Of a stretch of DNA of 64,000 nucleotides, positions 1 through 64,000 are shown in pieces. Below the pieces are notes generated by a model, which did not search any database, had not been told where the DNA came from, and saw only the letters and a list, made by a program, of their open reading frames with translations. Position 1 is the stretch's first letter. Every line of letters starts with the position of its first letter. A program made the position numbers and the translations under genes. This DNA comes from Isurus oxyrinchus (taxonomy: Eukaryota), in NCBI GenBank assembly GCA_026770705.1, contig JANJGN010000010.1:89404001-89468000 (forward strand). Direction: 5' to 3'.

Positions 1-242
1 GTCAAATCACATTTTGAATGGGACAGATGACAGATTTCAATACAAATAATCCTGGGAACAGATGCCTAATTATTCAGAAGAACATCCACTTTGTGTCCAA
101 GAATGTGAAGGAGAGGTCTGGAACTTCACATCAACAAACTGTCTCAATTATTGCATAATATCATGCTTGATAATAGATATGATTGACAGTATCCTCTTGT
201 GGCAAATGTTTGTGTCAGATATTTAATAACTGATACACTTAC

Positions 243-455
243 CGGGTGATAATATTTGTCCATTGGCTGTACAGGAGCATGTTGTTGTTTCTGTAGTAGT
301 GGGAGTCACTGTTACTGTTGTTGTAGATTCGAGTGATGTGGTGGGCGTTGTGGTGGTTTCACATTTTCCCGTGAAGTTCAAAATTTCACAACTCTTAATA
401 CATAGAGTGAAATTACAGAGGCCGGATTTACCTGCAGAACTCACTATAGCCTGCC
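243..455 (-). CDS. Mucin repeat exon r1 (213 nt; numbered by window position)
   Basis: tcttccag|GG...CCCG|gtaagt; GQAIVSSAGKSGLCNFTLCIKSCEILNFTGKCETTTTPTTSLESTTTVTVTPTTTETTTCSCTANGQILSP. Confidence 0.9.
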
Positions 456-3400
456 CTGGAAGACAAATGTCAGGAGAAGGTTTCAGTCATCTCATACCAT
501 TCTTCACTCAGATAACATGTTTACCTCTAGAAAAATGTATAGAACTGACCAGTCTGGCGTTAAGACAATTAAATGCTAAGTATAAGGCTAAATTTTTACA
601 ATGAAAGAAGATTCCAAAGTTAAACCATCAACATCAGCAGCTAAATATTTCCTCAGCTCTGATCGCACGTATAAACCTCCTCGTTTGGAAAGTTAAATTT
701 TTCTGCTGCTGTTGTGTTTGGTTTACAAAATGGGACAGAACAATGTTGAAACAGGTTAACTGGGTTTGTAAAAGAGCAAATTGGATGCTGTAGAACGAGT
801 CTACTGGTTGAAAATACTAAATTGAGCAAATCAGAAATTTGGGGACAGTGTTAAACTTTTTCCATCCGTACAACCAATATAATGTCTCTGCCTGAACGAA
901 CAATCATACGGACATATTCAGTGCAGCACAAAACTCTGATAACTGACTGACTAAATGAAGCAGTCAAAAGTGCTGAGCATTAGAAAGTTGCCCAATTTGT
1001 ACGGACTTTCCAAACAGGCGAGACTTTTGCTGCAAATGCAGAATGAGAGTACGAACATTAAAGCTTGGACCTCGCTCGGTGATTCTCCATTGACACAATG
1101 TTGCATTCCTCATTTCAGTGGGACACAGGGCAACAAGTAGAGCACAGCAACCTGTGCGGAAACATTTAGTATCTTTAACCATTGTTGTGTGAATGTGAGT
1201 GTGTAATCTGGAATCATTATTTCAGATGTGCAGAGCATGAAGATATCCCTTTCTCCAAGGCAGGCGTCTCTCGGTTGAAAACTTATGGAGATGTCAAATC
1301 ACATTTTGAATACGACAGATGACAGATTTCAATACAAATAATCCTGGGAACAGATGCCTAATTATTCAGAAGAACATCCACTTTGTGTCCAAGAATATGA
1401 AGGAGAGGTCTGGAACTTCACATCAACAAACTGTGTCAATTATTGCATACACTCATGCTGGTTATTAGACATGATTGGCAGTAGTGTCTTGTGGCAAACG
1501 ATTGTGCCAGATATTCAATAACTTATACACTTACCGGGTGATAATATTTGTCCACTGGCTGTACAGGAGCATGTTGTTGTTTCTGTAGTAGTGGGAGTCA
1601 CTGTTACTGTTGTTGTAGATTCTAGTGTAGTGCTGGGCGCTGTGGTGGTTTCACATTTTCCCGTGTACTTCAAAATTTCACAACTCTTAGTACATAGAGT
1701 GAAATTACAGAGCCCAGATTTACCTGCAGAACTGACTATAGCCTGGCCTGGAAGACAAAAGTCAGGAAAAGGTTTCAGGCATCCCCTTCCATTGATCCTT
1801 CTAATATTACGCTTACCAACAAAAATCAATATATAGCTGACAGAGCCTCATATTTTGACATTTAAGAGCTAACACCAACGCTGAAAGTTTAGAATAAAAG
1901 AAGATTCCACCTCTAGGTGAAATTCATGGGTCTGGAAAATATGACGGCCAATATTAGAAGCTAAATACTTCATGCACCCCGATTACAGGTCTAACTCTCC
2001 TCATTCCAGAATGTTAAATGATATTGCAATTGTTTGTGTTTGGTTTAAAAATGTGGACTGAACAATGTTGATACATGTTAAATGGGTTTCTAAAGAGCGA
2101 ATTGGGGGCTGCAGAGAGCTTCTGTTTGAGCAAAACACAAAAGTGAGCGAAACAGAGAAATTTGGGGACAGTGTGAAAATTATGCCATTCGTTCAACGAA
2201 TATAATATCTCTGACTGAACGAACAATCATATGGACATATTCAGTGCAGAACAATACACTGATAACTGATTGACATAAGGAAGCAGTCAAAAGTGCTGAT
2301 CATTAGAAAGTTGCCCAACTTGTATGGACTTTCCAAACAGGCGAGACTTTTTTCTGGAAATGCAGAATGAGAGTAAGAACATTAAAGCTTGGACCTCACT
2401 CGATGTCTCTCCATTGACACCATGTTGTTTTCCTCAAGTCCAGGGGGACATAGAGCAACAAGTAGAGCACAGCAACTTGTGTGGACATTTAGTATCTTTA
2501 ATCTTTGGTGTGTGAATGTGAATTTGAAATCTGGAATCATTATTTCAGATGTGCAGAGCATGAAGATGTTCACTTCTCCAAGGGCTGATTCTCTCGGTTG
2601 AAAAATAATGGAGACGTCAAATCACATTTTGAATGGGACAGATGACAGATTTCAATACAAATAATCCTGGGAACAGATGCCTAATTATTCAGAAGAACAT
2701 CCACTTTGTGTCCAAGAATGTGAAGGAGAGGTCTGGAACTTCACATCAACAAACTGTCTCAATTATTGCATAATATCATGCTTGATAATAGATATGATTG
2801 ACAGTATCCTCTTGTGGCAAATGTTTGTGTCAGATATTTAATAACTGATACACTTACCGGGTGATAATATTTGTCCACTGGCTGTACAGGAGCATGTTGT
2901 TGTTTCTGTAGTAGTGGGAGTCACTGTTACTGTTGTTGTAGATTCGAGTGATGTGGTGGGCGTTGTGGTGGTTTCACATTTTCCCGTGAAGTTCAAAATT
3001 TCACAACTCTTAATACATAGAGTGAAATTACAGAGGCCGGATTTACCTGCAGAACTCACTATAGCCTGCCCTGGAAGACAAATGTCAGGAGAAGGTTTCA
3101 GTCATCTCATACCATTCTTCACTCAGATAACATGTTTACCTCTAGAAAAATGTATAGAACTGACCAGTCTGGCGTTAAGACAATTAAATGCTAAGTATAA
3201 GGCTAAATTTTTACAATGAAAGAAGATTCCAAAGTTAAACCATCAACATCAGCAGCTAAATATTTCCTCAGCTCTGATCGCACGTATAAACCTCCTCGTT
3301 TGGAAAGTTAAATTTTTCTGCTGCTGTTGTGTTTGGTTTACAAAATGGGACAGAACAATGTTGAAACAGGTTAACTGGGTTTGTAAAAGAGCAAATTGGA

Positions 3401-6400
3401 TGCTGTAGAACGAGTCTACTGGTTGAAAATACTAAATTGAGCAAATCAGAAATTTGGGGACAGTGTTAAACTTTTTCCATCCGTACAACCAATATAATGT
3501 CTCTGCCTGAACGAACAATCATACGGACATATTCAGTGCAGCACAAAACTCTGATAACTGACTGACTAAATGAAGCAGTCAAAAGTGCTGAGCATTAGAA
3601 AGTTGCCCAATTTGTACGGACTTTCCAAACAGGCGAGACTTTTGCTGCAAATGCAGAATGAGAGTACGAACATTAAAGCTTGGACCTCGCTCGGTGATTC
3701 TCCATTGACACAATGTTGCATTCCTCATTTCAGTGGGACACAGGGCAACAAGTAGAGCACAGCAACCTGTGCGGAAACATTTAGTATCTTTAACCATTGT
3801 TGTGTGAATGTGAGTGTGTAATCTGGAATCATTATTTCAGATGTGCAGAGCATGAAGATATCCCTTTCTCCAAGGCAGGCGTCTCTCGGTTGAAAACTTA
3901 TGGAGATGTCAAATCACATTTTGAATACGACAGATGACAGATTTCAATACAAATAATCCTGGGAACAGATGCCTAATTATTCAGAAGAACATCCACTTTG
4001 TGTCCAAGAATATGAAGGAGAGGTCTGGAACTTCACATCAACAAACTGTGTCAATTATTGCATACACTCATGCTGGTTATTAGACATGATTGGCAGTAGT
4101 GTCTTGTGGCAAACGATTGTGCCAGATATTCAATAACTTATACACTTACCGGGTGATAATATTTGTCCACTGGCTGTACAGGAGCATGTTGTTGTTTCTG
4201 TAGTAGTGGGAGTCACTGTTACTGTTGTTGTAGATTCTAGTGTAGTGCTGGGCGCTGTGGTGGTTTCACATTTTCCCGTGTACTTCAAAATTTCACAACT
4301 CTTAGTACATAGAGTGAAATTACAGAGCCCAGATTTACCTGCAGAACTGACTATAGCCTGGCCTGGAAGACAAAAGTCAGGAAATGGTTTCAGGCATCCC
4401 CTTCCATTGATCCTTCTAATATTACGCTTACCAACAAAAATCAATATATAGCTGACAGAGCCTCATATTTTGACATTTAAGAGCTAACACCAACGCTGAA
4501 AGTTTAGAATAAAAGAAGATTCCACCTCTAGGTGAAATTCATGGGTCTGGAAAATATGACGGCCAATATTAGAAGCTAAATACTTCATGCACCCCGATTA
4601 CAGGTCTAACTCTCCTCATTCCAGAATGTTAAATGATATTGCAATTGTTTGTGTTTGGTTTAAAAATGTGGACTGAACAATGTTGATACATGTTAAATGG
4701 GTTTCTAAAGAGCGAATTGGGGGCTGCAGAGAGCTTCTGTTTGAGCAAAACACAAAAGTGAGCGAAACAGAGAAATTTGGGGACAGTGTGAAAATTATGC
4801 CATTCGTTCAACGAATATAATATCTCTGACTGAACGAACAATCATATGGACATATTCAGTGCAGAACAATACACTGATAACTGATTGACATAAGGAAGCA
4901 GTCAAAAGTGCTGATCATTAGAAAGTTGCCCAACTTGTATGGACTTTCCAAACAGGCGAGACTTTTTTCTGGAAATGCAGAATGAGAGTAAGAACATTAA
5001 AGCTTGGACCTCACTCGATGTCTCTCCATTGACACCATGTTGTTTTCCTCAAGTCCAGGGGGACATAGAGCAACAAGTAGAGCACAGCAACTTGTGTGGA
5101 CATTTAGTATCTTTAATCTTTGGTGTGTGAATGTGAATTTGAAATCTGGAATCATTATTTCAGATGTGCAGAGCATGAAGATGTTCACTTCTCCAAGGGC
5201 TGATTCTCTCGGTTGAAAAATAATGGAGACGTCAAATCACATTTTGAATGGGACAGATGACAGATTTCAATACAAATAATCCTGGGAACAGATGCCTAAT
5301 TATTCAGAAGAACATCCACTTTGTGTCCAAGAATGTGAAGGAGAGGTCTGGAACTTCACATCAACAAACTGTCTCAATTATTGCATAATATCATGCTTGA
5401 TAATAGATATGATTGACAGTATCCTCTTGTGGCAAATGTTTGTGTCAGATATTTAATAACTGATACACTTACCGGGTGATAATATTTGTCCATTGGCTGT
5501 ACAGGAGCATGTTGTTGTTTCTGTAGTAGTGGGAGTCACTGTTACTGTTGTTGTAGATTCGAGTGATGTGGTGGGCGTTGTGGTGGTTTCACATTTTCCC
5601 GTGAAGTTCAAAATTTCACAACTCTTAATACATAGAGTGAAATTACAGAGGCCGGATTTACCTGCAGAACTCACTATAGCCTGCCCTGGAAGACAAATGT
5701 CAGGAGAAGGTTTCAGTCATCTCATACCATTCTTCACTCAGATAACATGTTTACCTCTAGAAAAATGTATAGAACTGACCAGTCTGGCGTTAAGACAATT
5801 AAATGCTAAGTATAAGGCTAAATTTTTACAATGAAAGAAGATTCCAAAGTTAAACCATCAACATCAGCAGCTAAATATTTCCTCAGCTCTGATCGCACGT
5901 ATAAACCTCCTCGTTTGGAAAGTTAAATTTTTCTGCTGCTGTTGTGTTTGGTTTACAAAATGGGACAGAACAATGTTGAAACAGGTTAACTGGGTTTGTA
6001 AAAGAGCAAATTGGATGCTGTAGAACGAGTCTACTGGTTGAAAATACTAAATTGAGCAAATCAGAAATTTGGGGACAGTGTTAAACTTTTTCCATCCGTA
6101 CAACCAATATAATGTCTCTGCCTGAACGAACAATCATACGGACATATTCAGTGCAGCACAAAACTCTGATAACTGACTGACTAAATGAAGCAGTCAAAAG
6201 TGCTGAGCATTAGAAAGTTGCCCAATTTGTACGGACTTTCCAAACAGGCGAGACTTTTGCTGCAAATGCAGAATGAGAGTACGAACATTAAAGCTTGGAC
6301 CTCGCTCGGTGATTCTCCATTGACACAATGTTGCATTCCTCATTTCAGTGGGACACAGGGCAACAAGTAGAGCACAGCAACCTGTGCGGAAACATTTAGT

Positions 6401-9400
6401 ATCTTTAACCATTGTTGTGTGAATGTGAGTGTGTAATCTGGAATCATTATTTCAGATGTGCAGAGCATGAAGATATCCCTTTCTCCAAGGCAGGCGTCTC
6501 TCGGTTGAAAACTTATGGAGATGTCAAATCACATTTTGAATACGACAGATGACAGATTTCAATACAAATAATCCTGGGAACAGATGCCTAATTATTCAGA
6601 AGAACATCCACTTTGTGTCCAAGAATATGAAGGAGAGGTCTGGAACTTCACATCAACAAACTGTGTCAATTATTGCATACACTCATGCTGGTTATTAGAC
6701 ATGATTGGCAGTAGTGTCTTGTGGCAAACGATTGTGCCAGATATTCAATAACTTATACACTTACCGGGTGATAATATTTGTCCACTGGCTGTACAGGAGC
6801 ATGTTGTTGTTTCTGTAGTAGTGGGAGTCACTGTTACTGTTGTTGTAGATTCTAGTGTAGTGCTGGGCGCTGTGGTGGTTTCACATTTTCCCGTGTACTT
6901 CAAAATTTCACAACTCTTAGTACATAGAGTGAAATTACAGAGCCCAGATTTACCTGCAGAACTGACTATAGCCTGGCCTGGAAGACAAAAGTCAGGAAAA
7001 GGTTTCAGGCATCCCCTTCCATTGATCCTTCTAATATTACGCTTACCAACAAAAATCAATATATAGCTGACAGAGCCTCATATTTTGACATTTAAGAGCT
7101 AACACCAACGCTGAAAGTTTAGAATAAAAGAAGATTCCACCTCTAGGTGAAATTCATGGGTCTGGAAAATATGACGGCCAATATTAGAAGCTAAGTACTT
7201 CATGCACCCCGATTACAGGTCTAACTCTCCTCATTCCAGAATGTTAAATGATATTGCAATTGTTTGTGTTTGGTTTAAAAATGTGGACTGAACAATGTTG
7301 ATACATGTTAAATGGGTTTCTAAAGAGCGAATTGGGGGCTGCAGAGAGCTTCTGTTTGAGCAAAACACAAAAGTGAGCGAAACAGAGAAATTTGGGGACA
7401 GTGTGAAAATTATGCCATTCGTTCAACCAATATAATATCTCTGCCTGAACGAACAATCATTTGGACATATTCAGTGCAGAACAATACACTGATAACTGAT
7501 TGACTAAATGAAGCAGTCAAAAGTGCTGATCATTAGAAAGTTGCCCAATTTGTACGGACTTTCCAAACAGGCGAGACTTTTTTCTGGAAATGCAGAATGA
7601 GAGTAAGAACATTAAAGCTTGGACCTCACTCGGTGTCTCTCCATTGACACCATGTTGTTTTCCTCAAGTCCAGGGGGACACAGAGCAACAAGTAGAGCAC
7701 AGCAACTTGTGTGGACATTTAGTATCTTTAATCTTTGGTGTGTGAATGTGATTTTGAAATCTGGAATCATTATTTCAGATGTGCAAAGCAGGAAGACGTC
7801 CACTTCTCCAAGGGCTGATTCTCTCGGTTGAAAAATAATGGAGACGTCAAATCACATTTTGAATGGGACAGATGACAAATTTCAATACAAATAATCCTGG
7901 GAACAGATGCCTAATTATTCAGAAGAACATCCACTTTGTGTCCAAGAATGTGAAGGAGAGGTCTGGAACTTCACATCAACAAACTGTCTCAATTATTGCA
8001 TACACTCATGCTGGTTATTAGACATGATTGGCAGTAGTGTCTTGTGGCAAACGATTGTGCCAGATATTCAATAACTTATACACTTACCGGGTGATAATAT
8101 TTGTCCACTGGCTGTACAGGAGCATGTTGTTGTTTCTGTAGTAGTGGGAGTCACTGTTACTGTTGTTGTAGATTCTAGTGTAGTGCTGGGCGCTGTGGTG
8201 GTTTCACATTTTCCCGTGTACTTCAAAATTTCACAACTCTTAGTACATAGAGTGAAATTACAGAGGCCAGATTCACCTGCAGAACTGACTATAGCCTGGC
8301 CTGGAAGACAAAAGTCAGGAAAAGGTTTCAGCCATCTCCTTCCATTCATCACTCTGAGATTACTCTTACCAACAAAATTAAACATATAGCTGACAGAGCC
8401 TCATATTTTGACATTTAAGAGCTGAGACCAACGCTGAATGTTTAGGACGAAAGAAGATTCCACCTCAAGGTTATAGGCATGGACGTGGAAAATATGACGG
8501 CCAATATTAGAAGCTAAATATTTCATGAGCTCCAATTGCAGGTCTAACAATCCTCTTTCCAGAATGTTAAATGATATTGCAATTGTTTGTGTTTGGTTTA
8601 CAAATGTGGACTGAACAATGTTGATACACCTTAAATGGGTTTCTAAAGAGTAAATTGGGGGCTGTAGAAAGAGTCCGTTTGAGCAAAACACAAAAGTGAG
8701 CAAAACAGAGGAATTTGGGGACAGTGCGAAACTTGTGCCAACCGTACAACTGATATTATGTCTCTGCCTGAATGAACAATCATTTGGACATATTCAGTGC
8801 AGCACAAAACACTGATAACTGATTGACTTAAGGAAGCAATCAATAGCGCTGAGCGTTAGAAAATTGCCCAATTTGTGCAAACATTCCGAACAGCCGAGAC
8901 ATTTGCTGGAAATGCCGAATGAGAGTGCGACCATTACTGATTGGACCTCACTTGGCGTCTCTCCTTTGACACAATGTTGATTTTCAAAATCCAGTGGGAC
9001 ACAGGGCAACAAGTAGAGCACAGCAACCTGTGTTGGAAACATTTAGTATCTTTAACCTTTGGTGTGTGAATGTGAATGTGAAATCTGGAATCATTGGTTC
9101 AGATGTGCAGAGCATGAAGATGTCCATTTCTCCAAGGGCTGATTCTCTCGGTTGAATATTTATGGAGACGTCAAATCACATTTTGAATGAGACGGATGAC
9201 AAATTTCAATACAAATAATCCTGGGAACGGATGCCTAATTATTCACTAGAACATCGACTTTGTATCCAACAACATGAAGCAGAGGTCTGGATCTTCACAT
9301 CAACAAACTGTGTCAATTATTGCATACAATCATGCTGGATATTAGACATGATTGACTGTATTCTCTTGTGGCAAATGATTCTGTCAGATATTTAATAATT

Positions 9401-12400
9401 GATACACTTACCGGGTGATAATATTTGTCCATTGGCTGTACAGGAGCATGTTGTTGTTTCTGTAGTAGTGGGAGTCACTGTTACTGTTGTTGTAGATTCT
9501 AGTGTAGTGCTGGGCGCTGTGGTGGTTTCACATTTTCCCGTGTACTTCAAAATTTCACAACTCTTAGTACATAGAGTGAAATTACAGAGGCCGGATTTAC
9601 CTGCAGAACTTACTATAGCCTGGCCTGGAAGACAAAAGTCAGGAAATGGTTTCAGGCATCTCCTTCCATTCATCACTCTGATATTACGTTTACCAACAAA
9701 AATCACTACATAGCTGACAGAGCCTCATATTTTGAAATTTAAGAGCTAATACCTTGGCTGAAAGTTTAGAACGAAAGAAGATTCCACCTCAAGGTGAAAG
9801 TCATGGATGTGGAAAATATAACGGCCAATATTAGAAGCTAAGTATTTCATGCGCCCCAATTACAGGTCTCACTCTCCTCATTCCAGAATGTTAAATGATA
9901 TTGCAATTGTTTGTGGTGTGTTTAAAAATGTGGACTGAACAATGTTGTTACATGTTAAATGGGTTTCTAAAGAGCGAATTGGGGGCTGCAGAGAACTTCT
10001 GTTTGAGCAAAACACAAAAGTGAGCAAAACTTAGAAATTTGGGGACAGTGTGAAAATTATGCCATTCGTTCAACCAATATAATATCTCTGCCTGAACGAA
10101 CAATCATATGGACATATTCAGTGCAGAACAATACACTGATAACTGATTGACTAAATGAAGCAGTCAAAAGTGCTGATCATTAGAAAGTTGCCCAATTTGT
10201 ACGGACTTTCCAAACAGGCGAGACTTTTTTCTGGAAATGCAGAATGAGAGTAAGAACATTAAAGCTTGGACCTCACTCGGTGTCTCTCCATTGACACCAT
10301 GTTGTTTTCCTCAAGTCCAGGGGGACATAGAGCAACAAGTAGAGCACAGCAACTTGTGTGGACATTTAGTATCTTTAATCTTTGGTGTGTGAATGTGAAT
10401 TTGAAATCTGGAATCATTATTTCAGATGTGCAAAGCATGAAGATGTCCACTTCTCCAAGGGCTGATTCTCTCGGTTGAAAAATAATGGAGACGTCAAATC
10501 ACATTTTGAATGGGACAGATGACAAATTTCAATACAAGTAATCCTGGGAACAGATGCCTAATTATTCAGAAGAACATCCACTTTGTGTCCAAGAATGTGA
10601 AGGAGAGGTCTGGAACTTCACATCAACAAACTGTCTCAATTATTGCATACACTCATGCTTGATAATAGATATGATTGACAGTATCCTCTTGTGGCAAATA
10701 TTTGTGTCAGATATTTAATAACTGATACACTTACCGGGTGATAATATTTGTCCATTGGCTGTACAGGAGCATGTTGTTGTTTCTGTAGCAGTGGGAGTCA
10801 CTGTAACTGTTGTTGTAGATTCTAGTGTAGTGCTGGGCGCTGTGGTGGTTTGACATTTTCCCGTGTACTTCAAAATTTCACAACTCTTAGTACATAGAGT
10901 GAAATTACAGAGGCCGGATTTACCTGCAGAACTTACTATAGCCTGCCCTGGAAGAGAAATATCAGGAGAAGGTTTCAGTCATCTCATACCATTCTTCACT
11001 CAGATAACATGTTTACCTCTAGAAAAATGTATAGAGCTGACCAGTCTGGCATTAAGACAATTAAATACTAAGAACAAGGCTAGATTTTTACAATGAAGGA
11101 AGATTCCAAAGTTAAACTATCAACATGAGCAGAAAAATATTTCCTCAGCTCCGATCGCACGCATAAACCTCCTCGTTTGGAAAGTTAAATTTTTCTGCTG
11201 CTGTTGTGTTTGGTTTACAAAATGGGACAGAACAATGTTGAAACAGGTTAACTGGGTTTGTAAAGAGCAAATTGGATGCTGTAGAACGAGTCTACTGGTT
11301 GAAAATACTAAATTGAGCAAATCAGAAATTTGGGGACAGTGTTAAACTTTTTCCATCCGTACATCCAATATAATGTCTCTGCCTGAACGAACAATCATAC
11401 GGACATATTCAGTGCAGCACAAAACTCTGATAACTGACTGACTAAATGAAGCAGTCAAAAGTGCTGAGCATTAGAAAGTTGCCCAATTTGTACGGACTTT
11501 CCAAACAGGCGAGACTTTTGCTGCAAATGCAGAATGAGAGTACGAACATTTAAGCTTGGACCTCGCTCGGTGATTCTCCATTGACACAATGTTGCTTTCC
11601 TCATTTCAGTGGGACACAGGGCAACAAGTAGAGCACAGCAACCTGTGCGGAAACATTTAGTATCTTTAACCATTGTTGTGTGAATGTGAGTGTGTAATCT
11701 GGAATCATTATTTCAGATGTGCAGAGCATGAAGATATCCATTTCTCCAAGGCAGGCGTCTCTCGGTTGAAAACTTATGGAGATGTCAAATCACATTTTGA
11801 ATACGACAGATGACAGATTTCAATACAAATAATCCTGGGAACAGATGCCTAATTATTCAGAAGAACATCCACTTTGTGTCCAAGAATATGAAGGAGAGGT
11901 CTGGAACTTCACATCAACAAACTGTGTCAATTATTGCATACACTCATGCTGAATATTAGACATGAATGGCAGTAGTGTCTTGTGGCAAACGATTGTGCCA
12001 GATATTCAATAACTTATACACTTACCGGGTGATAATATTTGTCCACTGGCTGTACAGGAGCATGTTGTTGTTTCTGTAGTAGTGGGAGTCACTGTTACTG
12101 TTGTTGTAGATTCTAGTGTAGTGCTGGGCGCTGTGGTGGTTTCACATTTTCCCGTGTACTTCAAAATTTCACAACTCTTAGTACATAGAGTGAAATTACA
12201 GAGCCCAGATTTACCTGCAGAACTGACTATAGCCTGGCCTGGAAGACAAAAGTCAGGAAAAGGTTTCAGGCATCCCCTTCCATTGATCCTTCTAATATTA
12301 CGCTTACCAACAAAAATCAATATATAGCTGACAGAGCCTCATATTTTGACATTTAAGAGCAAACACCAAAGCTGAAAGTTTAGAATAAAAGAAGATTCCA

Positions 12401-15400
12401 CCTCTAGGTGAAAATCATGGATGTGGAAAATATGACGGCCAATATTAGAAGCTAAGTACTTCATGCACCCCGATTACAGGTCTAACTCTCCTCATTCCAG
12501 AATGTTAAATGATATTGCAATTGTTTGTGTTTGGTTTAAAAATGTGGACTGAACAATGTTGATACATGTTAAATGGGTTTCTAAAGAGCGAATTGGGGGC
12601 TGCAGAGAGCTTCTGTTTGAGCCAAACACAAAAGTGAGCAAAACTTAGAAATTTGGGGACAGTGTGAAAATTATGCCATTCGTTCAACCAATATAATATC
12701 TCTGCCTGAACAAACAATCATATGGACATATTCAGTGCAGAACAATACACTGATAACTGATTGACTAAATGAAGCAGTCAAAAGTGCTGATCATTAGAAA
12801 GTTGCCCAATTTGTACGGACTTTCCAAACAGGCGAGACTTTTTTTTGGAAATGCAGAATGAGAGTAAGAACATTAAAGCTTGGACCTCACTCGGTGTCTC
12901 TCCATTGACACCATGTTGTTTTCCTCAAGTCCAGGGAGACATAGAGCAACAAGTAGAGCACAGCAACCTGTGTGAACATTTAGTATCTTTAATCTTTGGT
13001 GTGTGAATGTGAATTTGAAATCTGGAATCATTATTTCAGATGTGCAAAGCATGAAGATGTCCACTTCTCCAAGGGCTGATTCTCTTGGTTGAAAACTTAT
13101 GGAGATGTCAAATCACATTTTGAATAGGACAGATGACAGATTTCAATACAAATAATCCTGGGAACAGATGCCTAATTATTCAGAAGAACATTCACTTTGT
13201 GTCCAAGAATATGAAGGAGAGGTCTGGAACTTCACTTGAACAAACTGTCTCAATTATTGCATACACTCACGCTGGATATTAGACATGATTGGCAGTAGTG
13301 TCTTGTGGCAAACGATTGTGCCAGATATTCAATAACTTATACACTTACCGGGTGATAATATTTGTCCATTGGCTGTACAGGAGCATGTTGTTGTTTCTGT
13401 AGTAGCGGGAGTCACTGTTACTGTTGTTGTAGATTCTAGTGTAGTGCTGGGCGCTGTGGTGGTTTCACATTTTCCCGTGTACTTCAAAATTTCACAACTC
13501 TTAGTACATAGAGTGAAATTACAGAGCCCAGATTTACCTGCAGAACTGACTATAGCCTGGCCTGGAAGACAAAAGTCAGGAAAAGGTTTCAGGCATCCCC
13601 TTCCATTCATCCTTCTAATGTTACGTTTACCAACAAAAATCACTACATAGCTGACAGAGCCTCATATTTTGACATTTAAGAGCTAAGACCAACGCTGAAA
13701 GTTTAGAACGAAAGAAAATTCCACCTCAAGGTGAAAGTCATGGATGTGGAAAAGATAACGGCCAATATTAGAAGCTAAGTATTTCATGCGCCCCAATTAC
13801 AGGTGTAACTCTCCTCATTCCAGAATGTTAAATGATATTGCAATTGTTTGTGGTGTGTTTAAAAATGTGGACTGAACAATGTTGATACATGTTAAATGGG
13901 TTTCTAAAGAGCGAATTGTGGGCTGCAGAGAGCTTCTGTTTGAGCAAAACACAAAAGTGAGCAAAACTTATAAATTTGGGGACAGTGTAAAAATTATGCC
14001 ATTCGTTCAACCAATATAATATCTCTGCCTGAACGAACAATCATATGGACATATTCAGTGCAGAACAATACACTGATAACTGATTGACTAAATGAAGCAG
14101 TCAAAAGTGCTGATCATTAGAAAGTTGCCCAATTTGTACGGACTTTCCAAACAGGCGAGACTTTTTTCTGGAAATGCAGAATGAGAGTAAGAACATTAAA
14201 GCTTGGACCTCACTCGGTGTCTCTCCATTGACACCATGTTGTTTTCCTCAAGTCCAGGGGGACATAGAGCAACAAGTAGAGCACAGCAACTTGTGTGGAC
14301 ATTTAGTATCTTTAATCTTTGGTGTGTGAATGTGAATTTGAAATCTGGAATCATTATTTCAGATGTGCAAAGCATGAAGATGTCCACTTCTCCAAGGGCT
14401 GATTCTCTCGGTTGAAAAATAATGGAGACGTCAAATCACATTTTGAATGGGACAGATGACAAATTTCAATACAAATAATCCTGGGAACAGATGCCTAATT
14501 ATTCAGAAGAACATCCACTTTGTGTCCAAGAATGTGAAGGAGAGGTCTGGAACTTCACATCAACAAACTGTCTCAATTATTGCATAATATCATGCTTGAT
14601 AATAGATATGATTGACAGTATCCTCTTGTGGCAAATGTTTGTGTCAGATATTTAATAACTGATACACTTACCGGGTGATAATATTTGTCCATTGGCTGTA
14701 CAGGAGCATGTTGTTGTTCCTGTAGTAGTGGGAGTCACTGTAACTGTTGTTGTAGATTCTAGTGTAGTGCTGGGCGCTGTGGTGGTTTGACATTTTCCCG
14801 TGTACTTCAAAATTTCACAACTCTTAGTACATAGAGTGAAATTACAGAGGCCGGATTTACCTGCAGAACTTACTATAGCCTGCCCTGGAAGAGAAATATC
14901 AGGAGAAGGTTTCAGTCATCTCATACCATTCTTCACTCAGATAACATGTTTACCTCTAGAAAAATGTATAGAGCTGACCAGTCTGGCATTAAGACAATTA
15001 AATGCTAAGAACAAGGCTAAATTTTTACAATGAAAGAAGATTCCAAAGTTAAACTATCAACATGAGCAGCTAAATATTTCCTCAGCTCCGATCGCACGCA
15101 TAAACCTCCTCGTTTGGAAAGTTAAATTTTTCCGCTGCTGTTGTGTTTGGTTTACAAAATGGGACAGAACAATGTTGAAACAGGTTAACTGGGTTTGTAA
15201 AGAGCAAATTGGATGCTGTAGAACGAGTCTACTGGTTGAAAATACTAAATTGAGCAAATCAGAAATTTGGGGACAGTGTTAAACTTTTTCCATCCGTACA
15301 ACCAATATAATGTCTCTGCCTGAACGAACAATCATACAGACATATTCAGTGCAGCACAAAACTCTGATAACTGACTGACTAAATGAAGCAGTCAAAAGTG

Positions 15401-18400
15401 CTGAGCATTAGAAAGTTGCCCAATTTGTACGGACTTTCCAAACAGGCGAGACTTTTGCTGCAAATGCAGAATGAGAGTACGAACATTAAAGCTTGGACCT
15501 CGCTCGGTGATTCTCCATTGACACAATGTTGCTTTCCTCATTTCAGTGGGACACAGGGCAACAAGTAGAGCACAGCAAACTGTGCGGAAACATTTAGTAT
15601 CTTTAACCATTGTTGTGTGAATGTGAGTGTGTAATCTGGAATCATTATTTCAGATGTGCAGAGCATGAAGATATCCATTTCTCCAAGGCAGGCGTCTCTC
15701 GGTTGAAAACTTATGGAGATGTCAAATCACATTTTGAATACGACAGATGACAGATTTCAATACAAATAATCCTGGGAACAGATGCCTAATTATTCAGAAG
15801 AACATCCACTTTGTGTCCAAGAATATGAAGGAGAGGTCTGGAACTTCACATCAACAAACTGTGTCAATTATTGCATACACTCATGCTGGATATTAGACAT
15901 GAATGGCAGTAGTGTCTTGTGGCAAACGATTGTGCCAGATATTCAATAACTTATACACTTACCGGGTGATAATATTTGTCCACTGGCTGTACAGGAGCAT
16001 GTTGTTGTTTCTGTAGTAGTGGGAGTCACTGTTACTGTTGTTGTAGATTCTAGTGTAGTGCTGGGCGCTGTGGTGGTTTCACATTTTCCCGTGTACTTCA
16101 AAATTTCACAACTCTTAGTACATAGAGTGAAATTACAGAGCCCAGATTTACCTGCAGAACTGACTATAGCCTGGCCTGGAAGACAAAAGTCAGGAAAAGG
16201 TTTCAGGCATCCCCTTCCATTGATCCTTCTAATATTACGCTTACCAACAAAAATCAATATATAGCTGACAGAGCCTCATATTTTGACATTCAAGAGCAAA
16301 CACCAAAGCTGAAAGTTTAGAATAAAAGAAGATTCCACCTCTAGGTGAAAATCATGGATGTGGAAAATATGACGGCCAATATTAGAAGCTAAATATTTCA
16401 TGAGCTCCAATTGCAGGTCTAACTCTCCTCATTCCAGAATGTTAAATGATATTGCAATTGTTTGTGTTTGGTTTAAAAATGTGGACTGAACAATGTTGAT
16501 ACATGTTAAATGGGTTTCTAAAGAGCGAATTGGGGGCTGCAGAGAGCTTCTGTTTGAGCAAAACACAAAAGTGAGCAAAACTTAGAAATTTGGGGACAGT
16601 GTGAAAATTATGCCATTCGTTCAACCAATATAATATCTATGCCTGAATGAACAATCATATGGACATATTCAGTGCAGAACAATACACTGATAACTGATTG
16701 ACTAAATGAAGCAGTCAAAAGTGCTGATCATTAGAAAGTTGCCCAATTTGTACGGACTTTCCAAACAGGCGAGACTTTTTTCTGGAAATGCAGAATGAGA
16801 GTAAGAACATTAAAGCTTGGACCTCACTCGGTGTCTCTCCATTGACACCATGTTGTTTTCCTCAAGTCCAGGGAGACATAGAGCAACAAGTAGAGCACAG
16901 CAACCTGTGTGAACATTTAGTATCTTTAATCTTTGGTGTGTGAATGTGAATTTGAAATCTGGAATCATTATTTCAGATGTGCAAAGCATGAAGATGTCCA
17001 CTTCTCCAAGGGCTGATTCTCTCGGTTGAAAAATAATGGAGACGTCAAATCACATTTTGAATGGGACAGATGACAAATTTCAATACAAATAATCGTGGGA
17101 ACAGATGCCTAATTATTCAGAAGAACATCCACTTTGTGACCAAGAATATGAAGGAGAGGTCTGGAACTTCACATCAACAAACTGTCTCAATTATTGCATA
17201 CACTCATGCTGGATATTAGACATGATTGGCAGTAGTGTCTTGTGGCAAACGATTGTGCCAGATATTCAATAACTTATACACTTACCGGGTGATAATAATT
17301 GTCCATTGGCTGTACAGGAGCATGTTGTTGTTTCTGTAGTAGTGGGAGTCACTGTTACAGTTGTTGTAGATTCTAGTGTAGTGCTGGGCGCTGTGGTGGT
17401 TTCACATTTTCCCGTGTACTTCAAAATTTCACAACTCTTTGTACATAGAGTGAAATTACAGAGGCCAGATTCACCTGCAGAACTGACTATAGCCTGGCCT
17501 GGAAGACAAAAGTCAGGAAAAGGTTTCAGCCATCTCCTTCCATTCATCACTCTGAGATTACTCTTAGCAACAAAATTAAACATATAGCTGACAGAGCCTC
17601 ATATTTTGACATTTAAGAGCTGAGACCAACGCTGAATGTTTAGGATGAAAGAAGATTCCACCTCAAGGTTATAGGCATGGACGTGGAAAATATGACGGCC
17701 AATATTAGAAGCTAAATATTTCATGAGCTCCAATTGCAGGTCTAACAATCCTCTTTCCAGAATGTTAAATGATATTGCAATTGTTTGTGTTTGGTTTACA
17801 AATGTGGACTGAACAATGTTGATACACCTTAAATGGGTTTCTAAAGAGTAAATTGGGGGCTGTAGAAAGAGTCCGTTTGAGCAAAACACAAAAGTGAGCA
17901 AAACAGAGGAATTTGGGGACAGTGCGAAACTTGTGCCAACCGTACAACTGATATTATGTCTCTGCCTGAATGAACAATCATTTGGACATATTCAGTGCAG
18001 CACAAAACACTGATAAATGATTGACTTAAGGAAGCAATCAATAGCGCTGAGCGTTAGAAAATTGCCCAATTTGTGCAAACATTCCGAACAGCCGAGACAT
18101 TTGCTGGAAATGCCGAATGAGAGTGCGACCATTACTGATTGGACCTCACTTGGCGTCTCTCCTTTGACACAATGTTGATTTTCAAAATCCAGTGGGACAC
18201 AGGGCAACAAGTAGAGCACAGCAACCTGTGTGGAAACATTTAGTATCTTTAACCTTTGGTGTGTGAATGTGAATGTGAAATCTGGAATCATTGGTTCAGA
18301 TGTGCAGAGCATGAAGATGTCCATTTCTCCAAGGGCTGATTCTCTCGGTTGAATATTTATGGAGACGTCAAATCACATTTTGAATGAGACGGACGACAAA

Positions 18401-21400
18401 TTTCAATACAAATAATCCTGGGAACGGATGCCTAATTATTCACTAGAACATCGAATTTGTATCCAACAACGTGAAGGAGAGGTCTGGATCTTCACATCAA
18501 CAAACTGTGTCAATTATTGCATACAATCATGCTGGATATTAGACGTGATTGACTGTATTCTCTTGTGGCAAATGATTATGTCAGATATTTAATAATAGAT
18601 ACACTTACCGGGTGATAATATTTGTCCATTGGCTGTACAGGAGCATGTTGTTGTTTCTGTAGTAGTGGGAGTCACTATTACTGTTGTTGTAGATTCTAGT
18701 GTAGTGCTGGGCGCTGTGGTGGTTTCACATTTTCCCGTGTACTTCAAAATTTCACAACTCTTAGTACATAGAGTGAAATTACAGAGGCCGGATTTACCTG
18801 CAGAACTTACTATAGCCTGGCCTGGAAGACAAAAGTCAGGAAAAGGTTTCAGGCATCTCCTTCCATTCATCACTCTGATATTACGTTTACCAACAAAAAT
18901 CACTACATAGCTGACAGAGCCTCATATTTTGACATTTAAGAGCTAAGACCAACGCTGAAAGTTTAGAACGAAAGAAGATTCCACCTCAAGGTGAAAGTCA
19001 TGGATGTGGAAAATATAACGGCCAATATTAGAAGCTAAGTATTTCATGCGCCCCAATTACAGGTCTAACTCTCCTCATTCCAGAATGTTAAATGATATTG
19101 CAATTGTTTGTGGTGTGTTTAAAAATGTGGACTGAACAATGTTGATACATGTTAAATGGGTTTCTAAAGAGCGAATTGGGGGCTGCAGAGAGCTTCTGTT
19201 TGAGCAAAACACAAAAGTGAGCAAAACTTAGAAATTTGGGGACAGTGTGAAAATTATGCCATTCGTTCAACCAATATAATATCTCTGCCTGAACGAACAA
19301 TCATATGGACATATTCAGTGCAGAACAATACACTGATAACTGATTGACTAAATGAAGCAGTCAAAAGTGCTGATCATTAGAAAGTTGCCCAATTTGTACG
19401 GACTTTCCAAACAGGCGAGACTTTTTTCTGGAAATGCAGAATGAGAGTAAGAACATTAAAGCTTGGACCTCACTCGGTGTCTCTCCATTGACACCATGTT
19501 GTTTTCCTCAAGTCCAGGGAGACATAGAGCAACAAGTAGAGCACAGCAACCTGTGTGAACATTTAGTATCTTTAATCTTTGGTGTGTGAATGTGAATTTG
19601 AAATCTGGAATCATTATTTCAGATGTGCAAAGCATGAAGATGTCCACTTCTCCAAGGGCTGATTCTCTGGGTTGAAAAATAATGGAGACGTCAAATCACA
19701 TTTTGAATGGGACAGATGACAAATTTCAATACAAATAATCATGGGAACAGATGCCTAATTATTCAGAAGAACATCCACTTTGTGTCCAAGAATATGAAGG
19801 AGAGGTCTGGAACTTCACATGAACAAACTGTCTCAATTATTGCATACACTCATGCTGGATATTAGATATGATTGGCAGTAGTGTCTTGTGGCAAACGATT
19901 GTGCCAGATATTCAATAACTTATACACTTACCGGGTGATAATATTTGTCCATTGGCTGTACAGGAGCATGTTGTTGTTTCTGTACTAGTGGGAGTTACTG
20001 TTACTGTTGTTGTAGATTCTAGTGTAGTGCTGGGCGCTGTGGTGGTTTCACATTTTCCCGTGTACTTCAAAATTTCACAACTCTTAGTACATAGAGTGAA
20101 ATTACAGAGGCCGGATTTACCTGCAGAACTTACTATAGCCTGGCCTGGAAGACAAAAGTCAGGAAAAGGTTTCAGGCATCTCCTTCCATTCATCACTCTG
20201 ATATTACGTTTACCAACAAAAATCAATATATATCTGACAGAGCCTCATATTTTGACATTTAAGAGCTAGGACCAACGCTGAAAGTTTAGAACGAAAGAAG
20301 ATTCCACCTCTAGGTGAAAGTCATGGATGTGGAAAATATGACGGCCAATATTAGAAGCTAAGTACTTCATGCACCCCGATTACAGGTCTAACTCTCCTCA
20401 TTCCAGAATGTTAAATGATATTGCAATTGTTTGTGTTTGGTTTAAAAATGTGGACTGAACAATGTTGATACATGTGAAATGGGTTTCTAAAGAGCGAATT
20501 GGGGGCTGCAGAGAGCTTCTGTTTGAGCAAAACACAAAAGTGAGCAAAACTTAGAAATTTGGGGACAGTGTGAAAATTATGCCATTCGTTCAACCAATAT
20601 AATATCTCTGCCTGAACGAACAATCATATGGACATATTCAGTGCAGAACAATACACTGATAACTGATTGACTAAATGAAGCAGTCAAAAGTGCTGATCAT
20701 TAGAAAGTTGCCCAATTTGTACGGACTTTCCAAACAGGCGAGACTTTTTTCTGGAAATGCAGAATGAGAGTAAGAACATTAAAGCTTGGACCTCACTCGG
20801 TGTCTCTCCATTGACACCATGTTGTTTTCCTCAAGTCCAGGGAGACATAGAGCAACAAGTAGAGCACAGCAACCTGTGTGAACATTTAGTATCTTTAATC
20901 TTTGGTGTGTGAATGTGAATTTGAAATCTGGAATCATTATTTCAGATGTGCAAAGCATGAAGATGTCCACTTCTCCAAGGGCTGATTCTCTTGGTTGAAA
21001 AATAATGGAGACGTCAAATCACATTTTGAATGGGACAGATGACAAATTTCAATACAAATAATCATGGGAACAGATGCCTAATTATTCAGAAGAACATCCA
21101 CTTTGTGTCCAAGAATATGAAGGAGAGGTCTGGAACTTCACATGAACAAACTGTCTCAATTATTGCATACACTCATGCTGGATATTAGATATGATTGGCA
21201 GTAGTGTCTTGTGGCAAACGATTGTGCCAGATATTCAATAACTTATACACTTACCGGGTGATAATATTTGTCCATTGGCTGTACAGGAGCATGTTGTTGT
21301 TTCTGTACTAGTGGGAGTTACTGTTACTGTTGTTGTAGATTCTAGTGTAGTGCTGGGCGCTGTGGTGGTTTCACATTTTCCCGTGTACTTCAAAATTTCA

Positions 21401-24400
21401 CAACTCTTAGTACATAGAGTGAAATTACAGAGGCCGGATTTACCTGCAGAACTTACTATAGCCTGGCCTGGAAGACAAAAGTCAGGAAAAGGTTTCAGGC
21501 ATCTCCTTCCATTCATCACTCTGATATTACGTTTACCAACAAAAATCAATATATATCTGACAGAGCCTCATATTTTGACATTTAAGAGCTAGGACCAACG
21601 CTGAAAGTTTAGAACGAAAGAAGATTCCACCTCTAGGTGAAAGTCATGGATGTGGAAAATATGACGGCCAATATTAGAAGCTAAGTACTTCATGCGCCCC
21701 GATTACAGGTCTAACTCTCCTCATTCCAGAATGTTAAATGATATTGCAATTGTTTGTGGTTGGTTCACAAATGTGGACTGAACAATGTTGATACCCCTTA
21801 AATGGGTTTCTAAAGAGTAAATTGGGGGCTGTAGAAAGAGTCCGTTTGAGCAAAACACAAAAGTGAGCAAAACAGAGGAATTTGGGGACAGTGCGAAACT
21901 TGTGCCAACCGTACAACTGATATTATGTCTCTGCCTGAATGAACAATCATTTGGACATATTCAGTGCAGCACAAAACACTGATAACTGATTGACTTAAGG
22001 AAGCAATCAATAGCGCTGAGCGTTAGAAAATTGCCCAATTTGTGCAAACATTCCGAACAGCCGAGACATTTGCTGGAAATGCCGAATGAGAGTGCGACCT
22101 TTACTGATTGGACCTCACTTGGCGTCTCTCCTTTGACACAATGTTGATTTTCAAAATCCAGTGGGACACAGGGCAACAAGTAGAGCACAGCAACCTGTGT
22201 GGAAACATTTAGTATCTTTAACCTTTGGTGTGTGAATGTGAATGTGAAATCTGGAATCATTGGTTCAGATGTGCAGAGCATGAAGATGTCCATTTCTCCA
22301 AGGGCTGATTCTCTCGGTTGAATATTTATGGAGACGTCAAATCACATTTTGAATGAGACGGACGACAAATTTCAATACAAATAATCCTGGGAACGGATGC
22401 CTAATTATTCACTAGAACATCGAATTTGTATCCAACAACGTGAAGGAGAGGTCTGGAACTTCACATCAACAAACTGTGTCAATTATTGCATACAATCATG
22501 CTGGATATTAGACGTGATTGACTGTATTCTCTTGTGGCAAATGATTATGTCAGATATTTAATAATAGATACACTTACCGGGTGATAATATTTGTCCATTG
22601 GCTGTACAGGAGCATGTTGTTGTTTCTGTAGTAGTGGGAGTCACTGTAACTGTTGTTGTAGATTCTAGTGTAGTGCTGGGCGCTGTGGTGGTTTGACATT
22701 TTCCCGTGTACTTCAAAATTTCACAACTCTTAGTACATAGAGTGAAATTACAGAGGCCGGATTTACCTGCAGAACTTACTATAGCCTGCCCTGGAAGAGA
22801 AATATCAGGAGAAGGTTTCAGTCATCTCATACCATTCTTCACTCAGATAACATGTTTACCTCTAGAAAAATGTATGGAGCTGACCAGTCTGGCATTAAGA
22901 CAATTAAATGCTAAGAACAAGGCTAAATTTTTACAATGAAAGAAGATTCCAAAGTTAAACTATCAACATGAGCAGCTAAATATTTCCTCAGCTCCGATCG
23001 CACGCATAAACCTCCTCGTTTGGAAAGTTAAATTTTTCTGCTGCTGTTGTGTTTGGTTTACAAAATGGGACAGAACAATGTTGAAACAGGTTAACTGGGT
23101 TTGTAAAGAGCAAATTGGATGCTGTAGAACGAGTCTACTGGTTGAAAATACTAAATTGAGCAAATCAGAAATTTGGGGACAGTGTTAAACTTTTTCCATC
23201 CGTACAACCAATATAATGTCTCTGCCTGAACGAACAATCATACGGACATATTCAGTGCAGCACAAAACTCTGATAACTGACTGACTAAATGAAGCAGTCA
23301 AAAGTGCTGAGCATTAGAAAGTTGCCCAATTTGTACGGACTTTCCAAACAGGCGAGACTTTTGCTGCAAATGCAGAATGAGAGTACGAACATTAAAGCTT
23401 GGACCTCGCTCGGTGATTCTCCATTGACACAATGTTGCTTTCCTCATTTCAGTGGGACACAGGGCAACAAGTAGAGCACAGCAACCTGTGCGGAAACATT
23501 TAGTATCTTTAACCATTGTTGTGTGAATGTGAATTTGAAATCTGGAATCATTATTTCAGATGTGCAAAGCATGAAGATGTCCACTTCTCCAAGGGCTGAT
23601 TCTCTTGGTTGAAAAATAATGGAGACGTCAAATCACATTTTGAATGGGACAGATGACAAATTTCAATACAAATAATCATGGGAACAGATGCCTAATTATT
23701 CAGAAGAACATCCACTTTGTGTCCAAGAATATGAAGGAGAGGTCTGGAACTTCACATGAACAAACTGTCTCAATTATTGCATACACTCATGCTGGATATT
23801 AGACATGATTGGCAGTAGTGTCTTGTGGCAAACGATTGTGCCAGATATTCAATAACTTATACACTTACCGGGTGATAATATTTGTCCATTGGCTGTACAG
23901 GAGCATGTTGTTGTTTCTGTACTAGTGGGAGTTACTGTTACTGTTGTTGTAGATTCTAGTGTAGTGCTGGGCGCTGTGGTGGTTTCACATTTTCCCGTGT
24001 ACTTCAAAATTTCACAACTCTTAGTACATAGAGTGAAATTACAGAGCCCAGATTTACCTGCAGAACTTACTATAGCCTGGCCTGGAAGACAAAAGTCAGG
24101 AAAAGGTTTCAGGCATCTCCTTCCATTCATCACTCTGATATTACGTTTACCAACAAAAATCAATATATAGCTGACAGAGCCTCATATTTTGACATTTAAG
24201 AGCTAGGACCAACGCTGAAAGTTTAGAATAAAAGAAGATTCCACCTCTAGGTGAAAATCATGGATGTGGAAAATATGACGGCCAATATTAGAAGCTAAGT
24301 ACTTCATGCACCCCGATTACAGGTCTAACTCTCCTCATTCCAGAATGTTAAATGATATTGCAATTGTTTGTGGTTGGTTCAAAAATGTGGACTGAACAAT

Positions 24401-27400
24401 GTTGATACATGTTAAATGGGTTTCTAAAGAGCGAATTGGGGGCTGCAGAGAGCTTCTGTTTGAGCAAAACACAAAAGTGAGCAAAACTTAGAAATTTGGG
24501 GACAGTGTGAAAATTATGCCATTCGTTCAACCAATATAATATCTCTGCCTGAACGAACAATCATATGGACATATTCAGTGCAGAACAATACACTGATAAC
24601 TGATTGACTAAATGAAGCAGTCAAAAGTGCTGATCATTAGAAAGTTGCCCAATTTGTACGGACTTTCCAAACAGGCGAGACTTTTTTCTGGAAATGCAGC
24701 ATGAGAGTAAGAACATTAAAGCTTGGACCTCACTCGGTGTCTCTCCATTGACACCATGTTGTTTTCCTCAAGTCCAGGGAGACATAGAGCAACAAGTAGA
24801 GCACAGCAACCTGTGTGAACATTTAGTATCTTTAATCTTTGGTGTGTGAATGTGAATTTGAAATCTGGAATCATTATTTCAGATGTGCAAAGCATGAAGA
24901 TGTCCACTTCTCCAAGGGCTGATTCTCTCGGTTGAAAAATAATGGAGACGTCAAATCACATTTTGAATGGGACAGATGACAAATTTCAATACAAATAATC
25001 GTGGGAACAGATGCCTAATTATTCAGAAGAACATCCACTTTGTGTCCAAGAATGTGAAGGAGAGGTCTGGAACTTCACATGAACAAACTGTCTCAATTAT
25101 TGCATACACTCATGCTGGATATTAGACATGATTGGCAGTAGTGTCTTGTGGCAAACGATTGTGCCAGATATTCAATAACTTATACACTTACCGGGTGATA
25201 ATATTTGTCCATTGGCTGTACAGGAGCATGTTGTTGTTTCTGTACTAGTGGGAGTTACTGTTACTGTTGTTGTAGATTCTAGTGTAGTGCTGGGCGCTGT
25301 GGTGGTTTCACATTTTCCCGTGTACTTCAAAATTTCACAACTCTTAGTACATAGAGTGAAATTACAGAGGCCGGATTTACCTGCAGAACTGACTATAGCC
25401 TGGCCTGGAAGACAAAAGTCAGGAAAAGGTTTCAGGCATCTCATTCCATTCTTCACTCTGATATTACGTTTACCAACAAAAATCAATATATATCTGACAG
25501 AGCCTCATATTTTGACATTTAAGAGCTAGGACCAACGCTGAAAGTTTAGAACGAAAGAAGATTCCACCTCAAGGTGAAAGTCATGGATGTGGAAAATATA
25601 ACGGCCAATATTAGAAGCTAAGTATTTCATGCGCCCCAATAACAGGTTTAACTCTCCTCATTCCAGAATGTTAAATGATATTGCAATTGTTTGTGGTTGG
25701 TTCACAAATGTGGACTGAACAATGTTGATACACCTTAAATGGGTTTCTAAAGAGTAAATTGGGGGCTGTAGAAAGAGTCCGTTTGAGCAAAACACAAAAG
25801 TGAGCAAAACAGAGGAATTTGGGGACAGTGCGAAACTTGTGCCAACCGTACAACTGATATTATGTCTCTGCCTGAATGAACAATCATTTGGACATATTCA
25901 GTGCAGCACAAAACACTGATAACTGATTGACTTAAGGAAGCAATCAATAGCGCTGAGCGTTAGAAAATTGCCCAATTTGTGCAAACATTCCGAACAGCCG
26001 AGACATTTGCTGGAAATGCCGAATGAGAGTGCGACCTTTACTGATTGGACCTCACTTGGCGTCTCTCCTTTGACACAATGTTGATTTTCAAAATCCAGTG
26101 GGACACAGGGCAACAAGTAGAGCACAGCAACCTGTGTGGAAACATTTAGTATCTTTAACCTTTGGTGTGTGAATGTGAATGTGAAATCTGGAATCATTGG
26201 TTCAGATGTGCAGAGCATGAAGATGTCCATTTCTCCAAGGGCTGATTCTCTCGGTTGAATATTTATGGAGACGTCAAATCACATTTTGAATGAGACGGAC
26301 GACAAATTTCAATACAAATAATCCTGGGAACGGATGCCTAATTATTCACTAGAACATCGAATTTGTATCCAACAACGTGAAGGAGAGGTCTGGAACTTCA
26401 CATCAACAAACTGTGTCAATTATTGCATACAATCATGCTGGATATTAGACGTGATTGACTGTATTCTCTTGTGGCAAATGATTATGTCAGATATTTAATA
26501 ATAGATACACTTACCGGGTGATAATATTTGTCCATTGGCTGTACAGGAGCATGTTGTTGTTTCTGTAGTAGTGGGAGTCACTGTAACTGTTGTTGTAGAT
26601 TCTAGTGTAGTGCTGGGCGCTGTGGTGGTTTGACATTTTCCCGTGTACTTCAAAATTTCACAACTCTTAGTACATAGAGTGAAATTACAGAGGCCGGATT
26701 TACCTGCAGAACTTACTATAGCCTGCCCTGGAAGAGAAATATCAGGAGAAGGTTTCAGTCATCTCATACCATTCTTCACTCAGATAACATGTTTACCTCT
26801 AGAAAAATGTATGGAGCTGACCAGTCTGGCATTAAGACAATTAAATGCTAAGAACAAGGCTAAATTTTTACAATGAAAGAAGATTCCAAAGTTAAACTAT
26901 CAACATGAGCAGCTAAATATTTCCTCAGCTCCGATCGCACGCATAAACCTCCTCGTTTGGAAAGTTAAATTTTTCTGCTGCTGTTGTGTTTGGTTTACAA
27001 AATGGGACAGAACAATGTTGAAACAGGTTAACTGGGTTTGTAAAGAGCAAATTGGATGCTGTAGAACGAGTCTACTGGTTGAAAATACTAAATTGAGCAA
27101 ATCAGAAATTTGGGGACAGTGTTAAACTTTTTCCATCCGTACAACCAATATAATGTCTCTGCCTGAACGAACAATCATACGGACATATTCAGTGCAGCAC
27201 AAAACTCTGATAACTGACTGACTAAATGAAGCAGTCAAAAGTGCTGAGCATTAGAAAGTTGCCCAATTTGTACGGACTTTCCAAACAGGCGAGACTTTTG
27301 CTGCAAATGCAGAATGAGAGTACGAACATTAAAGCTTGGACCTCGCTCGGTGATTCTCCATTGACACAATGTTGCTTTCCTCATTTCAGTGGGACACAGG

Positions 27401-30400
27401 GCAACAAGTAGAGCACAGCAACCTGTGCGGAAACATTTAGTATCTTTAACCATTGTTGTGTGAATGTGAATTTGAAATCTGGAATCATTATTTCAGATGT
27501 GCAAAGCATGAAGATGTCCACTTCTCCAAGGGCTGATTCTCTTGGTTGAAAAATAATGGAGACGTCAAATCACATTTTGAATGGGACAGATGACAAATTT
27601 CAATACAAATAATCATGGGAACAGATGCCTAATTATTCAGAAGAACATCCACTTTGTGTCCAAGAATATGAAGGAGAGGTCTGGAACTTCACATCAACAA
27701 ACTGTCTCAATTATTGCATACACTCATGCTGGATATTAGACATGATTGGCAGTAGTGTCTTGTGGGAAACGATTGTGCCAGATATTCAATAACTTATACA
27801 CTTACCGGGTGATAATATTTGTCCATTGGCTGTACAGGAGCATGTTGTTGTTTCTGTACTAGTGGGAGTTACTGTTACTGTTGTTGTAGATTCTAGTGTA
27901 GTGCTGGGCGCTGTGGTGGTTTCACATTTTCCCGTGTACTTCAAAATTTCACAACTCTTAGTACATAGAGTGAAATTACAGAGCCCAGATTTACCTGCAG
28001 AACTTACTATAGCCTGGCCTGGAAGACAAAAGTCAGGAAAAGGTTTCAGGCATCTCCTTCCATTCATCACTCTGATATTACGTTTACCAACAAAAATCAA
28101 TATATAGCTGACAGAGCCTCATATTTTGACATTTAAGAGCTAACACCAACGCTGAAAGTTTAGAATAAAAGAAGATTCCACCTCAAGGTGAAAGTCATGG
28201 ATGTGGAAAATATGACGGCCAATATTAGAAGCTAAGTACTTCATGCACCCCGATTACAGGTCTAACTCTCCTCATTCCAGAATGTTAAATGATATTGCAA
28301 TTGTTTGTGGTTGGTTCAAAAATGTGGACTGAACAATGTTGATACATGTTAAATGGGTTTCTAAAGAGCGAATTGGGGGCTGCAGAGAGCTTCTGTTTGA
28401 GCAAAACACAAAAGTGAGCAAAACTTAGAAATTTGGGGACAGTGTGAAAATTATGCCATTCGTTCAACCAATATAATATCTCTGCCTGAACGAACAATCA
28501 TATGGACATATTCAGTGCAGAACAATACACTGATAACTGATTGACTAAATGAAGCAGTCAAAAGTGCTGATCATTAGAAAGTTGCCCAATTTGTACGGAC
28601 TTTCCAAACAGGCGAGACTTTTTTCTGGAAATGCAGAATGAGAGTAAGAACATTAAAGCTTGGACCTCACTCGGTGTCTCTCCATTGACACCATGTTGTT
28701 TTCCTCAAGTCCAGGGAGACATAGAGCAACAAGTAGAGCACAGCAACCTGTGTGAACATTTAGTATCTTTAATCTTTGGTGTGTGAATGTGAATTTGAAA
28801 TCTGGAATCATTATTTCAGATGTGCAAAGCATGAAGATGTCCACTTCTCCAAGGGCTGATTCTCTTGGTTGAAAAATAATGGAGACGTCAAATCACATTT
28901 TGAATGGGACAGATGACAAATTTCAATACAAATAATCATGGGAACAGATGCCTAATTATTCAGAAGAACATCCACTTTGTGTCCAAGAATATGAAGGAGA
29001 GGTCTGGAACTTCACATGAACAAACTGTCTCAATTATTGCATACACTCATGCTGGATATTAGATATGATTGGCAGTAGTGTCTTGTGGCAAACGATTGTG
29101 CCAGATATTCAATAACTTATACACTTACCGGGTGATAATATTTGTCCATTGGCTGTACAGGAGCATGTTGTTGTTTCTGTACTAGTGGGAGTTACTGTTA
29201 CTGTTGTTGTAGATTCTAGTGTAGTGCTGGGCGCTGTGGTGGTTTCACATTTTCCCGTGTACTTCAAAATTTCACAACTCTTAGTACATAGAGTGAAATT
29301 ACAGAGGCCGGATTTACCTGCAGAACTTACTATAGCCTGGCCTGGAAGACAAAAGTCAGGAAAAGGTTTCAGGCATCTCCTTCCATTCATCACTCTGATA
29401 TTACGTTTACCAACAAAAATCAATATATATCTGACAGAGCCTCATATTTTGACATTTAAGAGCTAGGACCAACGCTGAAAGTTTAGAACGAAAGAAGATT
29501 CCACCTCTAGGTGAAAGTCATGGATGTGGAAAATATGACGGCCAATATTAGAAGCTAAGTACTTCATGCGCCCCGATTACAGGTCTAACTCTCCTCATTC
29601 CAGAATGTTAAATGATATTGCAATTGTTTGTGTTTGGTTTACAAATGTGGACTGAACAATGTTGATACACCTTAAATGGGTTTCTAAAGAGTAAATTGGG
29701 GGCTGTAGAAAGAGTCCGTTTGAGCAAAACACAAAAGTGAGCAAAACAGAGGAATTTGGGGACAGTGCGAAACTTGTGCCAACCGTACAACTGATATTAT
29801 GTCTCTGCCTGAATGAACAATCATTTGGACATATTCAGTGCAGCACAAAACACTGATAACTGATTGACTTAAGGAAGCAATCAATAGCGCTGAGCGTTAG
29901 AAAATTGCCCAATTTGTGCAAACATTCCGAACAGCCGAGACATTTGCTGGAAATGCCGAATGAGAGTGCGACCTTTACTGATTGGACCTCACTTGGCGTC
30001 TCTCCTTTGACACAATGTTGATTTTCAAAATCCAGTGGGACACAGGGCAACAAGTAGAGCACAGCAACCTGTGTGGAAACATTTAGTATCTTTAACCTTT
30101 GGTGTGTGAATGTGAATGTGAAATCTGGAATCATTGGTTCAGATGTGCAGAGCATGAAGATGTCCATTTCTCCAAGGGCTGATTCTCTCGGTTGAATATT
30201 TATGGAGACGTCAAATCACATTTTGAATGAGACGGACGACAAATTTCAATACAAATAATCCTGGGAACGGATGCCTAATTATTCACTAGAACATCGAATT
30301 TGTATCCAACAACGTGAAGGAGAGGTCTGGAACTTCACATCAACAAACTGTGTCAATTATTGCATACAATCATGCTGGATATTAGACGTGATTGACTGTA

Positions 30401-33400
30401 TTCTCTTGTGGCAAATGATTATGTCAGATATTTAATAATAGATACACTTACCGGGTGATAATATTTGTCCATTGGCTGTACAGGAGCATGTTGTTGTTTC
30501 TGTAGTAGTGGGAGTCACTGTAACTGTTGTTGTAGATTCTAGTGTAGTGCTGGGCGCTGTGGTGGTTTGACATTTTCCCGTGTACTTCAAAATTTCACAA
30601 CTCTTAGTACATAGAGTGAAATTACAGAGGCCGGATTTACCTGCAGAACTTACTATAGCCTGCCCTGGAAGAGAAATATCAGGAGAAGGTTTCAGTCATC
30701 TCATACCATTCTTCACTCAGATAACATGTTTACCTCTAGAAAAATGTATGGAGCTGACCAGTCTGGCATTAAGACAATTAAATGCTAAGAACAAGGCTAA
30801 ATTTTTACAATGAAAGAAGATTCCAAAGTTAAACTATCAACATGAGCAGCTAAATATTTCCTCAGCTCCGATCGCACGCATAAACCTCCTCGTTTGGAAA
30901 GTTAAATTTTTCTGCTGCTGTTGTGTTTGGTTTACAAAATGGGACAGAACAATGTTGAAACAGGTTAACTGGGTTTGTAAAGAGCAAATTGGATGCTGTA
31001 GAACGAGTCTACTGGTTGAAAATACTAAATTGAGCAAATCAGAAATTTGGGGACAGTGTTAAACTTTTTCCATCCGTACAACCAATATAATGTCTCTGCC
31101 TGAACGAACAATCATACGGACATATTCAGTGCAGCACAAAACTCTGATAACTGACTGACTAAATGAAGCAGTCAAAAGTGCTGAGCATTAGAAAGTTGCC
31201 CAATTTGTACGGACTTTCCAAACAGGCGAGACTTTTGCTGCAAATGCAGAATGAGAGTACGAACATTAAAGCTTGGACCTCGCTCGGTGATTCTCCATTG
31301 ACACAATGTTGCTTTCCTCATTTCAGTGGGACACAGGGCAACAAGTAGAGCACAGCAACCTGTGCGGAAACATTTAGTATCTTTAACCATTGTTGTGTGA
31401 ATGTGAATTTGAAATCTGGAATCATTATTTCAGATGTGCAAAGCATGAAGATGTCCACTTCTCCAAGGGCTGATTCTCTTGGTTGAAAAATAATGGAGAC
31501 GTCAAATCACATTTTGAATGGGACAGATGACAAATTTCAATACAAATAATCATGGGAACAGATGCCTAATTATTCAGAAGAACATCCACTTTGTGTCCAA
31601 GAATATGAAGGAGAGGTCTGGAACTTCACATGAACAAACTGTCTCAATTATTGCATACACTCATGCTGGATATTAGACATGATTGGCAGTAGTGTCTTGT
31701 GGCAAACGATTGTGCCAGATATTCAATAACTTATACACTTACCGGGTGATAATATTTGTCCATTGGCTGTACAGGAGCATGTTGTTGTTTCTGTACTAGT
31801 GGGAGTTACTGTTACTGTTGTTGTAGATTCTAGTGTAGTGCTGGGCGCTGTGGTGGTTTCACATTTTCCCGTGTACTTCAAAATTTCACAACTCTTAGTA
31901 CATAGAGTGAAATTACAGAGCCCAGATTTACCTGCAGAACTTACTATAGCCTGGCCTGGAAGACAAAAGTCAGGAAAAGGTTTCAGGCATCTCCTTCCAT
32001 TCATCACTCTGATATTACGTTTACCAACAAAAATCAATATATAGCTGACAGAGCCTCATATTTTGACATTTAAGAGCTAGGACCAACGCTGAAAGTTTAG
32101 AATAAAAGAAGATTCCACCTCTAGGTGAAAATCATGGATGTGGAAAATATGACGGCCAATATTAGAAGCTAAGTACTTCATGCACCCCGATTACAGGTCT
32201 AACTCTCCTCATTCCAGAATGTTAAATGATATTGCAATTGTTTGTGGTTGGTTCAAAAATGTGGACTGAACAATGTTGATACATGTTAAATGGGTTTCTA
32301 AAGAGCGAATTGGGGGCTGCAGAGAGCTTCTGTTTGAGCAAAACACAAAAGTGAGCAAAACTTAGAAATTTGGGGACAGTGTGAAAATTATGCCATTCGT
32401 TCAACCAATATAATATCTCTGCCTGAACGAACAATCATATGGACATATTCAGTGCAGAACAATACACTGATAACTGATTGACTAAATGAAGCAGTCAAAA
32501 GTGCTGATCATTAGAAAGTTGCCCAATTTGTACGGACTTTCCAAACAGGCGAGACTTTTTTCTGGAAATGCAGCATGAGAGTAAGAACATTAAAGCTTGG
32601 ACCTCACTCGGTGTCTCTCCATTGACACCATGTTGTTTTCCTCAAGTCCAGGGAGACATAGAGCAACAAGTAGAGCACAGCAACCTGTGTGAACATTTAG
32701 TATCTTTAATCTTTGGTGTGTGAATGTGAATTTGAAATCTGGAATCATTATTTCAGATGTGCAAAGCATGAAGATGTCCACTTCTCCAAGGGCTGATTCT
32801 CTCGGTTGAAAAATAATGGAGACGTCAAATCACATTTTGAATGGGACAGATGACAAATTTCAATACAAATAATCGTGGGAACAGATGCCTAATTATTCAG
32901 AAGAACATCCACTTTGTGTCCAAGAATGTGAAGGAGAGGTCTGGAACTTCACATCAACAAACTGTCTCAATTATTGCATACACTCATGCTTGATAATAGA
33001 TATGATTGACAGTATCCTCTTGTGGCAAATATTTGTGTCAGATATTTAATAACTGATACACTTACCGGGTGATAATATTTGTCCATTGGCTGTACAGGAG
33101 CATGTTGTTGTTTCTGTAGTAGTGGGAGTCACTGTAACTGTTGTTGTAGATTCTAGTGTAGTGCTGGGCGCTGTGGTGGTTTGACATTTTCCCGTGTACT
33201 TCAAAATTTCACAACTCTTAGTACATAGAGTGAAATTACAGAGGCCGGATTTACCTGCAGAACTTACTATAGCCTGCCCTGGAAGAGAAATATCAGGAGA
33301 AGGTTTCAGTCATCTCATACCATTCTTCACTCAGATAACATGTTTACCTCTAGAAAAATGTATGGAGCTGACCAGTCTGGCATTAAGACAATTAAATGCT

Positions 33401-36400
33401 AAGAACAAGGCTAAATTTTTACAATGAAAGAAGATTCCAAAGTTAAACTATCAACATGAGCAGCTAAATATTTCCTCAGCTCCGATCGCACGCATAAACC
33501 TCCTCGTTTGGAAAGTTAAATTTTTCTGCTGCTGTTGTGTTTGGTTTACAAAATGGGACAGAACAATGTTGAAACAGGTTAACTGGGTTTGTAAAGAGCA
33601 AATTGGATGCTGTAGAACGAGTCTACTGGTTGAAAATACTAAATTGAGCAAATCAGAAATTTGGGGACAGTGTTAAACTTTTTCCATCCGTACAACCAAT
33701 ATAATGTCTCTGCCTGAACGAACAATCATACAGACATATTCAGTGCAGCACAAAACTCTGATAACTGACTGACTAAATGAAGCAGTCAAAAGTGCTGAGC
33801 ATTAGAAAGTTGCCCAATTTGTACGGACTTTCCAAACAGGCGAGACTTTTGCTGCAAATGCAGAATGAGAGTACGAACATTAAAGCTTGGACCTCGCTCG
33901 GTGATTCTCCATTGACACAATGTTGCTTTCCTCATTTCAGTGGGACACAGGGCAACAAGTAGAGCACAGCAACCTGTGCGGAAACATTTAGTATCTTTAA
34001 CCATTGTTGTGTGAATGTGAATTTGAAATCTGGAATCATTATTTCAGATGTGCAAAGCATGAAGATGTCCACTTCTCCAAGGGCTGATTCTCTTGGTTGA
34101 AAAATAATGGAGACGTCAAATCACATTTTGAATGGGACAGATGACAAATTTCAATACAAATAATCATGGGAACAGATGCCTAATTATTCAGAAGAACATC
34201 CACTTTGTGTCCAAGAATATGAAGGAGAGGTCTGGAACTTCACATGAACAAACTGTCTCAATTATTGCATACACTCATGCTGGATATTAGACATGATTGG
34301 CAGTAGTGTCTTGTGGCAAACGATTGTGCCAGATATTCAATAACTTATACACTTACCGGGTGATAATATTTGTCCATTGGCTGTACAGGAGCATGTTGTT
34401 GTTTCTGTACTAGTGGGAGTTACTGTTACTGTTGTTGTAGATTCTAGTGTAGTGCTGGGCGCTGTGGTGGTTTCACATTTTCCCGTGTACTTCAAAATTT
34501 CACAACTCTTAGTACATAGAGTGAAATTACAGAGGCCGGATTTACCTGCAGAACTGACTATAGCCTGGCCTGGAAGACAAAAGTCAGGAAAAGGTTTCAG
34601 GCATCTCATTCCATTCTTCACTCTGATATTACGTTTACCAACAAAAATCAATATATATCTGACAGAGCCTCATATTTTGACATTTAAGAGCTAGGACCAA
34701 CGCTGAAAGTTTAGAACGAAAGAAGATTCCACCTCAAGGTGAAAGTCATGGATGTGGAAAATATAACGGCCAATATTAGAAGCTAAGTATTTCATGCGCC
34801 CCAATAACAGGTTTAACTCTCCTCATTCCAGAATGTTAAATGATATTGCAATTGTTTGTGGTTGGTTCACAAATGTGGACTGAACAATGTTGATACACCT
34901 TAAATGGGTTTCTAAAGAGTAAATTGGGGGCTGTAGAAAGAGTCCGTTTGAGCAAAACACAAAAGTGAGCAAAACAGAGGAATTTGGGGACAGTGCGAAA
35001 CTTGTGCCAACCGTACAACTGATATTATGTCTCTGCCTGAATGAACAATCATTTGGACATATTCAGTGCAGCACAAAACACTGATAACTGATTGACTTAA
35101 GGAAGCAATCAATAGCGCTGAGCGTTAGAAAATTGCCCAATTTGTGCAAACATTCCGAACAGCCGAGACATTTGCTGGAAATGCCGAATGAGAGTGCGAC
35201 CTTTACTGATTGGACCTCACTTGGCGTCTCTCCTTTGACACAATGTTGATTTTCAAAATCCAGTGGGACACAGGGCAACAAGTAGAGCACAGCAACCTGT
35301 GTGGAAACATTTAGTATCTTTAACCTTTGGTGTGTGAATGTGAATGTGAAATCTGGAATCATTGGTTCAGATGTGCAGAGCATGAAGATGTCCATTTCTC
35401 CAAGGGCTGATTCTCTCGGTTGAATATTTATGGAGACGTCAAATCACATTTTGAATGAGACGGACGACAAATTTCAATACAAATAATCCTGGGAACGGAT
35501 GCCTAATTATTCACTAGAACATCGAATTTGTATCCAACAACGTGAAGGAGAGGTCTGGAACTTCACATCAACAAACTGTGTCAATTATTGCATACAATCA
35601 TGCTGGATATTAGACGTGATTGACTGTATTCTCTTGTGGCAAATGATTATGTCAGATATTTAATAATAGATACACTTACCGGGTGATAATATTTGTCCAT
35701 TGGCTGTACAGGAGCATGTTGTTGTTTCTGTAGTAGTGGGAGTCACTGTAACTGTTGTTGTAGATTCTAGTGTAGTGCTGGGCGCTGTGGTGGTTTGACA
35801 TTTTCCCGTGTACTTCAAAATTTCACAACTCTTAGTACATAGAGTGAAATTACAGAGGCCGGATTTACCTGCAGAACTTACTATAGCCTGCCCTGGAAGA
35901 GAAATATCAGGAGAAGGTTTCAGTCATCTCATACCATTCTTCACTCAGATAACATGTTTACCTCTAGAAAAATGTATGGAGCTGACCAGTCTGGCATTAA
36001 GACAATTAAATGCTAAGAACAAGGCTAAATTTTTACAATGAAAGAAGATTCCAAAGTTAAACTATCAACATGAGCAGCTAAATATTTCCTCAGCTCCGAT
36101 CGCACGCATAAACCTCCTCGTTTGGAAAGTTAAATTTTTCTGCTGCTGTTGTGTTTGGTTTACAAAATGGGACAGAACAATGTTGAAACAGGTTAACTGG
36201 GTTTGTAAAGAGCAAATTGGATGCTGTAGAACGAGTCTACTGGTTGAAAATACTAAATTGAGCAAATCAGAAATTTGGGGACAGTGTTAAACTTTTTCCA
36301 TCCGTACAACCAATATAATGTCTCTGCCTGAACGAACAATCATACGGACATATTCAGTGCAGCACAAAACTCTGATAACTGACTGACTAAATGAAGCAGT

Positions 36401-39400
36401 CAAAAGTGCTGAGCATTAGAAAGTTGCCCAATTTGTACGGACTTTCCAAACAGGCGAGACTTTTGCTGCAAATGCAGAATGAGAGTACGAACATTAAAGC
36501 TTGGACCTCGCTCGGTGATTCTCCATTGACACAATGTTGCTTTCCTCATTTCAGTGGGACACAGGGCAACAAGTAGAGCACAGCAACCTGTGCGGAAACA
36601 TTTAGTATCTTTAACCATTGTTGTGTGAATGTGAATTTGAAATCTGGAATCATTATTTCAGATGTGCAAAGCATGAAGATGTCCACTTCTCCAAGGGCTG
36701 ATTCTCTTGGTTGAAAAATAATGGAGACGTCAAATCACATTTTGAATGGGACAGATGACAAATTTCAATACAAATAATCATGGGAACAGATGCCTAATTA
36801 TTCAGAAGAACATCCACTTTGTGTCCAAGAATATGAAGGAGAGGTCTGGAACTTCACATGAACAAACTGTCTCAATTATTGCATACACTCATGCTGGATA
36901 TTAGACATGATTGGCAGTAGTGTCTTGTGGCAAACGATTGTGCCAGATATTCAATAACTTATACACTTACCGGGTGATAATATTTGTCCATTGGCTGTAC
37001 AGGAGCATGTTGTTGTTTCTGTACTAGTGGGAGTTACTGTTACTGTTGTTGTAGATTCTAGTGTAGTGCTGGGCGCTGTGGTGGTTTCACATTTTCCCGT
37101 GTACTTCAAAATTTCACAACTCTTAGTACATAGAGTGAAATTACAGAGCCCAGATTTACCTGCAGAACTTACTATAGCCTGGCCTGGAAGACAAAAGTCA
37201 GGAAAAGGTTTCAGGCATCTCCTTCCATTCATCACTCTGATATTACGTTTACCAACAAAAATCAATATATAGCTGACAGAGCCTCATATTTTGACATTTA
37301 AGAGCTAACACCAACGCTGAAAGTTTAGAATAAAAGAAGATTCCACCTCAAGGTGAAAGTCATGGATGTGGAAAATATGACGGCCAATATTAGAAGCTAA
37401 GTACTTCATGCACCCCGATTACAGGTCTAACTCTCCTCATTCCAGAATGTTAAATGATATTGCAATTGTTTGTGGTTGGTTCAAAAATGTGGACTGAACA
37501 ATGTTGATACATGTTAAATGGGTTTCTAAAGAGCGAATTGGGGGCTGCAGAGAGCTTCTGTTTGAGCAAAACACAAAAGTGAGCAAAACTTAGAAATTTG
37601 GGGACAGTGTGAAAATTATGCCATTCGTTCAACCAATATAATATCTCTGCCTGAACGAACAATCATATGGACATATTCAGTGCAGAACAATACACTGATA
37701 ACTGATTGACTAAATGAAGCAGTCAAAAGTGCTGATCATTAGAAAGTTGCCCAATTTGTACGGACTTTCCAAACAGGCGAGACTTTTTTCTGGAAATGCA
37801 GCATGAGAGTAAGAACATTAAAGCTTGGACCTCACTCGGTGTCTCTCCATTGACACCATGTTGTTTTCCTCAAGTCCAGGGAGACATAGAGCAACAAGTA
37901 GAGCACAGCAACCTGTGTGAACATTTAGTATCTTTAATCTTTGGTGTGTGAATGTGAATTTGAAATCTGGAATCATTATTTCAGATGTGCAAAGCATGAA
38001 GATGTCCACTTCTCCAAGGGCTGATTCTCTCGGTTGAAAAATAATGGAGACGTCAAATCACATTTTGAATGGGACAGATGACAAATTTCAATACAAATAA
38101 TCGTGGGAACAGATGCCTAATTATTCAGAAGAACATCCACTTTGTGTCCAAGAATGTGAAGGAGAGGTCTGGAACTTCACATCAACAAACTGTCTCAATT
38201 ATTGCATACACTCATGCTTGATAATAGATATGATTGACAGTATCCTCTTGTGGCAAATATTTGTGTCAGATATTTAATAACTGATACACTTACCGGGTGA
38301 TAATATTTGTCCATTGGCTGTACAGGAGCATGTTGTTGTTTCTGTAGTAGTGGGAGTCACTGTAACTGTTGTTGTAGATTCTAGTGTAGTGCTGGGCGCT
38401 GTGGTGGTTTGACATTTTCCCGTGTACTTCAAAATTTCACAACTCTTAGTACATAGAGTGAAATTACAGAGGCCGGATTTACCTGCAGAACTTACTATAG
38501 CCTGCCCTGGAAGAGAAATATCAGGAGAAGGTTTCAGTCATCTCATACCATTCTTCACTCAGATAACATGTTTACCTCTAGAAAAATGTATGGAGCTGAC
38601 CAGTCTGGCATTAAGACAATTAAATGCTAAGAACAAGGCTAAATTTTTACAATGAAAGAAGATTCCAAAGTTAAACTATCAACATGAGCAGCTAAATATT
38701 TCCTCAGCTCCGATCGCACGCATAAACCTCCTCGTTTGGAAAGTTAAATTTTTCTGCTGCTGTTGTGTTTGGTTTACAAAATGGGACAGAACAATGTTGA
38801 AACAGGTTAACTGGGTTTGTAAAGAGCAAATTGGATGCTGTAGAACGAGTCTACTGGTTGAAAATACTAAATTGAGCAAATCAGAAATTTGGGGACAGTG
38901 TTAATCTTTTTCCATCCGTACAACCAATATAATGTCTCTGCCTGAACGAACAATCATACAGACATATTCAGTGCAGCACAAAACTCTGATAACTGACTGA
39001 CTAAATGAAGCAGTCAAAAGTGCTGAGCATTAGAAAGTTGCCCAATTTGTACGGACTTTCCAAACAGGCGAGACTTTTGCTGCAAATGCAGAATGAGAGT
39101 ACGAACATTAAAGCTTGGACCTCGCTCGGTGATTCTCCATTGACACAATGTTGCTTTCCTCATTTCAGTGGGACACAGGGCAACAAGTAGAGCACAGCAA
39201 CCTGTGCGGAAACATTTAGTATCTTTAACCATTGTTGTGTGAATGTGAATTTGAAATCTGGAATCATTATTTCAGATGTGCAAAGCATGAAGATGTCCAC
39301 TTCTCCAAGGGCTGATTCTCTTGGTTGAAAAATAATGGAGACGTCAAATCACATTTTGAATGGGACAGATGACAAATTTCAATACAAATAATCATGGGAA

Positions 39401-42400
39401 CAGATGCCTAATTATTCAGAAGAACATCCACTTTGTGTCCAAGAATATGAAGGAGAGGTCTGGAACTTCACATGAACAAACTGTCTCAATTATTGCATAC
39501 ACTCATGCTGGATATTAGACATGATTGGCAGTAGTGTCTTGTGGCAAACGATTGTGCCAGATATTCAATAACTTATACACTTACCGGGTGATAATATTTG
39601 TCCATTGGCTGTACAGGAGCATGTTGTTGTTTCTGTACTAGTGGGAGTTACTGTTACTGTTGTTGTAGATTCTAGTGTAGTGCTGGGCGCTGTGGTGGTT
39701 TCACATTTTCCCGTGTACTTCAAAATTTCACAACTCTTAGTACATAGAGTGAAATTACAGAGGCCGGATTTACCTGCAGAACTGACTATAGCCTGGCCTG
39801 GAAGACAAAAGTCAGGAAAAGGTTTCAGGCATCTCATTCCATTCTTCACTCTGATATTACGTTTACCAACAAAAATCAATATATATCTGACAGAGCCTCA
39901 TATTTTGACATTTAAGAGCTAGGACCAACGCTGAAAGTTTAGAACGAAAGAAGATTCCACCTCAAGGTGAAAGTCATGGATGTGGAAAATATAACGGCCA
40001 ATATTAGAAGCTAAGTATTTCATGCGCCCCAATAACAGGTTTAACTCTCCTCATTCCAGAATGTTAAATGATATTGCAATTGTTTGTGGTTGGTTCACAA
40101 ATGTGGACTGAACAATGTTGATACACCTTAAATGGGTTTCTAAAGAGTAAATTGGGGGCTGTAGAAAGAGTCCGTTTGAGCAAAACACAAAAGTGAGCAA
40201 AACAGAGGAATTTGGGGACAGTGCGAAACTTGTGCCAACCGTACAACTGATATTATGTCTCTGCCTGAATGAACAATCATTTGGACATATTCAGTGCAGC
40301 ACAAAACACTGATAACTGATTGACTTAAGGAAGCAATCAATAGCGCTGAGCGTTAGAAAATTGCCCAATTTGTGCAAACATTCCGAACAGCCGAGACATT
40401 TGCTGGAAATGCCGAATGAGAGTGCGACCTTTACTGATTGGACCTCACTTGGCGTCTCTCCTTTGACACAATGTTGATTTTCAAAATCCAGTGGGACACA
40501 GGGCAACAAGTAGAGCACAGCAACCTGTGTGGAAACATTTAGTATCTTTAACCTTTGGTGTGTGAATGTGAATGTGAAATCTGGAATCATTGGTTCAGAT
40601 GTGCAGAGCATGAAGATGTCCATTTCTCCAAGGGCTGATTCTCTCGGTTGAATATTTATGGAGACGTCAAATCACATTTTGAATGAGACGGACGACAAAT
40701 TTCAATACAAATAATCCTGGGAACGGATGCCTAATTATTCACTAGAACATCGAATTTGTATCCAACAACGTGAAGGAGAGGTCTGGAACTTCACATCAAC
40801 AAACTGTGTCAATTATTGCATACAATCATGCTGGATATTAGACGTGATTGACTGTATTCTCTTGTGGCAAATGATTATGTCAGATATTTAATAATAGATA
40901 CACTTACCGGGTGATAATATTTGTCCATTGGCTGTACAGGAGCATGTTGTTGTTTCTGTAGTAGTGGGAGTCACTGTAACTGTTGTTGTAGATTCTAGTG
41001 TAGTGCTGGGCGCTGTGGTGGTTTGACATTTTCCCGTGTACTTCAAAATTTCACAACTCTTAGTACATAGAGTGAAATTACAGAGGCCGGATTTACCTGC
41101 AGAACTTACTATAGCCTGCCCTGGAAGAGAAATATCAGGAGAAGGTTTCAGTCATCTCATACCATTCTTCACTCAGATAACATGTTTACCTCTAGAAAAA
41201 TGTATGGAGCTGACCAGTCTGGCATTAAGACAATTAAATGCTAAGAACAAGGCTAAATTTTTACAATGAAAGAAGATTCCAAAGTTAAACTATCAACATG
41301 AGCAGCTAAATATTTCCTCAGCTCCGATCGCACGCATAAACCTCCTCGTTTGGAAAGTTAAATTTTTCTGCTGCTGTTGTGTTTGGTTTACAAAATGGGA
41401 CAGAACAATGTTGAAACAGGTTAACTGGGTTTGTAAAGAGCAAATTGGATGCTGTAGAACGAGTCTACTGGTTGAAAATACTAAATTGAGCAAATCAGAA
41501 ATTTGGGGACAGTGTTAAACTTTTTCCATCCGTACAACCAATATAATGTCTCTGCCTGAACGAACAATCATACGGACATATTCAGTGCAGCACAAAACTC
41601 TGATAACTGACTGACTAAATGAAGCAGTCAAAAGTGCTGAGCATTAGAAAGTTGCCCAATTTGTACGGACTTTCCAAACAGGCGAGACTTTTGCTGCAAA
41701 TGCAGAATGAGAGTACGAACATTAAAGCTTGGACCTCGCTCGGTGATTCTCCATTGACACAATGTTGCTTTCCTCATTTCAGTGGGACACAGGGCAACAA
41801 GTAGAGCACAGCAACCTGTGCGGAAACATTTAGTATCTTTAACCATTGTTGTGTGAATGTGAATTTGAAATCTGGAATCATTATTTCAGATGTGCAAAGC
41901 ATGAAGATGTCCACTTCTCCAAGGGCTGATTCTCTTGGTTGAAAAATAATGGAGACGTCAAATCACATTTTGAATGGGACAGATGACAAATTTCAATACA
42001 AATAATCATGGGAACAGATGCCTAATTATTCAGAAGAACATCCACTTTGTGTCCAAGAATATGAAGGAGAGGTCTGGAACTTCACATGAACAAACTGTCT
42101 CAATTATTGCATACACTCATGCTGGATATTAGACATGATTGGCAGTAGTGTCTTGTGGCAAACGATTGTGCCAGATATTCAATAACTTATACACTTACCG
42201 GGTGATAATATTTGTCCATTGGCTGTACAGGAGCATGTTGTTGTTTCTGTACTAGTGGGAGTTACTGTTACTGTTGTTGTAGATTCTAGTGTAGTGCTGG
42301 GCGCTGTGGTGGTTTCACATTTTCCCGTGTACTTCAAAATTTCACAACTCTTAGTACATAGAGTGAAATTACAGAGCCCAGATTTACCTGCAGAACTTAC

Positions 42401-45400
42401 TATAGCCTGGCCTGGAAGACAAAAGTCAGGAAAAGGTTTCAGGCATCTCCTTCCATTCATCACTCTGATATTACGTTTACCAACAAAAATCAATATATAG
42501 CTGACAGAGCCTCATATTTTGACATTTAAGAGCTAACACCAACGCTGAAAGTTTAGAATAAAAGAAGATTCCACCTCAAGGTGAAAGTCATGGATGTGGA
42601 AAATATGACGGCCAATATTAGAAGCTAAGTACTTCATGCACCCCGATTACAGGTCTAACTCTCCTCATTCCAGAATGTTAAATGATATTGCAATTGTTTG
42701 TGGTTGGTTCAAAAATGTGGACTGAACAATGTTGATACATGTTAAATGGGTTTCTAAAGAGCGAATTGGGGGCTGCAGAGAGCTTCTGTTTGAGCAAAAC
42801 ACAAAAGTGAGCAAAACTTAGAAATTTGGGGACAGTGTGAAAATTATGCCATTCGTTCAACCAATATAATATCTCTGCCTGAACGAACAATCATATGGAC
42901 ATATTCAGTGCAGAACAATACACTGATAACTGATTGACTAAATGAAGCAGTCAAAAGTGCTGATCATTAGAAAGTTGCCCAATTTGTACGGACTTTCCAA
43001 ACAGGCGAGACTTTTTTCTGGAAATGCAGCATGAGAGTAAGAACATTAAAGCTTGGACCTCACTCGGTGTCTCTCCATTGACACCATGTTGTTTTCCTCA
43101 AGTCCAGGGAGACATAGAGCAACAAGTAGAGCACAGCAACCTGTGTGAACATTTAGTATCTTTAATCTTTGGTGTGTGAATGTGAATTTGAAATCTGGAA
43201 TCATTATTTCAGATGTGCAAAGCATGAAGATGTCCACTTCTCCAAGGGCTGATTCTCTCGGTTGAAAAATAATGGAGACGTCAAATCACATTTTGAATGG
43301 GACAGATGACAAATTTCAATACAAATAATCGTGGGAACAGATGCCTAATTATTCAGAAGAACATCCACTTTGTGTCCAAGAATGTGAAGGAGAGGTCTGG
43401 AACTTCACATCAACAAACTGTCTCAATTATTGCATACACTCATGCTTGATAATAGATATAATTGACAGTATCCTCTTGTGGCAAATATTTGTGTCAGATA
43501 TTTAATAACTGATACACTTACCGGGTGATAATATTTGTCCATTGGCTGTACAGGAGCATGTTGTTGTTTCTGTAGTAGTGGGAGTCACTGTAACTGTTGT
43601 TGTAGATTCTAGTGTAGTGCTGGGCGCTGTGGTGGTTTGACATTTTCCCGTGTACTTCAAAATTTCACAACTCTTAGTACATAGAGTGAAATTACAGAGG
43701 CCGGATTTACCTGCAGAACTTACTATAGCCTGCCCTGGAAGAGAAATATCAGGAGAAGGTTTCAGTCATCTCATACCATTCTTCACTCAGATAACATGTT
43801 TACCTCTAGAAAAATGTATGGAGCTGACCAGTCTGGCATTAAGACAATTAAATGCTAAGAACAAGGCTAAATTTTTACAATGAAAGAAGATTCCAAAGTT
43901 AAACTATCAACATGAGCAGCTAAATATTTCCTCAGCTCCGATCGCACGCATAAACCTCCTCGTTTGGAAAGTTAAATTTTTCTGCTGCTGTTGTGTTTGG
44001 TTTACAAAATGGGACAGAACAATGTTGAAACAGGTTAACTGGGTTTGTAAAGAGCAAATTGGATGCTGTAGAACGAGTTTACTGGTTGAAAATACTAAAT
44101 TGAGCAAATCAGAAATTTGGGGACAGTGTTAAACTTTTTCCATCCGTACAACCAATATAATGTCTCTGCCTGAACGAACAATCATACAGACATATTCAGT
44201 GCAGCACAAAACTCTGATAACTGACTGACTAAATGAAGCAGTCAAAAGTGCTGAGCATTAGAAAGTTGCCCAATTTGTACGGACTTTCCAAACAGGCGAG
44301 ACTTTTGCTGCAAATGCAGAATGAGAGTACGAACATTAAAGCTTGGACCTCGCTCGGTGATTCTCCATTGACACAATGTTGCTTTCCTCATTTCAGTGGG
44401 ACACAGGGCAACAAGTAGAGCACAGCAACCTGTGCGGAAACATTCAGTATCTTTAACCATTGTTGTGTGAATGTGAGTGTGTAATCTGGAATCATTATTT
44501 CAGATGTGCAGAGCATGAAGATATCCATTTCTCCAAGGCAGGCGTCTCTCGGTTGAAAACTTATGGAGATGTCAAATCACATTTTGAATACGACAGATGA
44601 CAGATTTCAATACAAATAATCCTGGGAACAGATGCCTAATTATTCAGAAGAACATCCACTTTGTGTCCAAGAATATGAAGGAGAGGTCTGGAACTTCACA
44701 TCAACAAACTGTGTCAATTATTGCATACACTCATGCTGGATATTAGACATGAATGGCAGTAGTGTCTTGTGGCAAACGATTGTGCCAGATATTCAATAAC
44801 TTATACACTTACCGGGTGATAATATTTGTCCACTGGCTGTACAGGAGCATGTTGTTGTTTCTGTAGTAGTGGGAGTCACTGTTACTGTTGTTGTAGATTC
44901 TAGTGTAGTGCTGGGCGCTGTGGTGGTTTCACATTTTCCCGTGTACTTCAAAATTTCACAACTCTTAGTACATAGAGTGAAATTACAGAGCCCAGATTTA
45001 CCTGCAGAACTGACTATAGCCTGGCCTGGAAGACAAAAGTCAGGAAAAGGTTTCAGGCATCCCCTTCCATTGATCCTTCTAATATTACGCTTACCAACAA
45101 AAATCAATATATAGCTGACAGAGCCTCATATTTTGACATTTAAGAGCTAACACCAATGCTGAAAGTTTAGAATAAAAGAAGATTCCACCTCAAGGTGAAA
45201 GTCATGGATGTGGAAAATATGACGGCCAATATTAGAAGCTAAGTACTTCATGCACCCCGATTACAGGTCTAACTCTCCTCATTCCAGAATGTTAAATGAT
45301 ATTGCAATTGTTTGTGTTTGGTTTAAAAATGTGGACTGAACAATGTTGATACATGTTAAATGGGTTTCTAAAGAGCGAATTGGGGGCTGCAGAGAGCTTC

Positions 45401-48400
45401 TGTTTGAGCAAAACACAAAAGTGAGCAAAACTTAGAAATTTGGGGACAGTGTGAAAATTATGCCATTCGTTCAACCAATATAATATCTCTGCCTGAATGA
45501 ACAATCATATGGACATATTCAGTGCAGAACAATACACTGATAACTGATTGACTAAATGAAGCAGTCAAAAGTGCTGATCATTAGAAAGTTGCCCAATTTG
45601 TACCGACTTTCCAAACAGGCGAGACTTTTTTCTGGAAATGCAGAATGAGAGTAAGAACATTAAAGCTTGGACCTCACTCGGTGTCTCTCCATTGACACCA
45701 TGTTGTTTTCCTCAAGTCCAGGGAGACATAGAGCAACAAGTAGAGCACAGCAACCTGTGTGAACATTTAGTATCTTTAATCTTTGGTGTGTGAATGTGAA
45801 TTTGAAATCTGGAATCATTATTTCAGATGTGCAAAGCATGAAGATGTCCACTTCTCCAAAGGCTGATTCTCTCGGTTGAAAAATAATGGAGACGTCAAAT
45901 CACATTTTGAATGGGACAGATGACAAATTTCAATACAAATAATCGTGGGAACAGATGCCTAATTATTCAGAAGAACATCCACTTTGTGTCCAAGAATATG
46001 AAGGAGAGGTCTGGAACTTCACATCAACAAACTGTCTCAATTATTGCATACTGTCATGCTGGATATTAGACATGATTGGCAGTAGTGTCTTGTGGCAAAC
46101 GATTGTGCCAGATATTCAATAACTTATACACTTACCGGGTGATAATATTTGTCCATTGCCTGTACAGGAGCATGTTGTTGTTTCTGTAGTAGTGGGAGTC
46201 ACTGTTACTGTTGTTGTAGATTCTAGTGTAGTGCTGGGCGCTGTGGTGGTTTGACATTTTCCCGTGTACTTCAAAATTTCACAACTCTTAGTACATAGAG
46301 TGAAATTACAGAGGCCGGATTTACCTGCAGAACTTACTATAGCCTGCCCTGGAAGAGAAATATCAGGAGAAGGTTTCAGTCATCTCATACCATTCTTCAC
46401 TCAGATAACATGTTTACCTCTAGAAAAATGTATAGAGCTGACCAGTCTGGCATTAAGACAATTAAATACTAAGAACAAGGCTAAATTTTTACAATGAAAG
46501 AAGATTCCAAAGTTAAACTATCAACATGAGCAGCTAAATATTTCCTCAGCTCCGATCGCACGCATAAACCTCCTCGTTTGGAAAGTTAAATTTTTCTGCT
46601 GCTGTTGTGTTTGGTTTACAAAATGGGACAGAACAATGTTGAAACAGGTTAACTGGGTTTGTAAAGAGCAAATTGGATGCTGTAGAACGAGTCTACTGGT
46701 TGAAAATACTAAATTGAGCAAATCAGAAATTTGGGGACAGTGTTAAACTTTTTCCATCCGTACAACCAATATAATGTCTCTGCCTGAACGAACAATCATA
46801 CAGACATATTCAGTGCAGCACAAAACTCTGATAACTGACTGACTAAATGAAGCAGTCAAAAGTGCTGAGCATTAGAAAGTTGCCCAATTTGTACGGACTT
46901 TCCAAACAGGCGAGACTTTTGCTGCAAATGCAGAATGAGAGTACGAACATTAAAGCTTGGACCTCGCTCGGTGATTCTCCATTGACACAATGTTGCTTTC
47001 CTCATTTCAGTGGGACACAGGGCAACAAGTAGAGCACAGCAACCTGTGCGGAAACATTTAGTATCTTTAACCATTGTTGTGTGAATGTGAGTGTGTAATC
47101 TGGAATCATTATTTCAGATGTGCAGAGCATGAAGATATCCATTTCTCCAAGGCAGGCGTCTCTCGGTTGAAAACTTATGGAGATGTCAATTCACATTTTG
47201 AATACGACAGATGACAGATTTCAATACAAATAATCCTGGGAACAGATGCCTAATTATTCAGAAGAACATCCACTTTGTGTCCAAGAATATGAAGGAGAGG
47301 TCTGGAACTTCACATCAACAAACTGTGTCAATTATTGCATACACTCATGCTGGATATTAGACATGAATGGCAGTAGTGTCTTGTGGCAAACGATTGTGCC
47401 AGATATTCAATAACTTATACACTTACCGGGTGATAATATTTGTCCACTGGCTGTACAGGAGCATGTTGTTGTTTCTGTAGTAGTGGGAGTCACTGTTACT
47501 GTTGTTGTAGATTCTAGTGTAGTGCTGGGCGCTGTGGTGGTTTCACATTTTCCCGTGTACTTCAAAATTTCACAACTCTTAGTACATAGAGTGAAATTAC
47601 AGAGCCCAGATTTACCTGCAGAACTGACTATAGCCTGGCCTGGAAGACAAAAGTCAGGAAAAGGTTTCAGGCATCCCCTTCCATTGATCCTTCTAATATT
47701 ACGCTTACCAACAGAAATCAATATATAGCTGACAGAGCCTCATATTTTGACATTTAAGAGCTAACACCAACGCTGAAAGTTTAGAATAAAAGAAGATTCC
47801 ACCTCAAGGTGAAAGTCATGGATGTGGAAAATATGACGGCCAATATTAGAAGCTAAGTACTTCATGCACCCCGATTACAGGTCTAACTCTCCTCATTCCA
47901 GAATGTTAAATGATATTGCAATTGTTTGTGTTTGGTTTAAAAATGTGGACTGAACAATGTTGATACATGTTAAATGGGTTTCTAAAGAGCGAATTGGGGG
48001 CTGCAGAGAGCTTCTGTTTGAGCAAAACACAAAAGTGAGCAAAACTTATAAATTTGGGGACAGTGTGAAAATTATGCCATTCGTTCAACCAATATAATAT
48101 CTATGCCTGAATGAACAATCATATGGACATATTCAGTGCAGAACAATACACTGATAACTGATTGACTAAATGAAGCAGTCAAAAGTGCTGATCATTAGAA
48201 AGTTGCCCAATTTGTACCGACTTTCCAAACAGGCGAGACTTTTTTCTGGAAATGCAGAATGAGAGTAAGAACATTAAAGCTTGGACCTCACTCGGTGTCT
48301 CTCCATTGACACCATGTTGTTTTCCTCAAGTCCAGGGAGACATAGAGCAACAAGTAGAGCACAGCAACCTGTGTGAACATTTAGTATCTTTAATCTTTGG

Positions 48401-51400
48401 TGTGTGAATGTGAATTTGAAATCTGGAATCATTATTTCAGATGTGCAAAGCATGAAGATGTCCACTTCTCCAAGGGCTGATTCTCTCGGTTGAAAAATAA
48501 TGGAGACGTCAAATCACATTTTGAATGGGACAGATGACAAATTTCAATACAAATAATCGTGGGAACAGATGCCTAATTATTCAGAAGAACATCCACTTTG
48601 TGTCCAAGAATATGAAGGAGAGGTCTGGAACTTCACATCAACAAACTGTCTCAATTATTGCATACTGTCATGCTGGATATTAGACATGATTGGCAGTAGT
48701 GTCTTGTGGCAAACGATTGTGCCAGATATTCAATAACTTATACACTTACCGGGTGATAATATTTGTCCATTGCCTGTACAGGAGCATGTTGTTGTTTCTG
48801 TAGTAGTGGGAGTCACTGTTACTGTTGTTGTAGATTCGATTGCAGTGGTGGGCGCTGTGGTGGTTTCACATTTTCCCGTGTACTTCAAAATTTCACAACT
48901 CTTAGTACATAGAGTGAAATCACAGAGGCCGGATTTACCTGCAGAACTTACTATAGCCTGGCCTGGAAGACAAAAGTCAGGAAAAGGTTTCAGCCATCTC
49001 CTTCCATTCATCACTCTGAGATTACTCTTACCAACAAAATTAAACATATTGCTGACAGAGCCTCATATTTTGACATTTAAGAGCTGAGACCAACGCTGAA
49101 TGTTTAGGACGAAGGAATATTCCACCTCAAGGCTATAGGCATGGACGTGGAAAATATGACGGCCAATATTAGAAGCTAAATATTTCATGAGCTCCAATTG
49201 CAGCTCTAACAATCCTCTTTCCAGAATGTTAAATGATATTGCAATTGTTTGTGTTTGGTTTACAAATGTGGACTGAACAATGTTCATACACGTTAAATGG
49301 GTTTCTAAAGAGTAAATTGGGGGCTGTAGAAAGAGTCCATTTGAGCAAAACACAAAAGTGAGCAAAACAGAGGAATTTGGGGACAGTGCGAAACTTGTGC
49401 CAACCGTACAACTGATATTATGTCTCTGCCTGAATGAACAATCATTTGGACATATTCACTGCAGCACAAAACACTGATAAATGATTGACTAAAGGAAGCA
49501 ATCAATAGCGCTGTGCGTTAGAAAATTGCCCAATTTGTGCAAACATTCCGAACAGGCGAGACATTTGCTGGAAATGATGAATGAGAGTGCGACCATTACT
49601 GATTGGACCTCACTCGGCGTCTCTCCATTGACACAATGTTGATTTTCAAAATCCAGTGGGACACAGGGCAACAAGTAGAGCACAGCAACCTGTGTTGGAA
49701 ACATTTAGTATCTTTAACCTTTGGTGTGTGAATGTGAATGTGAAATCTGGAATCATTGGTTCAGATGTGCAGAGCATGAAGATGTCCATTTCTCCAAGGG
49801 CTGATTCTCTCGGTTGATTACTTATGGAGACGTCAAATCACATTTTGAATGGGACAGACAACAAATTTCAATACAAATAATCCTGGGAACGGATGCCTAA
49901 TTATTCACTGGAACATCGACTTTGTATCCCAGAACGTGAAGGAGAGGTCTGGATCTTCACATCAACAAACTGTGTCAATTATTGCATACAATCATGCTGG
50001 ATATTAGACGTGATTGACTGTATTCTCTTGTGGCAAATGATTATGTCAGATATTTAATAATTGTTTCAGGCATCTCATACCATTCTTCATTCAGATACTA
50101 AATTTACCACATATAAACATATTGCTGACAGCGTCTCATGTTTTCACAAGTAAGAGCTAAGAACAAAGCTGAATGTTTAGAATGAAAGAAGATTCCACCT
50201 CAAGGTTATAGTAATGGATGTGGAAAATATAATGGCCAATATTAGAAGCTAAATATTTCATCAGCTTGTATCGCATGTAAAACTCTCCTCTTTCTGGAAT
50301 GTTAAATGTTTCTGCTGGTGTTTGTGTTTGGTTTACAAATGTAGACGAACAATGTTGAAACATGGGGTCCTCTACATACATTCAAATTGGATTCTCCATA
50401 CTGTAGGACTTTATTCATCAGAGAAAGGGCTGTAATTCCTCTAAACCCTTGCACAATGCTGGTTACCTTAATGATCTCTTACCTTTTAAGAACAGAGCCC
50501 TTTGACCAATTGCTTCACTTAGTGTTTTCTTTAAATAATGGTCAATAAGGAGTTGAATTCTTGTATCTGTACATTTGGTGGGTAATTGGTGTCAATCAGC
50601 ATGAGGTATTTTTCCTTGCTGTTTATTGAAGCTGGCAGCATATAGGATTAATCTAGTCGGTCTATTCTTAGCTGTCAGCTGAAGAAAACGATTGTGTTAG
50701 GCTTTGATTGATACATGTGGGGGACTCTCTTCCATCTCATCCAAAAAACCCCATATATCGATGAGAACTCTCAAAGGATTGCCTGAATCTTGTCATGGTT
50801 TGAGAGCTGGCCTATTGTCATGCTGTTTTGTTTTATTTGATCACTTTAGAAGCCTTTAAGAGTCACCCACACTTCATAACAGTGGAATCATGTGCAGGCT
50901 AGACTAGCTTGACCTGGCCTGTCCCTGCTCTGTGACTACTTGGATTTCCACAACAATTTGACAAATCGAAGATAATTTTTCTGGCCTGAACCTGCAAATT
51001 GCCAGATTTATTTTAATCACCTTTACAACTCACCATGGTGAGATTTGGCCTATCAACAACAACAAAAATACAACCAGTATTTATCTGGTACTATGTGGAG
51101 AAATATCCCAAAACACCTCACTGAAGCACAATCAGAAAAAATTTGACACCAAATCAAGGAGGTGGCGATTAAGGAAGCGTGATTTAAAAGCTGAGTCAAA
51201 GGGACATGGGCTTAGAGAAGTGAAGGGAGCTGGGCCAGTGTAGGGAAATCCTTCCAGTGTAGATTCAGGCAGATGAAGGGAGGTGGGAATGCACAGGGCC
51301 AGAGTTGGAGGAATGCATTGTTTTGGAGGGCTGTGGAGTTGGATAAAGTTACATAGGTAGGAAGGAGTGAAGGATTTAAACAGGGGGGAAGGAATTTTAA

Positions 51401-54400
51401 ATTTGACACGTTTAGACACTGGGAGCCCATGTAAGTTGGGGGGTGCAATGGCCATGGAGCAGGGCAACATCAAGTTTCTGGTCCAGTACCACCAAGCTAC
51501 AGTAGCTGAATAGACCTTAAGTATCAGCAATGTACATTAATGGCACACTAACCATCACTCATTGGCAATGAATTCTGTTTCTGTGGTCAAATCCAATAGA
51601 GGACAAATAAAAAGGAAGCAGATTTCTGCACTGGGCAACACACTGAGAGATTCTGACATGTGATCACACAAGTATACAGAAGTCACATCCTGTTCTAGAT
51701 AGAGAATGCACATATTCCAGTACTTGACTGGAACATAGCATAGAAAAAGCTTTAATAGTTACCTTGGCAGGGGACTACTGTAAAACAGAAAGAAGCATTA
51801 CAGACCGAAAACAGGAAAACACAATAAACAGCTAGTCATTTGGAAGGGGCAGGAAGTAATTTTCCAAATAACATGAGTAAATATAAAGACAGTTTTTCAA
51901 TAATCTGTTTAAAATAAGTAATATGGTAGATTTTAATAACTAACACACTTACCAGGTGACAGTGTTTGCCCATTTACTCTGCATAAGCAAGCTGCTGTTG
52001 TAGGGGTGATTGTTGTTGATGTTGTTGGTGAGGAAGTAGTCAGTGTTGCAGTGGTTGTTGGGGCGACAGATGCTGTTGATGAAGTAGTTGATGTTGTTGG
52101 TGAGGAAGTAGCCAAAGTTGATGTTGTAGGGATGGCTGTTGTTGATGTTGTTGGTGAGGAAGTAGTCAACGTTGATGTCGTAGGGATGACTGTTGTTGAT
52201 GTTGCTGAGGCAGTAGTCAATGTTGATGTTGTTGCAGGGATGATTGTTGTTGAAGTTGTTGGTGAGGAAGTAGTCGGTGTTGCAGTGGTTGTTGGGGTGA
52301 CTGTTGTTGTTGATGAAGTAGTTGATGTTGTTTGGCTGTGTTCTGATGTGGTTTCAGTGGTTATTGTCTTCGGTGTAGTGGTTGTTGTCGTTGATGTTTC
52401 TGTCCGCTTGAATGGTGCTGACACAGGAGGAGTTGTAGTAGTGATGGGGACTGTTTTATTCAGAATAGAGGCTGTAGGGGTGATGACAGTTGTTGATTTT
52501 GAAGAAGTAGTTGATGTTGCTGCAGTCGTCGGGGTGACTGTCGTTGATGCTGAGAAGGTAGTCGATATTGCTGCTGTTGAGGGAGTGACTGTTGTTGGTG
52601 AGGATGTAGTTGATGTTGTTGTAGGGAGAACTGTTGATGCTGTTGGCGAGGAAGTAGTTGATGTTGATGTAGGGCTGACTGTTGTTGATGTTGGTGAGGA
52701 TGTAATTGATGTTGATGTAGGGCTGACTATTATTGATGTTGTTGGTGAGGAAGTAATCAATGTTGTTGTTGTAGGGATGATTGTTGTTGATGTTGTTGGT
52801 GAGGAAGTAGTCAATATTGATTTTGTTGTAGGGATGACTGTTGATGTCATTGGTGAGGAAGGCGTCAATGTTGATGTTGTAGGGATGACCGTTGTTGATG
52901 TTGGTGAGGAAGTCGCCTTTGTTGATATTGTTGTAGGGATGACTGTTGTTGATGTTGTTGGTGAGGAAGTCACCAATGTTGATGTTGTTGTAGCGATGAC
53001 TGTTGTTGGTGTTGTTTGTGAGGAAGCCATCAAAGTTGATGTTGTTGTAGGGATGAATGTTGTTGATGTTATCGGGGAGGAAGTCATCAATGTTGTTGTT
53101 GTTCCAGGAATGACTGTTGATGTTATAGGTGAGGAAGTCATCGATGTTGATGTTGTAAGTTCGACTGTTGTTGATGTTGTTGGTGAGGAAGTCGCCGATG
53201 TTGATGTCGTTATGGGTATGACTGTTCTTGATGTTGTTGGTAAGGAAATAGTCGATGATGCTGTTGTTATAGGAATGACTGTTGTAGTTGCTGTTGATGA
53301 GGAAGTAGGTGATTTTGATATTGTAGTAGGGATGGCTGCTGTTGTTGCTGAGGATGTAGTCGATGCTAATGTTGTTGTAGGGGTGACTGTTGTTGTTGTT
53401 GCTGAGGAAGTAGCTGATGTTGGTTGGCTTTGTTCTGATGTGGTTTCAGTGTTTTTTTCCATTGTGCTTAATAATGTATTTGGAGTTATTGTTGTCCTAT
53501 TTGTTAGTGCTGTCTCAGCAGTAGTTGTAACAGTGACATGAGCTGTCTTTGTTGGAATATATATTGTAGAGGTGATGGTTGTTGCTGAGGAAGTAGTTGG
53601 TGTTGTTTCACTTTGTTCTGATTTGTTTTCCATTGTGGTAGAACTTCTAGTGCCAGATGCCGTGAGTGGAGGTGTGGTTTCGAAGGTTAGTGTTGTACTG
53701 GGAATTGCAGAGGTCTTAGGAGCACATGGGTAGGCCTTTCTTATTATTGTCCCATTCACACTGCATGTTGCTTTTATGCATCCTCCAATGCCATCTGTTG
53801 TATGGTAGATAATATCACCTTCATGGAATGTTTTGCCATCATAAACACAGGTGCACTCTGATAAAGAAAAATGATAATAATGACATAGGGACATAGGGAA
53901 AAGAGAAGGCTATTTAGCCTCTTGAGCCTATTCCATCAGTCTATGAGAACATAGTTGATCTGTGACCAAAGTTCATATACCTACTGTTGCCACAGGTCCC
54001 TTATTACCTTCCATTAACACAACTCTATCAATGTTAGGTTTAAAACTTACAATTGACCCAGCATTATTAGGAAATAGAGACAGTTTAAGTAAATTAAATA
54101 TGTATTTGGTTGTTGGGAATAAGGTATATCTTTAAGTTTAATTTATATTTTTTCTATTTGTGAATTCAAGTTTCACTTTAAAATTGAAACCTGAGATTTA
54201 GTTTCATTTTTGAGTGAGGCAGCAGGTCTAAAGCTGTTTCTATACCTGCATTTCTAATGAGTTTTAGGACTCGCAAAGAGAAGTTAAAGTAAACACAAGA
54301 GCAGAAGAAACTGTGCAGTTGCCTAGCAACAGGGGTCCAGAGAGAGGGACACACACGCACTACACACACACACACACACAAACACAAACAGCAGTTTGAG

Positions 54401-57400
54401 TTCAGTTGGAAGAAGGTGCTAGGACAGGCAGGACATGAAATGAGTCACATAGCAGGTTCCAAACTAAAGAAGAAAGTCCCCAAATGCCAGGGGAGTGGAA
54501 CAGGAGAAAGTCCCAAGATGACCTTCTGGAAAACTTAGTAAATGTGATGTGAGGAAATAAATTTTCACTCAGCGGATAGTTGGAGTTTTGAACAAACTTC
54601 CTGAAAGGGGGCTGGAGGCAGGTTCAATCGAGGTATTCAAAAGGGCATTGGCTTGCTACCTGAAAAGAGAGAATGTGCAAGGTTACGGGGAGAAGGCAGG
54701 GGAGTGGGACTAGGTGGAGTGCTCTTTCAGAGAGCCAGTGCAGGCATGATGAGCTGAATGGTCTTCTTCAGAACTGTAAAGATTTTGTGATACTAAAGTT
54801 AAAAGTGAAGTTAAGAGTGAGGAGTAGAGGAAGGTTCCAAGCTTCAAGTTTAAAGGGAGAAAGCTACAGGAAGCAGATTTAAAGTGACATAAAGGCTTGC
54901 AAGAAGGTCCAAAGAGACAACTGAATGTCTATAACTCTTTGCTATGGGCATGGAAGCAGTGGTGTACAGTGAGACGGAGTGTGTGGACAGGGGTTTGAAT
55001 GCATGTGGCCATCTGGGTGAGAGGAAAATCGGAAAGAGAGTTTGAAACCCTGCAGGTGGACCCTCACGGAAGGTGCCTGAGAGAAAGTGTTGGTTTGGGT
55101 GAAGATCCCGAAGTGAGTTCTTTGAGAGTAGAGATTGGAAACCCTCATGTGAAAGTTCAGTGAGACTGGTTGGCTCATGATGTAACAAAGGTTGGGGGGG
55201 TAGGAGGAGTTGAGGAGAGATCCATAGCATCTGGTTGGGGTGGCATCGGACACATGGTTTCAGAGTGTGCTGTGTCTGACTACATGGGCTGTGTACTTAC
55301 TGTGAACATTAGAGTATAAGATAGTTTTTGTAACTTGTGTTACCCTTACAAATTTGTATATATCTGTAAAGGTATAGTTGTGGGTGAAGGGGTATTGTGA
55401 TATAGTTCATCCTTTTTTGTTTAATAAATGTTTTATTCTTTTGTTAAAAGTTCATCAGTTGACTCCTGTGACTCTGTTTATTAGCCACTTTCCACGTATC
55501 TAAACAAAATAAAAGTTAGGATTGATCAAGCCAGGTTCCACCCTAGAATCAGGCTTGTTCAGTAGTATCACAGTATCTTTATAGTGCAGATGGAGGCCAT
55601 TCGGCCCATCGAACCTGGCTTTCTAAAAGAGCACTCCACCTAGTCCCACTCCCCTGCATTATCCCCGTAACCTTGTACATTCTCTCTTTTCAGGGAGCAA
55701 TCCAATTCCCTTTTGAATACCTTGATCGAACCTGCTTCCACCACTCTCTGGAAATTTGTTCCAGACTCCAGCCACCCTCTGGGTGAAAAATTTTTTCCTC
55801 ACATCACATTTATTCCTTTTGCCAATTATTTTGAATCTGTACCCTCCAGTTCTTGATATTCTCTAGAGTGGGAACAGTTTCTCATTATTTACCCTGTCCA
55901 TGCCTCTGATGATCTTGAATACCTTCATCAAGTCTCCTCTCAGCCTTCTTTTCTCCAAGGAAAACAACCTTTCCAATCTATCCTCATAGCTACAGTTCTT
56001 CATCCCTGGAATCATTCTTGCGAATCTCCTCTGTACTCTCTCCAATGCCTTCACATCCTTCCTCAAGTATGGCGTCCAGAACTGGATGTAGTACTCCAGA
56101 TGAGGCCTAACTAGTGTCTTATACAAATTCAACATGACCTCCTTACTCTTTTACTCAATGCCCCTATTAATAAAGCCTAAGGTACTATATGCTTTATTAA
56201 CTGCTCTCTCAACATGTCCTGCCATCTTCAATGACCTATGTACATATACAATGAGGCCCCTCTGTTCCTGCACCTCCTTCAGAGGTTCTCTCTTTATTTT
56301 ATACTATCTTACCATATCTTTCCTGCCAAAATAAATCACCTCACACTTCTCTGCATTGAACTTCATCTGCCACTTGTCTGCTCAATCCACCAACATGTCT
56401 ATATCCTTATGAAGTTGAAGACTATCCTCATCACAGTTGACAACATTTCCAATCTTCGTATCATCTGCAAAATTTGAAATCATGCCCTGCACACCACAGT
56501 CTAGGTCATTAATATATATCAGGAAGAACAAGGGTCCCAACACTGACCCCAGGGGAACTCCACTACAAACCTTCCCCCAATCTGAAAAACAACCTTTTCT
56601 CACTACTCGCTGTTTCCTGTAACATCTGCTGGGATCATAACAAAGTAGGGGTCCGTCTGGGATTTGAAACACTGACAGGGGTTGATTGGATGCAGAATAA
56701 TAATTGGTCCAGGATTGTCGTTATAAGGTGGGACCTCTTGTTAGATTGGAAATCCTTGAACATTAGAGGGATCTATGAATCTTTAAAAAATGAATATGTG
56801 GAGGTACTGAGCTACTAGACAAAGGAATTGGAGTTGCTGTGAGGTATAGTATATGGGTTTGAATTCGAAATGGTTTCGGAGGTTGCTAAGGCATTTTTAC
56901 AGATGGAAAATGTAACCATGACTGGTTTACAGAAATTAACCAAGAACTGATGGATAAACTGGTGTTAGAATTACTGGAAGAGCGGAGGAGAGCAGAAATA
57001 GTTGGGATAATAGCGCAGCATTTAAAACTGGGAGGAATACTAGAGAGATCACGTTCTCCATGGGGCAAGTCAATTGAGTTAGCTAAGATCCAATTGTGAA
57101 TGAAGCAACTTGAGCATGAAAACGAACTGAAAAAACTTGAATTAGAGGCAAAAGGAAAAGAACAATTTTCAGGCAAAGTTTGCTAGTCCTGATTTCCTAA
57201 TCTGTGGAAAGAGTTTTTCTCTATCTGCCCCATCACTTCCCTATAACATCTTGAAAATGTTTATTTTCAAAAGAAAAAGCATCAACAACATTCTATGAAA
57301 TAGCTTATTCATAAAAGAATAAAATATCTGAGTAGAGTATATTATGTAGAAGGAACCTACCCGATTTGTCATAGGTGCACCGTACTTCACTGTTAATACA

Positions 57401-60400
57401 TTTGCTAAAAAAGTGAACAGAATATATTTTCACATTTCTTGGAATACTTTAGTTTAATACAATACAGTAAAATCCAGCTAGTTTCTTTTAAATATTGTCT
57501 TCAGCTTTTGTTATAGTTTAACATTCTGATATATATATATATATGTATAAGAAAACATGGAATGAGACCAGGTTTTTGCCCCATCAAGCATGTTAGAAGG
57601 GCATCACTGAGGGACCTTGAGCTGACAACCTTTTAGTTGGATAAGCTGGAGCACTGACCAACTCAGCCGCAGAGTGTGTCAAAATTAACATTTTATGTAA
57701 AGCAAATCATTCCATGGTCTACTGTAATAGAGAAATCAGCTGCATAGGTTGATACACAATTGTATGATTTCTACAAAATGAGTTAGAATTTCATTTTGAA
57801 CACAATTGGCGATCCAGGTGCAAAATGGTGCTAGTTTGGTGAACTCATCTGCATATCAATAACATCTGTCAAAAACCAGCATGACCGTGCAGCATTTTAT
57901 AACAAGTCTTTTATAATTTTGTTTTATAAAACATTCCTTGGTATATTTAAGAGTGGTAACTTATTTAATACAGCTGAAAATGTGTTTATCACCAAAAAGC
58001 ATTTTAATCAAGAGTATCCAGTCTACCATCTGTGAGTAATCTGTGAGTATTAACTAACTCTAAATGACTTAGAAATGTTATACAGAACCATTTGCAAGTT
58101 ATATTGGTGCACAGTAATAGGTTTCTTAGTAAATTAAAAAAAATACTCAGATGCTTTTAAAACATGTCCTGTAGAATCCATTGTGCTTGCTTAATGCTAA
58201 GAGCCTCCTCAGAGGCCCCAAATAAGCACAGTTAGACGGAAAGAATAATTTTGATTAATTTGATCCCGGAGGAGGCCAGGTTTGTGGGTGGGACCAGCTT
58301 CTGGTGCAATGTTTCAAACCTAGCACAGAGAAAGGCAGAAACATGGTTTGTGGTGGGTCTAATATGTGCATTAAACTCTGTGACCTTGTTGCTGGTTTGG
58401 TTAATTTGGGGCAAACTGTGCTTAAAGGAACGATGCAACCAAATGGAAATGCCTGGGGCTTTGCATAGGGCTGTGAGATTACTGTATGATATATAGTGAC
58501 GATTAAAACTCAATGATTCTTTACTTTGAAATGTTCTATATCAGACTTGTTCTGATATCTGATGTTAGAATATCTGAGAATTTGGCCACAAGTGTTAGTG
58601 TAACCCTTCCATTTGTTACACAATATAATAATCACTGCTCTCTAGAATATGGTACGTTTGCAATGCTCTGGAAAGGAGGCATGGATCTTCCAACCATTAT
58701 TGCTACCACTCCTTGAAAACTTTGTGTTTAAATTTCCTACTGCAACAGCAACGTCCCCTTACTCCATAACGTTACTGGCTTCTGCAGCGGAGAAGCTTCA
58801 GAATTTAGGTCCTACTGCTGCAGAGAATGGAGATCAGAGTGTGCACTAGAGATAATCAACAGTTGATAGTCATGGGGACAGAAAAAGACAAGTGAGGGAG
58901 AGGGAGACTGGGGATTGGGAGCTCAGTGGAAAAAGGAAGACTGTGAAATAAGCGCTGTGACGGGGACAAAAGGATCAAGGTTAAGGTCCAAGAGAAAAGA
59001 GGAAGACTCAGGAATAGGAGTTGCAGTACGCAGAAGCAGGTTGAGAGGGAGAATAGGGATGGTGGCTCTGGAAGAGATGAACTGGGGTCAGGAGTTTGGA
59101 TTGAGGGCTGGGAGTCAGAAGTGAGGACGTTTGGTGATAGGTCTAGGAAGAGAGGAGAAACTGGGGAATAAGAGTCCAGGGGCTTGCAAGAGACAGAGAG
59201 ACTGGGAGATCTCGGTTTGAGATGGTGGTTGGGAGAAGGGGGGAACATCAGAGAGAGATGGAGGTTGCAGAATGGGGATCATGAGATGGGAAAGGTGGGG
59301 TAGAGAGGGTTACTGGAATTCGGGGAGGACTTAATTCAGCAAATCGGGGGAAGAAAGGGAGGCTGGTGAATATGGCAGGCTCAGAGATCATTATTTTCTG
59401 CAAAGCTTGTAGTTTCAGCAATAATGTGGTGAACCTAGGTACAAGCCACAGTCCAAAATGCTAAGGAGACATCAGGCCAATAAAAGAAGCTTGCCTGGTA
59501 ATTCTGACTTTACCAGCTGTGATTTCAAGGTGATTATCAATGGGTTAGCACCTTGTGGTGCAGTGTCCCTGCCTCTGAGCCCAGAAGCTCTGGGTTCAAG
59601 TCCCAGCCCAGGAAGGTGTGTTCATATGCAGCCAATCAGGTTGAGAATCTTTCCAACATAAAACAATGGCAGGTGGTAAGAGTGGGAGAGATTCCCTGTT
59701 GGCCATGTGATGGAAACAACTCTACCATCACTATCCATGGCTCCAGACTACAGAATGCAGGTAAAATGTGCATGTTGCCCCAGCAACTTGGAGTCCCTGA
59801 GTGAACTGTGTCATCATGATCATCAGTGGTTAATAGAAATGTTATTAGTTCTAGGTTGGATGTAGGGCCATCACACCTACTACTTCTAGTTCCATAGGAA
59901 CATGAGTTTACCATTTAGCCCATCAAAGCTGTTCTGCCATTCAATGAGATCAAGGTTGATGTGTAACCTAACTCACATCCCACCATAACTTTGGTTAGCA
60001 AAAAATCTATCAGTCTCAGATTTAAAATTAACAGCTGATCTGTGGAGAGTTCCAAATTTCTGTCACCCTTTGTGTAGAAGTGTTTCCTAATTTCATTCCT
60101 AAAAAGTCTACTTCTAATCTTTTGACTATGCCCCTAGTCTATATTCCCCAATCAGTAGAAATATTTTCTCTCTATCTCCCTCATCTGTTCACATTAAAGA
60201 CTTAAAACTTCAATCAAATCACTGCCGAACTTTCTAAATTCTAGGCCCTGGTTTGTGTAATATATCAGTAAGTTATTATATTACTGTTGGTTATGAAAGG
60301 ATTCTCAGTGTTACCAGTATTACTATTACATATCGGTGGAATTGCAGTGAGGTTTCTCCACCCATTCAAATTTCCCACCACTTCTGTTTTACCCTCTTTC

Positions 60401-61079
60401 TCATCCTTGGTTTTCTTTCCTTTCTTCACACACATGGCTTGCTTATTCTCTACATCTTTCACACAGCAGGTGCTGGCACGAAACAAGGAACAGTGGTACT
60501 CAGTTATAAAAGACCTAGCCTTTCTGATTTAAATGAAATAACATTGCATACGTCACATCATGTAGTCAGCATGTCACATGATCAGACCTCCAGAACTTTC
60601 TGCTACCAGAGCTGACAATCAAGAACCACAACAAGAACTTACAGCTAAATAACTATTTCACTTATGACAAAACAGACACCAAGTGGTTGCAGATAATGAT
60701 ACACTAAAGTCAAGTAGAGGAAGGTTAGCTCTGTCTCTAACACATGTTGTGCTGATCCCTGTTGATATTAAATTCTGAAAGAGGAATATTCCATATTGGC
60801 CAGCATCAGTTTCTCTCATCTGGACAAAAATAAACTCATTCATCTGCTCCTCAAAAAATGAAAACAATGCTTATTACTGCAATAATTGTTACCCAAAGAA
60901 TACATGGAGAAATGTTAATCGTAAAACTTACCATGATTCACAGTTCTGAGTGCTTGGCACAGTATGACCTGGCTCGTAATGATTTCCATTTAGATAACAA
61001 GGACAGTGATCCAATTTAACGCATTTCATCCTTTCCTCGTCCAAAATTGGTTTTTCAGCAGGGCAGTCTGGATAGCAGC
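243..61079 (-). CDS. Gel-forming mucin, MUC5AC/MUC5B-like (partial, multi-exon; open at both window ends)
   Basis: Frame-consistent GT-AG splicing of 61079-60932 (phase 1->2), 57404-57361 (2->1), 53857-51953 (1->1) and 38 x 213-nt exons (1->1). Product GCYPDCPAEKPILDEERMKCV...NCESCKCINSEVRCTYDKSECTCVYDGKTFHEGDIIYHTTDGIGGCIKATCSVNGTIIRKAYPC followed by PTS resembles the end of the D3 assembly of MUC5AC/5B (recalled, not searched). Orthology not resolved. Confidence 0.93.
1535..1747 (-). CDS. Mucin repeat exon r2
   Basis: Same splice sites; GQAIVSSAGKSGLCNFTLCTKSCEILKYTGKCETTTAPSTTLESTTTVTVTPTTTETTTCSCTASGQILSP. Confidence 0.9.
2858..3070 (-). CDS. Mucin repeat exon r3
   Basis: r1-type (ILNFT) but with ASG. 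Confidence 0.9.
4150..4362 (-). CDS. Mucin repeat exon r4
   Basis: r2-type, intact splice sites. Confidence 0.9.
5473..5685 (-). CDS. Mucin repeat exon r5
   Basis: r1-type, intact splice sites. Confidence 0.9.
6765..6977 (-). CDS. Mucin repeat exon r6
   Basis: r2-type, intact splice sites. Confidence 0.9.
8088..8300 (-). CDS. Mucin repeat exon r7
   Basis: AGES variant, ASG. Confidence 0.9.
9412..9624 (-). CDS. Mucin repeat exon r8
   Basis: ANG variant. Confidence 0.9.
10735..10947 (-). CDS. Mucin repeat exon r9
   Basis: KCQT, PTAT variant; absent from the ORF track only because it lacks a start codon. Confidence 0.9.
12026..12238 (-). CDS. Mucin repeat exon r10
   Basis: r2-type. Confidence 0.9.
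13349..13561 (-). CDS. Mucin repeat exon r11
   Basis: PATT variant. Confidence 0.9.
14672..14884 (-). CDS. Mucin repeat exon r12
   Basis: KCQT, TTGTTT variant. Confidence 0.9.
15963..16175 (-). CDS. Mucin repeat exon r13
   Basis: r2-type. Confidence 0.9.
17286..17498 (-). CDS. Mucin repeat exon r14
   Basis: AGES, QLLSP variant. Confidence 0.9.
18609..18821 (-). CDS. Mucin repeat exon r15
   Basis: TVIVTP variant. Confidence 0.9.
19932..20144 (-). CDS. Mucin repeat exon r16
   Basis: PTST variant. Confidence 0.9.
21255..21467 (-). CDS. Mucin repeat exon r17
   Basis: PTST variant. Confidence 0.9.
22578..22790 (-). CDS. Mucin repeat exon r18
   Basis: KCQT variant. Confidence 0.9.
23869..24081 (-). 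CDS. Mucin repeat exon r19
   Basis: PTST variant. Confidence 0.9.
25192..25404 (-). CDS. Mucin repeat exon r20
   Basis: PTST variant. Confidence 0.9.
26515..26727 (-). CDS. Mucin repeat exon r21
   Basis: KCQT variant. Confidence 0.9.
27806..28018 (-). CDS. Mucin repeat exon r22
   Basis: PTST variant. Confidence 0.9.
29129..29341 (-). CDS. Mucin repeat exon r23
   Basis: PTST variant. Confidence 0.9.
30452..30664 (-). CDS. Mucin repeat exon r24
   Basis: KCQT variant. Confidence 0.9.
31743..31955 (-). CDS. Mucin repeat exon r25
   Basis: PTST variant. Confidence 0.9.
33066..33278 (-). CDS. Mucin repeat exon r26
   Basis: KCQT variant. Confidence 0.9.
34357..34569 (-). CDS. Mucin repeat exon r27
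   Basis: PTST variant. Confidence 0.9.
35680..35892 (-). CDS. Mucin repeat exon r28
   Basis: KCQT variant. Confidence 0.9.
36971..37183 (-). CDS. Mucin repeat exon r29
   Basis: PTST variant. Confidence 0.9.
38294..38506 (-). CDS. Mucin repeat exon r30
   Basis: KCQT variant. Confidence 0.9.
39585..39797 (-). CDS. Mucin repeat exon r31
   Basis: PTST variant. Confidence 0.9.
40908..41120 (-). CDS. Mucin repeat exon r32
   Basis: KCQT variant. Confidence 0.9.
42199..42411 (-). CDS. Mucin repeat exon r33
   Basis: PTST variant. Confidence 0.9.
43522..43734 (-). CDS. Mucin repeat exon r34
   Basis: KCQT variant. Confidence 0.9.
44813..45025 (-). CDS. Mucin repeat exon r35
   Basis: r2-type. Confidence 0.9.
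46136..46348 (-). CDS. Mucin repeat exon r36
   Basis: KCQT, CTGNG variant. Confidence 0.9.
47427..47639 (-). CDS. Mucin repeat exon r37
   Basis: r2-type. Confidence 0.9.
48750..48962 (-). CDS. Mucin repeat exon r38 (first in transcript order)
   Basis: Divergent: CDFT, PTTAIES, CTGNG; splice sites intact. Confidence 0.9.
50041..50362 (-). other. Relic 39th array unit with exon and both splice sites deleted
   Basis: gatatttaataattg|tttcaggcatctc at 50063/50064 fuses the donor-side and acceptor-side flanks; the equivalent of 9402-9649 (248 bp) is missing. Confidence 0.9.
51056..51445 (-). mobile_element. Degraded L2-type LINE 3' fragment
   Basis: Translates LHGLPVSKRVKFKI, similar to the L2 ORF2 C-terminal LHWLPVxxRIxFKI motif; (TTG)n-like tail near 51056; boundaries approximate. 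Confidence 0.6.
51763..51777 (-). CDS. Candidate 15-nt in-frame micro-exon (VVPCQ)
   Basis: ttctttctgttttacag|TAGTCCCCTGCCAAG|gtaact; phase 1-1; no transcript evidence. Confidence 0.45.
51953..53857 (-). CDS. Mucin large exon: Cys module + PTS domain + first half of six-Cys module, 1905 nt (635 codons)
   Basis: Acceptor tttttctttatcag|AG, donor CCTG|gtaagt; lies within ORF 51933..53894; Thr/Ser/Pro-rich, ends CLCRVNGQTLSP(G). Confidence 0.95.
52000..53420 (-). repeat. Degenerate coding repeat (about 17-20 aa, TTSSPTTSTTVIPTTTSTL-like) in the PTS exon
   Basis: Recurring ggtgaggaagtag...gttgtagggatgactgttgttgatgttgtt on the + strand. Confidence 0.85.
53884..54064 (-). mobile_element. Old CR1-type LINE 3' end, left piece (interrupted)
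   Basis: Homologous to 59893-60035 (e.g. ctatcaatgttaggtttaaaacttacaattgac vs ctatcagtctcagatttaaaattaacagctgat). Confidence 0.6.
54349..54389. repeat. Imperfect (CA)n microsatellite
   Basis: acacacacgcactacacacacacacacacacaaacacaaaca. Confidence 0.85.
54538..54794 (+). mobile_element. Short CR1 3' fragment
   Basis: Inverted homolog of 55564-55812 (shared gaaaagagagaatgt.caaggttacgggga and ggggagtgggactaggtggagtgctcttt). Confidence 0.85.
55564..56620 (-). mobile_element. 5'-truncated CR1 LINE (RT C-terminal half + 3' UTR), degenerate
   Basis: SGVPLGSVLGPLFFLIYINDLD...FADDTKIG; LYKTLVRPHLEY...LERVQRRFARMIPG...RRLRGDL. Confidence 0.95.
56646..56668 (+). other. Degenerate primer-binding site (tRNA-Pro)
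   Basis: TAGGGGTCCGTCTGGGATTTGAA vs tRNA-Pro complement TGGGGGCTCGTCCGGGATTTGAA (19/23), 3 nt after ATAACA. Confidence 0.7.
57183..57258 (-). mobile_element. Old CR1-type LINE, right piece
   Basis: ctagtcctgatttcctaatctgtggaaagagtttttctctatct is homologous to 60134-60180. Confidence 0.55.
57361..57404 (-). CDS. Mucin exon, 44 nt (not in ORF track)
   Basis: Acceptor cacttttttag|C, donor G|gtaggt; encodes (C)KCINSEVRCTYDKS(E); bridges the phase-2 and phase-1 neighbours exactly. Confidence 0.9.
57528..57548. repeat. (TA)n microsatellite
   Basis: gatatatatatatatatgtata. Confidence 0.8.
59541..59615 (+). mobile_element. Possible tRNA-derived SINE head
   Basis: A-box-like TGGTGCAGTG and B-box GGTTCAAGTCC at tRNA-like spacing; no convincing cloverleaf. 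Confidence 0.4.
59893..60262 (-). mobile_element. Old CR1-type LINE 3' fragment
   Basis: Homologous to 53884-54064 and 57183-57258; resembles CR1 3' ends (recalled). Confidence 0.65.
60932..61079 (-). CDS. Mucin exon, end of D3 assembly (TIL3/E3 region), 148 nt
   Basis: Acceptor caaatag|GC, donor TG|gtaagt; encodes GCYPDCPAEKPILDEERMKCVKLDHCPCYLNGNHYEPGHTVPSTQNCES(C). Confidence 0.93.
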
Positions 61080-61255
61080 CTATTTGATGTGACAATAATA
61101 TTATATAACTGCACATTCTCTAATATCAGTCAGACCACAGCGTTAAATCCTGATAAGTGAACAGCTCAAATTGACTTTGTCTCCACCAGATTTCTTCACC
61201 TTTATCAGTTATTTAGCTGTAACTTAAGTTTCAATGGACACCGTACATCTAAACA

Positions 61256-62066
61256 TGTTAATAGTCAGTGTAACCTGCTGTGTAGTTTCTGCTAATAGTC
61301 GGGGTAACCTGCTGTGTAGTTTCTGTTAATAGTCAGTGTGACCTGCTGTGTAGTTTCTGTTAATAGTCAGTGTGACCTGCTGTGTAGTTTCTGTTAATAA
61401 TCGGGGTAACCTACTGTGTAGTTTCTGCTAATAGTCGGGGTAACCTGCTGTGTAGTTTCTGTTAATAGTTGGGGTAACCTGCTGTGTAGTTTCTGTTAAT
61501 AATCGGGATAACTTGCTGTGTAGTTTCTGTTAATAGTCGGGGTAACCTGCTGTGTAGTTTCTGTTAATAGTCAGTGTAACCTGCTGTGTAATTTCTGTTA
61601 ATAGTCAGTGTAACCTGCTGTGTAGTTTCTGTTAATAATCGGGGTAACCTGCTGTGTAGTTTCTGTTAATAGTTGGGGTAACCTGCTGTGTAGTTTCTGT
61701 TAATAGTCAGGGTAACCTGCTGTGTAGTTTCTGTTAATAATCGGGGTAACCTGCTGTGTAGTTTCTGTTAATAGTCTGTGTAACCTGCTGTGTAGTTTCT
61801 GTTAATAGTCGGGGTAACCTGTGGTGTAGTTTCTGTTAATAATCGGGGTAACCTGCTGGGTAGTTTCTGTTAATAATTGGGGTAACCTGCTGTGTAGTTT
61901 CTGTTAACACTCGGGGTAACCTACTGTGTAGTTTCTGTTAATAGACAGTGTAACCTGCTGTGTAGTTTCTGTTAATAGACAGTGTAACCTGATCTGTGGT
62001 TTCTGTTAATAGTCGGGGTAACCTGATCTGTGGTTTCTGTTAATAGTCGGGGTAACTTGCTGTGTG
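61256..62066. repeat. 34-bp minisatellite, about 24 copies
   Basis: Consensus AATAGTC(AGT/GGG)GTAACCTGCTGTGTAGTTTCTGTT; unit starts at 61260 and 62042 differ by exactly 23 x 34. Confidence 0.97.
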
Positions 62067-62114
62067 GGTTGTTTTTTGTTGGTGCAGCCTGATATGTACT
62101 TTCTGCATTCTTCA

Positions 62115-62425
62115 AATTTATTCTTTGAATATGGGCATCATTGGAAATGCTGCCATTTATTGACCTGAATGTGGTGGTGAAACCACTGCTGTATATGTTG
62201 TGACAGTTCTTTTACAATGCTGTAATGTCCAAGTTCCAGGCTCTTGACCCACCCACAATGAAGAAACCGCAATTCATGCCCGATAATGTGTGACTTTAAA
62301 ATTAACTTGGAGGTGATGGTCTTCCTGTGCACCTGCTGCTCTTGCCCTGAGTGATATGCGTCATGGGTTTTGGAAACTCTGTAGAAAAGGCCCTGCCAAT
62401 GTACTGCACTGCATCCTGTGAGCAG
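62115..62425. mobile_element. Degraded interspersed repeat fragment (LINE-related, unclassified)
   Basis: Resembles a common cartilaginous-fish repeat (atgggcatc...gccatttattg...gtggtggtga; gttccagg..cttgaccca); recalled only. Confidence 0.35.
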
Positions 62426-62431
62426 TTTGTA

Positions 62432-64000
62432 GTATTGCAACCATCATCGGCTGTCCCACAATTTGAGAAGGATGTCCATTTAGGGTCGCAGGTTCCTGCC
62501 ATGGATCTTCATGTGGCTGAACAGGCCAATTTTTGACCGGCAGATCTTTGGGGCGCATGGGACAGGACGTCCCATGGCATGGTGGGATGCAGAATGCAGG
62601 ATTTTCTTCCCTTTCTTTGCTTCTTTGCAGCTGCTCTGCCTCATCATTAAGACATTTGGACTCAATGTGTGATGCAGCCTGATAGACAAGCTGCCACCAT
62701 TTTGAATGATTGGTAGCGAACTCCTCCCAGTCATTTATGTCAATGCTGCTGCACTTCAAGGAGAGCTTCAGAGGGTCTTTGTAGCATTTCCTTCATCCTC
62801 CTGTGGAACTCCTGCCACTTGAGATTTGAGAAAACAGGACCTGACAGGGGAGATGTTTTTCCAGTGCGCAGTGTCCAATGCATTATAGTTGATTTTGCAG
62901 TTTTGCCTGAACACTTGTGCAGCTAGCTTCAGTACAGTAGTGCTTCTTTGATGGTCCTCCCATTGAATCCGGAGAATGCAGTGGAGGCATTGCTAGTGGA
63001 GTTTCTCTAGCGTTCTTATGTGTTGCTGATACACAGTCCAGGCTTTACTGCAGAACAGGAGTGCGGTGATGGCAACTGCTCTGTACACTAGCACTTTTGT
63101 TAACTTACGGAGGTCTTTGTTGTCAAACACACGCTGCCATATTTTGTAGGAGGTTGAGCTGGGGCAGCTGATCCAGTGTTGAATCTCTTCATCAATGGTG
63201 GCCTTTTGAGAGTGGTGGTTGCCAAGGTATGGGAAGTGCTCAACATATTCCAGAGTCTCTCCTTCAACATATATTGGAGGTAGAATGCTTGACTGATCAG
63301 GTCTAGATTATATGAGTTTTGTTTGGCCACATTCAAGGACATGCTGAGTCTCTTCAATGCAGAATTGAAGAGGTTGAGAGTGGCTTTCAAATCTGCTGCA
63401 GAGTTGGCAATGACACTGCAGTCATTCACATACCGTGGATCATGTATGTCTATGGTGGTCAGTTTAGTTTTGGCATGGAGGAAACTGAGGCTAAAGAGAT
63501 TTCCATCTATTTAATGCTCACACCAGAGGGCACTGATCTTTGATGATGTGAATATCCGCTGTCAGGTAGGTTGTAAATAGTATGTGAGCTATCACATAGC
63601 CTTGCTTGACAACAGTCTGGATTTTGAAGGGGACTACTTCAGATCTCCCACTCAAGACAGTTGAAGTCAAATCATCATGAAGCAATTGCAGGATTGTGAT
63701 GAAGTTTCTGGTGATTTACACAGTCAAATGCTTTGGTCAGGTCAATGAGTGAAATCAAGAGTTCCTGGTGTTATTCTTGACACTTTTGGATTTGTCTGGC
63801 AAAAAAGAACCACGTCAGAGGTTCATCTGGAAGGTCTAAAGCCAGTGTGTCTCTGGGAGAATTGGCTCAGCCACAGAGAGTAAGGAATTCAGGAGAGTGC
63901 ATGCCAGGATTTTCCCTCCTATGGATAAGAGGGAAATACCTTGATAGGTTCCATATTATGATTTATCTCCCTTCTTGAAGATAACTACAATTGTCATATT
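62432..64000 (-). mobile_element. Degenerate RTE-clade LINE (RT + C-terminal zinc finger), extends past the window end
   Basis: Motifs GTYQGISLLSIGGKILA, LIDLTKAFD, VKQGYVIAHILF, YVNDC (decayed YADD) and terminal KICRSKIGLFSHMKIH; frameshifted. Confidence 0.9.

What the first reader, a model, noticed from the sequence alone, without database searches (positions are those of the whole stretch)
243..51990. Mucin with at least 38 one-exon-per-repeat 'bead and linker' units: a six-Cys module amplified into a >2.6-kaa chain
Seen: 38 exons of exactly 213 nt. Spliced, they give CSCTANGQILSP|GQAIVSSAGKSGLCNFTLCTKSCEILKYTGKC (44 aa, 6 Cys) alternating with a 27-aa linker (18/27 Thr or Ser in the common variant). 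That is 38 x 71 = 2698 aa, and the array runs off the window. Known (recalled): MUC5B, MUC5AC and MUC2 carry a similar CxC...PG|...C..C..C..C module once, between the PTS and D4 regions (MUC5B CFCRAFGQFFSPG|EVIY...). Inference: that single-copy module has been amplified here into a periodic disulfide-bead plus O-glycan-linker filament, a different mucin architecture from PTS+CysD. Multi-exon mucin repeats are known (e.g. MUC19), so novelty is unproven.
Basis: partly seen in the sequence, partly recalled or inferred. Interest (0 to 1): 0.85.

Follow-up and report, generated by a model that had tools for sequence, protein, structure and literature searches.

The report
Shark mucin with amplified bead-and-linker exons
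This is a real gene for a mucus-forming protein of a shark or ray relative, in which one small disulfide-knotted module and its sugar-coated linker, present once in land vertebrates, has been copied one exon at a time into a chain of dozens of beads.

Summary
Observation confirmed. The minus strand carries 38 of 38 exons of exactly 213 nt, all with AG/GT, phase 1-1, no stop and six invariant Cys, in a 1,291/1,323-bp tandem unit that runs off the window's low end. Exons differ 2.8% between copies, introns 10.5%.

Upstream lie TIL3/E3 exons and a 1,905-nt PTS exon. Its start is 66% identical to the end of the human MUC5AC D3 assembly, and its end encodes the first half of the module.

An exhaustive phmmer search found the repeat in 8 proteins only: 7 named elasmobranch RefSeq/GenBank models and one unnamed. 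One ray model holds 50-59 modules. Four tetrapod homologues carry the module once, just before VWCN/D4. The shark terminal copy is that ancestral type.

The module folds with high confidence as a fibronectin-type-I/E-module/VWC-N-leaf-like domain. No CysD domain is present.

Splicing and expression remain unshown. I found no paper describing the architecture, although database gene models already contain it. The scan also noted this array on the adjoining window (s1-900713).

The parts
60932..61079 (-). 148-nt exon encoding the end of TIL3 and the first E3-like sub-module
   Evidence: AG/GT flanks and open frame. The sequence is collinear with the TIL3-E3 region of orthologues P0003, P0004 and P0011.
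57361..57404 (-). 44-nt exon that completes the first E3 sub-module
   Evidence: AG/GT flanks; its phase fits the exons on both sides. Collinear with the orthologues.
53724..53857 (-). 5' end of the large exon: a 44-aa second E-like module closing the D3 assembly (my label 'E3b')
   Evidence: 66% identical to human MUC5AC chain 8qsp_A residues 397-446, E 8.9e-19. The repeat-module profile hits the same 44 residues of MUC5AC without gaps, E 4.4e-5.
51991..53723 (-). PTS (mucin) domain inside the 1,905-nt exon 51,953-53,857. It contains degenerate 54-57-nt tandem repeats.
   Evidence: The 577-aa core is 61% Ser+Thr, 70.5% Ser+Thr+Pro, and has 0 Cys. Tandem Repeats Finder reports period 54-57, about 15 copies. 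No Pfam hit and no CysD.
51953..51990 (-). 3' end of the PTS exon: first half (12 aa plus one base of the Gly codon) of the first 6-Cys module, then a GT donor
   Evidence: This exon tail plus about 35 nt of the following intron aligns with the repeat-exon tail and its donor region.
48963..51952 (-). Intron between the PTS exon and the first repeat exon. It holds a decayed repeat unit whose exon is deleted (about 49,000-50,360; deletion near 50,020-50,080).
   Evidence: DNA contigs of a close relative cover it.
243..48962 (-). 38 exons of 213 nt. Low ends: 243, 1535, 2858, 4150, 5473, 6765, 8088, 9412, 10735, 12026, 13349, 14672, 15963, 17286, 18609, 19932, 21255, 22578, 23869, 25192, 26515, 27806, 29129, 30452, 31743, 33066, 34357, 35680, 36971, 38294, 39585, 40908, 42199, 43522, 44813, 46136, 47427, 48750. 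Each exon runs to its low end + 212 and is separated from the next by a 1,078-1,111-nt intron. Each encodes the second module half, a 27-aa Thr-rich linker and the next first half.
1..242 (-). Repeat intron; the array continues beyond the window
   Evidence: Unchecked scan note s1-900713 on the adjoining window.

Best explanation
The window holds the middle of a MUC5-type (MUC5AC/5B-like) secreted gel-forming mucin gene of an elasmobranch, on the minus strand. After the D3 assembly and a 577-aa O-glycosylated PTS stretch, the protein continues as a periodic chain with a 71-aa period. A 44-aa, six-Cys, all-beta module alternates with a 27-aa Thr-rich linker. The module has the fibronectin-type-I / VWF 'E' / VWC-N-leaf fold and one conserved N-glycan sequon.

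Shown: the exon anatomy; selection on the exons; the same array in sharks and rays; a single copy in four tetrapod mucins, directly before VWCN/VWD4; the predicted fold; and the absence of CysD.

Inferred, origin: the ancestral pre-D4 module was already split by a phase-1 intron. An unequal exchange between the PTS-like linker after the module and the PTS before it would create a hybrid exon (second half + linker + first half) flanked by two copies of that intron. Unequal crossing-over and conversion then amplified the 1.3-kb unit, lately in 2-unit blocks.

Inferred, function: the folded beads are rigid, protease-resistant, non-O-glycosylated knots that break the glycan brush at regular intervals. 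They take the place that CysD domains hold in tetrapod MUC2/MUC5, as spacers and sites of reversible, non-covalent chain-to-chain contact that set gel elasticity. Because every exon is symmetric, chain length can change by recombination, and possibly by exon skipping, without breaking the frame.
For: Anatomy: 38 of 38 exons are intact.

Constraint: exon difference 2.8% against intron 10.5%; 0 of 213 exon gap columns against 39 of 1,114; 6 Cys invariant.

Gene identity.

Conservation: phmmer over 1.84 billion representatives gave 8 hits at E <= 0.001. Seven are named and all are elasmobranchs (Heptranchias, Narcine x2, Pristis, Chiloscyllium, Rhinoraja, Scyliorhinus); one is unnamed. Cluster mates and a second search added Chiloscyllium punctatum and Rhincodon. 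Periods are 65-74 aa.

Terminal ancestral-type module, then VWCN and VWD4, in P0008, P0011 and P0013; a single copy in 4 of 4 tetrapod homologues.

Fold: AlphaFold2 pLDDT 92.7, a hairpin plus a three-stranded sheet. In the unbiased VIA search of 48,161 chains, 19 of the top 20 rows are Fn1, mucin/VWF/FCGBP E modules or VWC domains. Z reaches 5.2; MUC2 E3 has rmsd 1.9 over 39 residues.

Sequence link to E modules: profile against MUC5AC, E 4.4e-5.

No CysD.

Origin: the PTS-exon tail plus about 35 nt of intron is homologous to the repeat-exon tail.

Block duplication: difference at lag 1 is 12.6% and at lag 2 is 7.2%, and several units are 100% identical.

Roles of related modules, from passages read: TIL/E modules act as spacers (PMC7599080); VWC N-leaves mediate dimer contacts in MUC2-C (PMC10082768).
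Against: No transcript evidence. In the one run guessed to be RNA (X1), 4 small contigs lay only on the PTS exon and none on the repeat exon. A 38-fold repeated exon should be far deeper if it were in the same mRNA. The nature of that run is unknown, and contigs cannot prove absence.

A search for 39-124-aa protein fragments sharing words with the exon found nothing.

The ratio of variable non-synonymous to synonymous sites is only mildly below 1: 19 per 156 sites against 10 per 54, about 0.65.

Many units are identical because they are young, so part of the exon identity is recency.

Structure matches have low Z (at most 5.2), as a 44-aa domain must. No Foldseek row reached E 0.001.

Disulfide pairing was not determined.

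The functional role is by analogy only.
Confidence: 0.75

Rival explanations
1. The array is coding, but the exons are cassette exons. Mature mRNAs carry only a variable subset, or in some tissues none, so the protein is much shorter than the genome suggests and its length is set by splicing.
For: All 38 exons are phase 1-1 and interchangeable. The run guessed to be RNA shows PTS-exon contigs but none on the repeat exon. Unchecked scan notes report many other symmetric cassette-exon mucin arrays in this genome.
Against: Every exon keeps strong AG/GT sites and an intact frame (38 of 38). Selection keeping dozens of copies intact argues that most are used. RefSeq models in other species string 17-59 of them together, though these are predictions. 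Whether X1 is RNA at all is unknown.
Confidence: 0.2
2. The beads are ligand-binding units rather than passive spacers. As in fibronectin, tandem Fn1-like modules would bind extended peptides by beta-strand addition, making the mucin a multivalent trap or decoy for microbial adhesins or a binder of other matrix proteins.
For: The best structural matches are fibronectin Fn1 modules, including pairs solved with bacterial adhesin and collagen peptides (3cal, 2rky, 3ejh; Z 4.0-5.0). The array offers dozens of identical sites.
Against: Only the fold is shared (5-17% identity to Fn1). In fibronectin the modules are contiguous, whereas here 27-aa glycosylated linkers separate them, so a tandem zipper over adjacent modules is unlikely. 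No binding data exist.
Confidence: 0.15
3. The array is a young macrosatellite that happens to contain an exon-derived piece. The copies are non-functional pseudo-exons kept alike only by recent duplication and conversion.
For: Several whole units are 100% identical, and the array has a higher-order repeat structure. dN/dS by site counts is about 0.65.
Against: Exons are 3.7-4.2 times less diverged than their own introns. They have no indel, against 39 gap columns in the introns. All six Cys and all splice sites are kept in 38 of 38. The same module-linker period is kept in sharks and rays at 44-76% identity with the Cys pattern intact.
Confidence: 0.03

Closest known systems
Tetrapod MUC5AC/MUC5B (and MUC2) gel-forming mucins
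   Same: The N-terminal D assemblies are shared: P0011 scores 1,709 bits to human MUC5AC. The D3 tail module, the large PTS exon, a 44-aa module split by an intron just before VWCN/VWD4 and the C-terminal VWD4-VWC-CK region in orthologues are also shared.
   Different: Tetrapods have that module once and interrupt the PTS with CysD domains (PF13330 is listed for the alligator, pheasant and frog hits). Here the module and its linker are repeated at least 38 times, each as its own exon, and no CysD is found.
VWF/mucin 'E' modules and the N-leaf of VWC domains
   Same: Same predicted fold, a beta-hairpin plus a three-stranded sheet: VWF E3 Z 4.9, VWF E' Z 4.7, MUC5B E' Z 4.2, MUC2 E3 Z 3.9 with rmsd 1.9, VWC of CCN3, collagen IIA and NELL2 Z 3.4-4.7. 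The profile matches the MUC5AC E3 tail at E 4.4e-5. E modules are described as spacers (PMC7599080 passages).
   Different: Known E modules follow a TIL module inside a D assembly and occur once per assembly. Here the module stands alone between glycosylated linkers and is iterated. Pfam VWC does not hit it.
Fibronectin type I (Fn1) module arrays
   Same: Best structural matches (Z 5.0-5.2, 41-43 of 44 residues aligned). Both are small disulfide-stabilised beta modules used in tandem in an extracellular protein.
   Different: No detectable sequence relation (5-17% identity). Fn1 has four Cys, this module six. Fibronectin has no mucin linkers between modules and at most 12 copies (the copy number is recalled, not from a call).
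CysD (Mucin2_WxxW) domains of MUC2/MUC5
   Same: The same position in the logic of the protein: folded Cys-rich knots that interrupt the O-glycosylated domain.
   Different: An unrelated family: about 110 aa with 10 Cys and a WxxW motif (size recalled; motif from PMC4948705 passages). There are few copies, and they lie inside one large exon.
Multi-exon mucin repeat arrays
   Same: One repeat per symmetric exon inside a tandem genomic unit (scan notes, unchecked).
   Different: Those notes describe pure PTS-type repeats. Here each exon carries a folded six-Cys module split across the junction.

Membership tests
Gel-forming mucin of the MUC5AC/5B type | N-terminal VWD-C8-TIL(-E) assemblies D1, D2, D', D3 | tested here: met
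   The window holds only the TIL3-end and E3 exons, with 66% identity to the MUC5AC D3 tail (E 9e-19). Orthologues with the same array (P0003, P0011) have 3 VWD, 3-4 C8 and 3 TIL stretches by Pfam. P0011 residues 40-1356 align to MUC5AC at 1,709 bits.
Gel-forming mucin of the MUC5AC/5B type | Long Pro/Thr/Ser-rich O-glycosylation domain | tested here: met
   A 577-aa core with 70.5% Ser+Thr+Pro, plus 38 linkers with 18 of 27 Ser/Thr in the common variant. Glycosylation itself is not testable here.
Gel-forming mucin of the MUC5AC/5B type | CysD (Mucin2_WxxW, PF13330) domains within the PTS region | tested here: not met
   No PF13330 hit in the window's PTS exon or in P0003 and P0011. No Cys in the PTS core. 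Lang et al. 2016 report that 15 of 26 frog mucins also lack CysD (PMC4948705 passages), so this does not exclude the gene from the family.
Gel-forming mucin of the MUC5AC/5B type | C-terminal VWCN-VWD4-C8-TIL, VWC domains and cystine knot | not testable with these tools
   This region lies outside the window. It is present after the array in orthologues P0003, P0008, P0011 and P0013. P0011 residues 3818-4161 match MUC2-C chain 7qcu.
E module / VWC N-leaf / Fn1-like fold | Beta-hairpin followed by a three-stranded antiparallel sheet, stabilised by disulfides | tested here: met
   AlphaFold2 model with pLDDT 92.7 and strands at 3-5, 8-10, 15-20, 25-31 and 37-43. 19 of the top 20 rows of the unbiased VIA search are of this class. 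Z is at most 5.2, so this is a fold-class match, not proof of homology.
E module / VWC N-leaf / Fn1-like fold | Sequence relation to mucin E modules | tested here: met
   The profile of 7 modules hits human MUC5AC chain residues 397-440 over its full length without gaps, E 4.4e-5. It also weakly hits the preceding E3 sub-module.
E module / VWC N-leaf / Fn1-like fold | Defined disulfide pairing | not tested
The six Cys are invariant in 38 of 38 exons, which allows three internal bonds.
Pfam VWC (PF00093) | Match to the family profile | tested here: not met
   No VWC hit for the repeat exon at E <= 10. The exon holds only part of a module on each side. The joined module of the window was not searched, by rule.

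The most novel reading that the evidence does not exclude
Elasmobranchs evolved a distinct class of gel-forming mucin core. Instead of a long glycan brush punctuated by a few CysD domains, it has a regular polymer of roughly 90-140 Fn1/E-like beads, the longest array of this module known. Each bead is a symmetric cassette exon, so recombination and perhaps splicing tune chain length. Because VWC N-leaves mediate dimer contacts in MUC2-C, the beads of the two chains of a tail-to-tail dimer may pair in register and zip the dimer into a ladder. That would give shark mucus mechanical properties unlike those of tetrapod mucus.
Probability: 0.25. Interest if true: 0.75.

Novelty: new variant of a known kind. 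Interest (0 to 1): 0.6.

Why it matters
Mucin cores are usually treated as unstructured glycan brushes, with CysD domains as the only folded interruptions. This is a vertebrate MUC5-type mucin, conserved in sharks and rays, whose core is mostly a regular alternation of a tiny folded domain and a short glycosylated linker.

It offers a natural experiment on how the spacing of folded knots sets mucus mechanics. It also gives a clean example of domain amplification through a symmetric exon that straddles a module boundary. And it assigns a fold and a possible role to the neglected single module that sits before VWCN/D4 in tetrapod mucins of the MUC5AC type.

On the practical side, these arrays look like macrosatellites and are easily masked or mis-annotated. 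The RefSeq models of this gene are visibly truncated or padded with intron-derived residues.

Tried and rejected
Pfam on the repeat exon, the PTS exon and the TIL3 exon gave no family; the only row was a chance 'New_glue' hit at E 0.97.

PDB by sequence with the single exon gave only chance rows, E 0.56-2.7.

A local alignment meant to find how far the PTS-exon intron resembles the repeat intron merely re-found the decayed unit. The targeted alignment answered the question.

Foldseek gave no row at E <= 0.001, so I relied on VIA Z-scores and on the consistency of the rows.

RNA evidence: the look-up of sequencing runs listed no run on record as RNA. The laid runs X2, X4 and X6 turned out to be DNA of a relative about 2% diverged, since their contigs cover the introns. 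X1, guessed to be RNA, gave 4 small contigs on the PTS exon only. I draw no conclusion on expression from that.

A search for short protein fragments (39-124 aa) that might come from transcript assemblies found no candidate. Given the length window, that blank says little.

A recurring 54-55-aa ORF on the plus strand inside each repeat intron was considered as a possible antisense exon. I rejected it because the two unit types differ by many replacements. The 511-aa plus-strand ORF over the PTS exon is a mirror of low-complexity coding sequence.

Literature: three searches and passages of Lang et al. 2016 (PMC4948705) and of a shark skin proteome paper (PMC10707392) gave no description of this array. 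Only open-licence PMC papers and bioRxiv are searched, and supplements were closed. The supplementary domain figures of Lang et al. could bear on novelty.

The window was searched exon by exon. Whole modules were taken from database proteins instead.

Full report
THE OBSERVATION. The window has no N. From position 1 to about 50,360 it is a tandem repeat with units of 1,291 or 1,323 bp. On the minus strand each unit holds an exon of exactly 213 nt. All 38 of 38 have an AG acceptor in a pyrimidine-rich context and a GTAAGT donor. All are open in one frame and begin and end in phase 1. Each exon encodes 31 aa with four Cys, then a 27-aa linker (18 of 27 Ser/Thr in the commonest variant, which occurs in 11 of 38), then 12 aa with two Cys. 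The six Cys positions are identical in 38 of 38, and an N-x-S/T sequon at exon residue 14 is kept in 37 of 38.

IS IT MORE THAN A SATELLITE? I aligned all 38 units. Mean pairwise difference is 2.8% in the exon and 10.5% in the intron. Variable columns number 28 of 213 against 332 of 1,076. Between the two unit subfamilies the figures are 3.4% and 14.4%, and gap columns number 0 of 213 against 39 of 1,114. Among the variable coding sites, 10 are synonymous and 19 are not, over about 54 and 156 sites, a ratio near 0.65. Constraint on individual residues is therefore mild, but constraint on frame, Cys and splice sites is complete. The array is also young in parts. Neighbouring units differ by 12.6%, units two apart by 7.2%, and several units are 100% identical over their full length. 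That indicates recent duplication or conversion in two-unit blocks.

THE GENE AROUND IT. Upstream in gene sense lie a 148-nt exon (60,932-61,079), a 44-nt exon (57,361-57,404) and a 1,905-nt exon (51,953-53,857), all with AG/GT and matching phases. The large exon opens with a 44-aa Cys module that is 66% identical to residues 397-446 of the human MUC5AC D3 construct, E 8.9e-19. It continues with a 577-aa stretch of 61% Ser+Thr and no Cys, built of degenerate 54-57-nt repeats. It ends with the first half of a repeat-type module and a GT donor. The intron that follows contains a decayed repeat unit whose exon has been deleted. So the protein reads: end of D3, PTS, then the bead-and-linker array.

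RELATIVES. An exhaustive phmmer search of the 70-aa exon translation against 1.84 billion representative proteins gave 8 hits at E <= 0.001. Seven carry names, and all seven are elasmobranch gene models. They come from Heptranchias perlo, Narcine bancroftii (two), Pristis pectinata, Chiloscyllium plagiosum, Rhinoraja longicauda and Scyliorhinus torazame. The eighth is an unnamed ENA ORF. Cluster mates add a 6,083-aa Narcine model and a 4,161-aa Chiloscyllium punctatum model. A second search added a Rhincodon typus model.

A regular expression counts complete modules as follows: 50 in the long Narcine model, 19 in Heptranchias, 17 in C. punctatum, 16 in the short Narcine model, 9 in Pristis and 3 in C. 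plagiosum. Periods are 65-74 aa. A profile search in a script counts 59, 21, 28, 17, 10 and 4 stretches of at least 10 bits for the same proteins. In the models that hold D3 (P0003, P0004, P0011), that includes the D3 tail module, and in P0011 also some split copies.

The Pristis model is nearly full length and shows D1-D3, PTS, nine modules, VWD4, VWC and a cystine knot. NCBI's automatic names say 'mucin-2-like'. However, the C. punctatum orthologue scores 1,709 bits to MUC5AC, 1,579 to MUC5B, 1,419 to MUC2 and 732 to VWF, so I call the gene MUC5-type. Several models are visibly imperfect: truncated, missing VWD4, or padded with intron-derived residues.

WHERE THE MODULE CAME FROM. In Scyliorhinus, C. 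punctatum and Rhincodon the array ends with a module of a different flavour. It is about 40-45% identical to the repeats. It is followed by a short PTS linker, a VWCN-like Cys region and VWD4. The same flavour occurs exactly once, in the same place, in alligator MUC5AC (30.5 bits), a caecilian mucin (26.9 bits) and two frog mucins (16-18 bits). That is 4 of 4 tetrapod homologues examined.

The PTS exon of the window ends at the same point of the module, and in the same phase, as every repeat exon. Its last ~65 nt plus about 35 nt of the following intron align with the repeat exon's tail and donor region. I add a mechanism, as inference. An unequal exchange between the PTS-like linker after the module and the PTS before it would yield exactly this hybrid exon (second half, linker, first half) between two copies of the old intron. 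The unit could then expand by unequal crossing-over.

WHAT THE MODULE IS. A profile of seven modules taken from database proteins matches the last 44 residues of the human MUC5AC D3 construct over its full length without gaps, E 4.4e-5. It also weakly matches the E3 sub-module before it. This confirms scan note s1-901023. Passages of the MUC5AC D3 paper say the E3 region is too flexible to model (PMC11933400).

AlphaFold2 on a 14-row alignment gave pLDDT 92.7, with a beta-hairpin followed by a three-stranded sheet. Foldseek found nothing at E <= 0.001, but its top rows were MUC2 D3, VWF D'D3, fibronectin Fn1 and VWF TIL'E'. VIA-align placed Fn1 modules at Z 5.0-5.2, VWF E3 (residues 1197-1238) at 4.9, VWF E' at 4.7, MUC5B E' at 4.2 and MUC2 E3 at 3.9 (rmsd 1.9, 39 residues, 28% identity), with VWC domains at 3.4-4.7. 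The unbiased search of 48,161 chains gave the same picture: 19 of the top 20 rows are of this class, and the exception is MSMB3 at rank 9.

These Z values are low, as they must be for 44 residues. The claim is therefore a fold class supported by a significant sequence match to mucin E modules. The description matches the 'N-leaf' of VWC domains as given in the MUC2-C paper (PMC10082768 passages).

WHAT IS MISSING COMPARED WITH TETRAPOD MUCINS. No CysD (PF13330) is found in the window's PTS exon or in the Pristis and C. punctatum proteins. The alligator, pheasant and one frog homologue do carry it. Lang et al. 2016 (passages) note that many frog mucins lack CysD, so its absence is not unheard of. 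Replacement by another iterated folded module is what stands out here.

HOW LONG IS THE ARRAY? The window shows 38 exons and a cut edge. An unchecked scan note on the adjoining window (s1-900713) claims at least 50 such exons, overlapping mine by two. In three DNA runs of a relative about 2% diverged, the summed contig depth over the laid repeat exon is 114-141 times the single-copy depth beside it. The tool warns that this is no copy number, and paralogues would add to it. Taken together, an array of the order of 100 exons (about 7,000 aa) is plausible but not shown.

EXPRESSION. This is the weak point. No run on record as RNA holds the stretch. The small run X1, guessed to be RNA and matching the window without a difference over 282 nt, gave four contigs, all inside the PTS exon. 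It gave none on the introns and none on the repeat exon. If X1 is RNA, the PTS exon is transcribed, and the missing repeat exon speaks for skipping or for termination. If X1 is some reduced-representation DNA library, it says nothing. A search for short protein fragments found no candidate. I therefore keep a 0.2 rival that only a subset of exons reaches the mRNA.

FUNCTION (INFERENCE). E and TIL modules serve as disulfide-rich spacers in mucin heads (PMC7599080 passages). VWC N-leaves make the dimer contacts of MUC2-C (PMC10082768 passages). By analogy, the beads would be rigid, N-glycosylated, protease-resistant knots. They would break the O-glycan brush every 71 residues and offer many weak self-contacts, a role like that proposed for CysD. 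A binding role of the fibronectin kind is a second possibility.

NOVELTY. The architecture is already visible in RefSeq predictions of at least seven elasmobranch species. However, three literature searches, and passages of the main mucin-evolution paper and of a shark mucus proteome paper, gave no description of it. Supplements and non-open papers could not be seen. I rate it a new variant of a known kind, of solid but not extreme interest.

Noticed in passing
window 61256-62065: A 34-nt minisatellite (23.8 copies, 91% matches) inside the intron between the TIL3/E3 exon and the next upstream sequence.
   Followed up: no
window 55863-56672 and 62100-63700: ORFs that look like fragments of reverse-transcriptase-bearing retroelements lie in the introns, on the minus strand. 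I judged this by eye from the translations and ran no family search.
   Followed up: no
window 52006-53541 (+): A 511-aa open frame on the plus strand mirrors the PTS exon. It is rich in Val, Asp, Gly and Glu and is the usual antisense artefact of low-complexity coding sequence.
   Followed up: partly
window, every repeat intron (e.g. 456-1534): The intron is unevenly conserved. The roughly 600 nt next to the donor of the upstream exon differ 6-9% between copies; the part next to the acceptor differs 14-19%. A 54-55-aa plus-strand ORF recurs in the conserved part (62-226, 1354-1521, 2677-2841), but the unit types differ in it by many replacements.
   Followed up: partly
window 51996-52715: Contigs of all three DNA runs of the close relative (3 of 3) show a joint that goes back 720 nt inside the PTS exon. 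The relative therefore carries an extra block of about 720 nt of PTS repeats, a length polymorphism or species difference.
   Followed up: no
window 48740-48911 in runs X2, X4, X6: Summed contig depth over the repeat exon is about 130, 141 and 114 times the single-copy depth. This hints at an array, or a family of arrays, of the order of 100 exons in the relative.
   Followed up: partly
window 50020-50080: One repeat unit next to the PTS exon has lost its exon and both splice sites through a deletion of about 255 nt, leaving a decayed unit inside the first intron.
   Followed up: yes
same genome, other pieces: Scan notes list several other arrays of symmetric cassette exons encoding mucin-like repeats in this genome (40 to about 150 exons each). 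One-exon-per-repeat mucin domains may therefore be a general habit of this genome (unchecked).
   Followed up: no
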